Shown: positions 1 through 42,931 of the stretch, piece after piece | Layout of the letters: every line of letters starts with the position of its first letter | Position numbering within the stretch: position 1 is the stretch's first letter | Source of the DNA: a virus | Taxonomy: Duplodnaviria > Heunggongvirae > Uroviricota > Caudoviricetes | Length of the DNA: 42,931 nt | Reading direction: 5' to 3' (one strand) | Virus record (IMG/VR): IMGVR_UViG_2541047844_000013 | Location: 1-42,931 of that record | The notes under the pieces: model-generated | The model's input: only the letters and a program-made list of their open reading frames with translations | The model's database searches: none | Told to the model about the DNA's origin: nothing | Position numbers and translations under genes: made by a program

Positions 1-933
1 ATGGACAACGACAAAATTGATCAACACAGCGACGAAATTGAAGTTGAGAGCGAAGAAAAAGAGCGCGGCAAAAAAATAGAAATAGATGAAGATCGACTCC
101 CCTCCCGGGCGATGGCAATTCATGAGCATATCCGCCAGGATGGTGAAAAAGAGCTGGAACGCGACGCAATGGCACTACTGTGGTCAGCCATTGCGGCGGG
201 TCTGTCGATGGGCGCTTCATTACTGGCAAAAGGGATATTTCATGTCGAACTGGAAGGTGTGCCGGGCAGCTTCTTGCTGGAGAATCTCGGTTATACCTTT
301 GGTTTTATTATCGTCATTATGGCCCGCCAGCAATTATTTACCGAAAACACCGTGACTGCGGTACTACCCGTCATGCAAAAACCGACAATGAGCAACGTTG
401 GCTTACTTATGCGGTTATGGGGCGTCGTGCTGCTGGGTAATATTCTCGGGACAGGTATTGCGGCGTGGGCATTTGAATATATGCCAATCTTCAATGAAGA
501 AACTCGCGATGCATTTGTCAAAATCGGCATGGATGTGATGAAGAACACCCCCAGCGAGATGTTTGCCAACGCGATCATTTCCGGCTGGCTGATCGCCACT
601 ATGGTATGGATGTTTCCTGCAGCGGGTGCGGCAAAGATTGTGGTGATTATATTGATGACCTGGCTTATTGCCCTGGGTGACACCACTCACATCGTTGTCG
701 GTTCTGTTGAAATCCTCTATCTGGTGTTTAACGGTACGCTGCACTGGAGCGATTTCATCTGGCCCTTCGCACTACCTACTTTAGCGGGGAACATCTGCGG
801 CGGCACCTTTATCTTCGCGTTAATGAGTCATGCACAGATTCGTAACGACATGAGCAACAAGCGCAAAGCAGAAGCACGCCAAAAAGCAGAACGTGCGGAA
901 AACATTAAGAAAAATGATAAAAACCCGGCATAA
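1..933 (+). CDS. yfdC: Inner membrane protein YfdC (formate/nitrite transporter family), host gene
   Basis: 310-aa ORF starting at window base 1; multi-TM profile; recognised as YfdC, the gene upstream of argW in E. coli K-12. From memory, not searched. Confidence 0.8.
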   Translation: MDNDKIDQHSDEIEVESEEKERGKKIEIDEDRLPSRAMAIHEHIRQDGEKELERDAMALLWSAIAAGLSMGASLLAKGIFHVELEGVPGSFLLENLGYTFGFIIVIMARQQLFTENTVTAVLPVMQKPTMSNVGLLMRLWGVVLLGNILGTGIAAWAFEYMPIFNEETRDAFVKIGMDVMKNTPSEMFANAIISGWLIATMVWMFPAAGAAKIVVIILMTWLIALGDTTHIVVGSVEILYLVFNGTLHWSDFIWPFALPTLAGNICGGTFIFALMSHAQIRNDMSNKRKAEARQKAERAENIKKNDKNPA

Positions 934-1008
934 ATGGCGAGGGTTTAAGCAATCGAGCGGCAGCGTACTTACCCCGCAGTCCATTAGCGGGTATACTCAT
1001 GCCGCATT

Positions 1009-1083
1009 GTCCTCTTAGTTAAATGGATATAACGAGCCCCTCCTAAGGGCTAATTGCAGGTTCGATTCCTGCAGGGGACACCA
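1009..1083 (+). tRNA. argW: tRNA-Arg (anticodon CCU), prophage integration target
   Basis: 75-nt cloverleaf GTCCTCTTAGTTAAATGGATATAACGAGCCCCTCCTAAGGGCTAATTGCAGGTTCGATTCCTGCAGGGGACACCA; anticodon loop CUCCUAA; T-arm GGTTCGATTCC; terminal CCA. Confidence 0.9.
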
Positions 1084-1244
1084 TTTATCAGTTCGCTCCC
1101 ATCCGTACCAGTCCGCAAAATCCCCTGAATATCAAGCCTTCCGTAGATTCACAGTTCGTCATGGTTCGCGTCAGATCGTTGACAGCCGCACTCCATGACG
1201 GGTAAAAAGTGGATAAAATAATTTTACCCACCGGATTTTTACCC

Positions 1245-2402
1245 ATGCTCACCGTTAAGCAGATTGAAGCAGCAAAGCCGAAAGAAAAACCATACCGCCT
1301 TCTCGATGGTAATGGCCTGTACCTTTATGTCCCTGTGTCAGGGAAAAAGGTATGGCAGCTTCGCTACAAGATTGACGGTAAGGAGAAAATCCTGACCGTC
1401 GGGAAATATCCGCTTATGAGTTTGCAGGAGGCAAGGGATAAAGCATGGACCGCGAGGAAAGACATCTCGGTTGGCATCGATCCGGTAAAAGCGAAAAAGG
1501 CTTCGTCTAACAACAATTCCTTTAGCGCCATTTACAAGGAATGGTACGAGCACAAGAAGCAAGTATGGTCAGTAGGGTATGCGACTGAACTTGCAAAAAT
1601 GTTTGATGACGACATTTTACCTATCATCGGCGGCCTTGAAATTCAGGATATTGAGCCGATAAAACTGCTGGAAGTAATCCGCAGATTTGAAGATCGCGGT
1701 GCAATGGAGCGAGCCAACAAAGCCCGCAGAAGATGCGGAGAGGTTTTCCGTTACGCTATTGTCACTGGTAGGGCTAAATATAACCCGGCACCTGACCTTG
1801 CTGACGCCATGAAGGGATACCGCAAGAAGAACTTCCCGTTTCTCCCAGCAGACCAGATCCCTGCATTCAACAAAGCACTGGCAACATTTTCAGGAAGCAT
1901 CATATCGCTCATTGCGACCAAAGTTTTACGCTACACAGCCCTAAGAACGAAAGAGCTTCGCTCCATGCAATGGAAGAACGTCGATTTTGAAAACAGGATT
2001 ATCACTATCGACGCCAGTGTGATGAAGGGCCGCAAAATTCATGTGGTCCCGATGTCAGACCAGGTGGTTGAACTTCTCACTACGCTAAGCTCAATCACCA
2101 AACCAGTCTCAGAGTTTGTTTTTGCCGGGCGCAACGATAAGAAGAAGCCAATCTGCGAGAACGCGGTTCTACTTGTGATCAAACAAATCGGCTATGAGGG
2201 TCTGGAAAGCGGTCACGGATTCAGGCATGAATTCAGCACGATTATGAACGAGCACGAATGGCCTGCTGACGCTATTGAAGTGCAACTTGCACATGCCAAC
2301 GGCGGATCTGTGCGTGGAATTTACAACCATGCTCAGTATCTCGATAAGCGCAGAGAAATGATGCAGTGGTGGGCGGACTGGATTGATGAAAAGGTGGGCT
2401 AA
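1245..2402 (+). CDS. intS: Tyrosine integrase, P4 family (IntS-like); the upstream in-frame ATG at 1209 is less likely
   Basis: 385 aa from MLTVKQIEAAKPKEK; N-terminal arm-binding domain and C-terminal catalytic domain pattern; sits immediately 3' of argW as intS does in K-12 KplE1. Confidence 0.88.
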   Translation: MLTVKQIEAAKPKEKPYRLLDGNGLYLYVPVSGKKVWQLRYKIDGKEKILTVGKYPLMSLQEARDKAWTARKDISVGIDPVKAKKASSNNNSFSAIYKEWYEHKKQVWSVGYATELAKMFDDDILPIIGGLEIQDIEPIKLLEVIRRFEDRGAMERANKARRRCGEVFRYAIVTGRAKYNPAPDLADAMKGYRKKNFPFLPADQIPAFNKALATFSGSIISLIATKVLRYTALRTKELRSMQWKNVDFENRIITIDASVMKGRKIHVVPMSDQVVELLTTLSSITKPVSEFVFAGRNDKKKPICENAVLLVIKQIGYEGLESGHGFRHEFSTIMNEHEWPADAIEVQLAHANGGSVRGIYNHAQYLDKRREMMQWWADWIDEKVG

Positions 2403-2493
2403 CCAACGCTATATCTCAGATAGCACAAAGCCTTGCAATCCAGTGCAAAGCTTTGTGTGTCTCAGTTTTGCCTCATAGGTAACTCTGTGTTAA

Positions 2494-2793
2494 CTACGAT
2501 GCAAGAATCCATACCAATAAGCATCCGATAATTGGGAAAGAAAAATCCAACAAACTTCCCACATCCCACACGCGTGGATCAAAACCTCCCCACCACGGCA
2601 TGTTGACACGTTTCCCTTTCCCAAACTTTTCTATCCAGCGATATTCTGCCTGGGTGTGTTCACGCGCAATGAAGAACGTACAACCGGCTATCGCACCGTA
2701 AGCCCAGTTTCCGGTAAAAATACCAACCAGTACCTGAGCCGCAAAAGCGCAAAGCGAGTGAAGAAATGGAGTGACATCAATGCTCTTAATCAT
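2494..2793 (-). CDS. Small hydrophobic membrane protein, unknown function (occupies the oac/gtr lysogenic-conversion position)
   Basis: 99-aa ORF with hydrophobic N- and C-terminal segments; located between int and tailspike; no family recognised. Confidence 0.4.
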
Positions 2794-4847
2794 GAAACTT
2801 CCCCATTGGTTGAAAATATGGCTCCTCCAACTCCAAGTGTATTTCGTGTTGTGCTCAACCTAAGAGGGCTGGAGTCAGAATTAGAATATCCTGTAGCAGA
2901 AATAAAAGATCCTCCACTAATAGTCAACTGCGGAACATCGGCTATATCTGAATAAGTTCTGTCAGCAACAGTATTATTTATAGCCACATGTGATCCAAAA
3001 AAACTTCTTATTGTTTGGTTTTTAACTTTACTTCCTTCAATGGTTATCCTACTACCACAGTCAGCAATAAATCCTGAATCTGCATCCAGCGTTGCATTCA
3101 TAAAAGAAGCTTCAGATCTCTCTACATCAATCCATCTAATATCTTTTGTGGGATTTGCACCAAATACATGACAAATATTAGAGTTAAACCTTACACCATC
3201 TTGGAGGTGCATTAATTTTTTTATATCTGTACCCCATAGCCTTGGAAAATTAACAGATGCTCCTGCATGGCAATCAAATCCCAACTCAGCCCCTGAGATA
3301 TCTACAGCCTTTCCTGAAATAACAGCACCAGTGTCTGCATTAACGGCTGTTCCACAATTGCGCATATCATTACCAGCAATATCAACACAACTCGCACCAT
3401 CAATACGCACACCAAGTGCACATCCATAAAAACCTTTTTCAATATTTGGTTCAAGGACTTTACCACTTGTTTCTGCATCACTTTCTTCAACGTCATGTCG
3501 TCTTGCATCAACATATGCTGTATGAATGCAGGTTAATCCACGATATGAGCAATGTATAGTTTTATGGTCGCGTATATTAACATTTGAACCATCTCTTACA
3601 TTCCATCCTATATAACAATAGCTTGCACTTGACCCCTGAAAATCTGCTTTAACATTATAAATACAATTAACTGACGCAACCGTACTCTCTGTGCACCGTT
3701 CAAACTTGCTTACAGGCATTGATGCCTTGACATTATTTACCAGTTGCAGGGAAGAGTATCTGCTATAAGAAAAATCACATACGTAATACCCTTCTGGCAT
3801 ATATGCAGCAACACTTTCCTCATCAGGAGCACATCCGGTATGATATGCACTAATTTTTGCACCAAAGCTACCATGAATTCCAACGTAGAACTTTCGAGCA
3901 CCTGAATACGGATAGAAATTAAGTTCAGCTTTTTGAGTTACAATAAATGCACAAACATCGCTATCATCTCTATTTTCTTCAATCTGAATAGCAAATACAG
4001 GACTTTTTGCTGCATCGCAAATGTAAAATAAATATTTGTATTCGTAATACGTCCTAACAGTTTTAGTAAACAAACTGGTATCAGAGAAAACCACTGAGTC
4101 TTCTGATATTATTTTAATCCATGATAAGTCACATCCTGCTGAAATTTCTATTTGCTCATTGAGCACAAAACCGGAAAGAATTTTAATTATGCAAAAGTCA
4201 ATGCCATTTTTCCATAGTGGACGCAGTGCAACAGCCGAGTTTAGAGCATCACTAATAGATTTAAAATTACCATATTCCCCAACTGTTATTGTGAATGCAT
4301 ACCTGGAATTAAATACTGCGGCACTCTCTCCAGAGTTAATAGCTGCAGATATCATGTCATAATTTGATATAAAATCATTTGGCGTGATTATTTCTGCGTT
4401 TTTATTGTGCTGTGTTCTAAGTTTTGAATTTACATGAACACTTTTAACTGCAATACGGGAGTCGTCAACAAGTATTTCATTACCCTCTGTTGCTAACTCT
4501 TGTCTTAACTGATCCGGGTCATACTTCAGCACATTCGGAAAATTGAACTGCTGTGCACCATACGCATCATAAACAGCCATAGAATGGCCTTGCTCAGTTA
4601 CGAATTTGGCAATCTGTCCGTTATATACAGGATAACCAGCAGCGTTAATGATGATTGGTTGCGAAACAGGAACGTGAGAGCCGTCTTCGTTCTCTACATA
4701 AACCTGAATCTGGTTTTCAGGATTTACCGGGTCAGTGTCAATTTTACCGATATAAATTTTGCCATTGGCTACGGCTTTAAAAGAACGCGCCATAGTGAAG
4801 AGTTGCGAAGGCATACTCACTACAACATTGGCTGTAATGTCTGTCAT
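2790..4847 (-). CDS. Tailspike protein: P22 gp9-like N-terminal head-binding domain fused to a different receptor-binding/depolymerase domain
   Basis: First ~110 aa ([43 protein letters not shown]...VLKYDPDQ) match P22 gp9 N-terminus from memory; the remaining ~570 aa do not resemble P22 gp9. Confidence 0.88.
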
Positions 4848-4915
4848 TTAATTTGCTCCAGGTACAAGGAATCGCCGCAGCATTGCCACAGTGATGCATT
4901 ATTAATCAAACAAAG

Positions 4916-4930
4916 AGACCACTGTGGTCT
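4916..4930. promoter_or_regulatory. Candidate Mnt operator: 15-bp inverted repeat AGACCAC-T-GTGGTCT between mnt and tailspike
   Basis: Perfect 7-bp arms around a central base; resembles the P22 Omnt CCAC-GTGG core as I recall it; lies in the 146-bp divergent intergenic region. Confidence 0.5.
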
Positions 4931-4993
4931 TATTGAGGATGCAACCAGCAGATAATAAGATGCCGATCCACTCACAAAAGCGAGGCATCAAGA

Positions 4994-5245
4994 ATGGGAA
5001 GAGATGACCCGCAATTTAATCTGCGGCTACCTTACGAATTAAAGGAAAAACTAAAACAGCGAGCCAAATCCAATGGCCGCTCTCTTAATTCAGAATTAGT
5101 TCAGATAGTGACTGATGCTGTATCAAAGCCATCCAAAATTTCAGGCTATCGAGACGATGCGGAACGCATCGCTGATGAGCAGTCTGAACTTGTTAAGAAG
5201 ATGGTGTTTGATACGCTGAAGGATTTGTACAAAAAACCCACCTGA
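4994..5245 (+). CDS. mnt: Mnt repressor (ribbon-helix-helix, Arc/Mnt family)
   Basis: 83 aa; MGRDDPQFNLRLPYELKEKLKQRAKSNGRSLNSELVQIV...ERIADEQSELVKKMVFDTLKDLYKK is near-identical in pattern to P22 Mnt; Gln at the position of Mnt His6. Confidence 0.85.
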   Translation: MGRDDPQFNLRLPYELKEKLKQRAKSNGRSLNSELVQIVTDAVSKPSKISGYRDDAERIADEQSELVKKMVFDTLKDLYKKPT

Positions 5246-5259
5246 AGGTGGGTCCTATT
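5236..5259. terminator. Bidirectional rho-independent terminator between mnt and the convergent lipoprotein gene
   Basis: Hairpin ACCCACC-TGAA-GGTGGGT flanked by A6 upstream and a T-rich run downstream, so the complement has a U6 tract; overlaps the mnt stop codon. Confidence 0.55.
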
Positions 5260-5261
5260 TA

Positions 5262-5681
5262 TTAGTCTTGCTTTGTTGATGGTATAAGAGATGCGTTTGC
5301 CTCTTTTGGCTTCAAGGTATACATCCCACCATTAAAAGGATCTACAGCAAGCCAACCAATTAACCCACCAAACACAAGGTTTCCACCAATATACCAACCA
5401 TTAGCATTGGCTTTGATTGGCAGGGTAACTGGTTCGTACCCATCCTTTTCCATAGTGATCTGGTAGCTCTTTTTGCCAAAATAACTACCATCTGACTTGG
5501 CAAGAGTTACTCCTTGCGGAGTCTTACCTTGCGCAACAATCACGCCGGATTCGTCTTTTACCTTAAAGCTCGCACCGGAAGGATTGCTGTTCACTTGCAC
5601 AAGCTGTGTTTCGTCACCAACAATAGTTGCGCACCCAGATAACAATATAGCGCCAGCAACGACGCCGATAATCCTCTTCAT
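5262..5681 (-). CDS. Lipoprotein, PEGA-like domain, unknown function (accessory gene)
   Basis: Signal peptide with lipobox LLSGC; PSGA motif; 139 aa; in the immI-equivalent region between the ejection genes and the tailspike. Confidence 0.6.
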   Translation of the reverse strand: MKRIIGVVAGAILLSGCATIVGDETQLVQVNSNPSGASFKVKDESGVIVAQGKTPQGVTLAKSDGSYFGKKSYQITMEKDGYEPVTLPIKANANGWYIGGNLVFGGLIGWLAVDPFNGGMYTLKPKEANASLIPSTKQD

Positions 5682-5815
5682 ATTACTTTCCGTTTTGTTA
5701 GAATCAGAAAGATCTTAATAATAAAAAGTATTTTCGTGAAGATATTGTCGATTGAGTTAATAACTCATTTACACCCAACAGTGCCATGATGGCAAAGATA
5801 AGGAGAGTTAATCAT

Positions 5816-6301
5816 ATGAAAAAATCACTGTTAATTATCCCGCTTCTGCTGGCAGGGTGTGCAAAGGTTAGCGACTATCAGGCAAGTTGCGAACAACGCT
5901 ATCCAAAGCTTAGCGATATGGCTAATTGCCTTGATGCTAGCGTGAAGAGCGACTCACGCATGGCATCAGCACCAACACCTAAGTTGTATGTCCTTGCTGC
6001 GAAGATGCTCGGGCAAGGTGTCGATGATGGCAAGATAAGTGACGCGCAGGCAAGACTTGAGCTTCAGAATCTTTATGTTCAATTACAAAGCCAAGAACAA
6101 GCCCAACAAATAGCACAAAGCCAAGCATTCCAGCAGGCTTTATTGAATTATCAGGCTGTAAACACAATGCAAGCTATCGAGCAAAAAGCGCGCCAGCCTG
6201 TTATAACTCAACCTTACCCAACACGCGTTGACACTTACACAAACTGCAATTCAGGGTTTGGAAATACAGTCACATGCAACAGTAGCAGTAACATCAGATA
6301 A
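5816..6301 (+). CDS. Lipoprotein with Q-rich central region, unknown function (accessory gene)
   Basis: Start chosen at MKKSLLIIPLLLAGC (lipobox LAGC) with AAGGAGAG Shine-Dalgarno 8 nt upstream; divergent from the 5262-5681 gene. Confidence 0.6.
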   Translation: MKKSLLIIPLLLAGCAKVSDYQASCEQRYPKLSDMANCLDASVKSDSRMASAPTPKLYVLAAKMLGQGVDDGKISDAQARLELQNLYVQLQSQEQAQQIAQSQAFQQALLNYQAVNTMQAIEQKARQPVITQPYPTRVDTYTNCNSGFGNTVTCNSSSNIR

Positions 6302-6391
6302 CAATCAGCAAAGGTATCGCCTATGCAGAGGGATACGATAAACCTCGCGTTCTACATATTTGGTTTTTGCACGTTCCTGGTGTTTGAAAAG

Positions 6392-8389
6392 CTATTCTGA
6401 CAACGCATCAGACTTAGCCCCCTGAGTAAGGGCGTTAATGGCCTTTTGCGCCTGCTGCATGGCTTTCTCAAACGCTGTTGATCCGCGTGGGGTGTTTGCC
6501 ATTCGGAGCATTGCATTTCTGAATGGCTCGCTCTCATAGGCGCGAGTAAGAAGTCCGTAGCTTACTGCTGCGCCAGTTGTAGCCGGGTTCATTGCCGTCC
6601 CATACCCAATTATGAACGGGATAGTTTGCTGCCCTGTGGGTGTTGTTACTGCCGCTTTTGCAGCCTGCTGCGTGGATTGCAGGTAGTTTTTTAATCCTTT
6701 CAGATAAGCAGCGTCCTGCCCCTTAAATGTGATGCCAGTCTGGTTTTGCAGGATGTTAAGCTGCCGAAGGAACTGGTCAGGGGATCCGCCAGATTTCTCC
6801 ATCGCCTTTCCAATGATGCCATTGCGCATTTGCGTCCTGCCAACACGACCAACTGAGTTATACAGAGTCTTAATTTCCGATTTGTTCTTGCTGAATAGCA
6901 TGTTGTTGACAACTTCCGGCGTCAGGTCGCCTTTCATGAGAACATTCTTCAGCCTGGTATTCTTTAGTTTCGCCGCTTCGTCAGCGTAGACGGCATTGGC
7001 CTGCTGATATTTACGGAGAGTATCGTTGCCAAGATTCTGACCAATGGCACCATTGATATCGTCGGTCATTGCCTTGTAAACGCGCTGAATGGCAGCATCG
7101 GAACGGTTTGGTAACACTGGTCGCTCACCTTTCACGTCCATTCTGAACTGGCTGCGCAGGTCGCTTAATTGCTTCAAATCCAGATTTACCGGACCATCAG
7201 GACCAGCATTGCGAACAAGCTCATCACGATATGACTGAAGTTTTGAAATTGTCTCGTTATCAGCTACCTTACCAAGCTTCTGCAGATTAGATATTTCTGT
7301 ATCAATCTGCTGAATTGCTCGCGCAGGCTGAATGTTTACTCCAGCCATAGCATTCTGAACCTGCTCCAGTCGATTACCGGCGGCACGACGAATTCCTGAT
7401 GTTTTCGCTTTAAGGCTGTCAATAACAACCGCTGGATCATACTCACCGAATTTATCGGCAAATCTCTGCACCAACTGGCTTCTCGCTTCCTGTTGCGTTG
7501 CTCTCATTCCGCTTGTGCCAGCCAGAGGGATATTTTCTGCTGTAGTCTGCGCCATTTTTCCGACGCGGGAAGTGGGTTGTAACAGGTCTGTGGTGTGCAG
7601 AGGAACTCCTTCACGCTCTGCAAATCTGATAGCCTGCTGCGCTTCTGGCGCAATAGCACCACGAACGCCACGATAAGCAGCACCTAATCCACGCCCGGCA
7701 GCGTTAATAGCAGCGCCAGCAAGTACACCAACGCCTAAATCGGTGGCGAGTGCTTCCGCATCATCTTTCGCACTATTTGCAGCAAGTGATCCAACTGCGT
7801 TTTCTGCTAGAAGGCGAGTTGCCCCCTGAGCAATTCGACCAGCAAGTGTTGGTGCCTGTACCGCCGCTCTCTCAACGCCAGCAGGAGTGAGGTAAGGCAA
7901 TGCTTCAGCAAATACCTTTCCCTCTGTCGTTTGTGGAGTCAGCGCACCTTGCTGAAGGCCAAAGTCCTGCTCTAATCCCTGCGTTGTTACTCGTGGTGCT
8001 GGTTGATATGTACCATCGCCAATACCGAGTTTACCGCCAGCCCAAGCCGCCGCGCTTGTTACAGCATCGGCAACTGATGCAGGTATGTTTGCCACGTTCA
8101 CGCCAGCCTGCACCATTCCGCGACCAGTCTCTTTTACTGCTTCGCCAAGATCAGACATAAATCCACTTTGCTGTGGTTGTTGCTGTGCTACTGGTTGCTG
8201 TGTCTCCACTGACTGCACAAATGGCAATGGATAGGCAGCATAGAAAGCTTGCTTAGCCTGCTCTGCATTTTCTCCGGCTTGCGGGGCCACGACTTCATTG
8301 AAGTATTGCTCCTGAGCCTGCGCTTTTTGTTCTGGTGCTAACGCCTGATACTGTGGAGAGGCGATAACATCTTTCCATGCTTTAGCCAT
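6392..8389 (-). CDS. Ejection (injection) protein, P22 gp16-like
   Basis: 665 aa; position and order (14-7-20-16) downstream of the tail needle as in P22; Ala/Gln-rich composition typical of ejection proteins. Confidence 0.7.
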   Translation of the reverse strand: MAKAWKDVIASPQYQALAPEQKAQAQEQYFNEVVAPQAGENAEQAKQAFYAAYPLPFVQSVETQQPVAQQQPQQSGFMSDLGEAVKETGRGMVQAGVNVANIPASVADAVTSAAAWAGGKLGIGDGTYQPAPRVTTQGLEQDFGLQQGALTPQTTEGKVFAEALPYLTPAGVERAAVQAPTLAGRIAQGATRLLAENAVGSLAANSAKDDAEALATDLGVGVLAGAAINAAGRGLGAAYRGVRGAIAPEAQQAIRFAEREGVPLHTTDLLQPTSRVGKMAQTTAENIPLAGTSGMRATQQEARSQLVQRFADKFGEYDPAVVIDSLKAKTSGIRRAAGNRLEQVQNAMAGVNIQPARAIQQIDTEISNLQKLGKVADNETISKLQSYRDELVRNAGPDGPVNLDLKQLSDLRSQFRMDVKGERPVLPNRSDAAIQRVYKAMTDDINGAIGQNLGNDTLRKYQQANAVYADEAAKLKNTRLKNVLMKGDLTPEVVNNMLFSKNKSEIKTLYNSVGRVGRTQMRNGIIGKAMEKSGGSPDQFLRQLNILQNQTGITFKGQDAAYLKGLKNYLQSTQQAAKAAVTTPTGQQTIPFIIGYGTAMNPATTGAAVSYGLLTRAYESEPFRNAMLRMANTPRGSTAFEKAMQQAQKAINALTQGAKSDALSE

Positions 8390-9777
8390 TAATCACCCCA
8401 TAGTGAAGAAAAGTTACTGCTGGCTGCTGGCTGTGATACCTGCGCAGGTTGAGATTGCTGCCGCTGAGATTTACCAACATTAACGTTATATTGTTGGTTG
8501 TAATTGTTGGTGTATTCCTGAATCTCACGAATCGACTGCTGCATAGCCTCCGGGCTTGAATAGTCAACCTGCGGCATCCCCTGAAAATACATCTTCGCTT
8601 CTGCAACGGTGTTAATACCACTGGCACCCATGTCCCTTGCTGCCGCCACACCCTGATTCTGCATTCTGCCCTGAATACGTTGTGCTGAGTTATATAACTG
8701 GCGCTGCTCTTTTCCCGTTAATCGGCTGCGAACATCAGCACCAATTGCTGGATTACCTGCACCGCCTGTCATTCCTGTCATGAAATCGAGAGCAGAAGCG
8801 TCTGCATTTGCGATCGCGTCGATATCCTTCTTCATGGCATAGTTTTGTGCTGATGCAGACGATGTTGCCGGCGCAGCGATTGAACTGGCAGGAACGCGAA
8901 CCATATTCCCCTCGTTGTCGATGCCTTCGTAGAACGCATTAGCCCCAGCGCCGTGAAGCTTCCCGCCTACCGTTACAGTTCTGCCATCTGATAACTGAAC
9001 TGTACGCTCATCATTCCCAGCAGTTCCTCTTGTTGACGATCGCTGCATTGCCAAATCCTGACCGCGTCGTGCAGTAGAAGCAGATAAATCCTGACCGCGC
9101 ATCGTGATGTTCTGACCACGCGCTGTTAGTGCTTCTCCAGCCTGATTGCTGCGGATTGTCTCTGCCAGCCTGCCTCGGTCAATTTCACGACCAGCCATCT
9201 TGTCCTGAACATTGAAGTAATCAATCGGACCAAGCGCAGCCATCCCAAGGTGATCAACAAACTCACCAAATCCTGAAGGATTCTGCTGATACATCTGAGC
9301 AACGCTGTTAGGGTCAACACCGACGCGAGTCAGTTCCTTGGCGTTGTTTTGCAGCCATGATTGCATTGCTTCTGGAGACGATGACGCAAGGCGTGCGCCA
9401 GCCGCTAAGGTGCCGATAGAATTGCGCTGGTCTTCATCAATGAATCCCATGCCTTTACGAACAGATTCAATCTGGTCTGGATATTGAGTAGCCAACTGAC
9501 GCAAAGCACCGCGATCACCAGACGCATAAGCATTAGCGTATGCCTGCTGAAATTCTTTCTGCCGCTGAGCCTGCTTTTCCTGCTGAAAAACACCCGCAAT
9601 ACCAGAAAGACCTTGCAAAGCTGTCAGCCCAACATTGTTAGCGCCTGAACGCTCAATATCATTGTTCTGCCTGATAAGCTGAAGCGTGTTGCCGATGTCA
9701 TTTACGCTCGGAGCGTTTGAGTTGACACCACCGATACCAGCCAACAATCCGCCATTTGTTCCTTGCCAAGTAGCCAT
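8389..9777 (-). CDS. Ejection protein, P22 gp20-like
   Basis: 462 aa (P22 gp20 about 471 aa); conserved gene order. Confidence 0.7.
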
Positions 9778-9786
9778 GATTACCCC

Positions 9787-10482
9787 TTAAAACAACGATC
9801 CAAGCAGGCCAAGTCCGCCGCCAATTGCCGCACCTAATCCAGTGCCAAGTCCTGGAACAATAGAGCCAAGAGCAGCGCCAGTCATAGCCCCTGAAGCTCC
9901 GCCGCTAATTGCTGTCTGAAGGCCTGATGGTTTGTTGGCATTAGCAGCGGCAAGAGCTGCGCTTTGCTGTGCAATGCTGCTCATGTTGTTGGCATATGTC
10001 TGCCCAGCGTTTGCCTGACCTTGCAGAGCACCAAGCCCAACGTTTGCCAGATTGTTGTAATTGCTCATCTGGTTTGATAACCAAGACTGACCGAGAGTCG
10101 GCGCGATCGTAGCCAGTTGATTGCTTGTGGCTGTCGAACCAAGTCCTCCCGTAGCCTCCGCAGCAGCAAGACTCTGGTAACGAGCCTGACCTGCAAGGTC
10201 TTTATACTGCTGAGAGTTGTAATACTGATTAAGTGCCTGCCCCTGACCTTCTAAACTGGAAAGGTTCTGAAGCTGGTTAACATACTGCTCCGCAAGAGGC
10301 GTGAACGGAGCAAGGTTTTTCATGATCGTCTGCCACTGCTGATTTTGCAGGTCTGCGGCATACTTCTGAGCTTCTGCTGCATACTTTGCGCTTTTATCAG
10401 AACTGCCACCTTTCCCGCCTTTTTCAGGGCAATAAGGTTCCTCGCCGCGCAGTTTTCTGCCCAGCTTAAATGCATATAACAT
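9787..10482 (-). CDS. Ejection protein, P22 gp7-like
   Basis: 231 aa (P22 gp7 about 229 aa); conserved gene order. Confidence 0.7.
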   Translation of the reverse strand: MLYAFKLGRKLRGEEPYCPEKGGKGGSSDKSAKYAAEAQKYAADLQNQQWQTIMKNLAPFTPLAEQYVNQLQNLSSLEGQGQALNQYYNSQQYKDLAGQARYQSLAAAEATGGLGSTATSNQLATIAPTLGQSWLSNQMSNYNNLANVGLGALQGQANAGQTYANNMSSIAQQSAALAAANANKPSGLQTAISGGASGAMTGAALGSIVPGLGTGLGAAIGGGLGLLGSLF

Positions 10483-10484
10483 GG

Positions 10485-21519: not shown

Positions 21520-21992
21520 ACCTCAATCTCTCTGACCGTTCCGCCCGCTTCTTTGAATTTTGCAATCAAACTGTCAACCTTATGCTCGAACTGACCGTAA
21601 CCAGCCCCCGGCAGTGAAGCCCAGATATTGCTGCAACGGTCGATAGCCTGACGAATATCACCGCGATCAATCATCGGTAAAGCGCCACGCTCCTTAATCT
21701 GCTGCAGTGCCACAGCGTCCTGGCTTTTGGGAGAGAAGTCTTTCAGGCCAAGCTGCTTGCGGTAGGCATCCCACCAACGGGAAAGAAGCTGGTAGCGTCC
21801 GGCGGCTGTTGATTTGAGGTTGGGGTTTAGCGTGACAAGTTTGCGAGGGTGATCGGAGTAATCAGTGAATAGCTCTCCGCCAACAATGACGTCATAACCA
21901 TGATTCCTGGTTTTCTGACGTCCGTTATCAGTTCCCTCCGACCACGCCAGCATATCGAGGAACGCCTTACGTTGATTATTGATTTCCACCAT
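21516..21992 (-). CDS. R: Endolysin, lambda R-type lytic transglycosylase
   Basis: 158 aa; near-identical from memory to lambda R ([51 protein letters not shown]...). Confidence 0.92.
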
Positions 21993-22299
21993 CTTCTACT
22001 CCGGCTTTTTTAGCAGCGAAGCGTTTGATAAGCGAACCAATCGAGTCAGTACCGATGTAGCCGATAAACACGCTCGTTATATAAGCGAGATTGCTACTTA
22101 GTCCGGCGAAGTCGAGAAGGTCACGAATGAACCAGGCGATAATGGCGCACATCGTTGCGTCGATTACTGTTTTTGTAAACGCACCGCCATTATATCTGCC
22201 GCGAAGGTACGCCATTGCAAACGCAAGGATTGCCCCGATGCCTTGTTCCTTTGCCGCGAGAATGGCGGCTAACAGGTCATGTTTTTCTGGCATCTTCAT
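21976..22299 (-). CDS. S: Holin, lambda S-type, with dual-start Met-Lys-Met motif
   Basis: 107 aa; [34 protein letters not shown]... as in lambda S107/S105. Confidence 0.92.
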
Positions 22300-22424
22300 G
22301 TCTTACCCCCAATAAGGGGATTTGCTCTATTTAATTAGGAATAAGGTCGATTACTGATAGAACAAATCCAGGCTACTGTGTTTAGTAATCAGATTTGTTC
22401 GTGACCGATATGCACGGGCAAAAC

Positions 22425-22454
22425 GGCAGGAGGTTGTTAGCGCAACCTCTTGCC
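22425..22454 (-). terminator. Candidate tR'-like terminator hairpin downstream of the tRNA-like genes
   Basis: 12-bp stem (one G-U pair) with a 6-nt loop; followed on the minus strand by GUUUUG, a short U tract, so only moderate support. Confidence 0.35.
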
Positions 22455-22541
22455 ACCCGCTTTCACGAAGATCATGTGTAGAAGGCCGCAGCGTAACTAT
22501 CACTGATGAATTCAGGATAGCCAGTGGCTACGGCTCAGTTA

Positions 22542-22617
22542 TGGTGCTGGTTAACGGACTTGAACCGCTACCCATTCGCTTACAAGGCGACTGCTCTACC
22601 ATTGGAGCTAAACCAGC
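22542..22617 (-). tRNA. Phage-encoded tRNA-like gene, predicted anticodon UGU (Thr)
   Basis: Minus-strand 76-nt sequence folds by hand into a cloverleaf: acceptor GCTGGTT/AACCAGC, D-arm GCTC-CAATGGTA-GAGC, anticodon loop CTTGTAA, T-arm AGCGG-TTCAAGT-CCGTT, discriminator A plus CCA. One mismatch in the anticodon stem. Confidence 0.55.
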
Positions 22618-22622
22618 ATGTT

Positions 22623-22697
22623 TGGCGGGACAGCGTGGGCTCGAACCACGATAAGAAGGTTAACAGCCTTCCGTAATGACCTTTATACGACTGACCC
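22623..22697 (-). tRNA. Phage-encoded tRNA-like gene, predicted anticodon GUU (Asn), degenerate D-arm
   Basis: Minus-strand 75 nt: acceptor GGGTCAG/CTGTCCC (one mismatch), anticodon stem-loop GAAGG-CTGTTAA-CCTTC, T-arm CGTGG-TTCGAGC-CCACG, then G-CCA; D-loop lacks the canonical GG. Confidence 0.45.
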
Positions 22698-22760
22698 AAA
22701 TAAAAAAAGCCACCGTTGCAACTTAAGAGTCACTAACGGCAGCTTACCTTCTAATTATGG

Positions 22761-23279
22761 CTAAATGGATAATTGCATGTCAAGGCTTTTAACAGCAACA
22801 TGCTTAACTTTCTCAACACGTTTACGCATTTTGAAAGCATTTTGCATTGGCTGGTACAAAACAAATAACGACGCTTTCAGGATGTCGTCAATTTCGTTTC
22901 TACAGGTTGCCAGTGAAGGTTTTCTCCATCCCTCGCCACCACGTCCACACATCTTGCGTGGCTTTGCAGTCGCGTGATAGTAGGATGCAATTGCTCGCTT
23001 AGATGAACCATGAGCGTAGTAGCTGAGGAGGATGCCAAAGGCTTTCTTGTCAATGTACATGACGGAATCGACGACCTGAGAAATCAACATTCCATCATCA
23101 TCATTACACATTGGCCTTGTCATAACTCTTCCCGGCTCTACGCTCTCCATGAACTTCGCTATTACGCTGCTCATGCGCTTTTCCAGACGACCTGAATAAA
23201 CCCATGCGCCCCACAGTTCAAGCCAGCCATTCAGCCACTCATGCTGTTCTTTGGTGAGGTTTAGTTCTCTTATGCCCAC
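22761..23279 (-). CDS. Q: Late-gene antiterminator Q
   Basis: 172 aa; last gene of the nin region, immediately upstream of the late leader and lysis cassette; antiterminator Q family pattern. Confidence 0.75.
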
Positions 23280-23938
23280 GCGCCTTCTCCCTGTACCTGA
23301 ATCAATGTTAGGTTTCCGCAGAACACTGCGCCGGTATCGATATACATCTGGTTGGCAAACTTGAGTGGTTTCACTGCTGGCGTATGACCAAAGATGAACG
23401 TGTCCGCGCCTTTGATTTCTTTCACGATCCCGTCTTGTGAGTTGCTGATTCGTTCGCGGTTCCAGATTACCTGCTGATGATCAACTGGCTTTCCAAACTC
23501 GTATTCGTCACAAGGATAATCGGCGTGGCAGATGACATATTTTTTATCTTTGCTCACCAGTTCGATGATTAACGGAAGTTCATCTGCTTTATGGGCAAGA
23601 GCTTTAGCCAGAATTTCTTTGTCGTAATCGAGATTAAAGAACCAGCCACCGCCATTAAGCATCCAGTGATTGACGTTTCCGCGCTCTGATAAGCCATCAA
23701 TCATCATTTGCTCATGGTTTCCACGTACAGCTCTGAACCAGGGGAATGTGATTAATTCCAGGCATTCGACGTTCTCTGTACCGCGATCGACCAAATCGCC
23801 CACCGAGATAAGCAGGTCTTTTTTGTTGTCGAATCCAATCGTATCCAGTTTGTTCATCAGGTTCGTGTAGCATCCGTGCAGATCGCCAACTACCCAAATA
23901 TTTCGGTATTTGCTGCCATCAATTTTTTCGTAATAGCG
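23270..23938 (-). CDS. ninI: Ser/Thr protein phosphatase NinI
   Basis: From [25 protein letters not shown]...: metallophosphatase motifs GDLHG, GDLVDRG, GNHE; matches lambda NinI from memory. Confidence 0.88.
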
Positions 23939-24125
23939 CATCTCTTTCACTCCATCCGCGATGAACCATGAGAACGTCGTTGACGATGGCGTGCATTTTC
24001 CCGTCTTTATCATCAACGTATTTTCTGACCGTACCGCGACTACATTTCAGTCTGCGTGCTACTTCTGTCTGGTTTCCGTATGCTTCAACGAGCATGTCTG
24101 GAATGGTTTTTACTGAGAACGTCAT
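23919..24125 (-). CDS. ninH: NinH
   Basis: 68 aa; [37 protein letters not shown]... matches lambda NinH from memory (Fis-like HTH). Confidence 0.85.
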
Positions 24126-24736
24126 GCGGCCTCACTTCTGCTATTTCGCAGGTCTTTGAGTTTCTGTTGGTACTCTGCCTTGATCGCCTTGCACTCTTCG
24201 ATAGTCCAGCGATGGCGGTTATGGTTTGATTCGATTTCGTCTACTGCTTCCTGCCCGATTCGGTTAATCAGTTCGACGCGATAGGGAACGAGATTTCCGC
24301 TTTTATGCTGGTTGCACACCACGCATTGCTTGTGAATATTGCGTTCATCAAATCGGAGTTGAGGTGCCGCAGCAGTTGTCCGGTAATGTCCGGCATCCCA
24401 CTGAGCAGACGTGAGCGTTCCGCAAGAGATACATGGTAAGTCGCGGTCTCTTTCTCTGATGAAGGCGTTTACGGCTTGTTGGGCTTGTTTAATCCAGTAA
24501 CTGCGGGGCTTTAAGGCGAGTTTTCTAATCTTAAGTTTATCTTTCTGTTTCTGCTCCTCTCGTCGTCGTTTCTTCTCTGCTGCTTTTTCCGCTTTTTCGC
24601 GTTCTTTACTTCGTCGTTCGAGTGCTATCTTGGTTCCACACTCTGGAGAGCACCACCACTGATTAGCGAATGCAGGATGAAACCATTCCCGACATTCATC
24701 GTTTTTACATCGTCTTCGCGCTGGTTTAGCCATCAT
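24122..24736 (-). CDS. ninG: NinG (Rap) recombination endonuclease
   Basis: 204 aa; Cys-rich N-terminus, K/E-rich linker; matches lambda NinG from memory. Confidence 0.85.
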
Positions 24737-24896
24737 CTTCTTCCTCGTGCATCGAGCTATTCGAATCGCTCATCAGCTCTGCACAGCAGTACTCACACAC
24801 GTGAACTTCCAGCACATGCAGCTTCTGACCGCAATTAGCGCACGTTAAAGCCCGCTCGACGCTTTGTTGTTCGTAACTTCGATTTGGGTCAATCAC
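24726..24896 (-). CDS. ninF: NinF (GTG start, overlaps ninE and ninG ends)
   Basis: Hand translation of the minus strand gives [56 protein letters not shown], matching lambda NinF; below the 60-aa track cutoff. Confidence 0.7.
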
Positions 24897-25075
24897 CTTG
24901 TTTTCCTCGCACGTTCTCTAAGCCACCGGATATCCCACAGGTGAGCCGTGTAGTTGAAGGTTTTTACGTCAGATTCTTTTGGGATTGGCTTGCGTTTATT
25001 TCTGGAGCGTTTCGTTGGAAGGTATTTGCAGTTTTCGCAGATTATGTCGGTGATGCTTCGTCGCTGTCGCCTCAT
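24893..25075 (-). CDS. ninE: NinE
   Basis: 60 aa; [52 protein letters not shown]... matches lambda NinE from memory. Confidence 0.85.
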
Positions 25076-25917
25076 GCCGCATCCTCAAAATTAAATCCAA
25101 GCTGACATGAAAATGCTTCACATGATTCAGAACACGAACCTGAATCATACTGTCGCATTGATGTCATTCTTGAGGCTAACTCATCTCTTGATATATCACT
25201 AAACAAGGCAATCAGTGATTTAAGTGTATTATTCCCTCGATACATAACCGGTTCCTTTCCTGTTTTTATTTCTGTATCAAGGATGTTGATAAATGCATCT
25301 GCAAGTTCTGGCTCATCCATGGCTGCCAGCGCCACCTTTTGCATACTTTTTTTTATGCAGAAAACACAATTACCAAGATGCTCCTGTATGCCAAGATCAA
25401 ATTTCTGCTCACTCCACCAATCAAGCACATCCTGTTTTTCAAAATCGCTTATATCAGCCAGGTACCGAAAACCATTAGCCCTTTTAAGCCTGTTTGGTTC
25501 ATCTGTGCGAATGCCAATCCATGTGATGTAATTTCCTTTCCCAAACTTTTCCTGACAATATTTGGCGAATGGAACAGACTTCATTCTGTCGGTACAGAAC
25601 GCACCGCCGATATATGGATGTCCGTATTTATTTAACATCCTTTTCCACGGTATAAGATCTGGACCAATATCATTGACACCTATCTCTTCATAACTACTGG
25701 CCTTCCCCATTTCTGGATTAGGTATTACACGAAGGCAATGTAAGTCTATTTTCCAGTTACTGACGATATTTCGGATGAACTCATATGTTTTAGGGTGCTC
25801 TGCCCCTGTATCCATGAAAACGTAATGCACGTCTTCACCTGTCTGTCGCTTTTGCTCCATTAGCCAGAGCAAATATGCTGACGTCCTGCCACCTGAGAAA
25901 CTAACGACATTTATCAT
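25072..25917 (-). CDS. ninC: PAPS-reductase-fold (PP-loop) protein in the ninC position
   Basis: From [22 protein letters not shown]...: SGGxxS PP-loop motif; C-terminal Cys cluster ([14 protein letters not shown]); start set at the internal Met overlapping the dam stop. Confidence 0.7.
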
Positions 25918-26441
25918 GCAGCCCTCCTGACACCCTGCCCGATCGCCATCAATGCCGCTTTGGATACGGTAGTAAACATCCGTCGAGGACTGATGAACGG
26001 TCGCCAAATCAGCAGCATGGAACCTTTGCTGTTTCCCTTCTTCTCCAGCACCGTCGATGGTTCGATAAAATTAATCCGTCCATCAGTGATGATGCGAACT
26101 TCGTCAACACTCTCCAGAGCCTTGCTGAACCATCCGACAGACATATCCTCTGGCACAAGCATCACTACCGTCTGTCGCTGTTGTATGCACTGCTCAGCGG
26201 CTTTTTCCACCCACGGCCTGATATTGCTGTACGGTGGGTTATTCCAGATTGCACCGTGACTTACCCACTCAGAATTGAGCGCGTCGTCGGCCTCAGTTAG
26301 CCAATGAGCGCACAGAGTGTTTTTGTCGCTCGCTGCCGAATCCAGCCAGAATCCAAACTCAATATCCAGTGCATCAAAAAGCCAAAGCGGCGTTTGCCAG
26401 CAGTCCTTGTCGTGTGCTGGCGTATTTGATTTGATAGTCAT
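25914..26441 (-). CDS. Orphan DNA N6-adenine methyltransferase (phage Dam family)
   Basis: NPPY catalytic motif (IWNNPPYSN); about 175 aa; no adjacent restriction endonuclease gene; start set at the Met immediately after the ninB stop. Confidence 0.75.
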   Translation of the reverse strand: MTIKSNTPAHDKDCWQTPLWLFDALDIEFGFWLDSAASDKNTLCAHWLTEADDALNSEWVSHGAIWNNPPYSNIRPWVEKAAEQCIQQRQTVVMLVPEDMSVGWFSKALESVDEVRIITDGRINFIEPSTVLEKKGNSKGSMLLIWRPFISPRRMFTTVSKAALMAIGQGVRRAA

Positions 26442-26884
26442 GCAGCCTTCCCTTTTCGTTGTGACCATTCATACTCTCGCCGGGAGTCATCACTCCACCG
26501 CACGTTGCGCTCTGAGCCGAACCAGAACATGATTTCGATAAGCTCAGTCATGCTGGCCTTTCGCATTTTGCTGGTACGCACGCCAAGCATAACAACGCCA
26601 CCGTCGATACCAGGCGCACTTCGTTGCTCCAGTTTTTTGGTCTTAAGCCACAGGGCAGTGAACAGATCTTTCCAGTCCTCCGGCGCAAGTCTCTCTCCAT
26701 GCCAGAGCACCTGACGCGATACGTCCTGCAATAACGCCCACATAAGGCGGTTTTGAGGATTGCTCCGCTTTGGTTCTTTAATGTGGACTTCGTGAGGTGA
26801 CTTGTCGTCGATCGGAAGTGAGAGTATTGCGTCTATGGCGTTGTTTCTGATTGCTTCGTTGCGAAGCATGTATATTTGCTTCAT
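26438..26884 (-). CDS. ninB: NinB (Orf) recombination mediator
   Basis: Similarity to lambda NinB in the central region (...QNR.LWA.L.DVSRQV.WHG...VKWSD...EW); start at MKQIYM with GAGGT Shine-Dalgarno. Confidence 0.75.
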   Translation of the reverse strand: MKQIYMLRNEAIRNNAIDAILSLPIDDKSPHEVHIKEPKRSNPQNRLMWALLQDVSRQVLWHGERLAPEDWKDLFTALWLKTKKLEQRSAPGIDGGVVMLGVRTSKMRKASMTELIEIMFWFGSERNVRWSDDSRREYEWSQRKGKAA

Positions 26885-26891
26885 CGTTACC

Positions 26892-27098
26892 TCAACTAAC
26901 AAAACGCCACGCCATTTTTGCTACAGCGACAGGCATAACACCGATAATCACCCAGACAAATGCAGCGCCAAACAACGTATACCATGGGTCTTTACCGTCA
27001 TTCACAAGACGAATGTAGCTATGCAGAACAATAAATAACGTCAGAAGAATCCATCCAACGCCAACGCATTTGAATGCGACGAGCATAAACTCAGCCAC
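26892..27098 (-). CDS. Small two-TM membrane protein, unknown function
   Basis: 68-aa ORF with two hydrophobic helices; between the primase-helicase and ninB (the lambda ren position). Confidence 0.4.
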   Translation of the reverse strand: MAEFMLVAFKCVGVGWILLTLFIVLHSYIRLVNDGKDPWYTLFGAAFVWVIIGVMPVAVAKMAWRFVS

Positions 27099-27174
27099 GA
27101 TTTACTCTCCCCCAAATAAAAAGGCCTGCGATTACCAGCAGGCCTGTTACAAGCTCAGTGATGTAGATGGTTAT

Positions 27175-29067
27175 TTAATACTCCGTCACGTTTTCCTGTC
27201 GCCACGCCTCGTCATATTCCGATTTCGGCATATTGGCGATGTAGCTATATGGCGATCCTGATTCAAGTTGCAGGAACTGGTGCGATTGCTCGTCAAGGAA
27301 CAACGGGACGCCACCTTCCCAACCTTCGCCGTTACGTTGTTTTTCAAGCATCAAAACAGATGCCGGAGACGCCAGTACCTGTTCGTCCTTCTCTGACATC
27401 TTTTCACCACTCTGAACTCTCTGTAACGCTCTCTCGCGAGCCTTGTTACGCCAGATGATGAAAAGGTTGTCTGTCAGGTCTGTTATCGCTCCAGAGCCTT
27501 TTACGTCCATTTTCCCGGTTGGTTTTTCTTCGCTGTCTCCTTTTCGCGAGTGAGTAACGAGAATGACGTGGGAGTTTGTTTTGTTTTTGAAGTCGCAAAT
27601 CGAGTCAACAAACGCCTTCTGCCCGTTATAGTCATCGTCGCCTATGCCACATTTCATCAGGCTGTCGATGATGAATAACTGGATCCCGTATCGGCGGCGA
27701 GCGTAGTCGAATATTTCGATCAGCCTGTCGGCTTTCGCCGTTCCGGTCAGGCCAAACACCCAAAGTCTTTCGTCATAAAATTTAAATGCAGAGTCAATTT
27801 CCAGCACTGGCGGCATCTTGCAGCACGTCGCCTGACGGGTAAGGCGCTTAAGGAGAATACCAGGCTTCAGCTCAAGTGACGCGATGCACGTCTTCACACC
27901 CTGACGCATTGCCTCAAGTGCCATATGCCCGACAACCTCCGTTTTTCCGTGACCGTTCACACCATTGACCAGCGTCAACTCGGCCTCACGGAACTGGAAT
28001 TTATCTGCCAGAGATTCCCACGGTGGATTAAACAGATACTGCTGCTTGCCGTAGAAAGCGTTGATAGTGTCCTGGTAAAACTCTCGCGCGCTGTAGAGTT
28101 CTTCAGGATCGAAGTAGGATGCCGTGCCGATGTACTGCCAGATTTCATCCTCGGTAACACCGTTCATCAGGCATTCGTTGATGTCTTTGTACGGCAGAGT
28201 AACAAGACGGCAACGATGTTCACCGAGTCGGCTTGCGATTTCCCTTGCGGCCTCACGACCAACATCATCAACGTCCATCGAGATGAATATTTCCTCAAAC
28301 CTGTCGAGGTTGTGATACTCAAACTCAATCCACTGTTGCTTAGCACCTTTCCCGCCACCAAACGGCACGGATAACGCCGAGATGCCGTATTGCGCATAGC
28401 TCATACAATCAATTTCGCCTTCGCAAAGTACAACCGCCCTCACGCCAGCGTCCAGAGCCTGCCATCCGAACAGACAAGGTTCGCAATCACCTTCTGCCAT
28501 AATGACTTTCTTCCCGTCCGGGCGCTCAGTGCTGATTCGCTTGACCTGCAACAACTCACCATCGCGTTTGTACGGAAGCACCAGTGCATCAAGTTCTCGT
28601 TCTCCATTCCACACCTTGCCGCTGACAACCTCGTAGCGCTTTACGACTTCTGGCGATATGCCACGCGATTGCAGGTACTCAAGATGGGATTCTGTTCTGG
28701 TAACGTAGCGGGCGATTTTCTTGCGGTCAGGTCTGGAGAATTTCTTCTCACGTCTGGCATCGAAATGGTGATCGTCATCCTTGATACCGAGAAATGCTTT
28801 CGCTTCCTGCATAGCCTGATGCAGGTTAATTCCACGACATGCCATCCACAAATCAAGCATGTCACCGCCGTCTCCCTCAGCGAAATCAGCCCATTTTTTC
28901 TTGCCGCTAAGGTTGACCTTAAGGCTGTTTCCCTTGTCACCGTTGACGTTACCGGCAACCCACTCATGCCCCTCTTTCTTGCCGTTTGGCAACAGGTGCG
29001 GAGCCACCCTGTCAACCTGCGCCCAAAGCAGGTCGCTAAGTTCTGATGGACTCAAAGGTGCCTCCAT
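27175..29067 (-). CDS. Bifunctional DNA primase/helicase (TOPRIM plus DnaB-like helicase)
   Basis: 630 aa; Walker A GVNGHGKT in the C-terminal half; acidic TOPRIM-like segment in the middle; replaces the lambda P / P22 gene 12 function. Confidence 0.75.
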   Translation of the reverse strand: MEAPLSPSELSDLLWAQVDRVAPHLLPNGKKEGHEWVAGNVNGDKGNSLKVNLSGKKKWADFAEGDGGDMLDLWMACRGINLHQAMQEAKAFLGIKDDDHHFDARREKKFSRPDRKKIARYVTRTESHLEYLQSRGISPEVVKRYEVVSGKVWNGERELDALVLPYKRDGELLQVKRISTERPDGKKVIMAEGDCEPCLFGWQALDAGVRAVVLCEGEIDCMSYAQYGISALSVPFGGGKGAKQQWIEFEYHNLDRFEEIFISMDVDDVGREAAREIASRLGEHRCRLVTLPYKDINECLMNGVTEDEIWQYIGTASYFDPEELYSAREFYQDTINAFYGKQQYLFNPPWESLADKFQFREAELTLVNGVNGHGKTEVVGHMALEAMRQGVKTCIASLELKPGILLKRLTRQATCCKMPPVLEIDSAFKFYDERLWVFGLTGTAKADRLIEIFDYARRRYGIQLFIIDSLMKCGIGDDDYNGQKAFVDSICDFKNKTNSHVILVTHSRKGDSEEKPTGKMDVKGSGAITDLTDNLFIIWRNKARERALQRVQSGEKMSEKDEQVLASPASVLMLEKQRNGEGWEGGVPLFLDEQSHQFLQLESGSPYSYIANMPKSEYDEAWRQENVTEY

Positions 29068-29546
29068 GCGTTTCCTCTGCGGATTGTGGAAATTTGCATT
29101 TCACTCACTCCGTATTTAGTGGATAGTTCGCTTAGTTTCATACCAACAGAATTCCTGATATCAATCACATCAGTTTCAGATAGTTTTGCCCTACCATTAA
29201 AAACTCCCTTTGCGCTTTTCAGTCCGATGCTAAAAGCATGTTTTAAATTCTCTGAGCAGGTACACCATTCCAAGTTCCAAATGGCGTTATCCGATTTGTC
29301 GCCGTTGATATGATTTACTTCTGGCTTGCAATACGGATTTGGGATAAATAATTGAGCTACAAGACGATGAACTTTTAACGTCTTCTGAATCCCATCGGAA
29401 CACAAAGTGACTCTTAGATAACCCTTGTTATCCGGAGATGGATTCAAAAACCTGCCTCTTAAATGTGAATAAACACGACCGTCTTTGGTTACAGAGTATT
29501 TACCCTCATAACCAGGTATATATTCTCCAACTTCAAGGCTCATCAT
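29052..29546 (-). CDS. HNH homing-type endonuclease (NUMOD4 plus HNH_3)
   Basis: 164 aa; N-terminal GYEGKYSVTKDGRVYS (NUMOD4-like); HNH core HRLVAQLF...NHINGDKSDNAIWNLEW; stop overlaps the primase-helicase start. Confidence 0.75.
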   Translation of the reverse strand: MMSLEVGEYIPGYEGKYSVTKDGRVYSHLRGRFLNPSPDNKGYLRVTLCSDGIQKTLKVHRLVAQLFIPNPYCKPEVNHINGDKSDNAIWNLEWCTCSENLKHAFSIGLKSAKGVFNGRAKLSETDVIDIRNSVGMKLSELSTKYGVSEMQISTIRRGNAWRHL

Positions 29547-29653
29547 GATTCCCTCAGATTGAGATTTTTAAACCAGAAATCGACAAACGAAATACTTAAC
29601 CAGCCGTGGTTATAACCAGCGACTAGTAGCGATTTGATTTTTGATTTCATGGT

Positions 29654-30514
29654 TCACCTGTCGAAAAACACGTAGCCAGTTTTCGATACGGTGATTGCGG
29701 ATGATGGTTTGGATTGTGGTTGAATGGTTTCTGGCTTTTCGTCGTTCCAGCGTTGACCGTTCAGGTAGCTCGATGGTAACAACCTGTCGAATCCGAACTG
29801 CTTACCATTCCTGCATGCGATGTCTTCTGCCAACATCGTGGCAAACTCGCTTGCCGTACCCCTGGTAGTTTTACGCCATTCCCTGAACTGTGTTCTAAAT
29901 GCCGAAGCTGCGTTTTTTTTCCCGGCTTTCCGCATGCCTGCACACCAGAATATTTCCTCGAATGCCTTGTCGGTTTCTTCGTGACGGTCAGGTGATTTTT
30001 CACACTCCGTCCGAACACTTTCGGACATAGTGTTTTTATTATTTCTTTTTTCTTTTGTAATAGTTTCTTTTGTGTGTCCCTGTTTTGGTGACAGCGCTGT
30101 CACCGTTTTGGTGACACTTTTTGTCACCAATGCAGTGACATTATCACCAGAGTAGTGACACCCTTCGATTTGCCATTCCTCGATGTTCTTGTTAGGCCCG
30201 ATTTGCTGGCCTTCGCGAAGGATAACCTTCATCGCGATAAGCTCATTCTTGGCCTTGTTTACCTTCTGTCTTGGCAGCCTGGTAATTTGAGCTAACTGAC
30301 TATCAGAGATGCGATCCATCTTTTTACCGTAGCCGTATGTTTTACGGCATATGGCGTGGGCAACCTTGCTCTGATTTTTCGTTAAATCTGCGCCGATAAG
30401 CTCTTCATACAGGGCATTTGCAAGACGGGTATAACCATCTTCAACTTCTGCCACACGACGCTCCACAGGCCGTTGTGAAGGCCTTAAATGTGTTACGGTT
30501 GCAAGATTACTCAT
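29654..30514 (-). CDS. Replication initiator, lambda O-like N-terminal origin-binding domain
   Basis: N-terminus ([56 protein letters not shown]...GPNKNIEEW) parallels lambda O; iterons lie inside the gene. Confidence 0.8.
30083..30170. repeat. Replication origin iterons (GGTGACA / TGTCACC repeats) inside the O-like gene, next to an AT-rich tract at 30031-30070
   Basis: Repeats such as TGGTGACAGCGCTGTCACC, TTGGTGACACTTTTTGTCACCAA, CAGTGACATTATCACCAGAGTAGTGACACC; arrangement as in lambda ori. Confidence 0.7.
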
Positions 30515-30653
30515 GACCTTTCTCCTTCTGCATCAGCTTCACTTTTTCCAACTCAGCCCGGAATCGACCAGGCTGCTTGAAGCTGGACAGGAAGCGATCA
30601 CGTAGTATGTGTTTGTGAATTTTGTCCTGGTAAGGACTGAGTTGTTTTGTCAT
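30507..30653 (-). CDS. Possible small ORF (48 aa) between cII and O; may instead be the oop promoter region
   Basis: Hand translation [48 protein letters not shown]; overlaps the O start; no family recognised. Confidence 0.2.
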
Positions 30654-30687
30654 AATTACTCCCGTGGATTGATCCAGTCTTTCTACA

Positions 30688-30966
30688 TTAGGCCTCGAAG
30701 AATTCGCCGTTCTTCGGGGCTTTTTCTTTTGTCAGCATTCTGGCTACTTGCTTAGCCAGTTCCGCCAACTCCTCGTCTTCAACACCCCATTCAAGAACAG
30801 CCAGAAGCATTCCCATTTTGGGGATGAAGCTGTCTTTCCATCGCGAAATTTGCGATTCATTAACCCCTAACGCGTCGGCAACCTTTCGCTGACCACGTAC
30901 AGCAATTCGATTCAGGATGTTGCTTGTAATTGCATTCGCTTTCTTGCGAGTACTTGTAAGTTGCAT
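30688..30966 (-). CDS. cII: Transcriptional activator CII
   Basis: 92 aa; ...[58 protein letters not shown]... parallels lambda CII. Confidence 0.85.
30692..30730 (+). ncRNA. oop-like antisense RNA 3' end and terminator, overlapping the 3' end of cII on the opposite strand
   Basis: Hairpin GCCTCGAAG-(11-nt loop)-CTTCGGGGC followed by TTTTTCTTTT on the plus strand; same position relative to cII and O as lambda oop. The 5' end and promoter are not determined. Confidence 0.5.
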
Positions 30967-31023
30967 ATGTAAGTATTTCCTTAACTAATAAGAAGTTATG
31001 CGCATCAACTTATGCGCGTTGTA

Positions 31024-31067
31024 TTCCCGCATTTCGGCGGGAATGAGGACCATGACTGTTAAAGAGC
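31024..31067 (-). promoter_or_regulatory. nutR (boxA CGCUCUUUAACA, boxB stem-loop UCCCGC-CGAAAU-GCGGGA)
   Basis: Read on the minus strand between cro and cII; boxA matches the lambdoid consensus; the same boxB hairpin recurs in nutL. Confidence 0.65.
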
Positions 31068-31074
31068 GGTGTTA

Positions 31075-31275
31075 CTATTTGTTTTTCTTGTTGCTTGGGA
31101 AAGGACGAACTTCCTCTCCAATCACACTGCCATCAGGCTTTACCGTAACCATGATGTTACGGCCTGCCAGAATGGCCTTGCTGATAGCGCACTGGATTAC
31201 ACCAAAGTCACTGGCTGCTTTAGCCTGTCCATGGATTTTGGCGTAATCGGCAAGTGTCATTCGAATCATATGCAC
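31075..31275 (-). CDS. cro: Cro repressor
   Basis: [62 protein letters not shown] parallels lambda Cro. Confidence 0.85.
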
Positions 31276-31299
31276 TCTCCGTTATTAACCATGAACAAA

Positions 31300-31365
31300 G
31301 AATACTACAGGTATTCAAAGCAATCAATACTCAGGGTATTTTTAGTTTAAGTACCTTAGCTATTA
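31300..31365. promoter_or_regulatory. OR operator region (three sites of form AATAC-N5-GTATT) with divergent pR and pRM
   Basis: GAATACtacagGTATTC (31300-31316), AATACtcaggGTATT (31326-31340) and weaker AGTACcttagCTATT (31350-31364); centre-to-centre spacing 24-25 bp; between cro and cI. Confidence 0.6.
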
Positions 31366-31375
31366 GAATTAAGCT

Positions 31376-32092
31376 ATGGAAAATAAAAAATCACTGACGA
31401 CAGAACAGCTGGAAGACGCTAAGCGGCTTAAGGCTTTGTATGAGTCAAAAAAGAAAGAATTGGGAATAACCCAATACTCAATCGCTGATGAACTGGGTAT
31501 CACCCAAGGAGCGGTAGGGCATTATCTTAATGGCAGAAATGCGCTAAACGTTGAGGTTGCATCTGGTTTTGCACGATTGTTGCAAGTCTCAATTGCTGAT
31601 TTTAGCCAGTCAATTGCTGCCAAGGTTGCAGAACAGGCAGAAAGCCTTAAGAGCGATGCCAACGTAAGGTATGCAGGGGAATACAGAGCAGGAAAGAGGT
31701 ATCCGGTGTTAAGCAGTATCCAGGCTGGCTCGTGGTGTGAAGCATGCGAACCATACACCATTAAAGACATAGATGTTTGGCTTGAGTCTGACGCGCATAT
31801 TCAAGGTAATGCGTTCTGGCTTAAAGTGGAAGGTGATTCAATGACGGCACCGGTTGGGTTAAGCATTCCAGAGGGAACATTCGTTCTTTTCGATACCGGA
31901 AGGGAGGCGATCAACGGCAGCTTGGTCATAGCAAAACTTTCTGACTCTAACGAAGCAACATTCAAGAAGCTGATAATCGACGGCGGAAATAAATACCTCA
32001 AGGGACTTAATCCTGCATGGCCTCTCGTGCCAATCAATGGAAACTGCAAGATTATAGGCGTTGCAATTGAGACAAAACTCAGACTGGTTTGA
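31376..32092 (+). CDS. cI: CI repressor (HTH plus LexA-like S24 autopeptidase domain)
   Basis: 238 aa; N-terminus (TTEQLEDAKRLKALYESKKKELGITQYSIADELGITQGAVGHYLNGRNALN) parallels lambda CI; C-terminal FWLKVEGDSMTAP... cleavage-domain pattern. Confidence 0.88.
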   Translation: MENKKSLTTEQLEDAKRLKALYESKKKELGITQYSIADELGITQGAVGHYLNGRNALNVEVASGFARLLQVSIADFSQSIAAKVAEQAESLKSDANVRYAGEYRAGKRYPVLSSIQAGSWCEACEPYTIKDIDVWLESDAHIQGNAFWLKVEGDSMTAPVGLSIPEGTFVLFDTGREAINGSLVIAKLSDSNEATFKKLIIDGGNKYLKGLNPAWPLVPINGNCKIIGVAIETKLRLV

Positions 32093-32110
32093 TCACGCAA
32101 GGGGGCGCTT

Positions 32111-32479
32111 ATGGTTGGAACCGCTATAGCAAGCTTTTTGGGGATGTTGGCAATCTCAACAATTTACGGCTTAGCGCATGCTTTTATTGCGAAATCTCTA
32201 TCAGAAAAAATAAGCCAGGCTTGGGCGCATAGATCAGCTCGTTTCATGATTCTAGTGATCATAGCAATACAAGGGATATCTGCATTTATCCTCTATGGAT
32301 CAAGCTTATACCTATTGTATCAAGGCGCGACATTTACGCCTTACACCAGTGATTACGGAACCCTATACGATGGTAGTGAAGACATCTCTATGGCTTGGAT
32401 CGTCTTTGGTTTATCTATGGCCGTGTCTGTTGTAGCAGACATCATTAAGGTAATTCTCGTCTTAACCTTCGCTGACTAA
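32111..32479 (+). CDS. Membrane protein co-oriented with and immediately downstream of cI (rex-position accessory gene), unknown function
   Basis: 122 aa, about 4 predicted TM helices; starts 19 nt after the cI stop; no family recognised. Confidence 0.5.
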   Translation: MVGTAIASFLGMLAISTIYGLAHAFIAKSLSEKISQAWAHRSARFMILVIIAIQGISAFILYGSSLYLLYQGATFTPYTSDYGTLYDGSEDISMAWIVFGLSMAVSVVADIIKVILVLTFAD

Positions 32480-32610
32480 CCCATAATCCCGGCAGCAATA
32501 GCTATCGGGATCCACTTCACATATCCCGCATAAAAAGCACTGAACAAGCAGACACCGAAAAAAATAAATATCCTTTGTATTCATTTATTTATCATTATTT
32601 CATCAAAAAT

Positions 32611-32650
32611 AAATACCTTGGGTATTTACACAATAAAATACCTACAGTAT
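32611..32650. promoter_or_regulatory. OL operator region (two AATAC-N5-GTATT sites) with pL
   Basis: AATACcttggGTATT (32611-32625) and AATACctacaGTATT (32636-32650); same half-sites as OR. Confidence 0.55.
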
Positions 32651-32698
32651 TCTTTAGCCATCAGCAGGACGCTGGAAGCCAAACGGAAAAGATTGGCA

Positions 32699-32739
32699 GG
32701 CTCTTTAACATTGATGGGATTGTCCCGCCGAAATGCGGG
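32699..32739 (+). promoter_or_regulatory. nutL (boxA GCUCUUUAACA, boxB UCCCGC-CGAAAU-GCGGGA)
   Basis: boxA at 32699-32709 and boxB at 32722-32739, upstream of N. Confidence 0.65.
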
Positions 32740-32847
32740 AACCAAAGAGTAGTTGGCTTTGGGGTGGCGTGAAGTGCAGCTGCACGACGGCAACCGGAAG
32801 ATAAGCACCCGGCGCGTCACCGCCAAAGTCAATCATCGGAGGTCAAC

Positions 32848-33153
32848 ATGACAGTAGTCATTACATATCTGGCTGACGATAACGCCAGAAATCGCCGCAG
32901 AGCACGCAGACAGGCTCAACGTGAGCAGGCAATGCAAGAACAGCGACTGGCGCGAAAAATTGCGCTAAAGCTCTCTGGTTGCGTCAGAGCAGACAAAGCA
33001 GCATCACTCGGAAGCCTTCTCTGCAAGAAGGCAGATGAAGTCGAGCGTAAACAGAACCGTATTTACTACCGCAAGCCACGCTGTGAAATGGGTGTGACTT
33101 GCTCAGGCCGCCAGAAGCAACGCGGAAAATCAATTCCAGCTTATTACGATTGA
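32848..33153 (+). CDS. N: Antitermination protein N
   Basis: 101 aa; arginine-rich motif NARNRRRARRQAQREQ near the N-terminus; first gene after nutL; GGAGG Shine-Dalgarno. Confidence 0.75.
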   Translation: MTVVITYLADDNARNRRRARRQAQREQAMQEQRLARKIALKLSGCVRADKAASLGSLLCKKADEVERKQNRIYYRKPRCEMGVTCSGRQKQRGKSIPAYYD

Positions 33154-33161
33154 GGTGAGCC

Positions 33162-33299
33162 ATGCTCAAGAAAGTCAAACGCCGACTTTACAAAGAAGGT
33201 AGATATTCATGCCAGTTGCCAAAATGCGACACGACAAAATGGAGTGTCGATGATTGGTGTAACTGGATAGATAGATACGGAACTTGGTGGGATAAATAA
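33162..33299 (+). CDS. Small Cys/Trp-rich hypothetical protein (45 aa)
   Basis: Hand translation MLKKVKRRLYKEGRYSCQLPKCDTTKWSVDDWCNWIDRYGTWWDK; GAGGTGAG Shine-Dalgarno 5 nt upstream. Confidence 0.4.
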   Translation: MLKKVKRRLYKEGRYSCQLPKCDTTKWSVDDWCNWIDRYGTWWDK

Positions 33300-33423
33300 C
33301 AGGTAACTTAAGCGGATTTATTTTCGCAGCAAACCACTTATTTGAGGTGAGATATGGAAGAAGAATTTGAAGAGTTCGAAGAGCATCCCCAGGATGTGAT
33401 GGAACAATACCAGGACTATCCTT

Positions 33424-33624
33424 ATGACTACGACTATTGATAAAAATCAATGGTGTGGACAATTCAAGCGATGCAATGGATGCAAGCTGCAATCGGAATG
33501 CATGGTTAAGCCTGAAGAAATGTTTCCTGTAATGGAAGATGGGAAATATGTCGATAAATGGGCAATACGAACGACGGCAATGATTGCCAGAGAACTTGGT
33601 AAACAGAATAACAAGGCTGCCTGA
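33424..33624 (+). CDS. Small Cys-rich hypothetical protein (66 aa)
   Basis: Track ORF; CxxxxxxCxxC pattern; early-left operon orientation. Confidence 0.4.
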   Translation: MTTTIDKNQWCGQFKRCNGCKLQSECMVKPEEMFPVMEDGKYVDKWAIRTTAMIARELGKQNNKAA

Positions 33625-33663
33625 TGGTGGCCTTTATTTTTGGCACTAACAACAGAGGCTAAC

Positions 33664-33954
33664 ATGGAATTTAAAGGTACTGAAGGTAAGTGGGAAATAA
33701 TAATGGATGGCGATGAGATTAAAATCATCCAGGCAGACTCACTTGAAAATGGCGCAGGCTGGCGTTCGTATATTGCAATCTGTGAGGAAGTTCAATGTAT
33801 TGAAGATGCCAATCTAATAGCGGCAGCACCTGACCTTTTAAATGCCCTGAAAGCGATGCTAAACAAGGCATACAAGCAAAACTGGAATGACCATTATCCT
33901 GATGAAGTATCGAAAGCACAGTCAGCAATTAGCAAAGCTCTTGGGGAAGAATGA
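33664..33954 (+). CDS. Hypothetical early protein
   Basis: Start set at MEFKGTEGKW with AGAGG Shine-Dalgarno; the track ORF begins 24 nt upstream. Confidence 0.45.
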   Translation: MEFKGTEGKWEIIMDGDEIKIIQADSLENGAGWRSYIAICEEVQCIEDANLIAAAPDLLNALKAMLNKAYKQNWNDHYPDEVSKAQSAISKALGEE

Positions 33955-34112
33955 TGAATAAGAAATACATTGTTGAAGTTATAGAGCGAGAAACGAAAGA
34001 AGTAATTAAACATTTCGAATTTGATAATTATAGAAAAGCTGACCGCGTCGAAGAAGGATTGTTGCGACAAAGTAATCTCGAAAAATTTGATGTTGTCATG
34101 CGATGCGAATAA
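33951..34112 (+). CDS. Hypothetical small protein (53 aa)
   Basis: Hand translation MMNKKYIVEVIERETKEVIKHFEFDNYRKADRVEEGLLRQSNLEKFDVVMRCE; start overlaps the upstream stop (ATGATGA). Confidence 0.4.
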   Translation: MMNKKYIVEVIERETKEVIKHFEFDNYRKADRVEEGLLRQSNLEKFDVVMRCE

Positions 34113-34205
34113 GCGCCTATAGCAGATTTACGAGTCTGCTATGTGAGCAATGTCGCTCGTAACTAAACAGGAGCCGACTTGTTCTGATTATTGGAAATCT
34201 TCTTT

Positions 34206-34231
34206 GCCCTCCAGTGTGAGGGCGATTTTTT
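34206..34231 (+). terminator. Internal rho-independent terminator within the pL operon (tL-like)
   Basis: Hairpin GCCCTC-CAGTGT-GAGGGC followed by GATTTTTT. Confidence 0.6.
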
Positions 34232-34251
34232 ATCTATGAGGATATGAATAG

Positions 34252-34620
34252 ATGTCAAACATCAAAAAATACATCATTGATTACGACTGGAAAGCATCAA
34301 TAGAAATTGAAATCGACCATGACGTAATGACAGAGGAAAAACTTCACCAGATTAATAATTTCTGGTCAGACTCTAAATACCGACTCAATAAACACGGCGC
34401 TGTATTAAATGCTGTATTAATCATGCTGGCGCAACATGCTCTGCTTATAGCAATTTCGAAAGACTTAAATGCATATGGTGTTGTTTGTGAGTTCGACTGG
34501 GATGATGGAAATGGTCAGGAAGGATGGCCTCCAATGGATGGTAGCGAAGGAATAAGAATTACCGATATCGACACATCAGGAATATTTGATTCAGATGATA
34601 TGACTATCAAAGCCGCCTGA
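34252..34620 (+). CDS. Hypothetical early protein
   Basis: 122-aa ORF with GAGGA Shine-Dalgarno; no family recognised. Confidence 0.5.
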   Translation: MSNIKKYIIDYDWKASIEIEIDHDVMTEEKLHQINNFWSDSKYRLNKHGAVLNAVLIMLAQHALLIAISKDLNAYGVVCEFDWDDGNGQEGWPPMDGSEGIRITDIDTSGIFDSDDMTIKAA

Positions 34621-34654
34621 GAGCGTTTTTAAAGAATACAACGAAGGAGGATAT

Positions 34655-35623
34655 ATGAGTGAAGTAACAGATTTAGTTGTTATTGAAAAAGCAAATGCAA
34701 TGACTGTATTTCAGTCTGCCGACCAGATTGAAGAAATCCTTCAAAAGGTTGAACGTGAAGTTATGTCCTTTGTGCCTGATATCACAACGGCAAAGGGCAG
34801 AAAGGAGATCGCTTCTCTGGCGTATAAAGTTGCGCAGACGAAAACATATCTCGATGGTCTTGGCAAAGACCTTGTTGCTGAACTGAAGGAAATTCCAAAG
34901 CTAATTGATGCCAACCGCAAGACAGTGCGTGATCGCCTTGATGAACTGAAAGTCAAGGCACGCCAGCCTCTTACTGATTATGAGGAGGAGCAGTCACGGA
35001 TTAAAGCCGAAGAAGAAGCTAAGGCAGCAGCTGAAGCTCTCGCAAAGCAAATTGAGTCTGACCATGAAATAGCTATTTTGATGGATCGCGAATTTGACCG
35101 CAAAAGAGAAGAGGTAAGACTCAAAGCGGAGCAGGAAAAGCGAGAGCATGAAGAACGCTTAAAAAGAGAAGCTGAAGAGAAAGCCAGAGCTGAAGCCGAA
35201 GCAAAGGCAAAAGCCGAAATTGAAGCAGCAGCAAGGCGAGAAGCAGAAGCTAAGGCCGCAGCGGAACGTGCAGAGCGTGAACGCATTGAAGCCGAGCAAC
35301 GAGCACAGCGCGAAGCAAAAGAGGCAGCAGAACGAGCTGAAAGAGAAAAGCAGGCGGCAATTGAAGCAGAACGCCGAAAAGCACAGGAGGAGGCTGAACG
35401 AATCCGGCGCGAGGCTGAAGCAAAAGAGCAAGCCAGAATAGCAGAAGAAAAAAGAATCAAGGACGAAGAAGAGCGTAGAGCAAAGGATAAAGCTCACCGG
35501 AAAGAAGTAAATAACAAAATACTTGCTGACCTTATCAAGGTTGGCGCATCAGAAGATGTTGCTAAAAATATCATAACAGCCATCGTAAAAGGCGAAGTAT
35601 TCGCAACAAAAATAACCTACTAA
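34655..35623 (+). CDS. Coiled-coil protein with a long Ala/Glu/Lys/Arg-rich low-complexity central region
   Basis: 322 aa; AGGAGG Shine-Dalgarno; about 150 aa of EAKA/AERAERE-type repeats between globular N- and C-terminal segments. Confidence 0.6.
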   Translation: MSEVTDLVVIEKANAMTVFQSADQIEEILQKVEREVMSFVPDITTAKGRKEIASLAYKVAQTKTYLDGLGKDLVAELKEIPKLIDANRKTVRDRLDELKVKARQPLTDYEEEQSRIKAEEEAKAAAEALAKQIESDHEIAILMDREFDRKREEVRLKAEQEKREHEERLKREAEEKARAEAEAKAKAEIEAAARREAEAKAAAERAERERIEAEQRAQREAKEAAERAEREKQAAIEAERRKAQEEAERIRREAEAKEQARIAEEKRIKDEEERRAKDKAHRKEVNNKILADLIKVGASEDVAKNIITAIVKGEVFATKITY

Positions 35624-35647
35624 TAAAACCAACATAAGGAACCACCC

Positions 35648-35794
35648 ATGATTTACGCAATCGCGGGAGGCGCTCGCATGGGTGCCTTCCAATTAAATGA
35701 ATCTTTACTTGAACGAATCACCCGTAAATTACGTGACGGATGGAAACGCCTTATCGACATACTTAATCAGCCAGGAGTCCCCAAAAATGGATAA
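35648..35794 (+). CDS. cIII: CIII (FtsH/HflB inhibitor)
   Basis: Hand translation MIYAIAGGARMGAFQLNESLLERITRKLRDGWKRLIDILNQPGVPKNG; core matches lambda CIII (ESLLERITRKLRDGWKRLIDILNQPGVPKNG); below the track cutoff. Confidence 0.75.
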   Translation: MIYAIAGGARMGAFQLNESLLERITRKLRDGWKRLIDILNQPGVPKNG

Positions 35795-35900
35795 AACACT
35801 TATGGCTATCCAGACTAAATTCACTATCGCCGCTTTTATTGGCGATGAAAAGATGTTTCGTGAGGCCGTCGAAGCCTACAGAAAATGGAGGTCAAAATGA
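35787..35900 (+). CDS. kil: Kil-like host cell-division inhibitor
   Basis: MDKTLMAIQTKFTIAAFIGDEKMFREAVEAYRKW... resembles the lambda Kil N-terminus from memory; AGGAG Shine-Dalgarno; start overlaps the cIII stop. Confidence 0.6.
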   Translation: MDKTLMAIQTKFTIAAFIGDEKMFREAVEAYRKWRSK

Positions 35901-36085
35901 TTCCGGTAGAACTGGCGAAAACTCCAGAGTTAAGTCGATTAAAAAGAGAATATCACATTGCTGAGGCTCGTTACTGGCGTAAAGCGGGAGATAAATCAAA
36001 GAAACAACTTTGCTTATGGCAGGCACAAAGAGAGCGCATGAATGAGCGTGAGTTTCTTTCCTCCCCATCCGAATTACCATTCTGA
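35897..36085 (+). CDS. Hypothetical small protein
   Basis: Start at MIPVELAK (ATGA overlap with the kil stop; GGAGG Shine-Dalgarno). Confidence 0.4.
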   Translation: MIPVELAKTPELSRLKREYHIAEARYWRKAGDKSKKQLCLWQAQRERMNEREFLSSPSELPF

Positions 36086-36093
36086 GGCAAATT

Positions 36094-36774
36094 ATGGGAA
36101 CTGCGACATTAATACTCGGTGAATCTGGCACCGGAAAATCAACCAGCATGAGAAATATCAATCCAGAGGAAGCAATACTTATAAAACCAATAGGCAAGCC
36201 GCTTCCATTTAAATCAAAAGACTGGCTGGCATGGGATGCCAGAGCAAAAAAAGGAACCGTAGTTACCACTGACAAATGGGACGTAATAGTTGCCGTAATT
36301 AAGCGTGCTCACGAATACGGGAAAAGAATCGTTATTGTTGATGACTTCCAGTATGTGATGAGCAATGAGTTTATGCGCCGCTCAGAAGAAAAATCGTTTG
36401 ATAAATTCACTGAGATAGGCCGCCACGCATGGGAGGTGATTAAGGCTGCACAGGATGCACCTGATGACCTGAGAGTCTATTTTCTTGCGCACACCGAAGA
36501 AACCCCTATGGGGCGTGTGAAAATGAAGACTATCGGCAAAATGCTGGACGAGAAAATCACTGTCGAAGGCATGTTTACTATAGTTCTTCGCACCCTTACC
36601 CGCGATGACCAGTTCTTTTTCACCACGAAAAACAACGGTGCAGACACTGTTAAATCCCCAATGGGAATGTTTGATTCTAATGAGATTGATAACGATCTCT
36701 CTTTCGTCGATGCCACTGTTTGTGATTACTACGGCATCAATAATGTTCATCAAATTAAGGAAAACGCCGCATGA
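36094..36774 (+). CDS. Sak4-type RecA-like core ATPase (single-strand annealing recombinase)
   Basis: 226 aa; Walker A GESGTGKST at the N-terminus and a Walker B-like IVIVDD; size and position typical of Sak4. Confidence 0.7.
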   Translation: MGTATLILGESGTGKSTSMRNINPEEAILIKPIGKPLPFKSKDWLAWDARAKKGTVVTTDKWDVIVAVIKRAHEYGKRIVIVDDFQYVMSNEFMRRSEEKSFDKFTEIGRHAWEVIKAAQDAPDDLRVYFLAHTEETPMGRVKMKTIGKMLDEKITVEGMFTIVLRTLTRDDQFFFTTKNNGADTVKSPMGMFDSNEIDNDLSFVDATVCDYYGINNVHQIKENAA

Positions 36775-37358
36775 GCAACGTGATTTTTACTTATAACGAA
36801 GAAGCAGCACTGACCGCAGGGCAAGGTGGTTTTATTAACGAAACTGGTGCTCATATCATTACCATTACTGAAGCAGAACTAAAGCAATCAGAAAAAGGAG
36901 CCAAATTTATTGAGTTTTCTGGCGAATCTGACGACGGACGTAAAATCCAATATCTTAGCGTCTGTGTTCAGAAAAATGACGGAACGGAAAACAAATTTGG
37001 CGCAAATGTCGTTCACGCCATGATGGGGTGTGCCGGGATTGGACAATTAACGCAACATATGGTTTCCGCCAGTAAATTTGTTGCTCCTGAGTTTCATGGA
37101 AAGAAAATCGGGTTAGTGCTCCAGAAAGTATTAACCACAAACAAAAAGACTGGCGCAGACAGCTACCAGATGGAAATACGCATCCCGTTTATTGCACAAA
37201 CAGGTCAAACCCTTAAAGAAAAGGCGGAAGGCAAGCAACCAGAAACTATCGCCAACATGGTTGCCAGCCTCAAAGATAAAGACAATCGCTCTAAAAACGT
37301 AAGCCAGAATCATGCAGATGATTATGGTTACAGCCAGAACGATTACCCTCCTTTCTGA
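36771..37358 (+). CDS. Sak4-associated single-stranded DNA-binding protein (DUF669-like)
   Basis: 195 aa; start overlaps the Sak4 stop; acidic/aromatic C-terminal tail ending DDYGYSQNDYPPF, reminiscent of SSB tails. Confidence 0.55.
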   Translation: MSNVIFTYNEEAALTAGQGGFINETGAHIITITEAELKQSEKGAKFIEFSGESDDGRKIQYLSVCVQKNDGTENKFGANVVHAMMGCAGIGQLTQHMVSASKFVAPEFHGKKIGLVLQKVLTTNKKTGADSYQMEIRIPFIAQTGQTLKEKAEGKQPETIANMVASLKDKDNRSKNVSQNHADDYGYSQNDYPPF

Positions 37359-37381
37359 TTATTGAAAATAAGGCTCCCATT

Positions 37382-37678
37382 ATGCCAGCGCCTCTGTATG
37401 GTGCGGATGACCCGCGCCGCTGTTCCGGCAATTCCGTATCGGAGGTGCTGGATAAATTCAGGAAAAACTACGACCGGATAATGTCGCTACCGCAGGAAAC
37501 AAAAGAGGAAAAGGAATTTCGCCACTGCGTATGGCTTGCAGAGAAAGAAGAACGCGAGCGAATTTACCAGACATCAATCCGACCATTCCGCAAAGCCACA
37601 TATACCCACTTCCCTGAATATATCGACCCGCGCCTGCGTAATTACCGCTCACGCTATGGCGCTATCAGTAATGACTGA
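37382..37678 (+). CDS. Hypothetical early protein
   Basis: 98-aa track ORF; no family recognised. Confidence 0.45.
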
Positions 37679-37688
37679 GGAATTTACC

Positions 37689-37856
37689 ATGAGAGGACTT
37701 GCATACAATCCCGGCATTCTTCCGGCAGAAATGATTATTCGCCAACGCGTAAAGCCAATGCCATCGAGAGAGGAATTGCTTAAGAGAAATTCTTTTCCGT
37801 CAGTGAATGAAAACAAATATCTGAATGCGATGTGGCGCAAAGGAGGCAGCCAGTGA
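37689..37856 (+). CDS. Hypothetical small protein (55 aa)
   Basis: Start at MRGLAYNPG with GAGGA Shine-Dalgarno; the longer track ORF overlaps the upstream gene. Confidence 0.4.
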
Positions 37857-38497
37857 CTAACCGTTTTTACATGATGTGCTCGCGTGAAACTGTGGGCAAT
37901 AACGCTTCATTCCATTGCCATAACGGCAATGGTTACAGTTCTGATATCGATCGCGCTCATGTTTACACGCTGGAAGAAGCCCAAAAAGCCTGGAATTGTG
38001 GGCGAGATATCGATCAGCCTGTTTGCGCTGATAGCGTGGATGCAATGGCAGTGTGGCATGTTGATTGCCAGTACATCCCTACAGAAAGCCTGATTGAGTC
38101 AGATTGCACTGCGTATGTGGCCTACAAAAAAGGTAGCTGGAACGGCAACGATGTTTACTGGCTTCAACACGGTGGATTGCCAACAGATGACTTCAGTAAA
38201 GCGACCATCTTTAGCGTCGCCAACAAAAACGAACCAGGAATAGTTTGGTTGCCATTTTCCATTGCTGATGCAGCAAAGCGCAGGACGTTCAATATCAATA
38301 ACTTTAACCGCAGAACAATGGTTCAGGGCGCAGGTTTGGTCATGCCTGACTGGTTGAAAGAGCAGAACAGAAGAAAGAAGTCGCGAAGCGGGAAGGTGCG
38401 TTGGAATTGTCCGCATTGCGGAAAAATCTCCTGGCAGTACAGCCCATATGATTTTGAAGGCTGTAGTGATTACAACTGTGAAGGATGGCGAGAATGA
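37853..38497 (+). CDS. Hypothetical protein with C-terminal zinc-ribbon (CPHCG...C..C)
   Basis: GTG start at 37853 preceded by AGGAGG; alternative starts at 37832 or 37871. Confidence 0.5.
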
Positions 38498-39042
38498 CAA
38501 TTGACTATCAGGCACTGCGTGATGCGGCAGTTGCAGTAGAAACAGAACCTATGCATCAAAATTTTGTGGCGTTTCGTATGGCGTTCACGCCATCGGTGGC
38601 ACTGGCACTACTGGATGAAATTAAGCGGCTGGAAGACACAAATATTGATGCTATGTGCCGTATTGCAGAGCTTGAGACTAATCTCGCGGCGCTGGTGGCA
38701 GAGAACGCCGGACTGAAACACGCAATGGCCGTAACTCTTGAGCATGTGTCGGTCACGGATGCAGGGCAGGCTGGTGTTGCTGCAATGATTATCAACGATG
38801 CCCTACACCACAGCGAAACTCCAGCTACCGATGCTTTCCTGTCTGAAGTGCGGGCGCAGGGGGTGGATGCTGCTATAGAAGCTGCAAAAAATCTGGTGGC
38901 CCAAGAATATGAGTATAAGGATTTCAAAGCGGCGCAGAGTGATTGCTGTATGCACCCTGGTTCAGACCTGGTAGGGAAGGTTGAAATGACTGAGTGGTTA
39001 GTTGACTTTGCTGCCCAGCTTCGCAAAGGAGGCAACCAGTGA
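38485..39042 (+). CDS. Ead/Ea22-like protein (paralogue 1)
   Basis: 185 aa; N-terminus [14 protein letters not shown]... is paralogous to the next gene; coiled-coil. Confidence 0.55.
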   Translation: MARMTIDYQALRDAAVAVETEPMHQNFVAFRMAFTPSVALALLDEIKRLEDTNIDAMCRIAELETNLAALVAENAGLKHAMAVTLEHVSVTDAGQAGVAAMIINDALHHSETPATDAFLSEVRAQGVDAAIEAAKNLVAQEYEYKDFKAAQSDCCMHPGSDLVGKVEMTEWLVDFAAQLRKGGNQ

Positions 39043-39725
39043 GCGAAATTAATTACCAGGCACTGCGTGAGGCGGCGGAACGTGCAATTCCAGCAATGGA
39101 ACGCCTGTTAATGTTGCCAGCTGATGATGATTTGTTAAGTGAACAGGAACTTAAAGATTACGGTGTGGATATTGATGCGCTCAACGCCTTCAAATTTCTG
39201 ACCGGACCAGAAACCGTGCTGGCACTACTGGATGAACGGGAAAGAAACCAGCAATACATCAAACTCCGCGACCAGGAGAACGAGGATATTGCGCTTACTG
39301 TTGGGAGGCTGCGCGTTGAGCTAGAAGGCAAAGACAGCAAAATGGCCAATCTTACCGCCGAACGCGATGCTCTTCGTGAAGGTGAGATGGGCGACGCTAG
39401 GCATAGCAACACACGGGCCGCAGCTGATATCTACTTCCAACTGGTCGAGGAGTGCGAAATTCCTGCTGGCGGATCTCTGGTCGAGTACGTTGACGATATG
39501 CGCGAGAAGCTGGAAGCCGCAGAGAAGCGCATTGCAGAGTTAGAAAGTGGTTCTCAGGCACAAAAGTTAGTTGAAGCAATCATTGTTGCGATAGAAAACG
39601 AACAGGAAAGGCTTTTTGATGAAGATTACCTAATGGATTCGAAAGAATGCATTGACGTAATTCGTGAAGAAGTAAAGCGATGGAATGATTCCCGTGCCGC
39701 TGGCATTCGCATCAAAGGAGAGTGA
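39039..39725 (+). CDS. Ead/Ea22-like protein (paralogue 2)
   Basis: 228 aa; N-terminus MSEINYQALREAAERA... and a shared LALLDE motif. Confidence 0.55.
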   Translation: MSEINYQALREAAERAIPAMERLLMLPADDDLLSEQELKDYGVDIDALNAFKFLTGPETVLALLDERERNQQYIKLRDQENEDIALTVGRLRVELEGKDSKMANLTAERDALREGEMGDARHSNTRAAADIYFQLVEECEIPAGGSLVEYVDDMREKLEAAEKRIAELESGSQAQKLVEAIIVAIENEQERLFDEDYLMDSKECIDVIREEVKRWNDSRAAGIRIKGE

Positions 39726-39726
39726 T

Positions 39727-39990
39727 ATGGCAACTTTAACAAAAAAAGAACGGGCATGGTTGAACGAATTACAGGACGTTCTTGATCGCTGCCCATCACC
39801 GAAAAAAATTGGTTTTTACACCATTGGCGATAAAAGCATTTACCTGTATGACCTGCGCCGCATGGATGAAATCATGGAGGCTCTTGATAATCGTTCGTCG
39901 ATGGATTGGTGTGTTGCTGTCCATGATATGAATGCAGGGTTTGATGAAAAGATTTTGTTCCCCTCATCAGTTGAAAGCACTGCGGGTTAA
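39727..39990 (+). CDS. Hypothetical small protein
   Basis: Start at MATLTKKERAWL with GGAG Shine-Dalgarno; the track ORF extends upstream in frame. Confidence 0.45.
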   Translation: MATLTKKERAWLNELQDVLDRCPSPKKIGFYTIGDKSIYLYDLRRMDEIMEALDNRSSMDWCVAVHDMNAGFDEKILFPSSVESTAG

Positions 39991-40000
39991 GGAGTAACAC

Positions 40001-40546
40001 ATGACCACTATTACCAAAGAACGTATTGAATTGTTCATTAAAAATCCGCTTGAAAACGGGCTTACTCGTGGCGAACAAATGGAACTGGCACGAATTGCAC
40101 TGGCATCACTGGGAGCAGAACCTGTAAGCCAAACTTACAACTTGCCACAAACGCACTTTGAACAGGTTGCTGACCTTTACGAAATGCAATTTGATGACGG
40201 ACGCACTTGTGCCTTTCATACTGATGCGCAAAAGGCTGCGCAATGGCTTCGGGCATGCGACGGAAACAGGGTTCAGGAATACGTGAAACTGGAGCGACTG
40301 CAGAACGCGATATCGGGCAACTCTCCGGTAATTCCGGATGGCTGGATAAGCTGTAGTGAGCGAATGCCGGAAAAGAATAAGAACGTGCTTATTTCGGTGA
40401 ATTTCGATAGCTCTCTGGTTGAGCCGCTAATATGCTCCGCACGCTATACCGGAAGTACATTCCGGCGTGGAGATGTAACGGTTAAGCCAGGTAATGGTAT
40501 TGAGCAAGCAACTCACTGGATGCTGCTACCAGAGCCTCCACTTTGA
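40001..40546 (+). CDS. DUF551-domain phage protein
   Basis: 181 aa; C-terminal ...SERMPE...ATHWMLLPEPP pattern typical of DUF551. Confidence 0.55.
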   Translation: MTTITKERIELFIKNPLENGLTRGEQMELARIALASLGAEPVSQTYNLPQTHFEQVADLYEMQFDDGRTCAFHTDAQKAAQWLRACDGNRVQEYVKLERLQNAISGNSPVIPDGWISCSERMPEKNKNVLISVNFDSSLVEPLICSARYTGSTFRRGDVTVKPGNGIEQATHWMLLPEPPL

Positions 40547-40642
40547 AAGTGAAGCTTATACATATCTTTTACATCAGCAATCTATTGTTAATCTCTAATC
40601 AATGTTACGTTGTCATCTCACTCATGCTTTGGAGGTAGTGAT

Positions 40643-40822
40643 ATGTCTTGTCCAAAATGCGGTTCTGGAAATATTGCAAAAGAAAAAACAATGCGTGGAT
40701 GGTCTGGTGATTATGTGTGCTGCGATTGCGGATACAACGACTCTAAAGACGCATTTGGAGAGCGTGGTAAAAACGAGTTTGTTAAAATTAATAAAGAACG
40801 CGAAGGCAACGAAAAAAGCTAA
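40643..40822 (+). CDS. Small zinc-ribbon protein
   Basis: Start at MSCPKCGSGN with GGAGG Shine-Dalgarno; CxxC...CxxC; last gene of the early-left operon. Confidence 0.45.
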   Translation: MSCPKCGSGNIAKEKTMRGWSGDYVCCDCGYNDSKDAFGERGKNEFVKINKEREGNEKS

Positions 40823-40887
40823 TTTATTTATTCATATATTAAAACAATGTAACCAATATTCGAATTGAAGAACTGAAAGAACACCAA

Positions 40888-40910
40888 GCCGCCTGATGGC
40901 GGTTTTTTAT
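40888..40910 (+). terminator. Rho-independent terminator ending the early-left operon
   Basis: Hairpin GCCGCC-TGAT-GGCGG followed by TTTTTTATT. Confidence 0.7.
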
Positions 40911-40953
40911 TGCCTGATTTGCAGGTTCGATTCCCTATTCGGAGATAGCACTC

Positions 40954-41154
40954 ATGCAACACGAACTACAACCTGATTCACTGGTTGATTTGAAATTCAT
41001 CATGGCCGATACTGGCTTCGGTAAAACCTTCATCTACGACCGAATTAAGTCCGGAGACCTGCCTAAAGCCAAAGTTATCCACGGGCGAGCAAGATGGTTA
41101 TATCGTGACCATTGTGAATTCAAAAATAAGCTCTTAAGCCGCGCCAATGGGTAA
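40954..41154 (+). CDS. torI: Excisionase / recombination directionality factor, TorI (AlpA-family winged helix)
   Basis: 66 aa; MQHELQPDSLVDLKFIMADTGFGKTFIYDRIKSGDLPKAKVIHGRARWLYRDHCEF...; recognised as the KplE1 excisionase TorI; sits just inside attR, opposite end from int. Confidence 0.75.
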   Translation: MQHELQPDSLVDLKFIMADTGFGKTFIYDRIKSGDLPKAKVIHGRARWLYRDHCEFKNKLLSRANG

Positions 41155-41227
41155 AATAGCGGGTAAAATATTTCTCACATCTAAAAAACATCATTCCAAT
41201 CAATCCCCTGCCGCGTCAAGTAGATGT

Positions 41228-41242
41228 CTGCAGGGGACACCA
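41228..41242. repeat. attR core, direct repeat of the argW 3' end (CTGCAGGGGACACCA)
   Basis: Exact 15-bp match to 1069-1083; flanks diverge on both sides. Confidence 0.75.
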
Positions 41243-41367
41243 GATACCCTTCTAACAATATCTACCTTCACCCCGTAAAAGATGGGTTTGGCAGCACACT
41301 TGCCCTATATCTACTCATTTTTACTGCAACAGGTTGAAATCTCAGCACTGTCAGAAAGCGCTGATGA

Positions 41368-41604
41368 CTAAACAGCCCTGGGCCGGGCGATGTAACCATC
41401 ATACAGAATCCTGATAGCGAAATATGGCGTGACTCGATACTTCACTCTGCAATGCGTTCCTTGATGAATTCGCAGGCCCGTGATACACGGGACAAGTCGC
41501 TGAATGACGACAATGTCCTGGAAATCAGCGAACCGCGTATCCGGAGTACATTTGAGCGACTGTACCAGAACATGAATGAGGCGTTTGGATTAGGTGATTA
41601 TTAG
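41368..41604 (+). pseudogene. Possible gene remnant (open frame with no start codon at its 5' end) between attR and cscB
   Basis: 78-codon open frame ending at TAG 41602-41604; internal Met only; no family recognised. Confidence 0.2.
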
Positions 41605-41683
41605 TTGGGCTAAGCATTTTTGTATTATTATTTTCCGGTTGAGGGATATGGAGATATCGACAACAACCGGAAAAAGTTTACGT

Positions 41684-42931
41684 CTATATTGCTGAAGGTA
41701 CAGGCGTTTCCATAACTATTTGCTCGCGTTTTTTACTCAGGAAGAAAATGCCAAATAGCAACATCAGGCAGACAATACCCGAAATTGCGAAGAAAACTGT
41801 CTGGTAGCCTGCGTGGTCAAAGAGTATCCCAGTCGGCGTTGAAAGCAGCACAATCCCAAGCGAACTGGCAATTTGAAAACCAATCAGAAAGATCGTCGAC
41901 GACAGGCGCTTATCAAAGTTTGCCACGCTGTATTTGAAGACGGATATGACACAAAGTGGAACCTCAATGGCATGTAACAGCTTCACTAATGAAATAATCC
42001 AGGGGTTAACGAACAACGCGCAGGAAAGGATACGCAACGCCATAATCACAACACCGATAAGTAATGCATTTTTTGGCCCTACCCGATTCACAAAGAAAGG
42101 AATAATCGCCATGCACAGCGCTTCGAGTACCACCTGGAATGAGTTGAGATAACCATACAGGCGCGTTCCTACATCGTGTGATTCGAATAAACCTGCATAA
42201 AAGACAGGAAAGAGTTGTTGATCAAAAATGTTATAGAAAGACCACGTCCCCACAATAAATATGACAAAAACCCAGAAGTTTCGATCCTTGAAAACTGCGA
42301 TAAAATCCTCTTTTTTTACCCCTCCCGCATCCGCCGCTACACACTGGTGACCCTTATCTTTAAAACGCATGTTGATCATCATAAATACAGCGCCAAATAG
42401 CGAGACCAGCCAGAAGTTGATATGGGGACTGATACTAAAAAATATGCCGGCAAAGAACGCGCCAATAGCATAGCCAAAAGATCCCCAGGCGCGCGCTGTT
42501 CCATATTCGAAATGAAAATTTCGCGCCATTTTTTCAGTGAAGCTGTCAAGCAAACCACATCCCGCCAGATACCCCAGGCCAAAAAAGAGCGCCCCCAGAA
42601 TTAGACCTACAGAAAAATTGCTTTGCAGTAACGGTTCATAAACGTAAATCATAAACGGTCCGGTCAAGACCAGAATGAAACTCATACACCAGATGAGCGG
42701 TTTCTTCAGACCGAGTTTATCCTGAACGATGCCGTAGAACATCATAAATAGAATGCTGGTAAACTGGTTGACCGAATAAAGTGTACCTAATTCCGTCCCT
42801 GTTAATCCTAGATGTCCTTTCAGCCAAATAGCGTATAACGACCACCACAGCGACCAGGAAATAAAAAAGAGAAATGAGTAACTGGATGCAAAACGATAGT
42901 ACGCATTTCTGAATGGAATATTCAGTGCCAT
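41684..42931 (-). CDS. cscB: Sucrose:H+ symporter CscB (LacY-like oligosaccharide/H+ symporter), host gene
   Basis: 415 aa with start codon at the window edge; 12-TM LacY-like profile; recognised as CscB (MALNIPFRNAYYRFASSYSFLFF...). Confidence 0.8.
   Translation of the reverse strand: MALNIPFRNAYYRFASSYSFLFFISWSLWWSLYAIWLKGHLGLTGTELGTLYSVNQFTSILFMMFYGIVQDKLGLKKPLIWCMSFILVLTGPFMIYVYEPLLQSNFSVGLILGALFFGLGYLAGCGLLDSFTEKMARNFHFEYGTARAWGSFGYAIGAFFAGIFFSISPHINFWLVSLFGAVFMMINMRFKDKGHQCVAADAGGVKKEDFIAVFKDRNFWVFVIFIVGTWSFYNIFDQQLFPVFYAGLFESHDVGTRLYGYLNSFQVVLEALCMAIIPFFVNRVGPKNALLIGVVIMALRILSCALFVNPWIISLVKLLHAIEVPLCVISVFKYSVANFDKRLSSTIFLIGFQIASSLGIVLLSTPTGILFDHAGYQTVFFAISGIVCLMLLFGIFFLSKKREQIVMETPVPSAI

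Follow-up and report, generated by a model that had tools for sequence, protein, structure and literature searches.

An apparently complete temperate podovirus prophage of the Sf6/HK620 group at argW

Positions 1084-41242 of the window (the whole 42,931-nt stretch analysed, IMGVR_UViG_2541047844_000013:1-42931) are read, with a probability of about 0.9, as a prophage of a temperate podovirus of the P22-like group (Lederbergvirus) with an Sf6-type virion cluster and a KplE1/HK620-type recombination module at argW. It is apparently an ordinary, complete member of the well-known Sf6/HK620 (P22-like) temperate phages, and the nearest phage records are all Lederbergvirus. The genes between the repeats (integrase, virion, lysis, Q, nin, replication, immunity, recombination and excisionase) are full length compared with PHROG profiles or isolated-phage genes, and the small genes cIII, Rz1 and ninA are present. 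The insert was searched for IS elements, frameshifts and premature stops, the last two being the lesions named as refuting in an earlier note on this DNA; none was found and each essential gene is full length. Full-length matches for the virion, lysis, regulatory and replication genes thus uphold the claim of that note that all modules are present and uninterrupted.

Insertion site and recombination module

The features at the two ends of the insert are as follows.

1009..1083, plus: argW, tRNA-Arg(CCT) (ARAGORN and Rfam on the window); final 15 nt are the attL core
1069..1083: attL core CTGCAGGGGACACCA, identical to the KplE1/Sf6/HK620 core
1084..1244, plus: attL P' arm with intS promoter and GGGTAAAA-type repeats (comparison with K-12; promoter as in PMC2951348)
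1245..2402, plus: intS, tyrosine integrase, 385 aa (protein identity, Pfam)
40919..40934, plus: 16-nt piece of the argW T arm, repeated here without mismatch upstream of torI
40954..41154, plus: torI, excisionase (recombination directionality factor), 66 aa (protein identity)
41155..41227, plus: attR P arm with tandem GGGTAAAAT repeats (comparison with K-12, Sf6 and HK620)
41228..41242: attR core CTGCAGGGGACACCA, exact repeat of the attL core

The 15-mer CTGCAGGGGACACCA is present in exactly two copies in the window, 0 matches being expected by chance (100 shuffles). Because the attL core is the last 15 nt of argW, the tRNA is still complete in the lysogen. The repeat of K-12 KplE1 measures 16 bp and that described here only 15 bp, since the attL copy precedes a T and the attR copy a G; the sixteenth base at attR is another one here owing to the csc locus, instead of dsdC, forming the bacterial flank. 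An empty site was reconstructed from window positions 600-1083 and 41243-41742. With one repeat copy, these joined flanks match the unoccupied argW-cscB site found in many E. coli genomes at 100% identity and in a single piece, and therefore the insert boundaries are exact; 1412 genomes cover at least 80% of the reconstructed site. The insert comprises 40.2 kb (40,159 bp), inside the range of HK620, Sf6 and P22 (38.3-41.7 kb). Repeat pair, tRNA calls and empty-site match agree with the prophage at argW between 15-bp direct repeats proposed earlier.

IntS is 98% identical to K-12 IntS, 98% to Sf6 Int and 97% to HK620 Int (amino acids) and has the Pfam domains Arm-DNA-bind_3, Phage_int_M and Phage_integrase, whereas TorI is 100% identical to K-12 TorI, Sf6 gp18 and HK620 HkaC. 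The intS gene adjoins attL and reads away from the tRNA. Its promoter, which overlaps attL as defined in PMC2951348, has a -35 box TTGACA at 1179-1184 and a -10 box TAAAAA, and TTGACA-18 nt-TAAAAA (1179-1208) is identical to K-12; the attL P' arm has three mismatches to K-12, with the Sf6 base at all three. At the opposite prophage end, torI lies 73 bp from the attR core. The pair was thus correctly recognised before as intS/torI. In the KplE1/HK620 type, integration is at the argW 3' end with the core CTGCAGGGGACACCA(T) duplicated at both ends, and the 15 bases found here are identical to it. These sequence features indicate integration into the argW 3' end by this module. The module is common to Sf6, HK620, CUS-3 and many argW prophages (Panis et al. 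2007-2012), full-length phages using it have been published (PMC2951348, PMC3509656, PMC8787464) and Kapi1 is reported to integrate in the same way. The integrase/excisionase pair is already described for the Sf6/HK620 group, and there is nothing new in finding a prophage at argW; of 5426 complete E. coli genomes, 1407 have torI-attR. The second argW 16-mer overlaps the promoter named pI in the HK620 record.

Gene content and nearest relatives

Between intS and the early genes, the following were annotated; identities are for amino acids.

2494..2793, minus: 99-aa protein, two hydrophobic segments (phrog_1443; hydrophobicity), overlapping the tailspike stop by 4 nt
2790..4847, minus: tailspike, 685 aa, P22 gp9-type head-binding domain plus low-GC receptor-binding part (PF09008, phrog_5662)
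4994..5245, plus: mnt-like repressor, Arc and Repressor_Mnt domains (76% to P22 Mnt, 100% to phage Gally Mnt)
5262..5681, minus: predicted 139-aa lipoprotein whose signal peptide ends in LSGC (phrog_6823)
5786..6301, plus: predicted lipoprotein with lipobox LAGC, probably starting at M11 (5816) (P22 sieA position and orientation)
6392-8389, 8389-9777, 9787-10482, minus: ejection proteins gp16, gp20, gp7 (96-99% to Sf6 or vB_EcoP-683R2)
10485-10940, 10940-11641, minus: gp14 and tail needle gp26, 233 aa (93-100% to HK620 or Sf6)
11641-13059, 13068-13550, 13525-13710, minus: gp10, gp4 and a 61-aa ORF (93-100% to HK620 or Sf6)
13753-15024, minus: coat (99.8% to Sf6)
15036-15920, minus: scaffold (comparison with phage genes)
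15934-18060, minus: portal (99% to Sf6)
18063-19475, minus: TerL (99.8% to Sf6)
19472-19897, minus: TerS (88% to the nearest compared relative)
19977..21094, minus: three small conserved ORFs between lysis genes and TerS, homologues of Sf6 gp67, gp66 and gp65
21082-21519, minus: Rz, with embedded Rz1 at 21138-21320
21516-21992, minus: endolysin R (97% to lambda)
21976-22299, minus: holin S (99% to lambda)
22542..22697, minus: tRNA-Thr(TGT) and tRNA-Asn(GTT) separating Q from the holin, an arrangement shared with Sf6 and phage 21
22761..23279, minus: late antiterminator Q, phage 21/Sf6 type (99% to Sf6)
23270..27174, minus: nin region (ninI, ninH, ninG, ninF, ninE, ninC-type PAPS-reductase-like, Dam-type methyltransferase, ninB, 68-aa membrane ORF, ninA)

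The late operon (TerS-TerL-portal-scaffold-coat-gp4-gp10-gp26-gp14-gp7-gp20-gp16-tailspike) is colinear and full length on the minus strand from 4847 to 19897. Comparison with Sf6 and P22 by tblastn and protein identity assigned coat, portal and terminase to the Sf6 sequence type and not to that of P22. Of the P22/Sf6-like virion postulated earlier, the Sf6 part holds and the P22 part does not: coat, TerL and TerS gave no tblastn match to P22, and the portal is 32% identical. The gene set suggests a short-tailed virion and a headful-packaging phage of the Sf6 virion cluster. P22 shares the late operon gene order and has homologous gp10, gp14, gp7, gp20, gp26, mnt, abc2 and tailspike head-binding domain. 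It differs in portal, scaffold and gp4 (32-37% identical), an adjacent int-xis at a thrW-type attP, gtrABC, sieA, arc/ant and another immunity region. No arc or ant gene is present beside the mnt-like repressor. The sieA position is taken by the two predicted lipoprotein genes, and for the 139-aa lipoprotein no Pfam, PADLOC or NCBIfam family scored above cutoff.

Besides integration site, core, Int and Xis/TorI, the prophage shares with Sf6 the virion cluster (coat 99.8%, portal 99%, TerL 99.8%, gp4 100%, gp10 99%, gp16 99%), Q, the tRNA-Asn/Thr pair, the lysis genes, cII, ral, abc2 and gp33. Differences to Sf6 concern the tailspike receptor domain, the gp20 C-terminus and the tail needle (P22/HK620 type here); oac is absent here, whereas mnt and the two lipoprotein genes are absent from Sf6. 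Furthermore, Sf6 has 434-like instead of HK620-type immunity, a DnaB-like helicase instead of the primase-helicase, Erf instead of Sak4 plus SSB, and an IS911 breaking ninG, which is intact here. HK620 has in common the recombination module, the immunity region, the Sak4, SSB and abc2 block (99%), Sf6-type head genes and the tail needle, but differs in tailspike, a lambda-type Q, a nin region with roi and rusA, O plus DnaB-like P replication, and ea genes. Q matches neither the lambda nor the P22 protein. Identity to lambda is 91-100% for holin, endolysin and ninE-ninI, as the lambda-like lysis and nin genes of the earlier note would have it. The mosaic described there is real insofar as the nearest relative changes from module to module; this is the usual lambdoid mosaicism.

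Replication, immunity and early-left genes

27175..29067, minus: primase-helicase, 630 aa, Toprim_2 and DnaB_C/AAA_25 (99% to Sf101 gp45)
29052..29546, minus: inserted NUMOD4/HNH_3 endonuclease gene (domain search, alignment with Sf101)
29654..30514, minus: replication initiator, N-terminal Phage_rep_O domain (99.7% to Sf101 gp44)
30688-30966, minus: cII
31075-31275, minus: cro
31376-32092, plus: cI
32111-32479, plus: HkaS-like membrane protein
32848-33153, plus: N, closing the immunity region (30688..33153)
33162..40868, plus: early-left operon with ral, ea10 homologue, Sf6 gp33-like 322-aa protein, cIII (35648-35815), kil, Sak4-like annealing protein, SSB, abc2 and ea-type accessory genes

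Replication had been called non-lambda. This applies to P, which is replaced by the Toprim/DnaB-like primase-helicase, but not to the initiator, which carries Phage_rep_O and shares 49% identity with lambda O across 55% of its length; an HNH gene is inserted between initiator and primase-helicase. Sf101, mEp043 and ES18 share the replication module (O-like initiator and primase-helicase 99% identical to Sf101), but in all three the 490-bp HNH gene is missing from the start of the primase-helicase. This gene begins at the primase-helicase start codon of Sf101 and its 3' end provides a new one, so that the initial residues of the primase-helicase and the context of its translation start are changed; aligned with Sf101, the insert has exact boundaries. 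PF07463 (NUMOD4) and PF13392 (HNH) were both found above cutoffs in the small stand-alone ORF, which is polymorphic at one precise site (5 of 292 E. coli genomes having the junction, 0 of 31 phage records). Judged by domains and presence/absence polymorphism, it fits the free-standing HNH homing endonuclease genes. Such an insertion at the primase-helicase start is rare.

The immunity, described earlier as lambda-like, is so in layout only; in sequence it is of HK620 type (cI 99.6%, cro 98.5%, HkaS 97%). A lambda immunity group was ruled out, as cI and cro are 43% and 63% identical to lambda.

Alternative readings and proposed life cycle

K-12 KplE1 (CPS-53) shares the argW site, the core and the intS promoter overlapping attL; attL-intS and torI-attR have 96-97% nucleotide identity and the att arms about 97%. 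With IntS at 98% and TorI at 100%, the prophage could be taken for the undeleted ancestor or full-length form of this remnant, as the earlier note did, but this is highly improbable. KplE1 is a 10.2-kb element without repressor or virion genes, and its interior consists of gtr-type and tail-fibre assembly genes, both missing from the podovirus here, and yfdM-T. Homology in blastn is confined to yfdC-argW-attL-intS (window 1-2476) and torI-attR (window 40904-41242), ending 74 bp past intS and resuming 50 bp before torI, and tblastn matched none of the remaining 15 KplE1 proteins (yfdG through ypdJ) to the window (E ≤ 1e-3). The full-length reading fails because the recombination module is the sole shared part, and this module alone is known from the literature among unrelated phage bodies. 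Membership in the KplE1 (CPS-53) lineage itself was rejected, as blastn and tblastn gave no interior-gene homology; what the two elements have in common is a recombination cassette and not the phage body. Even more remote is the idea of two or more tandem elements at argW, or of a prophage plus satellite, for which the second argW-derived 16-mer and the reported hypervariability of this island locus might speak. However, the 16-mer belongs to the conserved module of the single phage genomes Sf6 and HK620 too, there is a single core-repeat pair with one integrase and one excisionase, the phage modules form one colinear set without duplicated functions, and the flanks join as a clean empty site.

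An Sf6/HK620-group prophage at argW could also be intact in sequence yet functionally dead or partly active (excising without replicating, or failing excision) by point changes rather than gross lesions, which is conceivable but considered unlikely. The attR P arm has three substitutions compared to K-12, Sf6 and HK620 (41191, 41212 and 41215), two of them private, i.e., absent from the single further prophage used for comparison. Six amino-acid changes are private to IntS, the start of the primase-helicase is remodelled by the HNH insertion, and a viable prophage identical to this one is not known. Among complete E. coli genomes and phage records, none has the exact mosaic (best coverage 83% for the left half and 58% for the right half). 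Against this stand essential proteins which are full length and 93-100% identical to those of isolated phages (TerS excepted, see list), invariant catalytic R, HxxR, H and Y positions of IntS in the alignment and unaltered GGGTAAAAT repeats. Moreover, a GAGGA ribosome-binding site precedes the new primase-helicase start, and the HNH-bearing junction is 99.3-99.9% identical in five E. coli genomes, with the primase-helicase annotated intact.

For the prophage read as an apparently complete phage, life-cycle steps were deduced from its homologies with HK620, Sf6, lambda and KplE1. In the lysogen, the HK620-type cI, a LexA-family repressor, would hold PL and PR off and probably drives the downstream membrane protein too. 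Induction is likewise an expectation, of which intact reading frames are no proof: following SOS-induced cI cleavage, N-antiterminated leftward transcription would reach torI, and TorI, IntS (from its promoter overlapping attL) and host IHF would recombine attL with attR, restoring argW and giving a circle with attP flanked by torI and intS. Replication of this circle would fall to the O-like initiator together with the primase-helicase, and the phage-21-type Q would switch on the late operon with the two tRNAs, lambda-type S/R/Rz/Rz1 and the Sf6-type genes for headful packaging and the head. O-antigen specificity probably resides in the tailspike. It carries the gp9-type head-binding domain PF09008 at residues 1-113 (E = 8.7e-65), matches phrog_5662 over its full length and is 97% identical to the JEP4 tailspike, with a GC content of 0.38. 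The adjoining 99-aa protein is 100% identical to phage JEP4 gp21, which has the same position.

Insertion at argW and intactness of the prophage

The 15-mer CTGCAGGGGACACCA constitutes the final 15 nt of argW (1069-1083) and recurs a single time in the window, at 41228-41242; by chance, no second copy is expected. An empty-site query was assembled from window positions 600-1083 and 41243-41742, keeping one repeat copy, and was searched against the complete E. coli genomes. This reconstructed site was found as one unbroken piece with 100% identity in many E. coli chromosomes, and at least 80% of the query was covered in 1412 genomes. The PGAP labels at the empty site are yfdC, tRNA-Arg, a DUF4942 remnant and an oligosaccharide MFS transporter (cscB). 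Since the site is uninterrupted elsewhere, 1084-41242 (40,159 bp) is a precise insertion, and the 15-bp direct repeats described in the earlier note were confirmed as the only two exact copies. The right flank (41243-42931) is the sucrose (csc) locus, where K-12 has dsdC; because of this flank, the repeat measures 15 bp and not 16 bp. In other genomes, a short DUF4942 remnant is annotated in the interval between attR and cscB. The exact boundaries and the empty-site reference can be used for designing attP/attB PCRs.

For gene content, 60 ORFs were scanned with PHROG profiles and tblastn was performed against eight reference phages, which gave a single colinear phage genome.

Features of the window (positions, strand, description)
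1-933: yfdC ORF at the window start, 99% amino acid identity to K-12 YfdC
1009-1083: argW, tRNA-Arg(CCT), after yfdC
1245-2402 (+): intS
2494-2793 (-): small membrane ORF
2790-4847 (-): tailspike
4994-5245 (+): mnt
5262-5681 (-) and 5786-6301 (+): two predicted lipoprotein genes
6392-19897 (-): gp16, gp20, gp7, gp14, gp26, gp10, gp4, coat, scaffold, portal, TerL, TerS
21082-22299 (-): Rz/Rz1, R, S
22542-22697 (-): tRNA-Thr and tRNA-Asn
22761-23279 (-): Q
to 27174 (-): nin region
27175-30514 (-): primase-helicase, HNH, O-like initiator
30688-31275 (-): cII, cro
31376-33153 (+): cI, HkaS-like protein, N
to 40868 (+): ral, ea10 homologue, gp33-like protein, cIII, kil, Sak4, SSB, abc2, ea genes
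40954-41154 (+): torI
41684-42931 (-): cscB, 99.5% amino acid identity to CscB of the vB_EcoP-683R2 record

Judged from its sequence, the element is identified as a P22-like IntS/TorI prophage at argW with a probability of about 0.9. Each essential gene aligns over the full length of its profile or homologue. The small genes are present as well (cIII, Rz1, ninA). Neither transposases nor IS elements were detected, and ninG, interrupted by IS911 in Sf6, is intact here. The insert length lies inside the 38.3-41.7 kb span of HK620, Sf6 and P22. At the level of sequence, the description "apparently intact" thus holds, and it is fairly likely that the prophage is inducible in its present state. Rfam at gathering thresholds returned three tRNAs and no other non-coding RNA family. 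When the immunity region was scanned for promoter and terminator consensus sequences, site numbers were not above those of shuffled sequences, except for an oop-like terminator at 30690-30722.

While the anatomy is observed, the steps of the life cycle are predicted from homologues. Lysogeny would be held by the HK620-type cI repressor, and SOS cleavage would derepress PL and PR. N-antiterminated leftward transcription would then run through the early-left operon to torI at its end, and attL x attR recombination by TorI, IntS and IHF would restore argW, leaving attP between torI and intS on the excised circle. Replication of the circle would be performed by the O-like initiator and the primase-helicase, the late operon would be switched on by Q, and the Sf6-type terminase and the lambda-type S/R/Rz/Rz1 proteins would carry out headful packaging and lysis, respectively.

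Some smaller ORFs deserve mention. The 99-aa ORF at 2494-2793 (-) has two hydrophobic segments and a 4-nt overlap with the tailspike stop codon; phage JEP4 has this ORF and overlap in identical arrangement with 100% identity. The 88-aa ORF at 40602-40868 (+) is probably not the true frame of what may be an eaG-like gene, since in the homologous DNA of HK620 (hkaD) and P22 a 59-aa eaG gene is annotated in a different frame.

Recombination module and relation to KplE1

The integrase and the excisionase are the intS/torI pair, as had been proposed. IntS shares 98% identity with both K-12 IntS and Sf6 Int and 97% with HK620 Int, and its alignment is invariant at the R...HxxR...H...Y positions, which we take to be the catalytic residues of tyrosine recombinases. 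TorI is 100% identical to K-12 TorI, Sf6 gp18 and HK620 HkaC. In the attL arm, three bases deviate from K-12, each being the base found in Sf6, and the TTGACA/TAAAAA intS promoter of Panis et al. (PMC2951348) is retained. As described by Panis et al., the promoter overlaps attL, and transcription of int and the RDF (excisionase) gene is uncoupled. In the attR arm, the tandem GGGTAAAAT repeats are retained, and the substitutions in the P arm with respect to K-12, Sf6 and HK620 (41191, 41212 and 41215) are all outside these repeats; the one other E. coli prophage compared has one of the three but lacks the other two.

To the earlier note, the insert looked like the full-length form of KplE1, the cryptic remnant at argW in K-12. 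This tempting idea has to be corrected. When the K-12 region was compared with the window by blastn, just two stretches aligned: positions 302-2780 of that region with window 1-2476, and 11261-11599 with 40904-41242. By tblastn, the 15 interior KplE1 proteins had no match in the window (0/15). The KplE1 interior contains gtr-type and tail-fibre-assembly genes, which are foreign to a podovirus of this type. On these alignments, KplE1 and the insert have the recombination cassette in common and nothing more, and the full-length reading is rejected because homology is confined to that module.

A 16-nt segment of the argW T arm, TTGCAGGTTCGATTCC (window 1054-1069), occurs again as an exact copy at 40919-40934, 19 nt 5' of torI. 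This copy and the 15-bp core represent the final 30 nt of argW in two phage-borne pieces 293 bp apart. The 16-mer is conserved 5' of torI in K-12 KplE1, Sf6 and HK620, and overlaps pI, annotated in the HK620 record as a cII-activated integration promoter; no mention of it upstream of torI was found in the searchable literature. This split homology could record the origin of the unusual xis-attP-int layout, in which case a cassette of torI plus P arm would have been inserted or rearranged within a longer ancestral tRNA-homologous attP.

The window contains another mosaic member of a phage group that, like its integration hotspot, is well studied, and nothing points to a system of a new kind. 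The identity of TorI, HkaC and Sf6 P18 (100%) has been reported (Panis et al. 2012, PMC3509656), and Kapi1, likewise a P22-like phage of argW, has been described as carrying int at one end of the prophage and xis at the other (Pick et al. 2022, PMC8787464). In RefSeq, the Sf6 and HK620 genes already bear the names "prointegrase IntS" and "response regulator inhibitor TorI". The torI-attR combination is present in 1407 of the 5426 complete E. coli genomes (about a quarter), and near relatives at the argW-csc site are already deposited as phages, e.g., vB_EcoP-683R2, a record with cscRAKB. Beyond correct annotation, the significance is slight, and the HNH insertion, the lipoprotein genes and the split argW homology are small leads which a phage group could pursue cheaply.

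Mosaic structure and local insertions

The modules match different phages (Sf6, lambda, HK620, Sf101, JEP4/HZ41 and Gally), which bears out the mosaic proposed earlier, while some of its attributions need revision. The virion, described as P22/Sf6-like, is of the Sf6 type (amino acid identities: coat 99.8%, portal 99%, TerL 99.8%, gp4 100%); P22-type virion genes were rejected, since P22 coat, TerL and TerS matches are undetectable, and the P22 portal reaches 32%. The lysis, nin and immunity genes had been called lambda-like. This applies to holin S (99%), endolysin R (97%) and ninE through ninI (91-100%), but the immunity region is that of HK620 (cI 99.6%, cro 98.5%, HkaS 97% at the amino acid level; 98% at the nucleotide level) and lambda immunity was rejected, the lambda cI being merely 43% identical. 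The replication module, of the Sf101/mEp043 type, was rightly called non-lambda as regards the replacement of P by a Toprim/DnaB-like primase-helicase (99% to Sf101), but lambda P alone is replaced: the initiator (99.7% to Sf101) is O-like, with a Phage_rep_O domain. Q belongs to the phage 21/Sf6 type; downstream of it lie the same two tRNAs that Sf6 has. The receptor part of the tailspike is 97-98% identical to phages JEP4 and HZ41, and the block of mnt and lipoprotein genes is 100% identical to phage Gally in amino acids. A search of 5,426 complete E. coli genomes and 50,697 phage records yielded no identical prophage; the best coverage of the mosaic in the E. coli genomes was 83% for the left and 58% for the right half.

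The N antiterminator (32848-33153, +) looks like a hybrid: the first 64 residues match HK620 N at 95% identity, and the remainder (residues 65-101) matches Sf6 N at 84%. The HkaS homologue (32111-32479, +; 122 aa) has three hydrophobic segments, matches no defence family and lies 18 nt 3' of cI, with which it is probably co-transcribed in lysogens.

The ORFs at 5262-5681 (-) and 5786-6301 (+) have predicted lipoprotein signal peptides with the lipoboxes LSGC and LAGC, and adjoin the mnt-like repressor gene at the position of P22 sieA/immI. Neither belongs to a Pfam, PADLOC or NCBIfam family. For the ten unassigned ORFs, PADLOC returned nothing meaningful in terms of defence systems and all NCBIfam matches were far below cutoff; likewise, Pfam gave no match above cutoff for the unknown ORFs. 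Homologues of P22 arc, ant, sieA and sieB are absent; the sole match of P22 Arc is the mnt-like gene (44%), which has no arc or ant partner. The two lipoprotein genes could be a new superinfection-exclusion pair (morons), but this proposal is unlikely, as is the reading of the split argW homology as a record of the xis-attP-int origin.

The HNH ORF (29052-29546, -; NUMOD4 and HNH_3) is a 490-bp insertion compared to Sf101, mEp043 and ES18, with the junction at 29040-29070. It starts exactly at the ATG used as the primase-helicase start in Sf101, and its 3' end provides the primase-helicase with a new start (MEAPLSPSELSDLLW versus MTPSELSDLLW). Among phage proteins, even the nearest do not exceed 49% identity. 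No phage record carries the insert at this junction, 31 records matching the flanks only, and it is present in 5 of the 292 E. coli genomes having the junction. With this pattern, the gene looks like a free-standing homing endonuclease.

Follow-up and report, generated by a model that had tools for sequence, protein, structure and literature searches.

Organization of the mnt locus

The window, i.e. the whole 42.9-kb stretch of viral DNA that was analyzed, has a P22-like prophage end at which an integrase gene, the tailspike gene, mnt and two small moron genes follow one another (Table 1). The tailspike gene is the final gene of the late operon and is divergent from mnt. Its product carries a head-binding domain of the P22 type, and homology to P22 gene 9 covers the N-terminus of the protein as well as the 5′ leader. 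The injection-protein genes of the same operon, also on the minus strand, are located beyond both moron genes, the moron separating them from the tailspike gene. The region thus has the composition of a mnt-only "ant moron": it lies between a gene 16 homologue and the tailspike gene and contains mnt and genes of unknown function, without arc or ant.

The reference for this region is the immI region of P22, which has the order mnt-Omnt-Pmnt/Pant-arc-sar-ant. The window shares with it an Mnt homologue with its C-terminal tetramerisation helix, a 17-21-bp dyad with a CCAC-N-GTGG core, the same one-base gap between this dyad and the -35 hexamer of Pmnt, and a mnt gene antisense to the late operon that lies between the gene 16 homologue and the tailspike gene. 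In contrast to P22 immI, it is devoid of arc, sar, ant and a functional Pant, and its half-site reads AGACCAC instead of GGTCCAC.

Two RNA structures flank mnt and its control region. The hairpin predicted in the tailspike mRNA leader has a 7-bp core in which one pair occurs as CG, UG and UA in 6, 4 and 4 of the leaders and another as AU, GU and GC in 8, 5 and 1, with a folding energy of -9.8 kcal/mol in the window. It is common to the DNA upstream of gene 9 in P22 and epsilon34, is deleted in a few loci, and is outside the Mnt switch. The intrinsic terminator at the other side ends both mnt (plus strand, -12.0 kcal/mol) and the first moron gene (minus strand, -14.2 kcal/mol followed by UUUUUUG). 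A search of region 4600-5500 against Rfam returned nothing relevant, the sole match being sub-threshold and located on this terminator.

Table 1. Features of the mnt locus, with positions in the window
Feature	Position	Strand	Remarks
Integrase gene	1209-2402	+	From the list of open reading frames; P22-like prophage end
Tailspike gene	2790-4847	-	P22-type Head_binding, residues 1-112, E=6e-64 (Pfam)
mnt-tailspike spacer	4848-4993		146 bp
Hairpin, tailspike mRNA leader	4872-4894	-	Predicted by RNAalifold on 14 distinct leaders
Mnt operator, predicted	4913-4933		21 bp, centre 4923; from position, co-variation and conservation
Pmnt homologue	4933-4961	+	-35 TTGAGG 4933-4938, 17-nt spacer, -10 TAAGAT 4956-4961
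Pant remnant, decayed	4938-4966	-	-35 equivalent TCGGCA 4966-4961, -10 equivalent TGCATC 4943-4938
Shine-Dalgarno GAGG of mnt	4982-4985	+	8 nt before ATG; kept in all Gln-type loci (see text)
mnt	4994-5245	+	83-aa open reading frame
Intrinsic terminator, bidirectional	5236-5253		Overlaps the mnt stop codon; terminator scan
Moron gene	5262-5681	-	Small open reading frame beyond mnt
Moron promoter-like site	5677-5704	+	Divergent partner of 5740-5712
Moron promoter-like site	5740-5712	-	Divergent partner of 5677-5704
Second moron gene	5786-6301	+	Small open reading frame

A complete Mnt without arc and ant

The mnt product is a full-length homologue of P22 Mnt (76% identity). It matches the P22 Mnt structure 1mnt (E=2.8e-34) and, over residues 53-83, the tetramerisation peptide 1qey (E=3e-12). 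In Pfam, it is matched above cut-off by both Arc (PF03869, E=2.8e-22) and Repressor_Mnt (PF11423, E=2.2e-18). The N-terminal ribbon-helix-helix domain homologous to that of P22 Mnt is present, and a C-terminal coiled-coil for tetramer formation is predicted from the PF11423 and 1qey matches. The gene would hence encode a complete Mnt of the tetramer type, belonging to a recognition class (N-terminal segment RDDPQFNLR) which differs from that of P22 (RDDPHFNFR). At position 6, numbered without the initiator Met, Gln replaces His6 of P22 Mnt, a known specificity determinant.

No arc or ant was found beside this gene. Searched by tblastn against the whole window, P22 Arc retrieved only mnt itself and P22 Ant nothing at E<=1e-3, while the 146-bp spacer contains no arc open reading frame divergent from mnt. 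The P22 DNA coding for sar, at the arc-ant junction, is missing from the window, and the Rfam search mentioned above gave no candidate. The sequence-only reading, which described an orphan mnt with Gln in place of His6 and a 146-bp spacer free of arc and ant, was therefore correct on each of these points.

P22 Arc is of the same fold family as the window Mnt (E about 1e-6 to Arc structures), and the beta-strand PQFNLR of the latter is identical to Arc residues 8-13. Arc is, however, a protein of 53 aa without the Mnt tetramerisation helix, and the dyad of the window is unlike the P22 Arc operator, ATGATAGAAGCACTCTACTAT. An Arc-operator-like site does adjoin the Mnt of phage N7, whose corresponding segment is PQFNVR.

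A conserved dyad at the position of the P22 mnt operator

The spacer contains a perfect dyad, AGACCAC-T-GTGGTCT, at 4916-4930. As had been noticed from the letters alone, the inverted repeat is perfect; it is in addition unique in the window even when two mismatches are allowed (0.06 matches expected by chance). We calculate that a stretch of 146 bp should contain ~0.009 perfect 7+7 dyads of any sequence with a 1-nt centre. No second operator was found elsewhere in the prophage.

Alignment showed that the spacer is colinear with a curated P22 record in which the mnt operator, Pmnt, Pant and the arc operator are annotated. P22 has AGGTCCAC-C-GTGGACCT followed by A and Pmnt (TTGAGA-17-TATCAT); in the window, GAGACCAC-T-GTGGTCTT is followed by A and TTGAGG-17-TAAGAT. 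The dyad thus falls on the annotated mnt operator position, one base before the Pmnt -35 hexamer, which is the outcome of the immI alignment that the sequence-only reading had called for. Compared to the P22 operator, the CCAC-N-GTGG core is kept and two outer positions of each half-site are changed symmetrically. This is the arrangement of the Mnt family, in which a dyad-symmetric operator directly precedes the repressor's own promoter, with the geometry of the annotated P22 site.

Among 29 distinct intergenic sequences associated with a Gln-type Mnt, each of the twelve arm positions (GACCAC/GTGGTC) shows no variation or differs in a single sequence, while the centre can be any base (6 T, 5 G, 9 C and 9 A). 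Insertions and deletions abound immediately left of the dyad. Conserved arms with a free centre appear as the signature of a dyad bound by a protein which does not read the central base pair. Together, the P22 position, the co-variation with the repressor described below and the conservation of the arms indicate that the palindrome is the Mnt operator, as had been proposed, and we infer that Mnt binds it. By eye, a PhoP-box-like TGTTTG adjoins the dyad, one half-site only being matched.

A role of the palindrome as an RNA hairpin or a weak minus-strand terminator, instead of a protein site, is extremely unlikely. The terminator scan did flag it on the minus strand, where a stem of -8.7 kcal/mol is followed by CUUUGUUU. 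This T-rich tail is nevertheless not conserved, being missing in the Salmonella L/ST160 type and in P22, in which the dyad is equally conserved; a single variable centre base is unfit for a loop, which needs at least 3 nt; and the dyad co-varies with the N-terminus of the repressor. The dyad was rejected as a terminator on these grounds.

Repressor and operator classes

Mnt-encoding loci were drawn from a genome collection and from IMG/VR, and 88 of them were classified. The largest class, referred to here as Gln-type, comprises 55 loci (35 distinct sequences) with the segment RDDPQFNLR, and all 55 have the dyad GACCAC-N-GTGGTC 61-65 nt before the start codon, an adjoining tailspike gene and neither arc nor ant. 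The segment RDDPHFNFR is found in 28 loci with arc and ant, whose operator is GGTCCAC-N-GTGGACC, and in five further loci which have a second repressor gene inserted upstream and no recognisable operator.

A search for the dyad in viral contigs retrieved 119 loci, 73 of which lack a neighbouring mnt and resemble fortuitous or coding matches in unrelated phages. Seven contigs (L170, L222, L233 and L291-L294) carry a complete mnt-arc-ant region with the same dyad at the Omnt position, the operator being identical, (G)AGACCAC-C-GTGGTCTTATTGA. Their Mnt proteins carry the segment RDDPQFNLR or RNDPQFNLR, sharing the beta-strand segment DPQFNLR with the window Mnt, but have unrelated C-termini (81-128 aa). 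They differ from the window also in having kept arc, ant and an intact divergent Pant (TTGACA-17-CAT(C/T)AT), and they belong to phages containing a tail tape measure gene, not to P22-like ones. These complete regions provide the strongest confirmation of the predicted operator.

At least four natural operator classes occur at this same promoter-proximal position: GGTCCAC, AGACCAC, TACC-N5-GGTA and the Arc-operator-like site. The last is ATAGTAGTACGGTGCTATCAT, which adjoins the phage N7 Mnt (RNDPQFNVR), while an Mnt of the Sf101/VSe13 type (DEAQFHLR) adjoins (G)TACC-N5-GGTAC. Salmonella siphoviruses S137 and Oslo, which are kin of the Gln-type contigs, have other operators. Comparison of these classes shows the operator to co-vary with the entire N-terminal arm and strand. 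The earlier remark that Gln6 is consistent with the altered operator is thus supported in part: N-terminus and operator have changed together relative to P22, but since the N7 and Sf101 types have Gln6 with other operators, Gln6 alone is not diagnostic and does not specify AGACCAC.

Promoters in the spacer

In a position-weight scan for promoters, the matrix values followed published promoter compilations, and calibration was done with Pant and Pmnt of P22 (scores of 16.8 and 14.4, respectively). With a score of 11.8, the Pmnt homologue is the only promoter-like site of the spacer above background (90th percentile 9.7; median 7.6). Its hexamers correspond in position to those of the annotated P22 Pmnt and are kept throughout the 29 distinct sequences, and its predicted start is near 4968. 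A stricter consensus scan with a 9-of-12 threshold reported no promoter-like site on either strand of 4700-5400 and missed Pmnt too; the assignment of Pmnt as a promoter is made from the position-weight scan and from homology to Pmnt as annotated in P22.

Toward the tailspike gene, the best sigma-70-like site of the spacer scores only 5.9. The strong Pant, whose start is overlapped by the operator in P22, has no counterpart of comparable score in the window (5.9 for the best minus-strand site, against 16.8), and what corresponds to it appears as a remnant, TCGGCA-17-TGCATC instead of TTGACA-17-TATATT, which has lost the -11 A and the -7 T, the most critical bases of the -10 hexamer, and does not figure among the top-scoring minus-strand sites. 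Other orphan loci show similar changes: TCGGCA-17-TATATC or TGTATC occupies the Pant positions in the Salmonella L/ST160 type, and TAAATA stands at -10 in the Sf101 type. All orphan classes lack the last T of the Pant -10 hexamer, which both complete classes retain.

These data bear on the proposal, made from sequence only, that Mnt bound to the dyad gates an ant-less promoter in the spacer directed to the tailspike gene. There are reasons to consider it: the P22 operator overlaps Pant, whose transcripts can reach gene 9; the strict conservation of the operator in cis requires an explanation; and, in strain LF82, the tailspike gene of prophage Gally is transcribed without the upstream late genes (see below). 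Two minus-strand -10-like hexamers, neither with a usable -35, could also be invoked, namely AATAAT (4903-4898), the -35 region of which would be covered by the operator, and TATTAT (4957-4952), relative to which the dyad would lie at about +15 to +30. Consensus scans may miss a weak -10-only or an activator-dependent promoter toward the tailspike. However, both hexamers homologous to those of Pant are destroyed, all minus-strand sites of the spacer score below the background median, AATAAT is missing in the Salmonella L/ST160 type despite the same operator and Mnt, and the tailspike and mnt mRNAs of LF82 rise together. A Mnt-gated promoter of this kind is thus unlikely, and this part of the sequence-only reading is not supported by the sequence.

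Expression in E. coli LF82 and prophage Gally

Over the spacer and mnt, identity reaches 99.3% with phage Gally and 99.8% with E. coli LF82, for which expression data are available. In stationary phase in LB, the mnt and tailspike mRNAs of LF82 were at background (Misson et al., PMC9928086). In macrophages, the five genes at this end of the Gally prophage were induced 6- to 40-fold, including both moron genes, mnt (40-fold) and the tailspike gene (log2 fold change of 4.4, i.e. ~20-fold), while the injection-protein genes located just upstream remained at background (PMC9928086). Pmnt is hence active and inducible in the Gally prophage. The tailspike gene can be transcribed without the late operon, although the data do not locate the promoter responsible. 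In addition, tailspike mRNA rises with mnt mRNA and not inversely, a behavior which does not fit a simple repression of the tailspike gene by Mnt. As calculated from the published table (PMC9928086), the tailspike mRNA amounts to ~2% to 30% of the level of the upstream moron gene depending on the condition, and simple constant read-through does not explain it. Deletion of mnt left bacterial survival in macrophages unchanged in the one assay done (PMC9928086), as is expected in the absence of ant.

Mnt bound to the dyad could alternatively act as a roadblock or attenuator, hindering minus-strand polymerases which come from the late operon or a moron promoter and tuning their entry into the tailspike gene. 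For P22, it has been suggested that the ant moron may control late-promoter transcription into the tailspike gene, perhaps with the involvement of Mnt and Arc (Villafane et al., 2008). The location of the dyad between the bidirectional terminator and the tailspike start, and the fact that mnt is the gene nearest to the tailspike in all orphan classes, are consistent with such a role. Yet, a small repressor is a weak obstacle, and the ratio of tailspike to moron gene mRNA in LF82 peaks at high levels of mnt mRNA. Polymerases transcribing the late genes of P22-like phages are moreover antiterminated and read through terminators, which also counts against a roadblock. On balance, this mechanism is quite unlikely, a little more so than the gated promoter.

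Selection and prevalence

The repressor and its predicted site are both under strong purifying selection. Between the window mnt and the ant-less mnt of Salmonella phage ST160, dN/dS is 0.10 at a dS of 0.48, and comparison with three other orphan copies gave values of 0.07-0.08. Relative to phage L, synonymous sites are saturated over the N-terminal 45 codons while dN is 0.09. The reading frame is intact in all 55 Gln-type loci. For the operator, the probability that twelve neutral sites remain unchanged at a dS of 0.48 is ~0.003, a rough figure which is indicative only as the neighbouring promoter is conserved too. The element was found in 196 of 5426 complete E. coli genomes, in 112 of which at least 80% of the query was covered, corresponding to a frequency of ~2-4%.

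It has been asked whether the phage L region has a new function or is a remnant (Zaworski et al., 2020), and a decaying relic, in which mnt and the palindrome would have been functionless since the deletion of arc and ant, would be in line with the decay of Pant and with the unaltered macrophage survival of the mnt mutant. Such a relic would nonetheless have to account for a dN/dS of ~0.1 between two ant-less lineages, for an N-terminal half kept relative to phage L despite saturated synonymous sites, and for operator arms which stay invariant while the centre takes all four bases. In view of this selection, of the intact reading frames and of the prevalence in E. coli, a degrading remnant is very unlikely. 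Pure self-regulation gives no obvious reason for the selection observed either; with repressor and site so strongly selected, Mnt must do more than regulate itself.

A probable self-regulated cassette with a possible role in trans

Taken together, the interval is probably a reduced, mnt-only form of P22 immI: a self-regulated cassette, next to a tailspike gene fed from upstream, with an additional role of Mnt that is possibly exerted in trans. The predicted operator would abut the -35 hexamer of Pmnt as in P22, while Pant, which this operator controls in P22, appears to have been lost together with arc, sar and ant. Following this loss, its own promoter would be the only one that bound Mnt can reach, and Mnt would most likely set, and probably damp, its own synthesis. 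Mnt is known to activate Pmnt indirectly. The tailspike gene would not be driven from the spacer but by polymerases arriving on the minus strand through the moron, from the late operon during lytic growth and, in the lysogen, presumably by leakage through the terminator of the moron gene.

The likeliest extra role of Mnt would be to act in trans on incoming phages that have a complete immI with this operator. More precisely, the ant-less Mnt could be a stand-alone lysogeny defence of the prophage which silences the antirepressor promoter of incoming phages with this operator; we consider this action in trans rather unlikely. If true, the operator classes found at one position would reflect a contest of escape and pursuit in which phages with ant face the resident prophages. 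Complete Gln-type regions have so far been found in siphovirus-like metagenomic contigs akin to phages of Salmonella, Citrobacter, Cronobacter and Enterobacter. When the complete Gln-type immI was searched by megablast in the 5426 E. coli genomes, only the C-terminal domain of ant was matched. A sensitive search detected a complete immI in 74 E. coli genomes, and the two inspected among the 34 genomes with at least 80% coverage proved to be of the P22 His type. No complete Gln-type immI was found in E. coli genomes or isolates. A target in trans is thus hypothetical in this host. Less likely than this defence, the cassette could be part of a stress-induced island which expresses the prophage tailspike without lytic growth, as occurs in macrophages. 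In either case, the strong induction of the element in macrophages in LF82 and its frequency in E. coli suggest that its function may matter for prophage-host biology.

Relation to known phages

The mnt-only architecture has already been published, for ST64T, ST104 and L and for Gally in LF82. The morons of ST64T, ST104 and Para1 were described as holding mnt and only one unknown gene (Villafane et al., 2008), and mnt of Gally has been deleted experimentally (PMC9928086). We found no description in the literature of the matched operator class, of its occurrence in complete immI regions, of the decay of Pant or of a selection analysis. What is added to the known system is thus incremental, namely a selected repressor/operator pair which is distinct from that of P22 and also present in complete immI regions, while Pant has decayed. 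With it, the published remark on "another function or a remnant" becomes accessible to testing, and the classes described above provide a natural series of ribbon-helix-helix repressors and operators for the study of DNA recognition.

The window shares its gene order, the Gln-type N-terminus of Mnt, the operator and Pmnt with Salmonella phages ST64T, ST104, L, ST160 and SE1 and with phage Gally of E. coli. In Gally, which is 99.3% identical over 4700-5300, the gene is annotated "Mnt repressor". The differences are matters of detail: the tailspike leader of the window is 11-13 bp longer than that of the L/ST160 type, the C-terminus of its Mnt is P22-like and not L-like, and its tailspike has 685 aa compared to 799 aa in Gally.

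Promoter-leader and operator classes of mnt loci

The leader of the orphan mnt gene contains an inverted repeat, GATGCC...GGCATC, which is retained in both the Gln-type loci (an RDDPQFNLR-like Mnt paired with an AGACCAC dyad) and the Sf101-type orphan loci, its arms being separated by 19, 18 or 17 nt. In addition, the motif TCCAC is conserved at the predicted start of Pmnt, the mnt promoter, in every orphan class but not in complete immI (mnt-arc-ant) regions. Collectively, these sequence features suggest that the orphan mnt promoter-leader has a common origin across classes.

Two more natural Mnt/operator classes were found at the same place before TATTG (loci L006, L007, L012, L014 and L016; L289, 1560-1600), the putative operators of the first five loci lying about 60-70 nt 5' of mnt. 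In the Sf101/IME10/VSe13-type, Mnt carries DEAQFHLR and is paired with (G)TACC-N5-GGTAC, in a locus which, like that of the window, lacks ant and adjoins the tailspike gene. Escherichia coli phage N7 encodes an RNDPQFNVR Mnt paired with an Arc-operator-like site and, unlike the window, possesses arc and ant. The AGACCAC operator also occurs in whole mnt-arc-ant regions (L170, L222, L233 and L291-L294), on contigs which encode a tail tape-measure protein and whose relatives are Salmonella S107/Oslo-like, Citrobacter, Cronobacter and Enterobacter phages. The Mnt proteins of these regions have C-terminal halves, 81-128 aa long, that are unrelated to that of P22 Mnt.

Among loci with the P22 His-type repressor (RDDPHFNFR), five (L141-L144 and L161) contain a second ribbon-helix-helix gene (MSDRKYKNPQVNLRLP...) 5' of mnt and in the same orientation, while no P22-type operator was found within 600 nt upstream of mnt. 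These loci thus appear to encode two Mnt-like repressors in tandem.

Tailspike leader, tailspike variation and flanking genes

The tailspike mRNA leader contains a conserved hairpin also present in the gene 9 leaders of P22 and epsilon34. Its pairing survives CG/UG/UA and AU/GU/GC substitutions that are compatible with base-pairing solely on the tailspike-sense strand. A few loci (L114, L117, L123 and L129) have lost the hairpin by deletion. Some of the Gln-type loci (L107, L125-L129 and L134) have a duplicated tailspike start (ATGACAGATAT...) followed by a ~280-bp AT-rich segment and the real tailspike gene, and in L115 the tailspike 5' end is broken by an insertion-sequence-like element.

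The window tailspike is 685 aa long versus 799 aa in Gally, the near-identical prophage of E. coli LF82. Furthermore, torT and torR lie beyond the corresponding prophage end in LF82, whereas the matching flank of the window (1-2402) ends in a different putative host gene (1-933). One mnt cassette therefore accompanies differing tailspikes and, apparently, differing integration sites. At the stop-codon end of the tailspike gene, a hydrophobic ORF may be co-transcribed with it.

Features around the mnt-tailspike region of the window
Feature	Position	Strand	Remark
Hydrophobic ORF	2494-2793	-	99 aa; 4-nt overlap with tailspike stop codon
Tailspike leader hairpin	4872-4894	-	25-45 nt 5' of start codon
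GATGCC...GGCATC repeat	4959-4989		from Pmnt -10 hexamer to mnt Shine-Dalgarno
First moron gene	5262-5681	-	
Second moron gene	5786-6301	+	
Promoter-like sites of moron genes	5740-5712 and 5677-5704		divergent

Moron genes

Both moron genes encode proteins whose N-termini, judged by eye, are lipoprotein-like, and the first alone shows a match, a weak one, to the PEGA domain. Their Gally counterparts are among the prophage genes induced most strongly in macrophages and in culture medium.

Follow-up and report, generated by a model that had tools for sequence, protein, structure and literature searches.

Between the gp16 and tailspike genes of a P22-like prophage, we identified two lipoprotein genes that are transcribed divergently, occur mostly apart from each other, and in a prophage encoding identical copies of both proteins are among the most highly expressed genes under repression. 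Our preferred reading, held with somewhat less than even confidence, is that they are two independent, horizontally mobile morons in the gene 16–tailspike slot, of which the Q-rich protein may exclude P22-like phages and the β-sandwich protein may have an envelope role. The window, by which we mean the whole stretch of DNA analyzed (42,931 nucleotides), is a P22-like E. coli prophage located at argW in a strain other than LF82. Both genes are already annotated, as hypothetical, and a literature search for their accessions and locus tags found no paper. The two families are widespread in Enterobacterales prophages and under strong purifying selection, and neither has a Pfam family above threshold.

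The Lipoprotein Module and Its Neighbors

The initial annotation described a divergent gene pair at the location of sieA and the immI genes in P22-like phages, and the reexamined locus agrees with it on both points. The features are, by position in the window:

2790–4847, minus strand: tailspike gene with P22-type head-binding domain (PF09008, 8.7e-65), downstream of the module and on the late strand
4994–5245, plus strand: mnt, Arc/Mnt-family repressor (PF03869, 2.8e-22; PF11423, 2.2e-18)
5236–5253, both strands: bidirectional intrinsic terminator separating mnt and the PEGA-like gene, which converge on it
5262–5681, minus strand: PEGA-like lipoprotein gene, 139 aa (ORF list, lipobox, and homologue alignments)
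5682–5815, no strand: spacer between the two start codons, 134 bp, 30.6% GC
5816–6301, plus strand: Q-rich lipoprotein gene, 161 aa from the favored ATG at 5816 (the alternative ATG at 5786, giving 171 aa, is unlikely)
6392–8389, minus strand: gene for the gp16-type ejection (DNA transfer) protein, the final gene of the virion-assembly block

The slot lies between the gp16 gene on one side and mnt and the tailspike gene on the other and matches the layout of P22, where sieA lies 22 bp past gene 16 on the opposite strand and orf59a, mnt, arc, ant, and gene 9 come next. In the window, gp16 is accompanied by gp20 (PF16928) and gp7 (PF25688), and mnt is the sole immI gene, with neither arc nor ant present there. 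The two lipoprotein ORFs do not overlap, irrespective of which start (5786 or 5816) is used for the Q-rich gene, and the latter is convergent with the gp16 gene across a gap of 90 bp.

The module had also been described as running opposite to the late operon and being isolated from it by a bidirectional terminator. The orientation is right for the Q-rich gene (and for mnt) only: the PEGA-like gene shares its strand with gp16 and the tailspike and is therefore embedded in the late transcription path. The terminator is real: on the minus strand its stem (ACCCACC/GGTGGGT) runs into a U6 tail (hairpin z = –2.7) and on the plus strand into a weaker T-tract (z = –2.0), and the same feature is annotated in epsilon34. 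It separates mnt from the PEGA-like gene, however, and not the pair from gp16; the 90 bp separating the Q-rich and gp16 stop codons showed nothing resembling a terminator (z = –0.6 and –0.1).

The AT-rich 134-bp spacer was described correctly. Its GC content of 30.6% compares with 42–47% in the two genes and 50–56% in the gp16/gp20 region, and the module thus differs in base composition from its neighbors, one of the marks of a moron in the Juhala/Hendrix definition (PMC3594210) that we followed. The plus strand of the spacer contains consensus-level σ70 candidates, TTCATA-16-TGnTAGAAT (5677–5704) and TTGTTA-16-AATAAT (5695–5722), at a frequency no higher than in shuffled sequence.

The Q-rich protein was originally given as 171 aa, which clashes with the 134-bp spacer of the same annotation, as that spacer places the ATG at 5816 and makes the protein 161 aa long. 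Judged from sequence features, a start at 5816 rather than 5786 is the most likely: a Shine–Dalgarno motif, AAGGAG, is found at 5800–5805, the PGAP annotation has 161 aa, the PHROG profile, of length 161, aligns with residues 11–171, and the same leader with TAAGGAG stands ahead of a different gene in other phages.

Two Conserved Putative Lipoproteins

We classified a protein as a predicted lipoprotein if it has an N-terminal signal peptide ending in the lipobox [LVI][ASTVI][GAS]C. As previously proposed, this holds for both proteins, with LLSGC17 in the PEGA-like protein and LLAGC15 in the Q-rich protein, each followed by Ala. The lipobox Cys is invariant among the aligned homologues (40/40 PEGA-like and 35/35 Q-rich), and a lipobox is present in 110 of the 114 full-length members of the PEGA-like family and in all 78 of the Q-rich family. 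At the +2 position, 108/110 and 71/78 of these, respectively, have Ala, and none has Asp. Given this near-uniform +2 residue and applying only the E. coli +2 rule, we infer that both proteins are probably lipidated and Lol-sorted to the periplasmic face of the outer membrane. The dN/dS ratios of the two genes are 0.03–0.04 at dS of 0.23–0.60, and such strong purifying selection indicates that they are genuine genes and not chance ORFs. The same ratios show no sign of an arms race in either gene.

The PEGA-like protein (GALLYPH_14, LF82_139, WP_000821222; PHROG family phrog_6823) has the reported length of 139 aa, while the family label is less secure, the PEGA match (PF08308) falling under the Pfam gathering threshold. 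The protein has a β-sandwich (PEGA/transthyretin-like) domain at residues 25–93, a conserved Gly-rich segment WYIGGNxxFGGLIGW, and an invariant VDPFNGGMY motif, and it is 97.8% identical to gp15 of epsilon34. By hydropathy, the C-terminal Gly-rich segment is not a transmembrane helix, the signal peptide alone being above the threshold, and no Pfam glycine-zipper match was found in it.

The Q-rich protein (GALLYPH_13, LF82_138, WP_000749287; phrog_6067) deserves its description, with Gln accounting for 13.6% of the mature sequence and for 14 of the 46 residues in positions 85–130. Besides the lipobox, it has four conserved Cys residues (C25, C38, C144, and C154). In a structure model of low confidence (pLDDT 64), the N-terminal domain is helical and is joined by a long Gln-rich helix and, at the C terminus, a β-hairpin; apart from the signal peptide, we found no transmembrane segment (no hydrophobic window of at least 1.6). 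The remote relatives of the family are ordinary chromosomal lipoproteins outside prophages.

Expression from the Repressed Prophage

The two genes had been proposed to be lysogen-expressed morons, with lysogen transcriptomics as the suggested check. Published RNA-seq data are available for Gally, a non-plaquing prophage of the Crohn's-associated E. coli strain LF82, under five conditions (Misson 2023, PMC9928086, S1 Table). The data stem from the Gally copy in LF82 and not from the window's own prophage; the two encode 100% identical copies of both proteins, and the 1.7-kb module differs by 2 nt.

The data support the proposal: both genes were highly transcribed from repressed Gally while the adjacent late genes were silent. 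Starting from LB and keeping the order of conditions, the log2 values were 6.1, 8.0, 8.1, 10.3, and 8.6 for the Q-rich GALLYPH_13 and 5.5, 10.0, 10.4, 11.0, and 9.4 for the PEGA-like GALLYPH_14; over the conditions, those of gp16 were 3.6–4.1 and those of c2 9.4–12.0. Among the 55 prophage genes, the two ranked second to fourth across all five conditions and second and third, behind c2, in the four conditions other than LB. Outside LB, they reached 17–108 times the prophage median, against 0.7–0.9 times for the adjoining gp16, and in LB stationary phase they were at 4.7 (GALLYPH_13) and 3.1 times (GALLYPH_14). Expression from a repressed prophage independently of the flanking late genes is a further mark of a moron, and here it amounts to 3–108 times the median with gp16 at 0.7–0.9 times. 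The LB values fall just below a 5-fold cut-off, which explains the statement of Misson 2023 (PMC9928086) that Gally has no morons; the LF82 RNA-seq data revise that claim. With both lipoprotein genes high and gp16 at background, the spacer appears to hold or adjoin promoters of both.

From the 3- to 5-fold level in LB, both genes climbed to 17–108 times the prophage median in control cultures of bacteria alone and within THP-1 macrophages, where the induction was strong, and the entire AT-rich right arm (mnt, tailspike, and GALLYPH_17) was induced with them. This behavior would suit host-fitness or virulence morons of the Bor/Lom/TraT type, which aid the lysogen in an animal host (serum, macrophage, and envelope stress) and have no anti-phage role. 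The chromosomal relatives of the Q-rich family outside prophages point the same way, as does the travel of the PEGA-like gene among unrelated phage types, since such a gene cannot target one injection machine. The phenotype data from LF82 do not favor such a role, as transposon insertions in both genes are neutral in LB and in macrophages: the Tn-seq insertion-density ratios for LF82_138 and LF82_139 are 0.82 and 1.30 between macrophages and LB and 1.12 and 0.87 between macrophages and the library (PMC8149705 Supplementary Data 4). Likewise, the main text of a mouse-gut CRISPRi study of LF82 highlights, within Gally, only the anti-repressor, lytic-operon genes, and Gallyph_21. We looked for a PhoP box that might explain the macrophage induction, but the spacer contained none; across the window such boxes numbered 130, slightly more than the shuffle mean of 104 ± 11, a count reached by 1 of 100 shuffles. 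As homology to Bor, TraT, or Lom was not found, and a host-fitness role leaves unexplained why the Q-rich gene is strictly limited to the sieA slot, we regard this reading as possible but doubtful.

Distribution and Mobility of the Two Genes

For INDEPENDENCE, a survey of 5426 E. coli genomes found 186 with the Q-rich gene, 124 with the PEGA-like gene, and 24 with the complete module. A functional pairing of the two genes is thus not supported, as they mostly occur separately. The PEGA-like gene is found without the Q-rich gene in epsilon34 and O111, where it has an hkcB-like partner, and the Q-rich gene without the PEGA-like gene in VSe13, O104:H4, Serratia, Morganella, and Yersinia. Megablast homology ends 10 bp (epsilon34) and 17 bp (VSe13) upstream of the respective start codons, and the left part of the spacer aligns loosely with epsilon34. 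A co-adapted two-component system sharing a divergent promoter region would account for the common AT-rich spacer and the parallel induction profiles in LF82. It is nevertheless very improbable in the light of the separate occurrences, the exchange of partners in epsilon34 and O111, the five other phages or hosts in which the Q-rich gene stands alone, and the loss of homology so close to the starts.

In Salmonella VSe13, Serratia, Morganella, Yersinia, and E. coli O104:H4, the Q-rich homologues converge on gp16, and in O104:H4 and Yersinia the gene lies downstream of mnt and is read in the same direction, which is the arrangement of sieA in P22. Across several enterobacterial genera, its only location is the sieA position of P22-like prophages, where it is an alternative to sieA or hkcB-like genes, and it co-occurs with very different gp16 types. 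No terminator was found for it, yet the slot is variable and this gene is among its several alternative occupants. The gene sits in the sieA slot in ∼3% of E. coli genomes, O104:H4 and O26:H11 among them, and in prophages of Serratia, Yersinia, Morganella, and Salmonella.

The PEGA-like gene forms a cassette complete in itself, made up of an AT-rich upstream region, the gene, and an intrinsic terminator, that is also found in the tail operons of lambda/HK97-like siphovirus prophages. Homologues of 68–78% identity lie between gpT and the tape measure gene in prophages of the E. coli ED1a type and Proteus, one lies between gpI and gpJ in Pseudescherichia, and another lies in a prophage remnant. 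In every context seen, the gene is co-oriented with the late or tail genes, and each copy examined has 22–39% GC upstream and a hairpin with a T-run after the stop codon. A terminator of its own and insertion between otherwise adjacent genes are moron marks that we found for this gene, the terminator being present in the window and in 5/5 other copies examined, and the gene having been inserted at four different sites.

Candidate Functions

Homology to exclusion, defense, virion, or lysis families was not found for either protein. Scans of both proteins against Pfam, NCBIfam, PHROGs, and PADLOC returned, besides spurious matches, only the unannotated phrog_6823 and phrog_6067 and the subthreshold PEGA match. 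With PADLOC-DB 2.0, no defense family matched either protein at E ≤ 1; PDB sequence-profile searches gave nothing under E = 0.04, and the structural neighbors of the predicted models were not informative. Profile matches to GspK, Cor, and Rz-like proteins fall on the signal peptide or low-complexity sequence and were dismissed.

Weak PHROG matches to Cor and an Rz-like spanin could be taken to indicate lytic-cycle helpers, either a guard similar to T5 Llp against the loss of progeny on lysing cells and debris or an accessory to lysis or virion release. The constant co-orientation of the PEGA-like gene with late and tail genes fits this, as the gene would then also be transcribed by antiterminated late transcription. 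The matches, however, cover the signal peptide or little beyond (residues 1–20, 11–39, and 13–46; E = 0.003–0.07), both genes are highly expressed while the late genes are silent, the prophage's own lysis cassette sits elsewhere, and the Q-rich gene is antisense to late transcription. We consider a lytic role unlikely.

Two specific identities were rejected. An o-spanin (Rz1-like) disagrees with the location of the genes ∼15 kb from the lysis genes and with their expression in the lysogen, and the phrog_11621 match (E = 0.033) spans residues 13–46 of the 171-aa form; that stretch comprises the signal peptide and ∼20 mature residues. The Q-rich protein as an inhibitor of a gp16 lytic-transglycosylase domain was abandoned because no such domain is detectable in the window's gp16 and the gp16 types vary.

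Our best guess for the Q-rich protein is exclusion at the outer membrane. Like SieA, it would act on incoming P22-like phages, but from the outer-membrane side, and it might cause superinfection exclusion by disturbing either the needle/ejection-protein conduit or a co-receptor in the outer membrane. The β-sandwich lipoprotein may have a general envelope role useful to any temperate Enterobacterales phage, candidates being the masking of an outer-membrane protein and the stabilization of the outer membrane.

Several observations bear on the exclusion model from the other side, among them the lack of an arms-race signal in dN/dS. The position argues weakly, as the slot also houses hkcB-like genes and orf59a; the chromosomal relatives of the Q-rich protein fit a general periplasmic role equally well; and strong induction in macrophages and control cultures is unexpected for a constitutive exclusion gene.

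In its boldest and rather doubtful form, our exclusion model would make the Q-rich protein a new class of superinfection-exclusion factor, an outer-membrane-anchored, disulfide-bonded periplasmic lipoprotein derived from a chromosomal family that replaces the inner-membrane SieA and, from the side of the outer membrane, blocks assembly of the trans-periplasmic DNA conduit of gp7, gp20, and gp16, while the PEGA-like cassette would be an envelope moron of podovirus and siphovirus prophages induced by host signals. Should the Q-rich protein indeed exclude phages, it would add a second way of blocking the P22-type ejection-protein conduit, acting at the outer membrane, and provide a handle on the assembly of that conduit.

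Comparison with Known Systems

The closest parallel in position is SieA of P22. Its gene has the same slot and orientation as the Q-rich gene (convergent with gene 16, in the direction of mnt, and within the gene 16–gene 9 interval), is likewise expressed from the prophage, is limited to P22-like prophages of largely the same genera, and encodes a protein of similar length (164 vs. 161 aa). SieA-type genes fill this slot in largely the same genera as the Q-rich gene (Leavitt et al. 2024, PMC10883804), and sieA is absent from two thirds of sequenced P22-like phages (PMC10883804). The proteins differ, SieA being a polytopic inner-membrane protein with the motif FxRYPxEAxxFNK and the Q-rich protein having a lipobox and no sequence similarity to it; any exclusion by the latter would be exerted from the outer membrane or the periplasm. 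A tblastn search with P22 SieA found none in the window (best E = 2.3, elsewhere in the window) or in eight loci (including Gally, epsilon34, VSe13, Serratia, Morganella, and Yersinia). With no transmembrane helices, similarity, or motif, the Q-rich protein was rejected as a member of the SieA family, with which it shares genomic position only.

Cor of phi80, N15, and HK022 and Llp of T5 are similarly small phage lipoproteins, expressed from the prophage or in early infection. They exclude at the outer membrane by blocking the FhuA receptor, whereas P22-like phages use the O-antigen and not FhuA. Membership in the Cor/Llp family (phrog_1119) was rejected, the matches covering essentially the signal peptide (residues 1–20 and 11–39; E = 0.0034 and 0.074). 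Lambda Bor, plasmid TraT, and Iss are also small outer-membrane lipoproteins carried on mobile elements, with constitutive or host-condition expression; they benefit the carrier cell, and no sequence or profile match to the window's proteins was found.

The orthologue of the PEGA-like gene is gp15 of epsilon34 (PMC2629481), which has the same position and the same terminator. Epsilon34 differs in having an hkcB-like gene in place of the Q-rich gene and in retaining arc and ant, and its gp15/gp14 region was described as an "ant moron" with two genes of no assigned function (PMC2629481).

The founding moron, gp15 of HK97, is an exclusion gene (PMC3594210). In contrast to the two proteins studied here, it encodes a YebO-like inner-membrane protein and no lipoprotein, and its exclusion function has been demonstrated. 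It is a promoter–gene–terminator cassette within a late operon, comparable to the PEGA-like cassette, and like both genes it is expressed from the prophage; like the Q-rich family it has chromosomal relatives outside prophages. Its site, between the tail chaperone (gpT) and tape measure genes, is the same as that holding homologues of the PEGA-like gene.

Genomic Setting and Gene Structure

Rather than a phage genome, the window proved to be a piece of Escherichia coli chromosome in which a P22-like (Lederbergvirus) prophage is integrated. The prophage occupies the argW/intS site, with yfdC on one side and a LacY-family permease gene on the other:

1–933, yfdC, at one end of the window
tRNA-Arg, at the same end
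1209–2402, intS, at the same end as yfdC and tRNA-Arg
2790–4847, minus strand, tailspike (late gene)
5262–5681, minus strand, PEGA-like gene
5816–6301, plus strand, Q-rich gene
6392–8389, minus strand, gp16 (late gene)
8389–9777, minus strand, gp20 (late gene)
9787–10482, minus strand, gp7 (late gene)
41684–42931, LacY-family permease, at the opposite end

Across positions 4800–6500, 2 nt set the window apart from Escherichia phage Gally (OV696608), and the PEGA-like and Q-rich proteins are 100% identical to GALLYPH_14 and GALLYPH_13. Gally, from the Crohn's-associated strain LF82, is a torS-linked prophage; despite this near identity of the module, the two prophages occupy different sites, argW here and torS–torT there. 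The tailspikes (685 aa here vs. 799 aa in Gally) diverge past the head-binding domain. At 4848–5245 of the window, mnt is present without arc or ant and faces the tailspike gene directly, with 146 bp between them. The gp16 type found here is called "lytic transglycosylase domain-containing protein" in some RefSeq records, yet Pfam and NCBIfam detected no such domain in the window's copy.

The initial annotation described a divergent lipoprotein pair transcribed opposite to the late operon and isolated from it by a terminator. This arrangement did not hold: the PEGA-like gene shares the late-operon strand, and the opposite orientation is confined to the Q-rich gene and mnt. The 90 bp separating the stop codons of the Q-rich gene and gp16 yielded no terminator-like element. 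The clear hairpin (5236–5253, U6 tail on the minus strand) lies on the mnt side, between mnt and the PEGA-like gene, and acts as the terminator of the latter; its counterpart in epsilon34 is annotated as a terminator.

Both ORFs are real genes with a lipobox, as originally proposed. The N termini read MKRIIGVVAGAILLSGC followed by ATIV... (PEGA-like) and MKKSLLIIPLLLAGC followed by AKVS... (Q-rich). No aligned homologue departs from the lipobox cysteine (40/40 and 35/35, respectively), and 110 of 114 and 78 of 78 full-length family members have a lipobox. Among lipobox-bearing members of both families, residue +2 is nearly always Ala and in none Asp. The dN/dS of both genes is 0.03–0.04 at dS 0.23–0.60 (Nei–Gojobori).

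The Q-rich start is most likely 5816 (161 aa) rather than 5786, which gave the 171-aa protein initially annotated. A Shine–Dalgarno-type AAGGAG stands at 5800–5805, RefSeq annotates 161 aa, and the PHROG profile has 161 positions aligned to residues 11–171 of the longer form. In epsilon34 and an O111 prophage, this TAAGGAG-bearing leader stands ahead of another gene, an hkcB-like one, and is therefore untranslated. With the 5816 start, the AT-rich 134-bp spacer of the initial annotation stands (30.6% GC).

Protein Features

The profile searches and structure predictions that the initial annotation had proposed yielded two models and no named family. Neither protein matched Pfam above threshold, NCBIfam, PADLOC, or PDB sequences, and both fall in PHROGs of unknown function. 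The 139-aa protein is modeled (pLDDT 77) as a seven-strand beta-sandwich (residues 25–93) with a terminal hairpin packed on it; it has a conserved Gly-rich segment, WYIGGNxxFGGLIGW, and an invariant VDPFNGGMY motif. The Pfam PEGA score (17.6 bits) lies below the 20.8-bit threshold.

The weaker model of the 161-aa protein (pLDDT 64) has a helical N-terminal domain (residues 18–70, pLDDT about 80), a Gln-rich helix of roughly 50 residues, and a C-terminal beta-hairpin. Four conserved cysteines beyond that of the lipobox (C25, C38, C144, and C154) would fit a disulfide-bonded periplasmic protein. When we tested the defining features of the Bor, Cor, Llp, and TraT-like families, neither protein displayed them, and neither is a member of these families.

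Expression in the Lysogen

We used the re-analysis by Misson et al. 2023 (PMC9928086) of LF82 RNA-seq from Prudent et al. 2021, in which the lysogen carries Gally, a different prophage from the one at argW. From its S1 Table we took the log2(fpkm+5) values of the individual Gally genes, averaged over replicates. B1 and B6 are bacteria-only sets, presumably 1 h and 6 h, labeled without definition in the source texts consulted.

Transcript levels, log2(fpkm+5), in LB stationary phase, B1, B6, and macrophages at 1 h and 6 h
GALLYPH_13 (Q-rich): 6.1, 8.0, 8.1, 10.3, 8.6
GALLYPH_14 (PEGA-like): 5.5, 10.0, 10.4, 11.0, 9.4
adjacent gp16: 3.6–4.1
c2: 9.4–12.0

Relative to the median of 55 prophage genes, GALLYPH_13 and GALLYPH_14 reached 4.7× and 3.1× in LB and 17–108× outside it. 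They ranked second and third, behind c2, in 4/5 conditions (all except LB). Both genes are thus conditionally among the most expressed of the prophage, a new point. Since the neighboring late genes are silent, the signal does not come from spontaneously induced cells; a lytic-cycle role is less likely than the readings discussed below. The initial annotation's "lysogen-expressed morons" is supported by these data, and the absence of lysogen expression that it named as grounds for rejection was not found.

Misson et al. concluded that Gally has no moron because both genes fell under a 5× cut-off applied in LB stationary phase only (70.2 and 51.1 vs. 78.1; 4.5× and 3.3× over background, PMC9928086 Table 1/S1 Table). 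The published statement depends on that choice. The same study reports "the five rightmost genes" of Gally to be induced 6–40-fold in macrophages.

Also in macrophages, mnt, the tailspike gene, and a small gene beyond stood at 5–27× over the prophage median, which suggests co-regulation of the AT-rich right arm or read-through from the PEGA-like gene. The arm (2800–6300) has 32–47% GC vs. 50–56% in the ejection-protein genes. We found no PhoP box accounting for the induction, for which lifted xenogeneic silencing would be a plausible candidate cause.

Distribution of the Two Genes

The Q-rich family numbers 94 proteins at E ≤ 0.001 (word-indexed search). In every context examined (Salmonella phage VSe13, Serratia, Morganella, Yersinia, and E. 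coli O104:H4), the gene lies in a P22-like prophage between gp16 and the tailspike gene, convergent with the gp16 homologue; in O104:H4 and Yersinia, mnt precedes it in the same direction. No sieA homologue was found by tblastn in the window or the eight loci searched. According to Leavitt et al. 2024, sieA is present in 22/66 P22-like phages, and sieA-like genes of P22-like prophages, in largely the same genera, are found between genes 16 and 9 without exception. Constant position, absence of sieA, and this layout together make the Q-rich gene an alternative occupant of the sieA slot, and its slot-specificity across genera is new.

The hkcB-like genes, 3′ of the shared leader, are another occupant of the slot. 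The leader CATGGTATCCTGCNCAAAACTAAGGAG (window 5770–5815; comparison loci L002, about 3620–3653; L030, about 4025–4058; L003, about 2985–3017) is followed by an hkcB-like gene in epsilon34 and the O111 prophage and by the Q-rich gene in VSe13. This resembles a conserved junction where alternative cargo genes are exchanged.

An exhaustive profile search recovered 252 cluster representatives of remote Q-rich relatives, most of them lipoproteins of about 130 aa with the same five-Cys pattern and no long Gln-rich helix. The two examined in context (loci L020, 6208–6633, and L021, 8001–8390) lie among chromosomal housekeeping genes, outside prophages. Pfam and NCBIfam hold no model for the family, a candidate new domain family.

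The PEGA-like family is larger (728 proteins) and not tied to P22-like phages. Homologues at 68–78% identity sit in siphovirus prophages of the E. coli ED1a type and of Proteus, where gpT (tail chaperone) and the tape measure gene flank them; in Pseudescherichia the gene lies between gpI and gpJ, and a further location is a prophage remnant. Each copy has an AT-rich region upstream and a strong hairpin with a T-run directly 3′ of the stop. By these features the gene is a textbook moron cassette, and its promiscuity is a new point. The ED1a-type lambdoid prophage (L005/L006; homologue at 7001–7414) also has a Porin_1/Porin_4 gene (11261–12424) between gpM and gpL, placing two predicted outer-membrane morons in a single tail operon.

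Among 5,426 complete E. coli genomes, 186 carry the Q-rich gene, 124 the PEGA-like gene, and 24 the whole module; among 50,697 phage records, only 5 and 4 have the respective genes. By these counts, the pair consists of two independent cassettes that came to lie together by chance. The genes occur mostly apart, which contradicts the pair as a functional unit, and a two-component system is among the less likely explanations.

Possible Functions and Known Systems

In our best-supported mechanism, both proteins would, by the +2 rule, be lipidated and sent by the Lol pathway to the outer membrane's inner leaflet. The Q-rich protein would most likely hinder incoming P22-like phages in delivering their DNA, at an outer-membrane or periplasmic stage, a reading to which we give low confidence; it draws on a position strictly equivalent to that of sieA, prophage expression, and the predicted periplasmic disulfide architecture. 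Its chief competitor is a host-fitness function of the Bor/TraT kind, which the induction profile favors but neutral Tn-seq weakens: LF82 tolerated insertions in both genes, with macrophage/LB ratios of 0.82 (Q-rich) and 1.30 (PEGA-like) (PMC8149705 Supplementary Data 4). Neither gene is singled out in the main text of a CRISPRi study of LF82 in the mouse gut. As the PEGA-like gene accompanies both podovirus and siphovirus prophages, its product is expected to have a phage-type-independent envelope role.

Existing database entries list the products as hypothetical proteins (Gally, vB_EcoP-720R6, and VSe13), and epsilon34 gene 15, of unknown function, lies inside an "ant moron" (PMC2629481). 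Also new is that both families, though under strong constraint, are without any Pfam or functional assignment. Both genes belong to a known category, the prophage lipoprotein morons (Bor, Cor, Llp, TraT-like). The mnt–Q-rich order of O104:H4 and Yersinia matches mnt–orf59a–sieA of P22, and the gpT/tape-measure site of the PEGA-like gene is where HK97 carries gene 15, an exclusion gene that was the founding moron (PMC3594210).

Follow-up and report, generated by a model that had tools for sequence, protein, structure and literature searches.

A tRNA gene pair between Q and the holin gene

The window, that is the whole stretch of 42,931 nucleotides analysed here, is an Sf6-like prophage with Sf6-type terminase genes that adjoins a tRNA-Arg(CCU) gene (1009-1083, plus strand). 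This is one of three tRNA genes called by ARAGORN in the window; the other two form a pair on the minus strand, which is the late strand. Along this strand the first is tRNA-Asn with anticodon GUU (22697..22623, 75 nt, encoded CCA, discriminator G73), followed after a 5-nt spacer (AACAU) by tRNA-Thr with anticodon UGU (22617..22542, 76 nt, encoded CCA, G1-C72, C2-G71 and A73). Both also match the full-length Rfam model RF00005, with 53.0 bits (E 1e-10) for tRNA-Asn and 61.5 bits (E 5e-13) for tRNA-Thr at a gathering score of 29 bits, and matches by chance are excluded. The original prediction of two genuine tRNA genes with these anticodons and CCA ends on the late strand is thus borne out by both programs, including ARAGORN, which it had named as a check. 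The open reading frames likewise confirm the location it gave, between the late-gene antiterminator Q and the holin. Q (23279..22761, minus strand) encodes 172 aa of the phage-21/phage-L type and matches Pfam PF06530 (Phage_antitermQ) with 90 bits. The holin/antiholin gene of the lambda S type (22299..21976, minus strand, 107 aa), supported by its reading frame and by the annotation of Sf6 genes 60/61, is the first protein gene of the late operon and lies 242 nt past tRNA-Thr.

Irregularities are confined to tRNA-Asn, which has one mismatch closing the D stem (U13-U22) and one in the acceptor stem (U4-U69). Elsewhere it is regular, with G18G19, U8, A14, the T-loop and a 7-nt anticodon loop. 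The degenerate D-arm that had been noted beforehand is therefore genuine yet mild, amounting to a single U-U mismatch, and the accompanying suggestion that this tRNA may be non-functional finds no support: in an alignment of seven phages, all differences in tRNA-Asn fall in the D- and T-loops, while G73 and the GUU anticodon are kept. This variation, lying in loops, is too small for a covariation test. For tRNA-Thr such a test was made with six Thr(UGU) tRNAs (window, Tbat2_3, JLK-2012, P1, AL25 and thrU), in which 9 of the 21 cloverleaf pairs show compensatory, two-sided changes; pairing holds in 95% of cells, compared with at most 52% in slid-partner controls. Of these six, only the three from the lambdoid slot (window/21, Tbat2_3 and JLK-2012) have a broken 27:43 pair. 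In E. coli, the synthetase identity elements are the GUU anticodon and G73 for Asn, and G1-C72, C2-G71, G35 and U36 for Thr; all of them are present in the window.

The late promoter and terminator ahead of the pair

[quoted passage not shown] The late promoter pR' (22783..22754, minus strand) is identified by a promoter scan, in which 11 of 12 positions match, by the Sf6 and phage 21 annotations and by the alignment with phage 21. Its -35 element TTGACA lies at 22783..22778 and its -10 element CATAAT at 22759..22754. The tandem AATTATCC/ATTTAGCC at 22774..22759 on the same strand corresponds to what has been put forward as the Q-binding element of phage L (PMC8022706). Judging from the alignment with phage 21, transcription would start near 22747, and TAAGCTG (22746..22740) would be the counterpart of the sigma-dependent pause element of that phage.

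The late-leader intrinsic terminator tR' (22745..22698, minus strand) is composed of a hairpin at 22745..22707, a U7 run (22708..22702) whose first Us are already engaged in the last two pairs of the hairpin, and the AUUU that follows. Folded as RNA from 22748 to 22698 it reaches -20.2 kcal/mol (z = -4.6), and none of 200 shuffled sequences was equally stable. The hairpin has the same sequence as the annotated phage 21 terminator, for which the record cites PMID 1704887, and it is annotated as tR' in both Sf6 and HK75. A simple scan of 22200-23300 found no terminators, tR' included, because the bulge and the 4-nt loop inside its long stem fall outside the model of the scan.

tRNA-Asn begins at 22697, next to the last nucleotide of the U-rich tail of tR' (22698) and about 3 nt after the hairpin and U7. 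Without Q, the terminated leader would be about 40-50 nt long and would end just ahead of tRNA-Asn. Since tR' stands between pR' and tRNA-Asn, the tRNAs lie outside this short leader and would require Q antitermination, or leak, to be made. Moreover, only about 50 nt separate the inferred start from tRNA-Asn and 5 nt separate the two tRNAs, which leaves no room for a dedicated promoter; presumably, therefore, the tRNAs come from RNAs that start at pR' and continue beyond tR'. The arrangement resembles that of lambda 6S RNA, likewise produced from a constitutive promoter and ended at an intrinsic terminator that Q overrides, but the lambda leader measures 194 nt against about 45 nt for the short 21-type leader of the window. 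A late-leader RNA of the lambda 6S type would lie between the pR' start and the first terminator, and the tRNAs do not; the pair occupies the position directly 3' of a Q-controlled tR' and 5' of the lysis genes.

Relatives of the cassette and its slot

A 501-nt query over the region gave matches in 181 phage records. The window is 98% identical to Shigella phage Sf6 over these 501 nt, and the Sf6 record lists, in order, the late promoter, qut, tR', tRNA-Asn and tRNA-Thr, with the remark 'similar to phage 21'. The record of phage 21 in turn lists pR', a Q-binding element, the transcription start, a sigma-dependent pause element, a terminator, tRNA-Asn, tRNA-Thr and S21. Sf6 (AF547987, 36065-36220) and phage 21 (OL657228, 39591-39746) have the gene order, the 5-nt spacer and the start after the terminator that are found in the window. 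Compared with phage 21, tRNA-Thr is identical at 76 of 76 positions and tRNA-Asn at 74 of 75, with C instead of U at T-loop position 60 in the window. In sequence, order and spacer, the pair is thus a member of the phage 21/Sf6 cassette. The surroundings differ from those of phage 21 in two respects, namely a Q-binding region of the phage-L/Sf6 type (AATTATCC/ATTTAGCC) and lysis genes of the lambda S/R type, as in Sf6, rather than S21. The window is nevertheless not phage 21, as the cos/terminase end of that phage is unmatched in it. Some P22-like phages have been described with tRNA genes at the 5' end of the late operon, with Asn and Thr in Sf6 (PMC8022706). Within E. coli, the pair is annotated by PGAP in 369 of 5426 complete genomes, and most of the 375 matching records are 95-100% identical across it.

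The same cassette is found behind different regulatory modules. In Kapi1 it is preceded by the lambda 6S leader in full length, with a lambda-type Q and the lambda tR', and in SEN22 by a third type of Q with a different hairpin and T-tract. In the window (21-type), Kapi1 (lambda-type) and SEN22 (third type) alike, tRNA-Asn starts 3-4 nt past the T-tract. Three unrelated Q/pR'/tR' modules therefore join the cassette at the T-tract, and the slot is conserved. Lambda and HK75 have the flanks of the window but not the cassette, the place of which is taken by unrelated DNA. In lambda the slot between tR' and the pre-S leader holds, according to the alignment, about 200 bp of unrelated DNA against the 159-bp cassette of the window, and homology with lambda and HK75 resumes at ...AACTGAGCCGTAGCC, directly past the CCA of tRNA-Thr. 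No tRNA remnants were found in the slot DNA of lambda; that of HK75 gave just a weak fragment resembling a T-arm and acceptor, with a sub-threshold score of 20 bits to the tRNA-like domain of tmRNA.

A second, lambda-type terminator-like hairpin, identified by folding and conservation, lies downstream of the tRNAs (hairpin 22454..22425, then GUUUUG; 22454..22419 in all, minus strand). The 66-nt stretch around it (22480..22415) folds with -26 kcal/mol (z = -3.5). The hairpin is located 126 nt upstream of S, as in lambda (45031-45060), where it is distinct from lambda's own tR' (44753-44779). It is kept in lambda, HK75, Sf6 and BTP1, the first two of which have no tRNAs, and it may act as a back-up terminator.

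The original prediction had read this hairpin as tR'-like and had placed both tRNAs within the short constitutive late-leader transcript. The tRNAs would then be part of the pR'-tR' leader and be abundant in every lysogen independently of Q. The promoter pR' is free of repressor control in lambdoid phages, and a strong hairpin with a short U-run does lie downstream of the tRNAs. Additionally, the tRNA genes of BTP1 appear to be highly represented in RNA-seq of the lysogen: the authors kept the two genes out of their list of genes exceeding 100 TPM, and they place the start of the late operon immediately past the pair. Nonetheless, we consider such a constitutive origin very unlikely. A stronger, textbook terminator, the one shared with phage 21, stands between the promoter and tRNA-Asn; the cassettes of Kapi1 and SEN22 come after a full lambda 6S leader with its tR' and after another terminator, respectively; and the downstream hairpin, a lambda-type element, also occurs 126 nt from S in lambda and HK75, which are devoid of tRNAs. 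As for BTP1, its high rate of spontaneous induction can explain the RNA-seq signal. TPM values for the BTP1 tRNAs are absent from the supplements of the BTP1 transcriptome paper; the reported pattern would fit tRNAs being excised from the late transcript, with spontaneous induction as a caveat.

Other tRNAs are known from the same slot. Stx lambdoid phages such as 2851 carry ileZ-argN-argO there, past Q/pR'/tR' and ahead of stx. These genes differ from those of the window (Ile/Met-CAU, Arg-UCG and Arg-UCU), they are followed by the toxin genes, and the classic explanation for their presence is the supply of rare-codon tRNAs. The match between phage 2851 and the window extends over the 21-type tR' and ~24 nt from the start of tRNA-Asn. 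The Thr gene of JLK-2012 is chimeric and its anticodon stem is damaged, and the second tRNA of phage L has a swapped anticodon arm; ARAGORN misses both.

The mosaic character of the slot raises the question whether the two genes are decayed tRNA-like relics, such as recombination scars or former att fragments, kept only through their place in a recombination-prone junction, or else RNase P/E trimming signals for the 5' end of the late mRNA. The chimera and the arm swap that escape ARAGORN, the match of phage 2851 to just the beginning of tRNA-Asn and the two U-U mismatches of tRNA-Asn would fit such an origin. We regard it as extremely improbable, since the Rfam scores of the two genes are well over the threshold, neither gene has lost its synthetase identity elements, substitutions are compensatory in tRNA-Thr or confined to loops in tRNA-Asn, and near-identity across the pair prevails among the E. 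coli records. Finally, an identical tRNA-Thr restored ACA decoding in vivo, according to a study discussed below (PMC12445682).

Anticodon stems and the Old nuclease of P2

A possible role of the pair in countering tRNA-targeting defences had been part of the original prediction, and for tRNA-Thr it agrees with the literature. A report from 2025 (PMC12445682) describes how the P2 prophage nuclease Old, which responds to the inhibition of RecBCD by lambda Gam, kills lambda-infected cells mainly via cutting the host tRNA-Thr(UGU). According to the same text, Old cuts tRNA-ThrU twice within the anticodon stem, at paired CNG motifs at nt 28-30 and 40-42. Phage tRNA-Thr(UGU) species, named 'tRNA-Thr21' and 'tRNA-Thr6', rescue cells from Old. 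The former resists cleavage, for which C28U/G42A is cited, the altered motif and a shortened stem both being needed; expressed from a plasmid, it restored ACA decoding in vivo, whereas over-expression of the host tRNA-ThrU is described as giving little or no protection. The rescue by tRNA-Thr is partial, with small colonies, and Old cuts many tRNAs; host tRNA-Asn(GUU), one of three comparison tRNAs in that report, is cut more slowly than ThrU (PMC12445682).

Taking the sequence of tRNA-Thr21 from the genome record of phage 21, we find that the tRNA-Thr of the window is identical to it in sequence, with the resistance-linked C28U/G42A and the shortened anticodon stem. Its stem (27-31/39-43) reads GUCGC/GCGAA, with U28, A42 and a G27-A43 mismatch; positions 28-30/40-42 are UCG/CGA and the paired CNG is absent. 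The thrU of K-12, by comparison, has ACUGA/UCAGU with CUG/CAG, which is a paired CNG within five pairs. The tRNA-Thr of the window thus combines the features of the Old-resistant tRNA-Thr (UGU anticodon, altered CNG and short anticodon stem), and it would be expected to resist Old and to rescue cells, as reported for the identical tRNA-Thr21.

The anticodon stem of tRNA-Asn (GAAGG/CCUUC, five pairs, AAG/CUU at 28-30/40-42) is likewise devoid of the CNG motif, which is present as CGG/CCG in asnT of K-12 (GCGGA/UCCGU, with A37). From these missing motifs, tRNA-Asn is predicted to be a second Old-resistant replacement. The standing of the host tRNA-Asn(GUU) as an Old substrate is not firm, and its match to CNG could be a coincidence, given that host tRNAs with CNG are apparently common. 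In both tRNAs the differences from the host lie in the stems, while the anticodon loops, CUGUUAA and CUUGUAA, are the same as the host's. Evasion of anticodon-loop nucleases through changes in the loop was considered too, and is ruled out by this identity.

Asn(GUU) and Thr(UGU) genes also lie close together in phage P1, in the order found in the window, and in the N4-like phage AL25, in an unrelated genomic context in either case. The Asn genes are 58% (P1) and 63% (AL25) identical to that of the window and both lack the paired CNG, with stems GUUGA/UCAAC and GUUGG/CCAAC, respectively, and UUG/CAA at 28-30/40-42. The Thr gene of AL25 lacks it as well (AUUGC/GCAAU, UUG/CAA, five pairs). P1 Thr is a counter-example, with a full stem (CCUGC/GCAGG) in which CUG/CAG is retained, and an anti-Old reading therefore does not suit all phage Asn/Thr pairs. 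The prophage of the window also encodes a homologue of the anti-RecBCD protein Abc2 (37382-37678), and Old could be triggered by an activity of this sort.

Because Asn(GUU) and Thr(UGU) recur together in the unrelated P1 and AL25, and because chimeric or arm-swapped tRNAs occur in JLK-2012 and phage L, we tentatively suggest that the Asn/Thr pair might be a two-part counter-defence module, and the slot after tR' a hot spot of arm swapping directed against prophage-encoded tRNA nucleases, although on balance we lean against this wider reading.

Codon use in the late genes

Supplementation of codon usage in the late genes had also been named beforehand as a possible role, and the codons concerned are indeed over-used there. 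ACA accounts for 19.1 of every 1000 codons in the late genes and for 12.2 in the early ones, compared with 5.4 in a sample of 41 K-12 genes that we used as the host reference; the corresponding values for AAU are 25.0, 19.2 and 13.8. In the late genes ACA is thus 3.5-fold and AAU 1.8-fold commoner than in the K-12 sample, and when sense codons are ranked by their excess over this sample, ACA comes third and AAU seventh. AAC shows no enrichment in the late genes, and GCU, CAG, GCA, GGA and UCA are as enriched there, yet have no phage tRNA.

These figures could be taken to mean that the pair does nothing other than boost the reading of ACA/ACU and AAU/AAC in the AT-richer late genes, with resistance to Old being incidental. 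The excess of both codons, larger in late than in early genes, agrees with this explanation, and so does the description of thrU, in PMC12445682, as the sole UGU tRNA of MG1655 and one of low abundance. The same explanation has been given for tRNA-Asn in the phage L paper (PMC8022706). Moreover, P1 tRNA-Thr keeps the Old-sensitive motif, and rare-codon tRNAs (Ile, Arg, Arg) fill the same slot of Stx phages. We nevertheless find codon supply as the sole role unlikely. It leaves unexplained why both phage anticodon stems differ from those of the host at exactly the cleavage motif of Old, and why the 27:43 pair has been lost in the Thr tRNAs of window/21, Tbat2_3 and JLK-2012. The protection by the phage tRNA-Thr, with little or none from the over-expressed host tRNA-ThrU (PMC12445682), also argues against it. 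Furthermore, the host Asn tRNA serves for AAU and AAC alike, and the latter is not enriched in the late genes. The two roles reinforce each other: the more the late genes rely on ACA, the harder their translation is hit when ThrU is lost.

Proposed function of the cassette

We consider it probable that the pair is a functional cassette of elongator tRNA-Asn and tRNA-Thr, gated by Q through its position after tR', that keeps ACA and AAY codons readable, both by replacing host tRNAs cut by Old and by adding to codon supply. In such a scheme pR' would be constitutive and, as the anatomy suggests, most transcripts would halt at tR' after about 40-50 nt, ahead of the tRNAs. Once Q is made, polymerase starting from pR' would pass tR' and produce a single RNA that runs from tRNA-Asn and tRNA-Thr through the lambda-type leader into the lysis and virion genes. 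Host tRNA-processing enzymes would cut the tRNAs out and, with CCA encoded, its addition would be unneeded. Leak through the terminator might give a low level of the tRNAs in lysogens, and read-through from the early right operon may be a further source. While late proteins are being made, the tRNAs would ensure in two ways that ACA and AAY codons can be read. They would replace host tRNAs destroyed by prophage anticodon-stem nucleases of the P2 Old type, as the literature shows for the identical tRNA-Thr and as we predict for tRNA-Asn, and they would provide extra supply for codons over-used in late genes, in line with the correlation found here.

By its sequence, the pair is the already described Asn/Thr cassette of phage 21, Sf6 (annotated in 2004), BTP1 and their relatives, and the slot after Q/tR' is known to carry tRNAs in many lambdoid phages, including Ile/Arg/Arg before stx2. 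To this we add the placement of the tRNAs after tR', at 22745..22698, and hence under the control of Q, with the hairpin near 22440 recognised as a separate element of the lambda type; the observation that three different Q/tR' modules meet the cassette at the T-tract; and the prediction of tRNA-Asn as a second Old-resistant replacement. For the identical tRNA-Thr a mechanism has been published, in which it replaces the host tRNA destroyed by the nuclease of a rival prophage. The cassette thereby offers a textbook-style answer to the question why a temperate phage should carry a tRNA gene or two.

Discussion

The window is an Sf6-like prophage together with flanking host DNA. It carries a tRNA-Arg(CCU) gene (1009-1083, plus strand) and, downstream of it at the position expected for the integrase, an ORF of 397 aa (1209-2402, plus strand); argW looks like the attachment site of this prophage. 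Sf6 uses argW as well. For Kapi1, attachment at argW has been published. Phage 21 was rejected as the identity of the window given that the genomes differ, the cos/terminase end of phage 21 (OL657228) finding no match anywhere in the window.

In lambdoid phages, the slot between the late-leader terminator tR' and the lambda-type leader upstream of S, where the window has tRNA-Asn(GUU) and tRNA-Thr(UGU), may hold quite different contents. In HK75 (L002, 1049-1107) it contains a fragment resembling a T-arm and acceptor (GCCGGTTCGATTCCGGC...), in which ARAGORN detected no gene and which resembles tmRNA's tRNA-like domain weakly, with a score below threshold (20 bits). The annotated tRNA-Thr of phage JLK-2012 (L013, 279-354) is chimeric, its first (5') quarter being of the phage type and the remainder thrU-like. 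The 3' strand of its anticodon stem is altered (UCAUC), leaving only three pairs, and ARAGORN made no call for this gene, which is followed by a tRNA-Gly(UCC). Phage L has an annotated 'tRNA-Leu(UAA)' (L012, 293-364), again without an ARAGORN call, that shares the acceptor and the 5' part of the D-arm with the Thr tRNA but differs from it in the anticodon arm; it may be a decayed or arm-swapped derivative.

Probable replacement of the cassette is seen in the Stx2c phage 2851 (L015, regions 701-773 and 972-1215). Here similarity to the window (query 15-87) extends over the phage 21-type tR' and ends just ~24 nt into tRNA-Asn, and beyond that point lie tRNAs Ile/Met(CAU), Arg(UCG) and Arg(UCU), then stx2A. 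Because the match stops inside tRNA-Asn and other tRNAs and stx2A follow, the sequence comparison points to a cassette swap by recombination within this gene. Genes for tRNA-Asn(GUU) and tRNA-Thr(UGU) are also found together in unrelated coliphages, namely P1 (L016, 1425-1578), where the Asn and Thr genes adjoin in the same order, and the N4-like phage AL25 (L017, 637-886).

Further along the leader, a conserved terminator-like hairpin followed by GUUUUG (22419-22454, minus strand; lambda counterpart 45031-45060) lies 126 nt upstream of S. It is common to lambda, HK75, Sf6 and BTP1, with or without tRNAs, the Sf6 copy having a weaker U-run (CUUU), and is possibly a second late-leader terminator. 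Published RNA-seq records a transcript signal on the strand opposite to the tRNAs in Kapi1 and, for BTP1, a comparable one in the interval separating the tRNAs from the holin gene. A promoter consensus scan of the plus strand of the window at ~22300-22700 returned no promoter-like site.

The trigger for the tRNA-targeting nuclease may come from the prophage itself. A 98-aa ORF (37382-37678, plus strand) matches the Pfam family Anti-RecBCD_p2 (P22 Abc2) with 206 bits. In the lambda case, P2 Old is activated via interference with RecBCD, according to PMC12445682. Because of this mode of activation and the Abc2 match, the same prophage may, by analogy, provoke the Old defence that its tRNA-Thr would counter.

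Follow-up and report, generated by a model that had tools for sequence, protein, structure and literature searches.

A Dam methylase and a NinC PP-loop protein adjoining in a lambda-like nin region: a plausible counter-defence pair

We evaluated a phage Dam methylase gene and its PP-loop neighbour, ninC, in the nin region of a lambda-like prophage (the window, a 42,931-nt stretch of viral DNA), and conclude that counter-defence by the dam-ninC pair is plausible but unproven at this locus and is not new as a kind. NinC-family proteins are recurrently fused to adenine methylases, and one such fusion (p0018, together with p0019) has a published anti-Dnd phenotype; these two observations make the pair reading plausible for the window locus, by comparison. 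The original prediction had proposed a DNA modification or anti-restriction pair, a suggestion that gains comparative support from the fusions and from p0018, whereas its argument from translational coupling did not survive and dam and ninC assort freely in lambdoid phages. The locus itself is ordinary: its methylase is 99% identical to an enzyme already characterised, and its gene order is known both from the sequenced phage Oslo and from complete E. coli genomes, 36 in number.

Results

The genes at issue all lie on the minus strand. Upstream of dam (25914-26441; 175 aa plus stop) is ninB (26438-26884; PF05772, E 4.5e-48), which encodes an Orf-family recombination mediator, and downstream are ninC (25072-25917; 281 aa plus stop) and ninE (24893-25075; PF05322, E 3.2e-43), followed by ninF, ninG, ninH, a NinI-type phosphatase gene and then Q. 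Other neighbours encode a Toprim/DnaB primase-helicase and an O-like replication protein. The interval first highlighted, 25072-26441, has the ninC stop and the dam start as its exact limits, and neither gene is a chance open reading frame, given family E-values of 1e-64 (dam) and 1e-112 (ninC). Read directly, all three junctions (ninB/dam, dam/ninC and ninC/ninE) show stop and start codons overlapping by four bases, ATGA. Near dam we found no restriction endonuclease, and the neighbours for ~4 kb on both sides belong to nin or replication families; the sole nuclease-like gene upstream (29052-29546, 2.6 kb away) encodes a homing-type endonuclease (NUMOD4 plus HNH_3) and not a cognate restriction enzyme.

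The methylase is, as originally predicted, an orphan of the Dam family. It matches Pfam PF05869 at E 2.1e-64 (216.7 bits, cut-off 28.1, profile positions 1-167 of 169) and the NCBIfam model TIGR01712, 'phage N-6-adenine-methyltransferase', at 262.1 bits (cut-off 97.05), and is labelled 'orphan methyltransferase' by PADLOC; its catalytic motif IV, NPPY (residues 68-71; 26229-26240, minus strand), reads AAC CCA CCG TAC in the sequence. Solved structures related to it by sequence were not found. At 173 of 175 residues the protein is identical to the Dam of VT2-Sakai, M.EcoVT2Dam, of which it is an allele. That enzyme is reported to be GATC-specific (PMC6602927, citing Radlinska & Bujnicki 2001), and with 99% identity to it the window Dam is predicted to methylate adenine in GATC.

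The insertion of dam between ninB and ninC was also borne out, as a discrete cassette. Two exact copies of a 10-bp boundary repeat, GGCTGCATGA, bracket the 524-bp dam cassette, one at the ninB stop/dam start (26438-26447, minus strand) and the other at the dam stop/ninC start (25914-25923, minus strand). Dam-less relatives have ninB adjoining the same ninC allele directly, with the boundary sequence unchanged, and in one such locus (L020) a single GGCTGCATGA copy makes the join. The ATGA overlap and a conserved GG(A/G)GGCTGCATGA were present at every nin junction compared (ninB/ninC, dam/ninE and dam/ninC). The stop/start string of the original prediction is therefore real at ninB/dam and dam/ninC but generic to all nin junctions, and we rejected translational coupling as evidence of a pair, as the same ATGA/boundary junction joins every nin gene combination. 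We likewise rejected a statistical enrichment of the boundary motif, since GGNTGCATGA with one mismatch allowed occurred 10 times in the window against 14 expected, which is not above chance. The meaningful boundary evidence consists only of the two exact copies flanking dam and the comparative junctions.

Within lambdoid phages, dam and ninC assort freely and show no positive association. The dam gene leads directly into ninE at 79 of 80 IMG/VR dam loci, and it was present in 1,540 E. coli genomes, 36 of which have the dam/ninC junction; a 98%-identical ninC allele occurred with dam at 8 loci and without it at 9. Dam junctions occupy ~23% of the ninC places in lambdoid phages and dam is found at ~61% of the ninE places, with the varied gene orders all present in sequenced phages (ninB-dam-ninC in Oslo, ninB-dam-ninE in mEp213 and the Stx phages, ninB-ninC in lambda).

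Turning to the second protein, the PAPS-reductase-fold assignment held, with 35.5 bits against PF01507 (cut-off 22.5), so that the Pfam families proposed for both genes are confirmed. The phage collection by itself has 529 NinC-bearing genome records. NinC further matched phrog_33262 (E 2e-112), is a member of the lambda NinC family and is 56.3% identical to lambda NinC (NC_001416) over residues 1-277, or 99% of the protein; its own type is found as 98% alleles in E. coli and Salmonella prophages, with 85% and 70% clades elsewhere. In lambda, ninC is dispensable for plaque formation and has no assigned function (PMC10695390; PMC11437467), and our search of the literature on NinC function returned only the descriptions 'non-essential' and 'deserves investigation'. 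The ATP-pyrophosphatase signature, a PP-loop of sequence SFSGGRTS (residues 6-13; 25879-25902, minus strand), is intact from residue 8 as SGGRTS; in 38 homologs reaching down to 29% identity, S8 and S13 never vary and G9/G10 hardly do. Five cysteines are invariant in the same 38 diverse homologs: C108 (25594-25596), C184 and C187 of a CxxC within LGNCVFCxKKS (25357-25368), and C262 and C266 of a C-terminal CSESC (25120-25134), all encoded on the minus strand. The CxxC remains nearly invariant in a wider set of 150 representatives, and the CSESC tail is predicted at low confidence and is probably flexible (pLDDT down to ~51 at residues 261-270). We read NinC as a PP-loop ATP-pyrophosphatase rather than a sulfate-assimilation enzyme, and it is probably iron-sulfur dependent. 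Among solved structures, sequence matching returned only weak N-terminal matches to PAPS/APS reductases; the fold matches that of TtuA, NcsA, ThiI and DndC/SspD, enzymes of nucleic-acid adenylation followed by sulfur transfer.

The best PADLOC matches for NinC were SspD (9e-15), BrxP (1e-7) and DndC (1e-3), all of them PAPS-reductase-domain enzymes by which DNA acquires phosphorothioate (PT). The SspD match (53 bits) is confined to the N-terminal half of NinC (residues 4-144; profile positions 3-122 of 277), and NinC reached none of the NCBIfam DndC models. Known PT synthesis requires a P-loop NTPase partner of the DndD/SspC/BrxC type (PMC12914056), and no such NTPase was found in the nin or replication region of the window, nor was one among the top families of 150 neighbour ORFs from ~62 diverse NinC loci. 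No sulfur-donor gene was found near ninC either.

Fusions of NinC to methylases surfaced only in an exhaustive search of representatives, as the 120 closest NinC homologs include none and the longer proteins among them carry unrelated C-terminal extensions. Among 150 NinC cluster representatives, we found five fusions to Dam (PF05869) and one to a D12-class methylase, while one representative (P0128) has an NPPF methylase-like C-terminus; the search for non-PP-loop Pfam domains other than methylases fused to NinC returned none in these 150. A second survey, of 80 diverse IMG/VR loci, yielded six intact NinC-Dam fusions plus one frameshifted copy. The reverse order is also seen, in a Dam-then-NinC fusion (P0122) from a prophage carried by a genome contig of 160 kb. 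Fusions of NinC and N6-adenine methylases thus recur in both domain orders and come from unrelated prophages and metagenomes, with methylase partners drawn from at least two Pfam families and an unclassified NPPF domain. Outside nin contexts, separate Dam or MT-A70 genes adjoin ninC.

One such fusion protein, p0018, comes from a Vibrio phage, and the p0018 region matches 44E38.1 at 100% identity. Compared with the window proteins, p0018 shows 62% identity in its NinC domain (278 residues) and 37% in its Dam domain. When p0018 and p0019 were moved into a sister phage, the recipient escaped Dnd defence (Piel et al., bioRxiv 10.1101/2021.05.05.442762), and the stand-alone Dam of that sister phage was insufficient against Dnd (bioRxiv 10.1101/2021.05.05.442762). 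This gene swap transferred p0018 jointly with p0019 and kept the PAPS and Dam domains together. A homolog of p0019 (DUF6475) was not found in the window (tblastn, best E 4), and our literature search for follow-up work on the anti-Dnd PAPS-Dam protein returned none.

Discussion

To summarize the biology, we interpret the locus as a delayed-early nin region, from a prophage of the P22/lambda type, that carries two separable accessory modules acting on DNA, an explanation to which we give, taken as a whole, an even chance. Its central proposal is that dam-ninC does with two split, separable genes what other phages have as fused 'PAPS reductase-Dam' counter-defence proteins. The most likely role would be counter-defence against PT-dependent and GATC-sensitive restriction. 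Dam, as part of the early rightward operon, would methylate phage DNA during replication, and m6A at GATC could then take the place of PT where Dnd sites are of the GATC type; a review (PMC6435447) describes G6mATC as able to replace GpsATC against DndFGH. NinC would counter PT-based defence in cooperation with Dam and, because it comes without an ATPase partner of its own, might either insert itself into the PT machinery of the host (IscS/DndA, DndD/E or SspB/C) or obstruct it. Each module, Dam or NinC, may also work alone, and recombination at GG(A/G)GGCTGCATGA, which comprises ribosome-binding site, stop codon and start codon, would shuffle the two independently.

A broader proposition, which we hold to be somewhat doubtful, is that lambda NinC family proteins may act as stand-alone PP-loop enzymes, dependent on Fe-S, to overcome PT-based immunity (Dnd, Ssp, BREX type 4), partnered with GATC adenine methylation supplied by phage Dam or else by host Dam. 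If this is true, the dam-ninC pair would be a two-gene form of counter-defence and might write its own mark on phage DNA. Because Vibrio hosts probably carry Dam as well, the idea that host Dam stands in for phage Dam in NinC-only phages is kept only as speculation.

Several other readings of the pair were weighed. The two genes could be functionally unrelated nin-region 'morons' brought together solely by modular exchange at the boundary sequences, with Dam alone protecting against GATC-sensitive restriction enzymes or tuning phage regulation and NinC doing something unrelated. We consider this a genuine possibility, if short of an even one, as it accommodates the identical boundary repeats on either side of the dam cassette, the dominance of dam-to-ninE junctions in IMG/VR, the scarcity of dam/ninC junctions among E. 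coli genomes with dam, the occurrence of near-identical ninC alleles with and without dam, and the varied arrangements of sequenced phages. It sits less easily with the repeated fusion of NinC to N6-adenine methylases in both orders and from unrelated sources, with methylases being the only non-PP-loop Pfam fusion partners among the 150 representatives, and with the published anti-Dnd phenotype of a gene pair that contains such a fusion. Those same fusions imply a shared substrate and simultaneous action, and could be taken further, to a compound mark that Dam and NinC write jointly at or next to GATC (such as a base that is thiolated or otherwise altered by substitution, or phosphorothioate made by the phage); the methylase would then provide site recognition and base flipping. 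The adenylate-then-sulfur-transfer enzymes that share the NinC fold, its five invariant cysteines and adenine-methylase partners from three different families would all suit such chemistry. We nevertheless judge it quite unlikely, since most NinC occurrences are without any phage methylase, neither a sulfur-donor gene nor an ATPase partner is nearby, the Dam half of the Vibrio protein has NCPY and not NPPY, and lambda, itself a ninC carrier, is not known to contain an unusual base.

A metabolic reading, by which NinC is an auxiliary metabolic gene product and, as a genuine PAPS/APS reductase (CysH), raises sulfate assimilation in the infected host, has the database name and the PHROG category 'auxiliary metabolic gene' behind it, along with profile matches to solved PAPS/APS reductases that cover the first ~70 residues only. 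We find it highly improbable and reject it on the below-cut-off CysH scores (NCBIfam NF002537, 18.7 bits with the cut-off at 154; TIGR02055, 16.7 with the cut-off at 235.3) and on the missing catalytic ECGLH, as NinC has no ECG[LI]H cysteine motif and ends instead in CSESC. NinC also retains a complete SGGxxS PP-loop, which is missing from CysH, differs from CysH in its pattern of invariant cysteines, is scored higher by models of PT enzymes than by those of CysH, and is encoded among genes of DNA replication and recombination rather than sulfur metabolism.

For annotation, ninC-type genes should not be recorded as sulfur-metabolism auxiliary genes, and stop/start overlaps in nin regions should not be taken as functional pairing. 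More broadly, the locus exposes a useful link: the classical lambda ninC shares a family with the 'PAPS reductase' portion of the fusion protein implicated in Dnd escape, and members of this family are repeatedly fused to adenine methylases.

Set against known systems, the window methylase is closest to M.EcoVT2Dam, the Dam of Stx2 phage VT2-Sakai/933W, which belongs to the PF05869 family alongside T1 Dam and HP1 Dam. Both dam genes lie directly 3' of ninB with an identical ATGA junction and are orphans with no restriction enzyme, but the window dam is followed by ninC whereas that of VT2-Sakai and most relatives is followed by ninE. Salmonella phage vB_SosS_Oslo shares the gene order ninB-dam-ninC with overlapping junctions, and differs in having a lambda-type NinC (57% identical) and then ninD, where the window has another allele and no ninD. 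Lambda NinC (nin290, lambdap64) is a member of the same family, and its gene likewise takes the nin-region position that follows ninB; its allele group differs, and lambda has ninD downstream and no phage dam upstream. Like SspD, BrxP and DndC, the window NinC is cysteine-rich and is predicted from its sequence to have PP-loop ATP-pyrophosphatase chemistry; an NTPase (DndD/SspC/BrxC), a nickase and a desulfurase, which the known PT systems all require, are absent beside it. A further close relative is p0018 ('Dam methyltransferase with PAPS reductase domain'), which is one 479-aa polypeptide running NinC then Dam, whereas the window has two ORFs in different frames running Dam then NinC, and whose Dam motif IV is NCPY against NPPY in the window. 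It nonetheless combines a full-length NinC domain with all of the Cys motifs and a PF05869 Dam domain, and its position in the phage early region near a NinG gene is a further likeness to the nin region.

Layout of the dam and ninC locus

Evaluating the locus, we found that the 175-aa dam ORF and the 281-aa ninC ORF together occupy 25072-26441 (-), running exactly from the ninC stop codon to the dam start codon, with ninB upstream of dam and with ninE, ninF, ninG, ninH, a NinI-type phosphatase and Q, then tRNA-Thr and tRNA-Asn, downstream of ninC. Dam was recognised by PF05869 (E 2.1e-64) and by the NCBIfam equivalog model 'phage N-6-adenine-methyltransferase', at 262 bits where the cut-off is 97, and its residues 68-71 form an NPPY motif; NinC scored 35.5 bits on PF01507 PAPS_reduct, above the 22.5-bit cut-off, and also hit PHROG 33262 (E 2e-112). 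No restriction endonuclease was found near dam and ninC in the window, the sole nuclease-like gene upstream on the dam side being a NUMOD4 + HNH_3 homing-type endonuclease ORF 2.6 kb off (164 aa, 29052-29546 (-)), between an O-like replication gene and a Toprim/DnaB primase-helicase gene. The original prediction of an orphan Dam-family methylase between ninB and a PP-loop protein is thereby confirmed at exact coordinates, as are its two protein families.

Several other features were seen in the window. The homing-type ORF overlaps the start of the primase-helicase gene. HNH or NUMOD4 genes are also present at different nin-region junctions in related E. coli prophages (search matches H27 and H132), which suggests that mobile homing genes exploit these same boundaries between genes. 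A strongly hydrophobic 68-aa ORF lacking a Pfam match (26892-27098 (-)), between the primase-helicase gene and ninB, may encode a small membrane protein. The tRNA-Thr(TGT) and tRNA-Asn(GTT) genes (22542-22697 (-)) directly follow Q, as they do in Salmonella phage Oslo, and a tRNA-Arg(CCT) gene (1009-1083 (+)), adjoining an integrase-sized ORF (1209-2402), probably marks the prophage attachment site.

A known Dam enzyme

The window Dam shares 173 of 175 residues with the enzyme of Stx2 phage VT2-Sakai, whose gene occupies the same slot after ninB and which PMC6602927, citing Radlinska & Bujnicki 2001, gives as the GATC-specific M.EcoVT2Dam; judged by sequence, the methylase of the window is this known enzyme. 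The allele is very common: a 441-bp probe from inside dam, with 80% or more of it required, was found in 1,540 genomes out of a complete E. coli set of 5,426, at 2,145 places in total. GATC itself is about two-fold under-represented in the window (1-42931), with 96 sites where base composition predicts 166 and a Markov model 202, and CTAG is almost missing (10 sites). Such GATC avoidance in a phage with its own GATC methylase may relate to defences that depend on Dam or MutH or that target GATC.

Shared boundaries and free assortment in lambdoid phages

Translational coupling had been offered as a sign that the two genes form a pair, and ATGA stop/start overlaps do occur at ninB|dam and dam|ninC, but also at ninC|ninE. 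The boundary GG(A/G)GGCTGCATGA, which combines a Shine-Dalgarno sequence and the codons for a C-terminal Ala-Ala with the stop and start codons, stands at every nin junction compared, whichever the partners, so the coupling is generic nin-region architecture and no sign of partnership. Two exact GGCTGCATGA copies bracket the dam cassette and dam-less relatives have a single copy; the boundary is likely a substrate for module exchange.

Sequenced phages provide each combination: ninB-dam-ninC-ninD-ninE in Oslo, ninB-dam-ninE in mEp213 and Stx phages, and ninB-ninC in lambda. Among the 80 best IMG/VR loci with the window Dam allele, dam runs directly into ninE in 79 and into ninC in 1; the 98% ninC allele has dam upstream in 8 loci and ninB joined straight to it in 9, and lambda-type ninC loci have dam in 2 of 22. 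Among the complete E. coli genomes, dam is in 1,540 and the window ninC allele in 154, but the dam|ninC junction in 36, and, ninE being present at 3,539 places, dam accompanies ~61% of ninE-bearing nin regions versus ~23% of ninC places. There is thus no positive dam-ninC association in lambdoid phages, in a genome sample heavily skewed to O157-type prophages.

A third NinC allele group (53-55% identical) was seen in Stx2-converting phages (IMG/VR loci L164-L176; search matches H55-H59) at another genome position, surrounded by Ead/Ea22 and DUF2303 genes some 8-9 kb from one end, and therefore some Stx prophages have their NinC homolog outside the nin region that carries dam.

NinC as a probable PP-loop enzyme

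The window NinC is 56% identical over its full length to lambda NinC, whose gene is dispensable and without assigned function (PMC10695390); phage PAPS-reductase homologs, lambda's among them, were still uncharacterised in a 2024 paper (PMC11437467). Five cysteines are invariant across 38 homologs down to 29% identity (C108, C184-x-x-C187 and C262-x-x-x-C266), the C262/C266 pair lying on a low-confidence tail of the predicted structure. The best PADLOC defence-library matches, all confined to residues 4-144, were SspD (E 9e-15), BrxP (1e-7) and DndC (1e-3), enzymes that install DNA phosphorothioate (PT). We infer that NinC is an adenylating enzyme acting on nucleic acid, probably dependent on a putative Fe-S cluster. 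In many homologs (P0075, P0124, P0127, P0148; loci L189, L191, L204) the PP-loop half is separated from the CxxC half by 60-100 inserted residues, placed after position ~145, and another group (P0067, P0068, P0015, P0070, P0096) shares a conserved stretch of ~90-140 extra C-terminal residues that matches no Pfam family.

NinC-methylase fusions in wider phage diversity

With NinC as query, exhaustive HMMER searching returned 1,528 cluster representatives, the best 150 of which included five with a PF05869 Dam domain, one with a D12-class Dam domain (PF02086) and none with any other non-PP-loop Pfam domain fused to NinC. Both orders occur, Dam-NinC (P0122, P0126) and NinC-Dam (P0121, P0127, P0148), and P0128 ends in an unclassified, methylase-like, NPPF-bearing region. 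Among 80 diverse IMG/VR NinC loci, six have intact NinC-Dam fusions and one a frameshifted copy, and in four more Dam is a gene of its own, next to NinC or at most 2.5 kb from it. Because P0122 lies within a prophage on a 160-kb genome contig and the IMG/VR fusions are intact, these fusions are genuine. The frameshifted pseudogene (L198:3501-5100) has an intact counterpart in L204. In an 85%-identity NinC clade set among RecT/SSB genes, outside nin regions, Dam flanks NinC on either side in 2 of 14 loci, with MT-A70 adenine methylases nearby in 2 more.

Pair or neighbours

We give even weight for and against the reading that dam and ninC are two separable DNA-directed accessory modules, together the split equivalent of a fused PAPS-Dam counter-defence protein. 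Dam, by its near-identity to the characterised enzyme, would methylate GATC on replicating phage DNA. NinC would be an SspD/DndC-like PP-loop enzyme and, because it comes without its own ATPase, nickase and desulfurase, if it acts on PT-based immunity it would have to sequester host components or recruit them for marking phage DNA. Since each gene is mostly found without the other, the two cooperate optionally at most. This split-equivalent reading is weakened by the Vibrio transfer discussed below, which moved two genes at once and left the PAPS and Dam domains joined (bioRxiv 10.1101/2021.05.05.442762), by the absence of a homolog of the companion gene p0019 from the window, by partial SspD similarity and by the missing lambdoid enrichment.

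That last point favours dam and ninC being unrelated neighbours, a possibility we take seriously yet doubt, given the recurrent fusions in both orders across wider phage diversity. It is improbable that Dam and NinC write a joint new DNA mark. A CysH-type metabolic role for NinC is highly implausible, and identity with CysH was ruled out: NinC reaches 18.7 bits on the CysH equivalog, whose cut-off is 154, the ECGLH motif was not found in the NinC sequence, and NinC keeps a full SGGRTS PP-loop where E. coli CysH has SSSFG.

Comparison with the anti-Dnd fusion

A published relative is p0018 of Vibrio crassostreae phage 44E38.1 (479 aa, PAPS-reductase domain N-terminal and Dam domain C-terminal), which, moved with p0019 into a sister phage having only a stand-alone Dam, enabled that phage to infect a host carrying Dnd (Piel et al., bioRxiv 10.1101/2021.05.05.442762). 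Using the identical gene of phage 34E29.1 (L148:3001-4437), whose region is 100% DNA-identical to that of 44E38.1, we found that the first 278 residues make up a complete NinC with all cysteine motifs kept, at 62% identity to the window NinC; the C-terminal domain shares 37% identity with the window Dam. Its motif IV reads NCPY versus the canonical NPPY of the window Dam and other fusions. According to a review (PMC6435447), a Dnd system can target GATC, and G6mATC can stand in for GpsATC in resisting DndFGH. Dam, the classical gene ninC, the gene order in databases and the published phenotype of the fused form are already known; no paper was found in the searchable literature that explicitly connects lambda-type NinC with the anti-Dnd fusion, a connection that makes NinC function directly testable.

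What the first reader, a model, noticed from the sequence alone, without database searches (positions are those of the whole stretch)
29052..29546. Free-standing HNH/NUMOD4 endonuclease wedged between the O-like initiator and the primase-helicase
The gene has the hallmarks of a homing endonuclease (NUMOD4-like N-terminus, HNH core) and its stop overlaps the primase-helicase start. Such genes are mobile within phage populations and often target the allele lacking the insert, so this is likely a selfish insertion in the replication module that could also affect recombination with co-infecting relatives.
Basis: partly seen in the sequence, partly recalled or inferred. Interest (0 to 1): 0.45.

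Follow-up and report, generated by a model that had tools for sequence, protein, structure and literature searches.

The report
Mobile HNH homing endonuclease before primase
A small selfish nuclease gene sits exactly at the start of the primase-helicase gene of an E. coli lambda-like prophage, and population data show the identical cassette has recently spread into many different relatives that normally lack it: a clear but ordinary kind of mobile element.

Summary
ORF 29052..29546 (minus strand, 164 aa) carries NUMOD4 and HNH_3 domains. Its confident AlphaFold model matches the homing endonuclease I-HmuI over its full length. Its stop overlaps the primase-helicase start.

About 98% of E. coli genomes with this replication module lack the gene (290 of 295), and so do all 44 matching phage records. 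E. coli PK13 is 100% identical to the window over about 4 kb except for this insert.

- **Insertion anatomy:** 499 nt replace 8 nt at the primase start codon. The gene takes over the primase ribosome-binding site and ATG. It supplies a new Shine-Dalgarno sequence (GGAGG) and an overlapping TTGA start for primase. It also recodes primase codons 1-4.
- **Site specificity:** every copy found lies at this site. Orthologs of 62-81% identity in Cronobacter, Enterobacter and Pantoea prophages occupy it too.
- **Spread:** the cassette is nearly invariant (π 0.0005, against 0.012 in primase). It is scattered almost randomly over primase haplotypes, with no linkage to SNPs 5-8 nt away.

This indicates recent repeated transfer, most likely by homing. 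Cleavage itself is untested. It is a new member of a known kind, the free-standing HNH homing endonuclease genes such as T4 mobE.

The parts
29052..29546 (-). Free-standing HNH homing endonuclease gene (164 aa)
   Evidence: ORF; Pfam NUMOD4 and HNH_3, PHROG 59; PDB 1U3E I-HmuI by sequence, E=7e-14; AF2 model with pLDDT 95, best Foldseek PDB match 1U3E at E=3.7e-9 over 165 columns.
29403..29522 (-). NUMOD4 N-terminal beta-sheet DNA-binding region (aa 9-48)
   Evidence: Pfam PF07463; strands E17-19, E25-27, E44-50 and E53-58 in the model.
29244..29375 (-). HNH (beta-beta-alpha-metal) catalytic core (aa 58-101; H79, N91, N100, H103)
   Evidence: Pfam PF13392. H79, N91 and N100 align with I-HmuI positions 75, 87 and 96 (offset read from the alignment; the roles of those I-HmuI residues are from my own knowledge). 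N78, H79, N91, N100 and H103 are invariant in 49 homologs. The model shows strands 76-79 and 92-95 and helix 97-106.
29079..29177 (-). C-terminal three-helix (HTH-like) DNA-binding domain (aa 124-156)
   Evidence: Helices 124-131, 138-145 and 149-156 in the model. Partial Foldseek matches to HTH proteins such as SinR, ArdK and sigma region 4. I-HmuI has the same architecture.
29044..29542 (-). The inserted block relative to the empty site: 499 nt replacing the 8 nt CGCCAAGT of HNH-less alleles (net +491 bp)
   Evidence: Alignment A1 of the window and 19AR1321 (HNH+) against PK13 and mEp043 (HNH-). PK13 is otherwise 100% identical to the window from about 26500 to 30500.
29543..29546 (-). Left junction ATGA. 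In empty alleles this is the primase start codon overlapping the stop of the 35-aa ORF. Here it is the HNH start.
29044..29055 (-). Recoded primase codons 1-4, carried with the insert: TTG AGT CCA TCA in place of ATG ACG CCA AGT (6 of 12 nt differ; MTPS becomes (M)SPS)
   Evidence: Present in every HNH+ allele, including the Enterobacter ortholog; Cronobacter has GTG AGC CCA TCA. Absent from all HNH- alleles. Inferred to destroy the enzyme's target and so give self-immunity.
29061..29065 (-). GGAGG Shine-Dalgarno sequence for primase, lying inside the HNH codons for W-R, 5 nt upstream of the TTG start
   Evidence: Read directly from the sequence. Conserved in the Cronobacter and Enterobacter orthologs.
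29543..29650 (-). Conserved 35-aa ORF (ES18 gp60 equivalent), translationally coupled (ATGA) to whatever follows it
   Evidence: Sequence. Annotated as gene 60 in ES18. Called as a 35-aa gene in L013 and L014. No Pfam match.
27175..29055 (-). Primase-helicase (T7 gp4-like), 626 aa from TTG 29055 or 630 aa from ATG 29067. This gene carries the presumed homing site at its 5' end.
   Evidence: Pfam and PHROG matches. ES18 gp61 is annotated 'similar to phage T7 gene 4'. Every HNH copy found lies immediately upstream of this gene.
29654..30514 (-). Lambda O-like replication initiator (context only, not part of the element)
   Evidence: Pfam Phage_rep_O, E=1.2e-37. In other HNH+ prophages it is replaced by an HTH_36-type initiator.

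Best explanation
This is a free-standing homing endonuclease gene (HEG) of the I-HmuI-like NUMOD4-HNH-HTH type. It is inserted precisely at the start codon of the primase-helicase gene of a lambdoid (P22/ES18-like) E. coli prophage.

Shown:
- It is an optional 499-nt block at one fixed site.
- It uses the ribosome-binding site and ATG that serve primase in empty alleles.
- It restores primase expression signals through a GGAGG inside its own last codons and an overlapping TTGA stop/start.
- It always travels with a 12-nt recoded version of primase codons 1-4.
- The cassette is nearly identical in all E. coli copies, although the flanking primase sequences differ by about 1.2%. Carriers are scattered almost at random over the primase tree.

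Inferred:
- The gene is expressed early from the pR operon after induction or infection.
- The protein recognises the uninterrupted junction (...GAGGGAATC ATG ACG CCA AGT GAA CTT...) in a co-resident HNH-less relative.
- It nicks or cuts within a few nucleotides of the insertion point.
- Recombinational repair from the HNH+ genome copies the cassette and the recoded patch into the broken allele.
- The carrier's own site is split and recoded, so it is immune.
- Co-conversion beyond the patch appears to be very short. This is as expected if 3' tails are preserved during Red/Erf-type repair, but that step is speculative.
For: - **Protein family:** Pfam NUMOD4 and HNH_3 above their cutoffs, PHROG 59. 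Sequence match to I-HmuI 1U3E at E=7e-14. AF2 model at pLDDT 95 with a full-length Foldseek match to 1U3E. Catalytic H79, N91 and N100 are invariant.
- **Presence/absence:** 5 of 295 E. coli genomes with the module carry it, and 0 of 44 phage records. IMG/VR gives 77 empty against 7 filled junctions.
- **Isogenic empty site:** PK13 equals the window over about 4 kb apart from the insert. Two further pairs, L005/L080 and L003/L068, differ at 0-1 of 1860 primase positions.
- **Exact junction anatomy:**
- **Site specificity:** all 5 complete-genome copies, all 10 sampled places of 363 index blocks, and all 6 IMG/VR copies lie at the same site. The upstream initiator and the immunity region vary.
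- **Deep persistence at the site:** orthologs of 81%, 75%, 73% and 62% identity in other genera sit in the same gap. A 49% relative lies elsewhere.
- **Recent spread:** 2 segregating sites in the 491 nt compared, against 26 expected from primase density (P=1.6e-9). π is 0.0005 against 0.012.
- **Uncoupling from the flanks:** 14 state changes on the primase NJ tree for 18 carriers, against 16.3 for shuffled labels. SNPs 5 and 8 nt past the patch have equal allele frequencies in carriers and non-carriers, with r2 about 0.
- **Foreign composition:** GC 0.38-0.40 against 0.50.
- **Not an intron or an independent unit:** no intron or RNA family, and no promoter or terminator of its own.
- **Precedent:** T4 mobE is a promoterless free-standing HNH gene whose product nicks the 5' end of the downstream gene, and is protected by polymorphisms in its own genome (PMC2790892; PMC2988022).
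Against: - No cleavage or nicking has been demonstrated for this protein or any close relative. The target site is inferred only from the insertion anatomy.
- Position 78 is Asn where I-HmuI has the metal ligand Asp74. The Asn is invariant in the subfamily, so it is probably functional, but this is untested.
- Characterised T4 HEGs give co-conversion tracts of tens to thousands of bp (PMC2790892; PMC2988022). Here there is no detectable linkage even 5 nt from the patch. That is unusual, and could mean that ordinary recombination in these highly mosaic phages contributes.
- The carrier frequency is low (about 2-8%) for an element with drive.
- One copy (elppa4, L004) has a 4-nt insertion that removes the normal start, so not all copies are intact.
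Confidence: 0.8

Rival explanations
1. The cassette is passive. The HNH gene is an inactive or irrelevant passenger (a 'moron'), shuffled among lambdoid prophages by ordinary homologous recombination in the conserved flanks, with no endonuclease-driven gene conversion.
For: Lambdoid genomes are highly mosaic. The window and PK13 share only a module of about 4 kb and diverge outside it. The immunity and nin regions of carriers differ. There is no LD at any distance. Carrier frequency is low.
Against: - Ordinary crossovers would very rarely fall within 5 nt of the insert on one side and within about 35 nt on the other. Yet carriers show about 14 independent backgrounds and mirror the non-carrier haplotype frequencies.
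- The ORF is intact in 21 of 22 copies, and the catalytic residues are invariant across homologs down to about 40% identity.
- A site-specific lineage is maintained at the same junction over 62-100% protein identity in at least four genera.
- The recoded patch is what a self-immune HEG would need.
Confidence: 0.1
2. The nuclease is domesticated or beneficial. It is kept mainly because it serves the phage. It might act as a weapon that damages the replication gene of competing HNH-less relatives (marker or superinfection exclusion), or as an accessory factor for replication or recombination. On this view it is not purely selfish DNA.
For: HEGs in T-even phages cause marker exclusion of related phages (PMC2988022). 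The target would be an essential gene of close competitors. The gene is tightly embedded by translational coupling in the early replication operon. PADLOC lists matching 'HEase' models.
Against: About 98% of otherwise identical modules do without it, including an isogenic one. No partner gene co-varies with it. PADLOC gives only a generic homing-endonuclease match, not a defence system. A competitive effect would be a by-product of the same cleavage activity, not a distinct mechanism.
Confidence: 0.08
3. It is a packaging-associated HNH, like HK97 gp74 and other cos-phage HNH proteins that assist terminase.
For: HNH genes are common in phage genomes next to terminase genes (PMC3592412 abstract).
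Against: The gene lies in the replication module. It is not adjacent to any packaging gene; the nearest large ORFs that could belong to the late/packaging region (about 18063..19897; their function was not tested) are roughly 9 kb away. Its family is different: NUMOD4 plus HNH_3 plus HTH, I-HmuI-like, with no zinc ribbon. It is absent from 98% of relatives that use the same module.
Confidence: 0.01

Closest known systems
Phage T4 mobE (free-standing HNH homing endonuclease between nrdA and nrdB)
   Same: - Free-standing HNH gene inserted between two conserved genes of an essential operon.
- No promoter of its own, so dependent on upstream transcription.
- The target lies (here: is presumed to lie) in the 5' end of the downstream gene.
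- The carrier genome is protected by nucleotide polymorphisms at the site.
- The gene shows presence/absence polymorphism among relatives (PMC2790892, PMC2988022; here).
   Different: - The phage is temperate and lambdoid rather than a virulent T-even phage.
- The insertion is exactly at the start codon of the downstream gene, and the start is rebuilt as an overlapping TTGA.
- The protein has the NUMOD4/I-HmuI-like architecture.
- Co-conversion appears far shorter (5 nt or less past the patch) than the 100-2000 bp reported in T4.
- Activity has not been shown.
I-HmuI (PDB 1U3E; intron-encoded nicking HNH endonuclease of Bacillus phage SPO1 DNA polymerase gene)
   Same: Closest solved structure by sequence (E=7e-14, aa 10-151) and by fold (E=3.7e-9, 165 columns). 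The domain order is the same: N-terminal beta-sheet domain, HNH core, C-terminal helical DNA-binding domain. The size is similar (164 against 174 aa). I-HmuI nicks 3 nt from the insertion site (PMC3428280), which is the model for a cut close to the junction here.
   Different: Only 28% identity. This gene is not inside a group I intron (no Rfam match). N78 stands in place of the D74 metal ligand. I-HmuI also cuts intron-containing DNA (PMC3428280), whereas here the carrier site is split and recoded.
Other free-standing HNH_3 genes in lambdoid nin regions and the phage HEG neighbourhoods surveyed by Barth et al. 2023 (PMC10448857)
   Same: These HEGs lie next to or within essential replication genes, and several HEGs can occur in one phage. 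Related prophages here carry further HNH_3 genes at several other positions in the early-right operon.
   Different: Those are different HNH lineages: the AP2-associated IPA-HNH type and others. The nearest phage-database proteins are under 50% identical and sit in other contexts, for example next to lysis genes in Salmonella phage 29485.

Membership tests
HNH (beta-beta-alpha-metal) nuclease superfamily, Pfam HNH_3 | Profile match above the curated threshold | tested here: met
   PF13392 at 37.2 bits against a cutoff of 24.8.
HNH (beta-beta-alpha-metal) nuclease superfamily, Pfam HNH_3 | General-base His, structural Asn and metal-ligand Asn/His are present and conserved | tested here: met
   H79, N91 and N100 align to I-HmuI positions 75, 87 and 96 (residue roles from my own knowledge). 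N78, H79, N91, N100 and H103 are invariant in 49 homologs. N78 replaces the Asp74 ligand of I-HmuI.
HNH (beta-beta-alpha-metal) nuclease superfamily, Pfam HNH_3 | Beta-hairpin plus helix fold around the active site | tested here: met
   The model has strands 76-79 and 92-95 and helix 97-106, at pLDDT about 98. Foldseek hits are I-HmuI and then I-PpoI.
I-HmuI-like homing endonucleases | Extended NUMOD4 beta domain, then HNH, then C-terminal helical/HTH DNA-binding domain | tested here: met
   Pfam NUMOD4. Full-length structural alignment to 1U3E, TM 0.60, 165 columns.
I-HmuI-like homing endonucleases | Encoded within a self-splicing group I intron | tested here: not met
   The gene lies between ORFs. 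There is no Rfam family in 28500-30200 at E<=1. It is therefore free-standing.
I-HmuI-like homing endonucleases | Site-specific strand nicking near the insertion site | not testable with these tools
   Needs a biochemical or in vivo assay.
Free-standing homing endonuclease genes (T4 seg/mob type) | Optional gene at a fixed position between conserved genes, with HEG-less alleles in close relatives | tested here: met
   5 of 295 E. coli genomes and 0 of 44 phage records carry it. PK13 is an isogenic empty site.
Free-standing homing endonuclease genes (T4 seg/mob type) | Insertion leaves the flanking essential genes intact and expressed | tested here: met
   The primase ORF is intact, with a new SD (GGAGG) and a TTGA-coupled start. 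The 35-aa ORF is intact. Expression itself is inferred.
Free-standing homing endonuclease genes (T4 seg/mob type) | Sequence differences at the target in the carrier genome (self-immunity) | tested here: inconclusive
   The site is split, and 6 of 12 nt in primase codons 1-4 are recoded in all carriers. That this is the recognition site has not been shown.
Free-standing homing endonuclease genes (T4 seg/mob type) | Endonuclease-dependent, super-Mendelian transfer into HEG-less alleles | tested here: inconclusive
   Population signature only. The cassette is near-invariant (π 0.0005) in about 14 independent primase backgrounds (π 0.012). Dependence on the nuclease is not testable here.
Terminase-associated HNH (HK97 gp74-like) | Adjacent to terminase/cos and required for packaging | tested here: not met
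   It is located in the replication module and is absent from 98% of relatives.

The most novel reading that the evidence does not exclude
This may be an actively sweeping homing element in natural E. coli prophage populations that behaves as an almost perfectly precise cassette. On this reading, each transfer copies only the 499-nt block, and conversion ends within about 5 nt on the primase side. That is much shorter than any co-conversion tract described for phage HEGs. It would imply a cut inside the 8 replaced nucleotides and a repair route that preserves the recipient's 3' ends, such as nick-initiated or Red/Erf-type synthesis-dependent annealing. The odd junction in strain elppa4 (ATGA-CGCC-TGAGCC) would then be a fossil of an untrimmed 3' flap. 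It would place the top-strand break between ATGACGCC and AAGT.
Probability: 0.3. Interest if true: 0.55.

Novelty: new member of a known kind. Interest (0 to 1): 0.4.

Why it matters
Homing endonuclease biology in phages rests almost entirely on virulent phages such as T4, SPO1 and ICP1. This locus is a clean natural example in temperate lambdoid prophages of E. coli. It offers an isogenic empty site (PK13, and the cultivable phage mEp043) and a defined junction. It also shows a population signature of recent multiple transfers.

The locus could serve as a tractable system for three questions:
- how HEGs spread between prophages;
- how they contribute to the mosaic boundaries of lambdoid genomes;
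- how an insertion at a start codon is made harmless by rebuilding translational coupling.

The enzyme would also be a small candidate site-specific nickase or nuclease with a defined candidate recognition region in an essential phage gene. None of this changes the current understanding of HEGs.

Tried and rejected
- **Group I intron or other structured RNA around the gene:** no Rfam match at E<=1 in 28500-30200. Rejected.
- **Own promoter or terminator, as in some T4 HEGs:** only one weak promoter-like match, below shuffle expectation, and no terminator. The gene depends on the operon.
- **Defence-system component:** PADLOC returns only generic 'HEase' models. NCBIfam has no model for it.
- **Terminase-associated HNH:** wrong location and architecture.
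- **Ectopic copies:** an internal 35-mer finds only the same six IMG/VR loci that carry the canonical junction. A distant blastn against E. coli genomes finds only the 5 syntenic copies.
- **Co-conversion gradient (lower diversity or LD near the insert):** none was found. Diversity resumes 6 nt after the patch and about 34 nt upstream, and r2 is about 0 at all distances.
- **Literature on this element or on HEGs in lambdoid phages:** no paper found describing it. The epsilon34 paper mentions an unrelated HNH fusion in the early-left operon.
Full report
**Observation.** The window holds an ATG-initiated ORF of 164 aa at exactly 29052..29546 on the minus strand. It matches Pfam NUMOD4 (aa 9-48, E=1.6e-10) and HNH_3 (aa 58-101, E=2.3e-9), both above the curated cutoffs. 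It also matches PHROG 59 'HNH endonuclease' at E=1e-56.

Upstream on the same strand lies a lambda O-like initiator at 29654..30514 (Phage_rep_O, E=1.2e-37). Downstream lies a Toprim plus DnaB-like primase-helicase at 27175..29067 (PHROG 239, E=2e-171). This gene is the homolog of ES18 gp61, which is annotated as 'similar to phage T7 gene 4'.

The HNH stop overlaps the primase start. The overlap is 4 nt (TTGA) if the TTG at 29055 is used, as PGAP does in related genomes. It is 16 nt if the ATG at 29067 is used. GC drops to 0.38-0.40 over the gene, from about 0.50 in both flanks.

One detail was missed. A conserved 35-aa ORF (29543..29650, ES18 gene 60) lies between O and the HNH gene, and its TGA overlaps the HNH ATG as ATGA.

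**The protein.**
- By sequence, the only solved relative is the homing endonuclease I-HmuI (1U3E, E=7e-14, aa 10-151).
- An AlphaFold2 model built on 49 homologs is confident (mean pLDDT 95). It shows an N-terminal beta domain, a beta-beta-alpha core and three C-terminal helices.
- Foldseek against the PDB returns 1U3E as the only significant match, over 165 columns (E=3.7e-9). Next come I-PpoI for the core and HTH proteins for the C-terminus.
- In the family alignment H60, N78, H79, N91, L92, W94, N100 and H103 are invariant.
- H79, N91 and N100 correspond to I-HmuI positions 75, 87 and 96, using the offset read. N78 takes the place of Asp74, and this holds throughout the subfamily.
- The catalytic apparatus thus looks intact, but activity is not shown.

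**Presence and absence.** A 1.7-kb query spanning O, HNH and primase finds 295 E. coli complete genomes with the module. Only 5 hold the HNH. The other 290 match in two pieces separated by a 491-bp gap in the query. All 44 matching phage records lack it, including mEp043, Sf101, SEN22, ES18, epsilon34 and Stx2 phages.

The HNH DNA alone hits only those 5 genomes, always at 100% identity and at the same site. The best phage-database protein is under 50% identical. In IMG/VR, the exact empty-junction 27-mer occurs in 77 loci and the filled-junction 30-mer in 7. An internal HNH 35-mer finds only six of those seven and nothing elsewhere.

The exact protein is indexed in 363 blocks of the assembly collection. 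In all 10 places inspected it lies immediately upstream of the 626/630-aa primase. The upstream initiator varies (Phage_rep_O or an HTH_36 protein), and so do the immunity and nin regions. The element is therefore tied to the primase 5' end, not to O.

**Junction anatomy.** E. coli PK13 is 100% identical to the window from about 26500 to 30500 except at this locus. It gives an isogenic empty site.

- Empty allele: ...CTGAGGGAATC ATG ACG CCA AGT GAA CTT AGC GAC..., encoding primase MTPSELSD.
- Filled allele...CTGAGGGAATC ATG ATG AGC CTT... [HNH] ...GCA TGG AGG CAC CTT TGA, with TTG AGT CCA TCA GAA CTT AGC GAC read in the overlapping frame.

Four points follow.
- 499 nt replace the 8 nt CGCCAAGT.
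- The HNH gene inherits the ribosome-binding site, the ATG and the ATGA coupling to the 35-aa ORF that serve primase in empty alleles.
- Its last codons (W-R-H-L) contain GGAGG 5 nt before a TTG that overlaps the stop, which rebuilds a coupled start for primase.
- Primase codons 1-4 are recoded at 6 of 12 positions. Ser4 changes from AGT to TCA, which needs three substitutions.

This patch is present in every carrier and in no non-carrier. It is the kind of change expected to make a carrier immune to its own enzyme, as proposed for T4 mobE (PMC2790892). That it is the recognition site is an inference.

**Depth of the lineage.** Proteins of 81% (Cronobacter sakazakii), 75% (metagenomic), 73% (Enterobacter roggenkampii) and 62% (Pantoea) identity all sit in the same gap between the initiator and the primase-helicase. 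The Cronobacter and Enterobacter loci, whose junctions were read, have the same ATGA and [T/G]TGA architecture; for the 75% relative this is inferred from gene coordinates only (4-nt overlap). In the Pantoea version, primase starts 16 nt after the HNH stop. A 49% relative lies in an unrelated, myovirus-like context. This is a site-specific lineage that has persisted at one homing site across several enterobacterial genera.

**Population evidence for mobility.**
- *Cassette diversity.* Among 22 E. coli-type copies the 495-nt gene is identical in 19. Two have one SNP each, and one (elppa4) has a 4-nt insertion after ATGA.
- *Comparison with the flank.* Among 17 non-redundant carriers the last 491 nt of the HNH gene (the first 4 were left out to avoid the elppa4 indel) have 2 segregating sites (π=0.0005). 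The adjacent 1860 nt of primase have 99 (π=0.012). At the primase density, 26 sites would be expected in the HNH gene (Poisson P=1.6e-9).
- *Nearest neighbours.* Carriers are interspersed with non-carriers. For most carriers the nearest HNH-less primase is as close as, or closer than, the nearest unrelated carrier. Three pairs differ at 0-1 of 1860 positions.
- *Tree distribution.* On a neighbour-joining tree of primase, 18 carriers require 14 state changes. Shuffled labels give a mean of 16.3 and a range of 12-18.
- *Linkage.* The two common SNPs only 5 and 8 nt beyond the patch (window 29038 and 29035) have the same allele frequencies in carriers (13:5 and 14:4) and non-carriers (41:16 and 46:11), with r2 about 0. 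No site along the gene shows appreciable association.

The cassette copies share a far more recent ancestor than their flanks. The pattern therefore reflects many recent transfers of the cassette into pre-existing backgrounds, not an old insertion followed by losses. This is the expected footprint of homing.

The NJ tree ignores recombination within primase, so the count of events is approximate. The absence of any co-conversion signal is unusual compared with T4, where tracts reach 0.1-2 kb (PMC2790892, PMC2988022). I can only suggest an explanation: a cut inside the replaced 8 nt, plus repair that preserves the recipient's 3' tails.

**Regulation.** No RNA family, promoter or terminator is detectable in or around the gene. 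It is probably expressed as part of the early-right (pR) operon, which runs cro, cII, DUF2740, O, the 35-aa ORF, HNH and primase. This resembles the promoterless T4 mobE (PMC2790892).

**Rivals.**
- *Passive passenger moved only by general recombination.* This fits the mosaicism of these phages. It does not fit the extreme closeness of the exchange points to the insert, the conserved catalytic residues, or the long persistence at one site.
- *Beneficial role in competition with HNH-less relatives.* This is possible, but it would be a by-product of the same activity, and an isogenic module does without the gene.
- *Terminase-associated HNH role.* This is excluded by location, architecture and dispensability.

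**Comparison and novelty.** Functionally the closest described system is T4 mobE. Structurally the closest is I-HmuI. The gene meets the sequence, fold and genomic criteria of a free-standing HNH homing endonuclease gene. It fails the 'intron-encoded' criterion of I-HmuI proper, and its enzymatic criteria are untested.

PGAP already names it 'NUMOD4 motif-containing HNH endonuclease'. I found no paper describing it or its homing site. It is a new member of a known kind.

Its interest is moderate. It gives a clean natural case of a recently sweeping HEG in temperate E. coli phages. It has an isogenic empty site in a cultivable phage background and an unusually tight conversion footprint.

Noticed in passing
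window 29543..29650 (-): A conserved 35-aa ORF (MKSKIKSLLVAGYNHGWLSISFVDFWFKNLNLRES) lies between O and the next gene. It is annotated as gene 60 in ES18 and has no Pfam match. Its stop always overlaps the next start codon (ATGA), whether that gene is primase or HNH. It is conserved in Stx phage Min27 and in Cronobacter and Enterobacter prophages. Its function is unknown. It may be a translational-coupling leader for primase.
   Followed up: partly
L004 (E. coli elppa4, NZ_CP083512.1), HNH start region, locus about 4020-4051: This variant left junction reads ATGA-CGCC-TGAGCC. It retains 4 nt of the empty-site sequence (ATGACGCC) and frameshifts the normal HNH start. PGAP calls a shorter 155-aa protein from a non-canonical codon. 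It could be a decaying copy, or a relic of imprecise repair that marks the break position.
   Followed up: partly
L009, L011, L014-L017, L005, L111 (related prophages): Other HNH_3 genes, some with AP2 domains, occupy at least five other positions in the early-right/nin operon of related prophages: between cII and the initiator, just after primase, between NinB and Dam, after NinF, and between YbcO and RusA. The lambdoid early-right operon appears to be a hotspot for free-standing HEGs. None was seen among the nin-region ORFs of this window that I scanned.
   Followed up: no
window about 26250-26500 and about 30500: The window and E. coli PK13 are identical across a replication module of about 4 kb (NinB to O). 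They diverge sharply outside it, so the mosaic boundaries lie near the Dam/NinB junction and at the O/DUF2740 junction.
   Followed up: no
window 29524..29546 (-) compared with the empty-site primase 5' end: The first 23 nt of the HNH gene (ATGATGAGCCTTGAAGTTGGAGA) match the first 23 nt of the uninterrupted primase gene (ATGACGCCAAGTGAACTTAGCGA) at 14 positions (alignment). This may be chance, or a trace of a duplicated primase 5' end from the original insertion. It was not tested statistically.
   Followed up: no
window 26892..27098 (-): A 68-aa hydrophobic ORF (MAEFMLVAFKCVGVGWILLTLFIVLHSYIRLVNDGKDPWYTLFGAAFVWVIIGVMPVAVAKMAWRFVS) lies just downstream of primase, with no Pfam match. The corresponding slot is variable among relatives: 68-aa, 108-aa, DUF7301 or MarR-like genes.
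   Followed up: no
L006/L011 (E. coli TUM1880): An ISVsa5 (IS4-family) transposase is inserted 10 nt downstream of the primase stop in this HNH+ prophage, next to a truncated and a full-length HNH gene.
   Followed up: no

Follow-up and report, generated by a model that had tools for sequence, protein, structure and literature searches.

hkaS, an accessory gene in the rex position of HK620-type immunity operons, encodes a predicted three-helix inner-membrane protein and is a candidate for superinfection exclusion

The DNA analyzed here, referred to below as the window, is a stretch of 42,931 nucleotides (IMG/VR record IMGVR_UViG_2541047844_000013) representing a P22-like prophage. Its integrase gene (1209–2402) adjoins tRNA-Arg(CCU) (1009–1083), and its tailspike gene (2790–4847) encodes a P22 head-binding domain. 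The immunity region comprises genes O (29654–30514), cII (30688–30966), and cro (31075–31275) on the minus strand and the repressor gene cI (31376–32092) on the plus strand. The product of cI is a LexA-like repressor of 238 residues having HTH_3 and Peptidase_S24 domains (Pfam E-values of 5e-24 and 8e-10, respectively); it matches PHROG 4, transcriptional repressor, and is 99.6% identical to the repressor of coliphage HK620. Operators OR1–OR3, also annotated in HK620, lie between cro and cI (31301–31364) and are of the type AATAC-N5-GTATT, a pattern that occurs exactly at 31301, 31326, 32612, and 32637, with one mismatch at 32567, and with two mismatches at 31350. A pRM-like −10 hexamer read from the sequence, TAGAAT (31364–31369), lies only 6 nt upstream of the cI ATG, suggesting that the cI mRNA is leaderless or nearly so. 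The pRE region (30943–30983, plus strand), with a CII-binding repeat TTGC-N6-TTGT at 30944–30957, is predicted by mapping from the annotation of the 98%-identical HK620 sequence and is oriented towards cI and the gene that follows it.

That gene, hkaS, is an ATG-initiated open reading frame of 122 codons on the plus strand (32111–32479), predicted to encode an inner-membrane protein of 122 residues. A spacer of 18 nt (32093–32110) separates it from cI, so that its ATG begins at the 19th base past the cI stop, in agreement with the same-strand placement given in an earlier reading made from the sequence alone (the sequence-only reading). The spacer contains a Shine-Dalgarno motif, AAGGGGG (32099–32105), ending 5 nt ahead of the ATG, and a spacer of 17–20 nt with an AAGG(A/G) motif is retained in relatives down to 55–60% protein identity. 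Directly past the hkaS stop, RNA folding predicts a hairpin, ATCCCGG...CGGGAT (32486–32511, plus strand), which lacks a T-run; its stem is kept in loci L008 and L010, and a different short hairpin is found in its place in loci L003 and L004. This hairpin is possibly a stabilizer of the mRNA 3′ end or a processing site. The end of hkaS is 87 nt from the oL operators, which were located by pattern search on the plus strand at 32567–32581 (one mismatch), 32612–32626, and 32637–32651 (both exact) and correspond to OL1–3 of HK620. Promoter pL (TTTACA-17-TATTCT, 32625–32653, plus strand), also annotated in HK620, is the single match in a sigma-70-like promoter scan of 30900–33000. The oL/pL block is invariant in all relatives and delimits the immunity operon on its downstream side; the gene for an N-like antiterminator (32848–33153, plus strand; PHROG 271, E-value 8e-35) opens the pL operon and lies outside the cro-cI-hkaS module. 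An Rfam scan of 30400–33400 returned nothing meaningful.

The gene is already known, being annotated in coliphage HK620 and present in GenBank since 2001: the HK620 record AF335538 names the frame hkaS, with product “unknown”. The protein encoded in the window is 96.7% identical to that of HK620 (AAK28867), the two differing by four conservative residue changes, and it matches PHROG 6534 (function unknown) over residues 1–122 of 122 with an E-value of 1.1e-78. The immunity-region DNA of the window and of HK620 is 98% identical, and the position of hkaS between cI and oL/pL is the same in both. A megablast search with 31300–33200 finds 98–99% identity across cI, hkaS, and N in HK620, HK630, HK140, mEpX2, HF4s, HZ41, vB_EcoP-611R6, phi296/phi367, and two Stx2c-converting phages. 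A search of the literature on HK620, rexB, the immunity region, superinfection exclusion, and mEpX2 did not find a function or phenotype for hkaS.

Because it lies between cI and oL, hkaS occupies the position held in lambda by rexA and rexB. Lambda rexAB and 434 hex, which share this slot, are made from the pRM transcript (PMC3564112; PMC8585504), and these precedents together with the anatomy of the region make it well supported that hkaS is likewise expressed with cI from pRM and pRE. The HkaS protein would then be made continuously in the lysogen. A search for an intrinsic terminator of the cI-hkaS transcript found none: no terminator-like site was detected on the plus strand between cI and N, the hairpin at 32486–32511 not being called as a terminator, and neither a promoter-like nor a terminator-like site was detected in the cI-hkaS interval. 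The HK620 record flanks hkaS with OR1–3, pRE, a “tIMM” placed after hkaS, OL1–3, pL, and nutL; its “tIMM” maps to an A/T-rich repeat that overlaps the apparent true OL3. The sequence-only reading described a single gene of 122 codons in the rex slot with no RexA-like partner, and this description stands, hkaS being the sole supported gene between cI and oL. A minus-strand frame of 40 aa (32462–32584), annotated in HF4s, was considered as a partner gene and rejected, as the Salmonella and Hafnia-type relatives do not preserve the DNA in which it lies. An upstream TTG frame (32089–32232) was likewise considered and rejected, since the database proteins that begin there (variants P0005, P0008, and P0009) are frameshift fusions of that frame to the hkaS product.

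Homologs of hkaS were collected from 80 IMG/VR contigs and one Buttiauxella genome, and the frame of 122 codons is intact in 81 of 81. At the DNA level 40 alleles are distinguished in these loci, and at the protein level 25 variants. Among close alleles 18 of the variable codons have synonymous changes only, and 19 have conservative changes (I/V/L/M, A/S, S/T). The dN/dS ratio of hkaS is 0.15 for the window against the Hafnia-type locus L008 and 0.20 for the Salmonella locus L003 against L008, with a synonymous divergence behind these values of about 0.66 or more; the corresponding ratio for cI, window against L008, is 0.03. The intact frames, the conservative changes, and the dN/dS values of 0.15–0.20 indicate that hkaS is a real gene and not a chance open reading frame, and that it is under purifying selection. 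In HF4s hkaS is frameshifted by the loss of one A from the A6 run corresponding to 32205–32210 of the window; HF4s is a plaque-forming isolate despite this frameshift.

The distribution of the family is narrow. A word-indexed search finds 11 HkaS clusters at 90% identity, from E. coli, Hafnia paralvei, Salmonella Mbandaka, and metagenomes, and when 1.84 billion representatives at 50% identity were searched exhaustively with a profile, one real HkaS cluster was found. The other profile matches in that search are a fragment of 44 aa and a repetitive protein of 5949 aa aligned at the Tyr/Gly-rich loop; the latter match was judged compositional and the protein was rejected as a relative. By these searches HkaS is a narrow orphan family confined to enterobacterial lambdoid prophages. 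Among 5426 complete E. coli genomes, hkaS is present in 146, at 147 places that are always chromosomal, and the counts of cI matches are the same (146 genomes, 147 places).

Conserved synteny in other prophages had been named by the sequence-only reading as something to look for; the order cro←|cI→hkaS→oL/pL→N is kept at 55–82% identity in relatives from Salmonella, Buttiauxella, and Hafnia-type metagenomes, and hkaS has the same position in IMG/VR relatives. Relative to the window, identities in the Salmonella locus (L003) are 84% for cro, 86% for cI, 60% for hkaS, and 31% for N; in the Hafnia-type locus (L008) they are 81%, 96%, 82%, and 24%, respectively; and in Buttiauxella (L013) cI is 60% and hkaS 55% identical, with no match for cro or N. 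N is thus unrelated (22–31% identity) in relatives that retain cI and hkaS, and in the set of 80 viral contigs the cro-cI-hkaS segment does not vary, in contrast to the mosaic cII and N. Judged by these identities, cro, cI, and hkaS diverge together as one module. The phages that carry the module have different virion types (P22-like HK620, HK630, HK140, mEpX2, and Stx2c phages), so that no specific class of target is suggested.

The interval between cI and N is a mosaic hotspot in which rexAB and bstA are found (Owen et al., 2021; PMC8585504), and its contents vary among relatives of the window. In Serratia phage OS31 cI is related (about 70% nucleotide identity) and the oL operators are the same, with ∼100 nt replacing hkaS. 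The cI-oL slot of P22 is empty, consisting of 38 nt; 434 and Sf6 have the unrelated gene hex in the slot, following a cI whose C-terminal domain DNA is about 73% identical to that of the window; and Epsilon34 has two orphan genes in its cI-N slot. The related immunity region of OS31, which lacks hkaS, indicates that the gene is accessory and not part of the switch proper. It is dispensable for immunity and is one of several alternative accessory cargoes in a known variable slot. With respect to the features by which morons are recognized, hkaS is absent at the same junction in otherwise related genomes, whereas it has neither a promoter and terminator of its own nor a deviant base composition, the G+C content of hkaS (0.42) being only slightly below that of cI (0.45) and of the window (0.467).

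The sequence-only reading assigned four transmembrane segments to the protein, a number that has to be revised: Kyte-Doolittle analysis gives three hydrophobic segments (residues 3–27, 45–70, and 94–119, approximately), and the AlphaFold2 model has three long helices. The model, built from an alignment of six sequences (pLDDT 91.6, pTM 0.78), places these helices at residues 2–29, 41–74, and 89–121, with a connecting helix of eight residues (31–38) and a β-hairpin (78–86). The loop at 28–44 is basic (net charge +3) and the Tyr-rich loop at 71–93 is acidic (net charge −4), from which the positive-inside rule predicts a periplasmic N-terminus, a cytoplasmic first loop, a periplasmic second loop, and a cytoplasmic C-terminus. 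HkaS is accordingly predicted to be an inner-membrane protein with three transmembrane (TM) helices, a periplasmic β-hairpin, and no cytoplasmic domain. In a comparison of five lineages at 52–82% identity the most conserved part is TM3 with the C-terminus, where 52% of positions are invariant. Invariant features of the family include Q54 in TM2, S106, D110, K113, the terminal VLTFAD, the motif ARF.IL at the start of TM2, and YLLY.G.T...YG..Y.G in the predicted periplasmic loop.

Searches against known systems yield little. HkaS matches no family of PADLOC-DB at E ≤ 10, no NCBIfam family, no superinfection-exclusion (Sie) PHROG, and no holin family in Pfam or PHROGs; its Pfam matches are all sub-threshold and due to TM bias, namely Cation_ATPase_C (19 bits, cutoff 27) and TssN. 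A sequence profile search of the PDB gave no match, and fold searches with the model gave no informative match. Context and architecture are therefore the only grounds on which a function can be argued. The product had been described as unrelated to RexA and RexB, which holds, as no RexB family is among the Pfam or PHROG matches and the hhalign probability against lambda RexB is 0.3%; remote homology to RexB or SieB, also raised at that time, is not borne out, the probability against SieB of lambda and P22 being 0.04%. Lambda RexB nevertheless resembles HkaS in that it is a membrane protein whose gene lies within the immunity region, between cI and oL/pL; it is made in the lysogen. It differs in length (144 against 122 aa, with three TM helices in HkaS), and the lambda Rex system has a RexA sensor, whereas an adjacent RexA-like gene is absent near hkaS in the window and in all relatives.

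T4 Imm is a small inner-membrane exclusion protein. P22 SieA, a protein of roughly 160 aa with three predicted TM helices, resides in the inner membrane and alone blocks DNA delivery, its target being the ejection-protein conduit (PMC10883804); the HK97 gp15, Tuc2009, and TP-J34 proteins are cited in the same work as stand-alone exclusion proteins that block genome delivery. SieA offers the best functional analogy to HkaS, both being small, prophage-encoded, and without a partner, and both having three predicted TM helices. The hhalign probability for this pair is nevertheless 0.25% (the P22 type alone among SieA types was compared directly), and P22 sieA, which is served by its own promoter, is a neighbor of immI and the ejection-protein genes, whereas hkaS is in the cI operon. 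The defence gene bstA of Salmonella prophage BTP1 also lies downstream of cI and presumably shares the repressor promoter; BstA localizes where phage DNA is replicated and has anti-BstA as its cognate DNA element (PMC8585504). BstA is not described as a membrane protein, unlike the predicted HkaS. With class I holins (lambda S and P22 gp13) HkaS shares a three-TM N-out/C-in layout and nothing further: the hhalign probability against gp13 is 0.3%, hkaS is in the immunity operon and not in a lysis cassette, and the C-terminus VLTFAD lacks the basic tail of class I holins.

It is tentatively proposed that HkaS is an envelope protein made by the lysogen that excludes superinfecting heteroimmune phages at the stage of genome entry, the most likely of the functions considered but one held with limited confidence. 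According to this proposal, hkaS would be an accessory (moron-type) gene of the HK620-type immunity operon translated from the pRM/pRE transcript of cI. The protein would insert in the inner membrane with its N-terminus and Tyr-rich hairpin in the periplasm and its basic loop and VLTFAD terminus in the cytoplasm, where it might obstruct either the conduit for DNA entry or a host factor of the inner membrane needed by incoming phages, the mode of action of small inner-membrane proteins such as P22 SieA, HK97 gp15, and T4 Imm. The three TM helices, the lack of a cytoplasmic domain, and the conserved hairpin fit a small Sie protein better than a sensor-containing abortive infection (Abi) system, and the gene is selected, strictly linked to cI, and situated in a slot with rexAB and bstA as precedents. 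Against the proposal, HkaS resembles no Sie, Abi, or defence family in sequence or fold, and other genes of the slot, that of 434 Hex for example, have functions outside defence. Moreover, the periplasmic loop and TM3 are conserved across the five lineages rather than fast-evolving. This is not expected if HkaS were in a simple arms race against ejection proteins of phages, and a conserved host target or an oligomeric pore would account for it just as well; the conserved loop speaks more for a conserved host partner or for contacts within an oligomer than for direct recognition of fast-evolving phage proteins. A defence role as such, as put forward by the sequence-only reading, we infer from the position in the slot and the membrane character of the product; it is reasonable and stands unrefuted.

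Other functions can be imagined for a conserved membrane protein in this position. RexB has four predicted TM helices. Were HkaS to resemble it or a holin in action, it would be a single-component Abi protein, a latent oligomeric pore that depolarizes the membrane when an infecting phage perturbs it and thereby kills or arrests the lysogen ahead of any progeny. The slot and operon are the same as those of lambda rexAB, the three-TM N-out/C-in layout formally resembles that of class I holins, and the invariant intramembrane residues Q54, S106, D110, and K113 are what a pore or an oligomer interface would need. Such a pore is nonetheless rather unlikely to be the function of HkaS, given that a RexA-like or other cytoplasmic sensor is absent and HkaS itself has almost no cytoplasmic mass, that RexB is longer and has one more predicted TM helix, and that neither homology to RexB or gp13 nor a match to a holin family was found. 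RexA and RexB reportedly tune lysogen stability or induction, and HkaS might similarly modulate the prophage life cycle (lysogen stability or induction) or host membrane physiology, with no anti-phage action. A parallel is 434 and Sf6 hex, like hkaS a single gene directly after a related cI and before oL. Hex of 434 is made from the pRM mRNA, inhibits RecA-stimulated cleavage of the repressor, and stabilizes lysogens in a RecA-dependent manner (PMC3564112). The co-divergence of hkaS with cro-cI and its strict linkage to cI in E. coli agree with such a modulator, and the conserved periplasmic loop and TM3 would suit a conserved host partner. The linkage is expected in any case from the 18-nt spacer, however, and HkaS has no homology to Hex (hhalign probability 0.05%), which as annotated has only an N-terminal hydrophobic segment, as read from its sequence, in contrast to the three TM helices of HkaS. 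An integral membrane protein with a cytoplasmic loop of ∼17 residues is also an improbable direct regulator of RecA or cI, and the related immunity system of OS31 functions without hkaS; a modulator is thus judged unlikely.

The E1-type immunity proteins against pore-forming colicins are inner-membrane proteins of about 100–115 aa with three TM helices. The size and architecture of HkaS (122 aa, three TM helices, conserved periplasmic loop), and these features only, recommend the idea that, within the inner membrane, it neutralizes contact-dependent toxins or bacteriocins of the pore-forming kind, a lysogenic-conversion trait with no bearing on phages. This is quite unlikely: no colicin, microcin, or CDI immunity family in Pfam or NCBIfam is matched at E ≤ 1–10, no toxin gene lies nearby, and we know of no precedent for a toxin-immunity gene in the cI-pL slot. 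That hkaS is a functionless passenger maintained by its linkage to cI might seem to be favored by the occasional frameshifts, in HF4s and in the fused database variants, and by the related OS31 immunity region that does without the gene. A passenger would hardly have dN/dS values of 0.15–0.20, a length of exactly 122 codons intact in every one of the 81 loci, substitutions of a conservative kind, and motifs invariant across five lineages at 52–82% identity, and this explanation is very improbable. The remaining probability, beyond exclusion, abortive infection, modulation, toxin immunity, and passenger status, falls to something else.

A more far-reaching proposal, which we regard as improbable, is that HkaS founds a new stand-alone family of three-helix inner-membrane defence proteins, encoded in the repressor operon and able, with no cytoplasmic sensor, both to sense the membrane-penetrating phage apparatus and to stop the infection. 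The intramembrane Asp110/Lys113 pair and the periplasmic Tyr-rich hairpin would then be the sensing and gating elements, and the protein would either block the conduit or collapse the membrane potential. Should HkaS be a defence determinant of any kind, it would constitute a new sequence family within repressor-linked prophage exclusion or abortive infection, and if hkaS is protective, a minimal one-gene membrane determinant would join rexAB, nun, bstA, and hex among the repressor-linked functions. The concept itself is already established by the cI-N hotspot, and the gain would be incremental unless the mechanism of hkaS proves unusual. Protection of lysogens by hkaS, if real, would also help to account for resistance to phages among complete E. 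coli genomes with HK620-type immunity, roughly 2.7% of the total; the carriers of this immunity type include Stx2c-converting phages and O111:H8 strains.

No convincing intrinsic terminator was found for the cI-hkaS transcript. A hairpin, ATCCCGGCAGCAATAGCTATCGGGAT (window 32486–32511; 7+3 bp), lies directly 3' of the hkaS stop codon and lacks a U-run after the stem. This stem is kept in the Hafnia-type loci L008 and L010, and the Salmonella loci L003 and L004 have a different short hairpin in its place. Farther downstream, the best candidate for the third oL operator is AATATCCTTTGTATT (window 32567–32581), which carries one mismatch relative to the operator pattern AATAC-N5-GTATT and is unchanged across all relatives. 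Within window 32561–32604, the candidate overlaps the segment designated as terminator 'tIMM' in the HK620 record, whereas the OL3 of that record maps to window about 32588–32604, where operator likeness is absent.

The 3' end of hkaS is also overlapped by a Cys-rich ORF of 40 aa on the opposite strand (window 32462–32584, −), which runs from the oL3 region and is annotated as a protein in phage HF4s and probably also in phages phi296 and phi367. Diverged relatives do not conserve the DNA beneath it, so this ORF is probably spurious as a gene. In HF4s (locus L002, about 2900–2910) the A6 run at codons 32–34 (window 32205–32210) is one A shorter, a loss that splits the gene, which is annotated there as a 77-aa CDS; the missing base may mean that the gene has been inactivated naturally, or it may be an error in the sequencing. 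Three database proteins related to the hkaS product (P0005, P0008 and P0009) are further frameshift fusions, starting from a TTG at 32089.

The annotated product of hex in phage 434 (locus L095, 2166–2570) begins with an N-terminal hydrophobic segment resembling a signal peptide, MIRIAALLSILLTTSANSEC..., an odd feature for a protein reported to inhibit the cleavage of repressor stimulated by RecA. In the 434 record itself, the hex start codon is flagged as uncertain.

In some carriers of the cro-cI-hkaS module, ∼200 nt of additional sequence separates the nutL region from the ribosome-binding site of N, inserted at a position equivalent to window about 32833. This insert is present in locus L015 (about 3720–3925), in loci L018 and L024, and in HK140 and vB_EcoP-611R6; it holds a GC-rich hairpin, CCCCTCAGTTCGAGGGG, and no convincing ORF was found within it.

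Elsewhere in the prophage, an HNH endonuclease of 164 aa with a NUMOD4 motif (window 29052–29546, −; Pfam E-values of 2e-10 and 2e-9) is encoded between an O-like replication gene (29654–30514) and the gene for a 630-aa Toprim/DnaB-like primase-helicase (27175–29067), a location typical for a homing endonuclease. A phage-borne pair of tRNA genes, tRNA-Thr(TGT) and tRNA-Asn(GTT), lies back to back at 22542–22697 (−). The 322-aa protein encoded at 34655–35623 (+) has a long, extremely charged central region rich in E, A, K and R and gave no Pfam match; its counterpart in HF4s is annotated as 'antitoxin protein ... similar to phage phi80 Agt; Gam antitoxin protein'.
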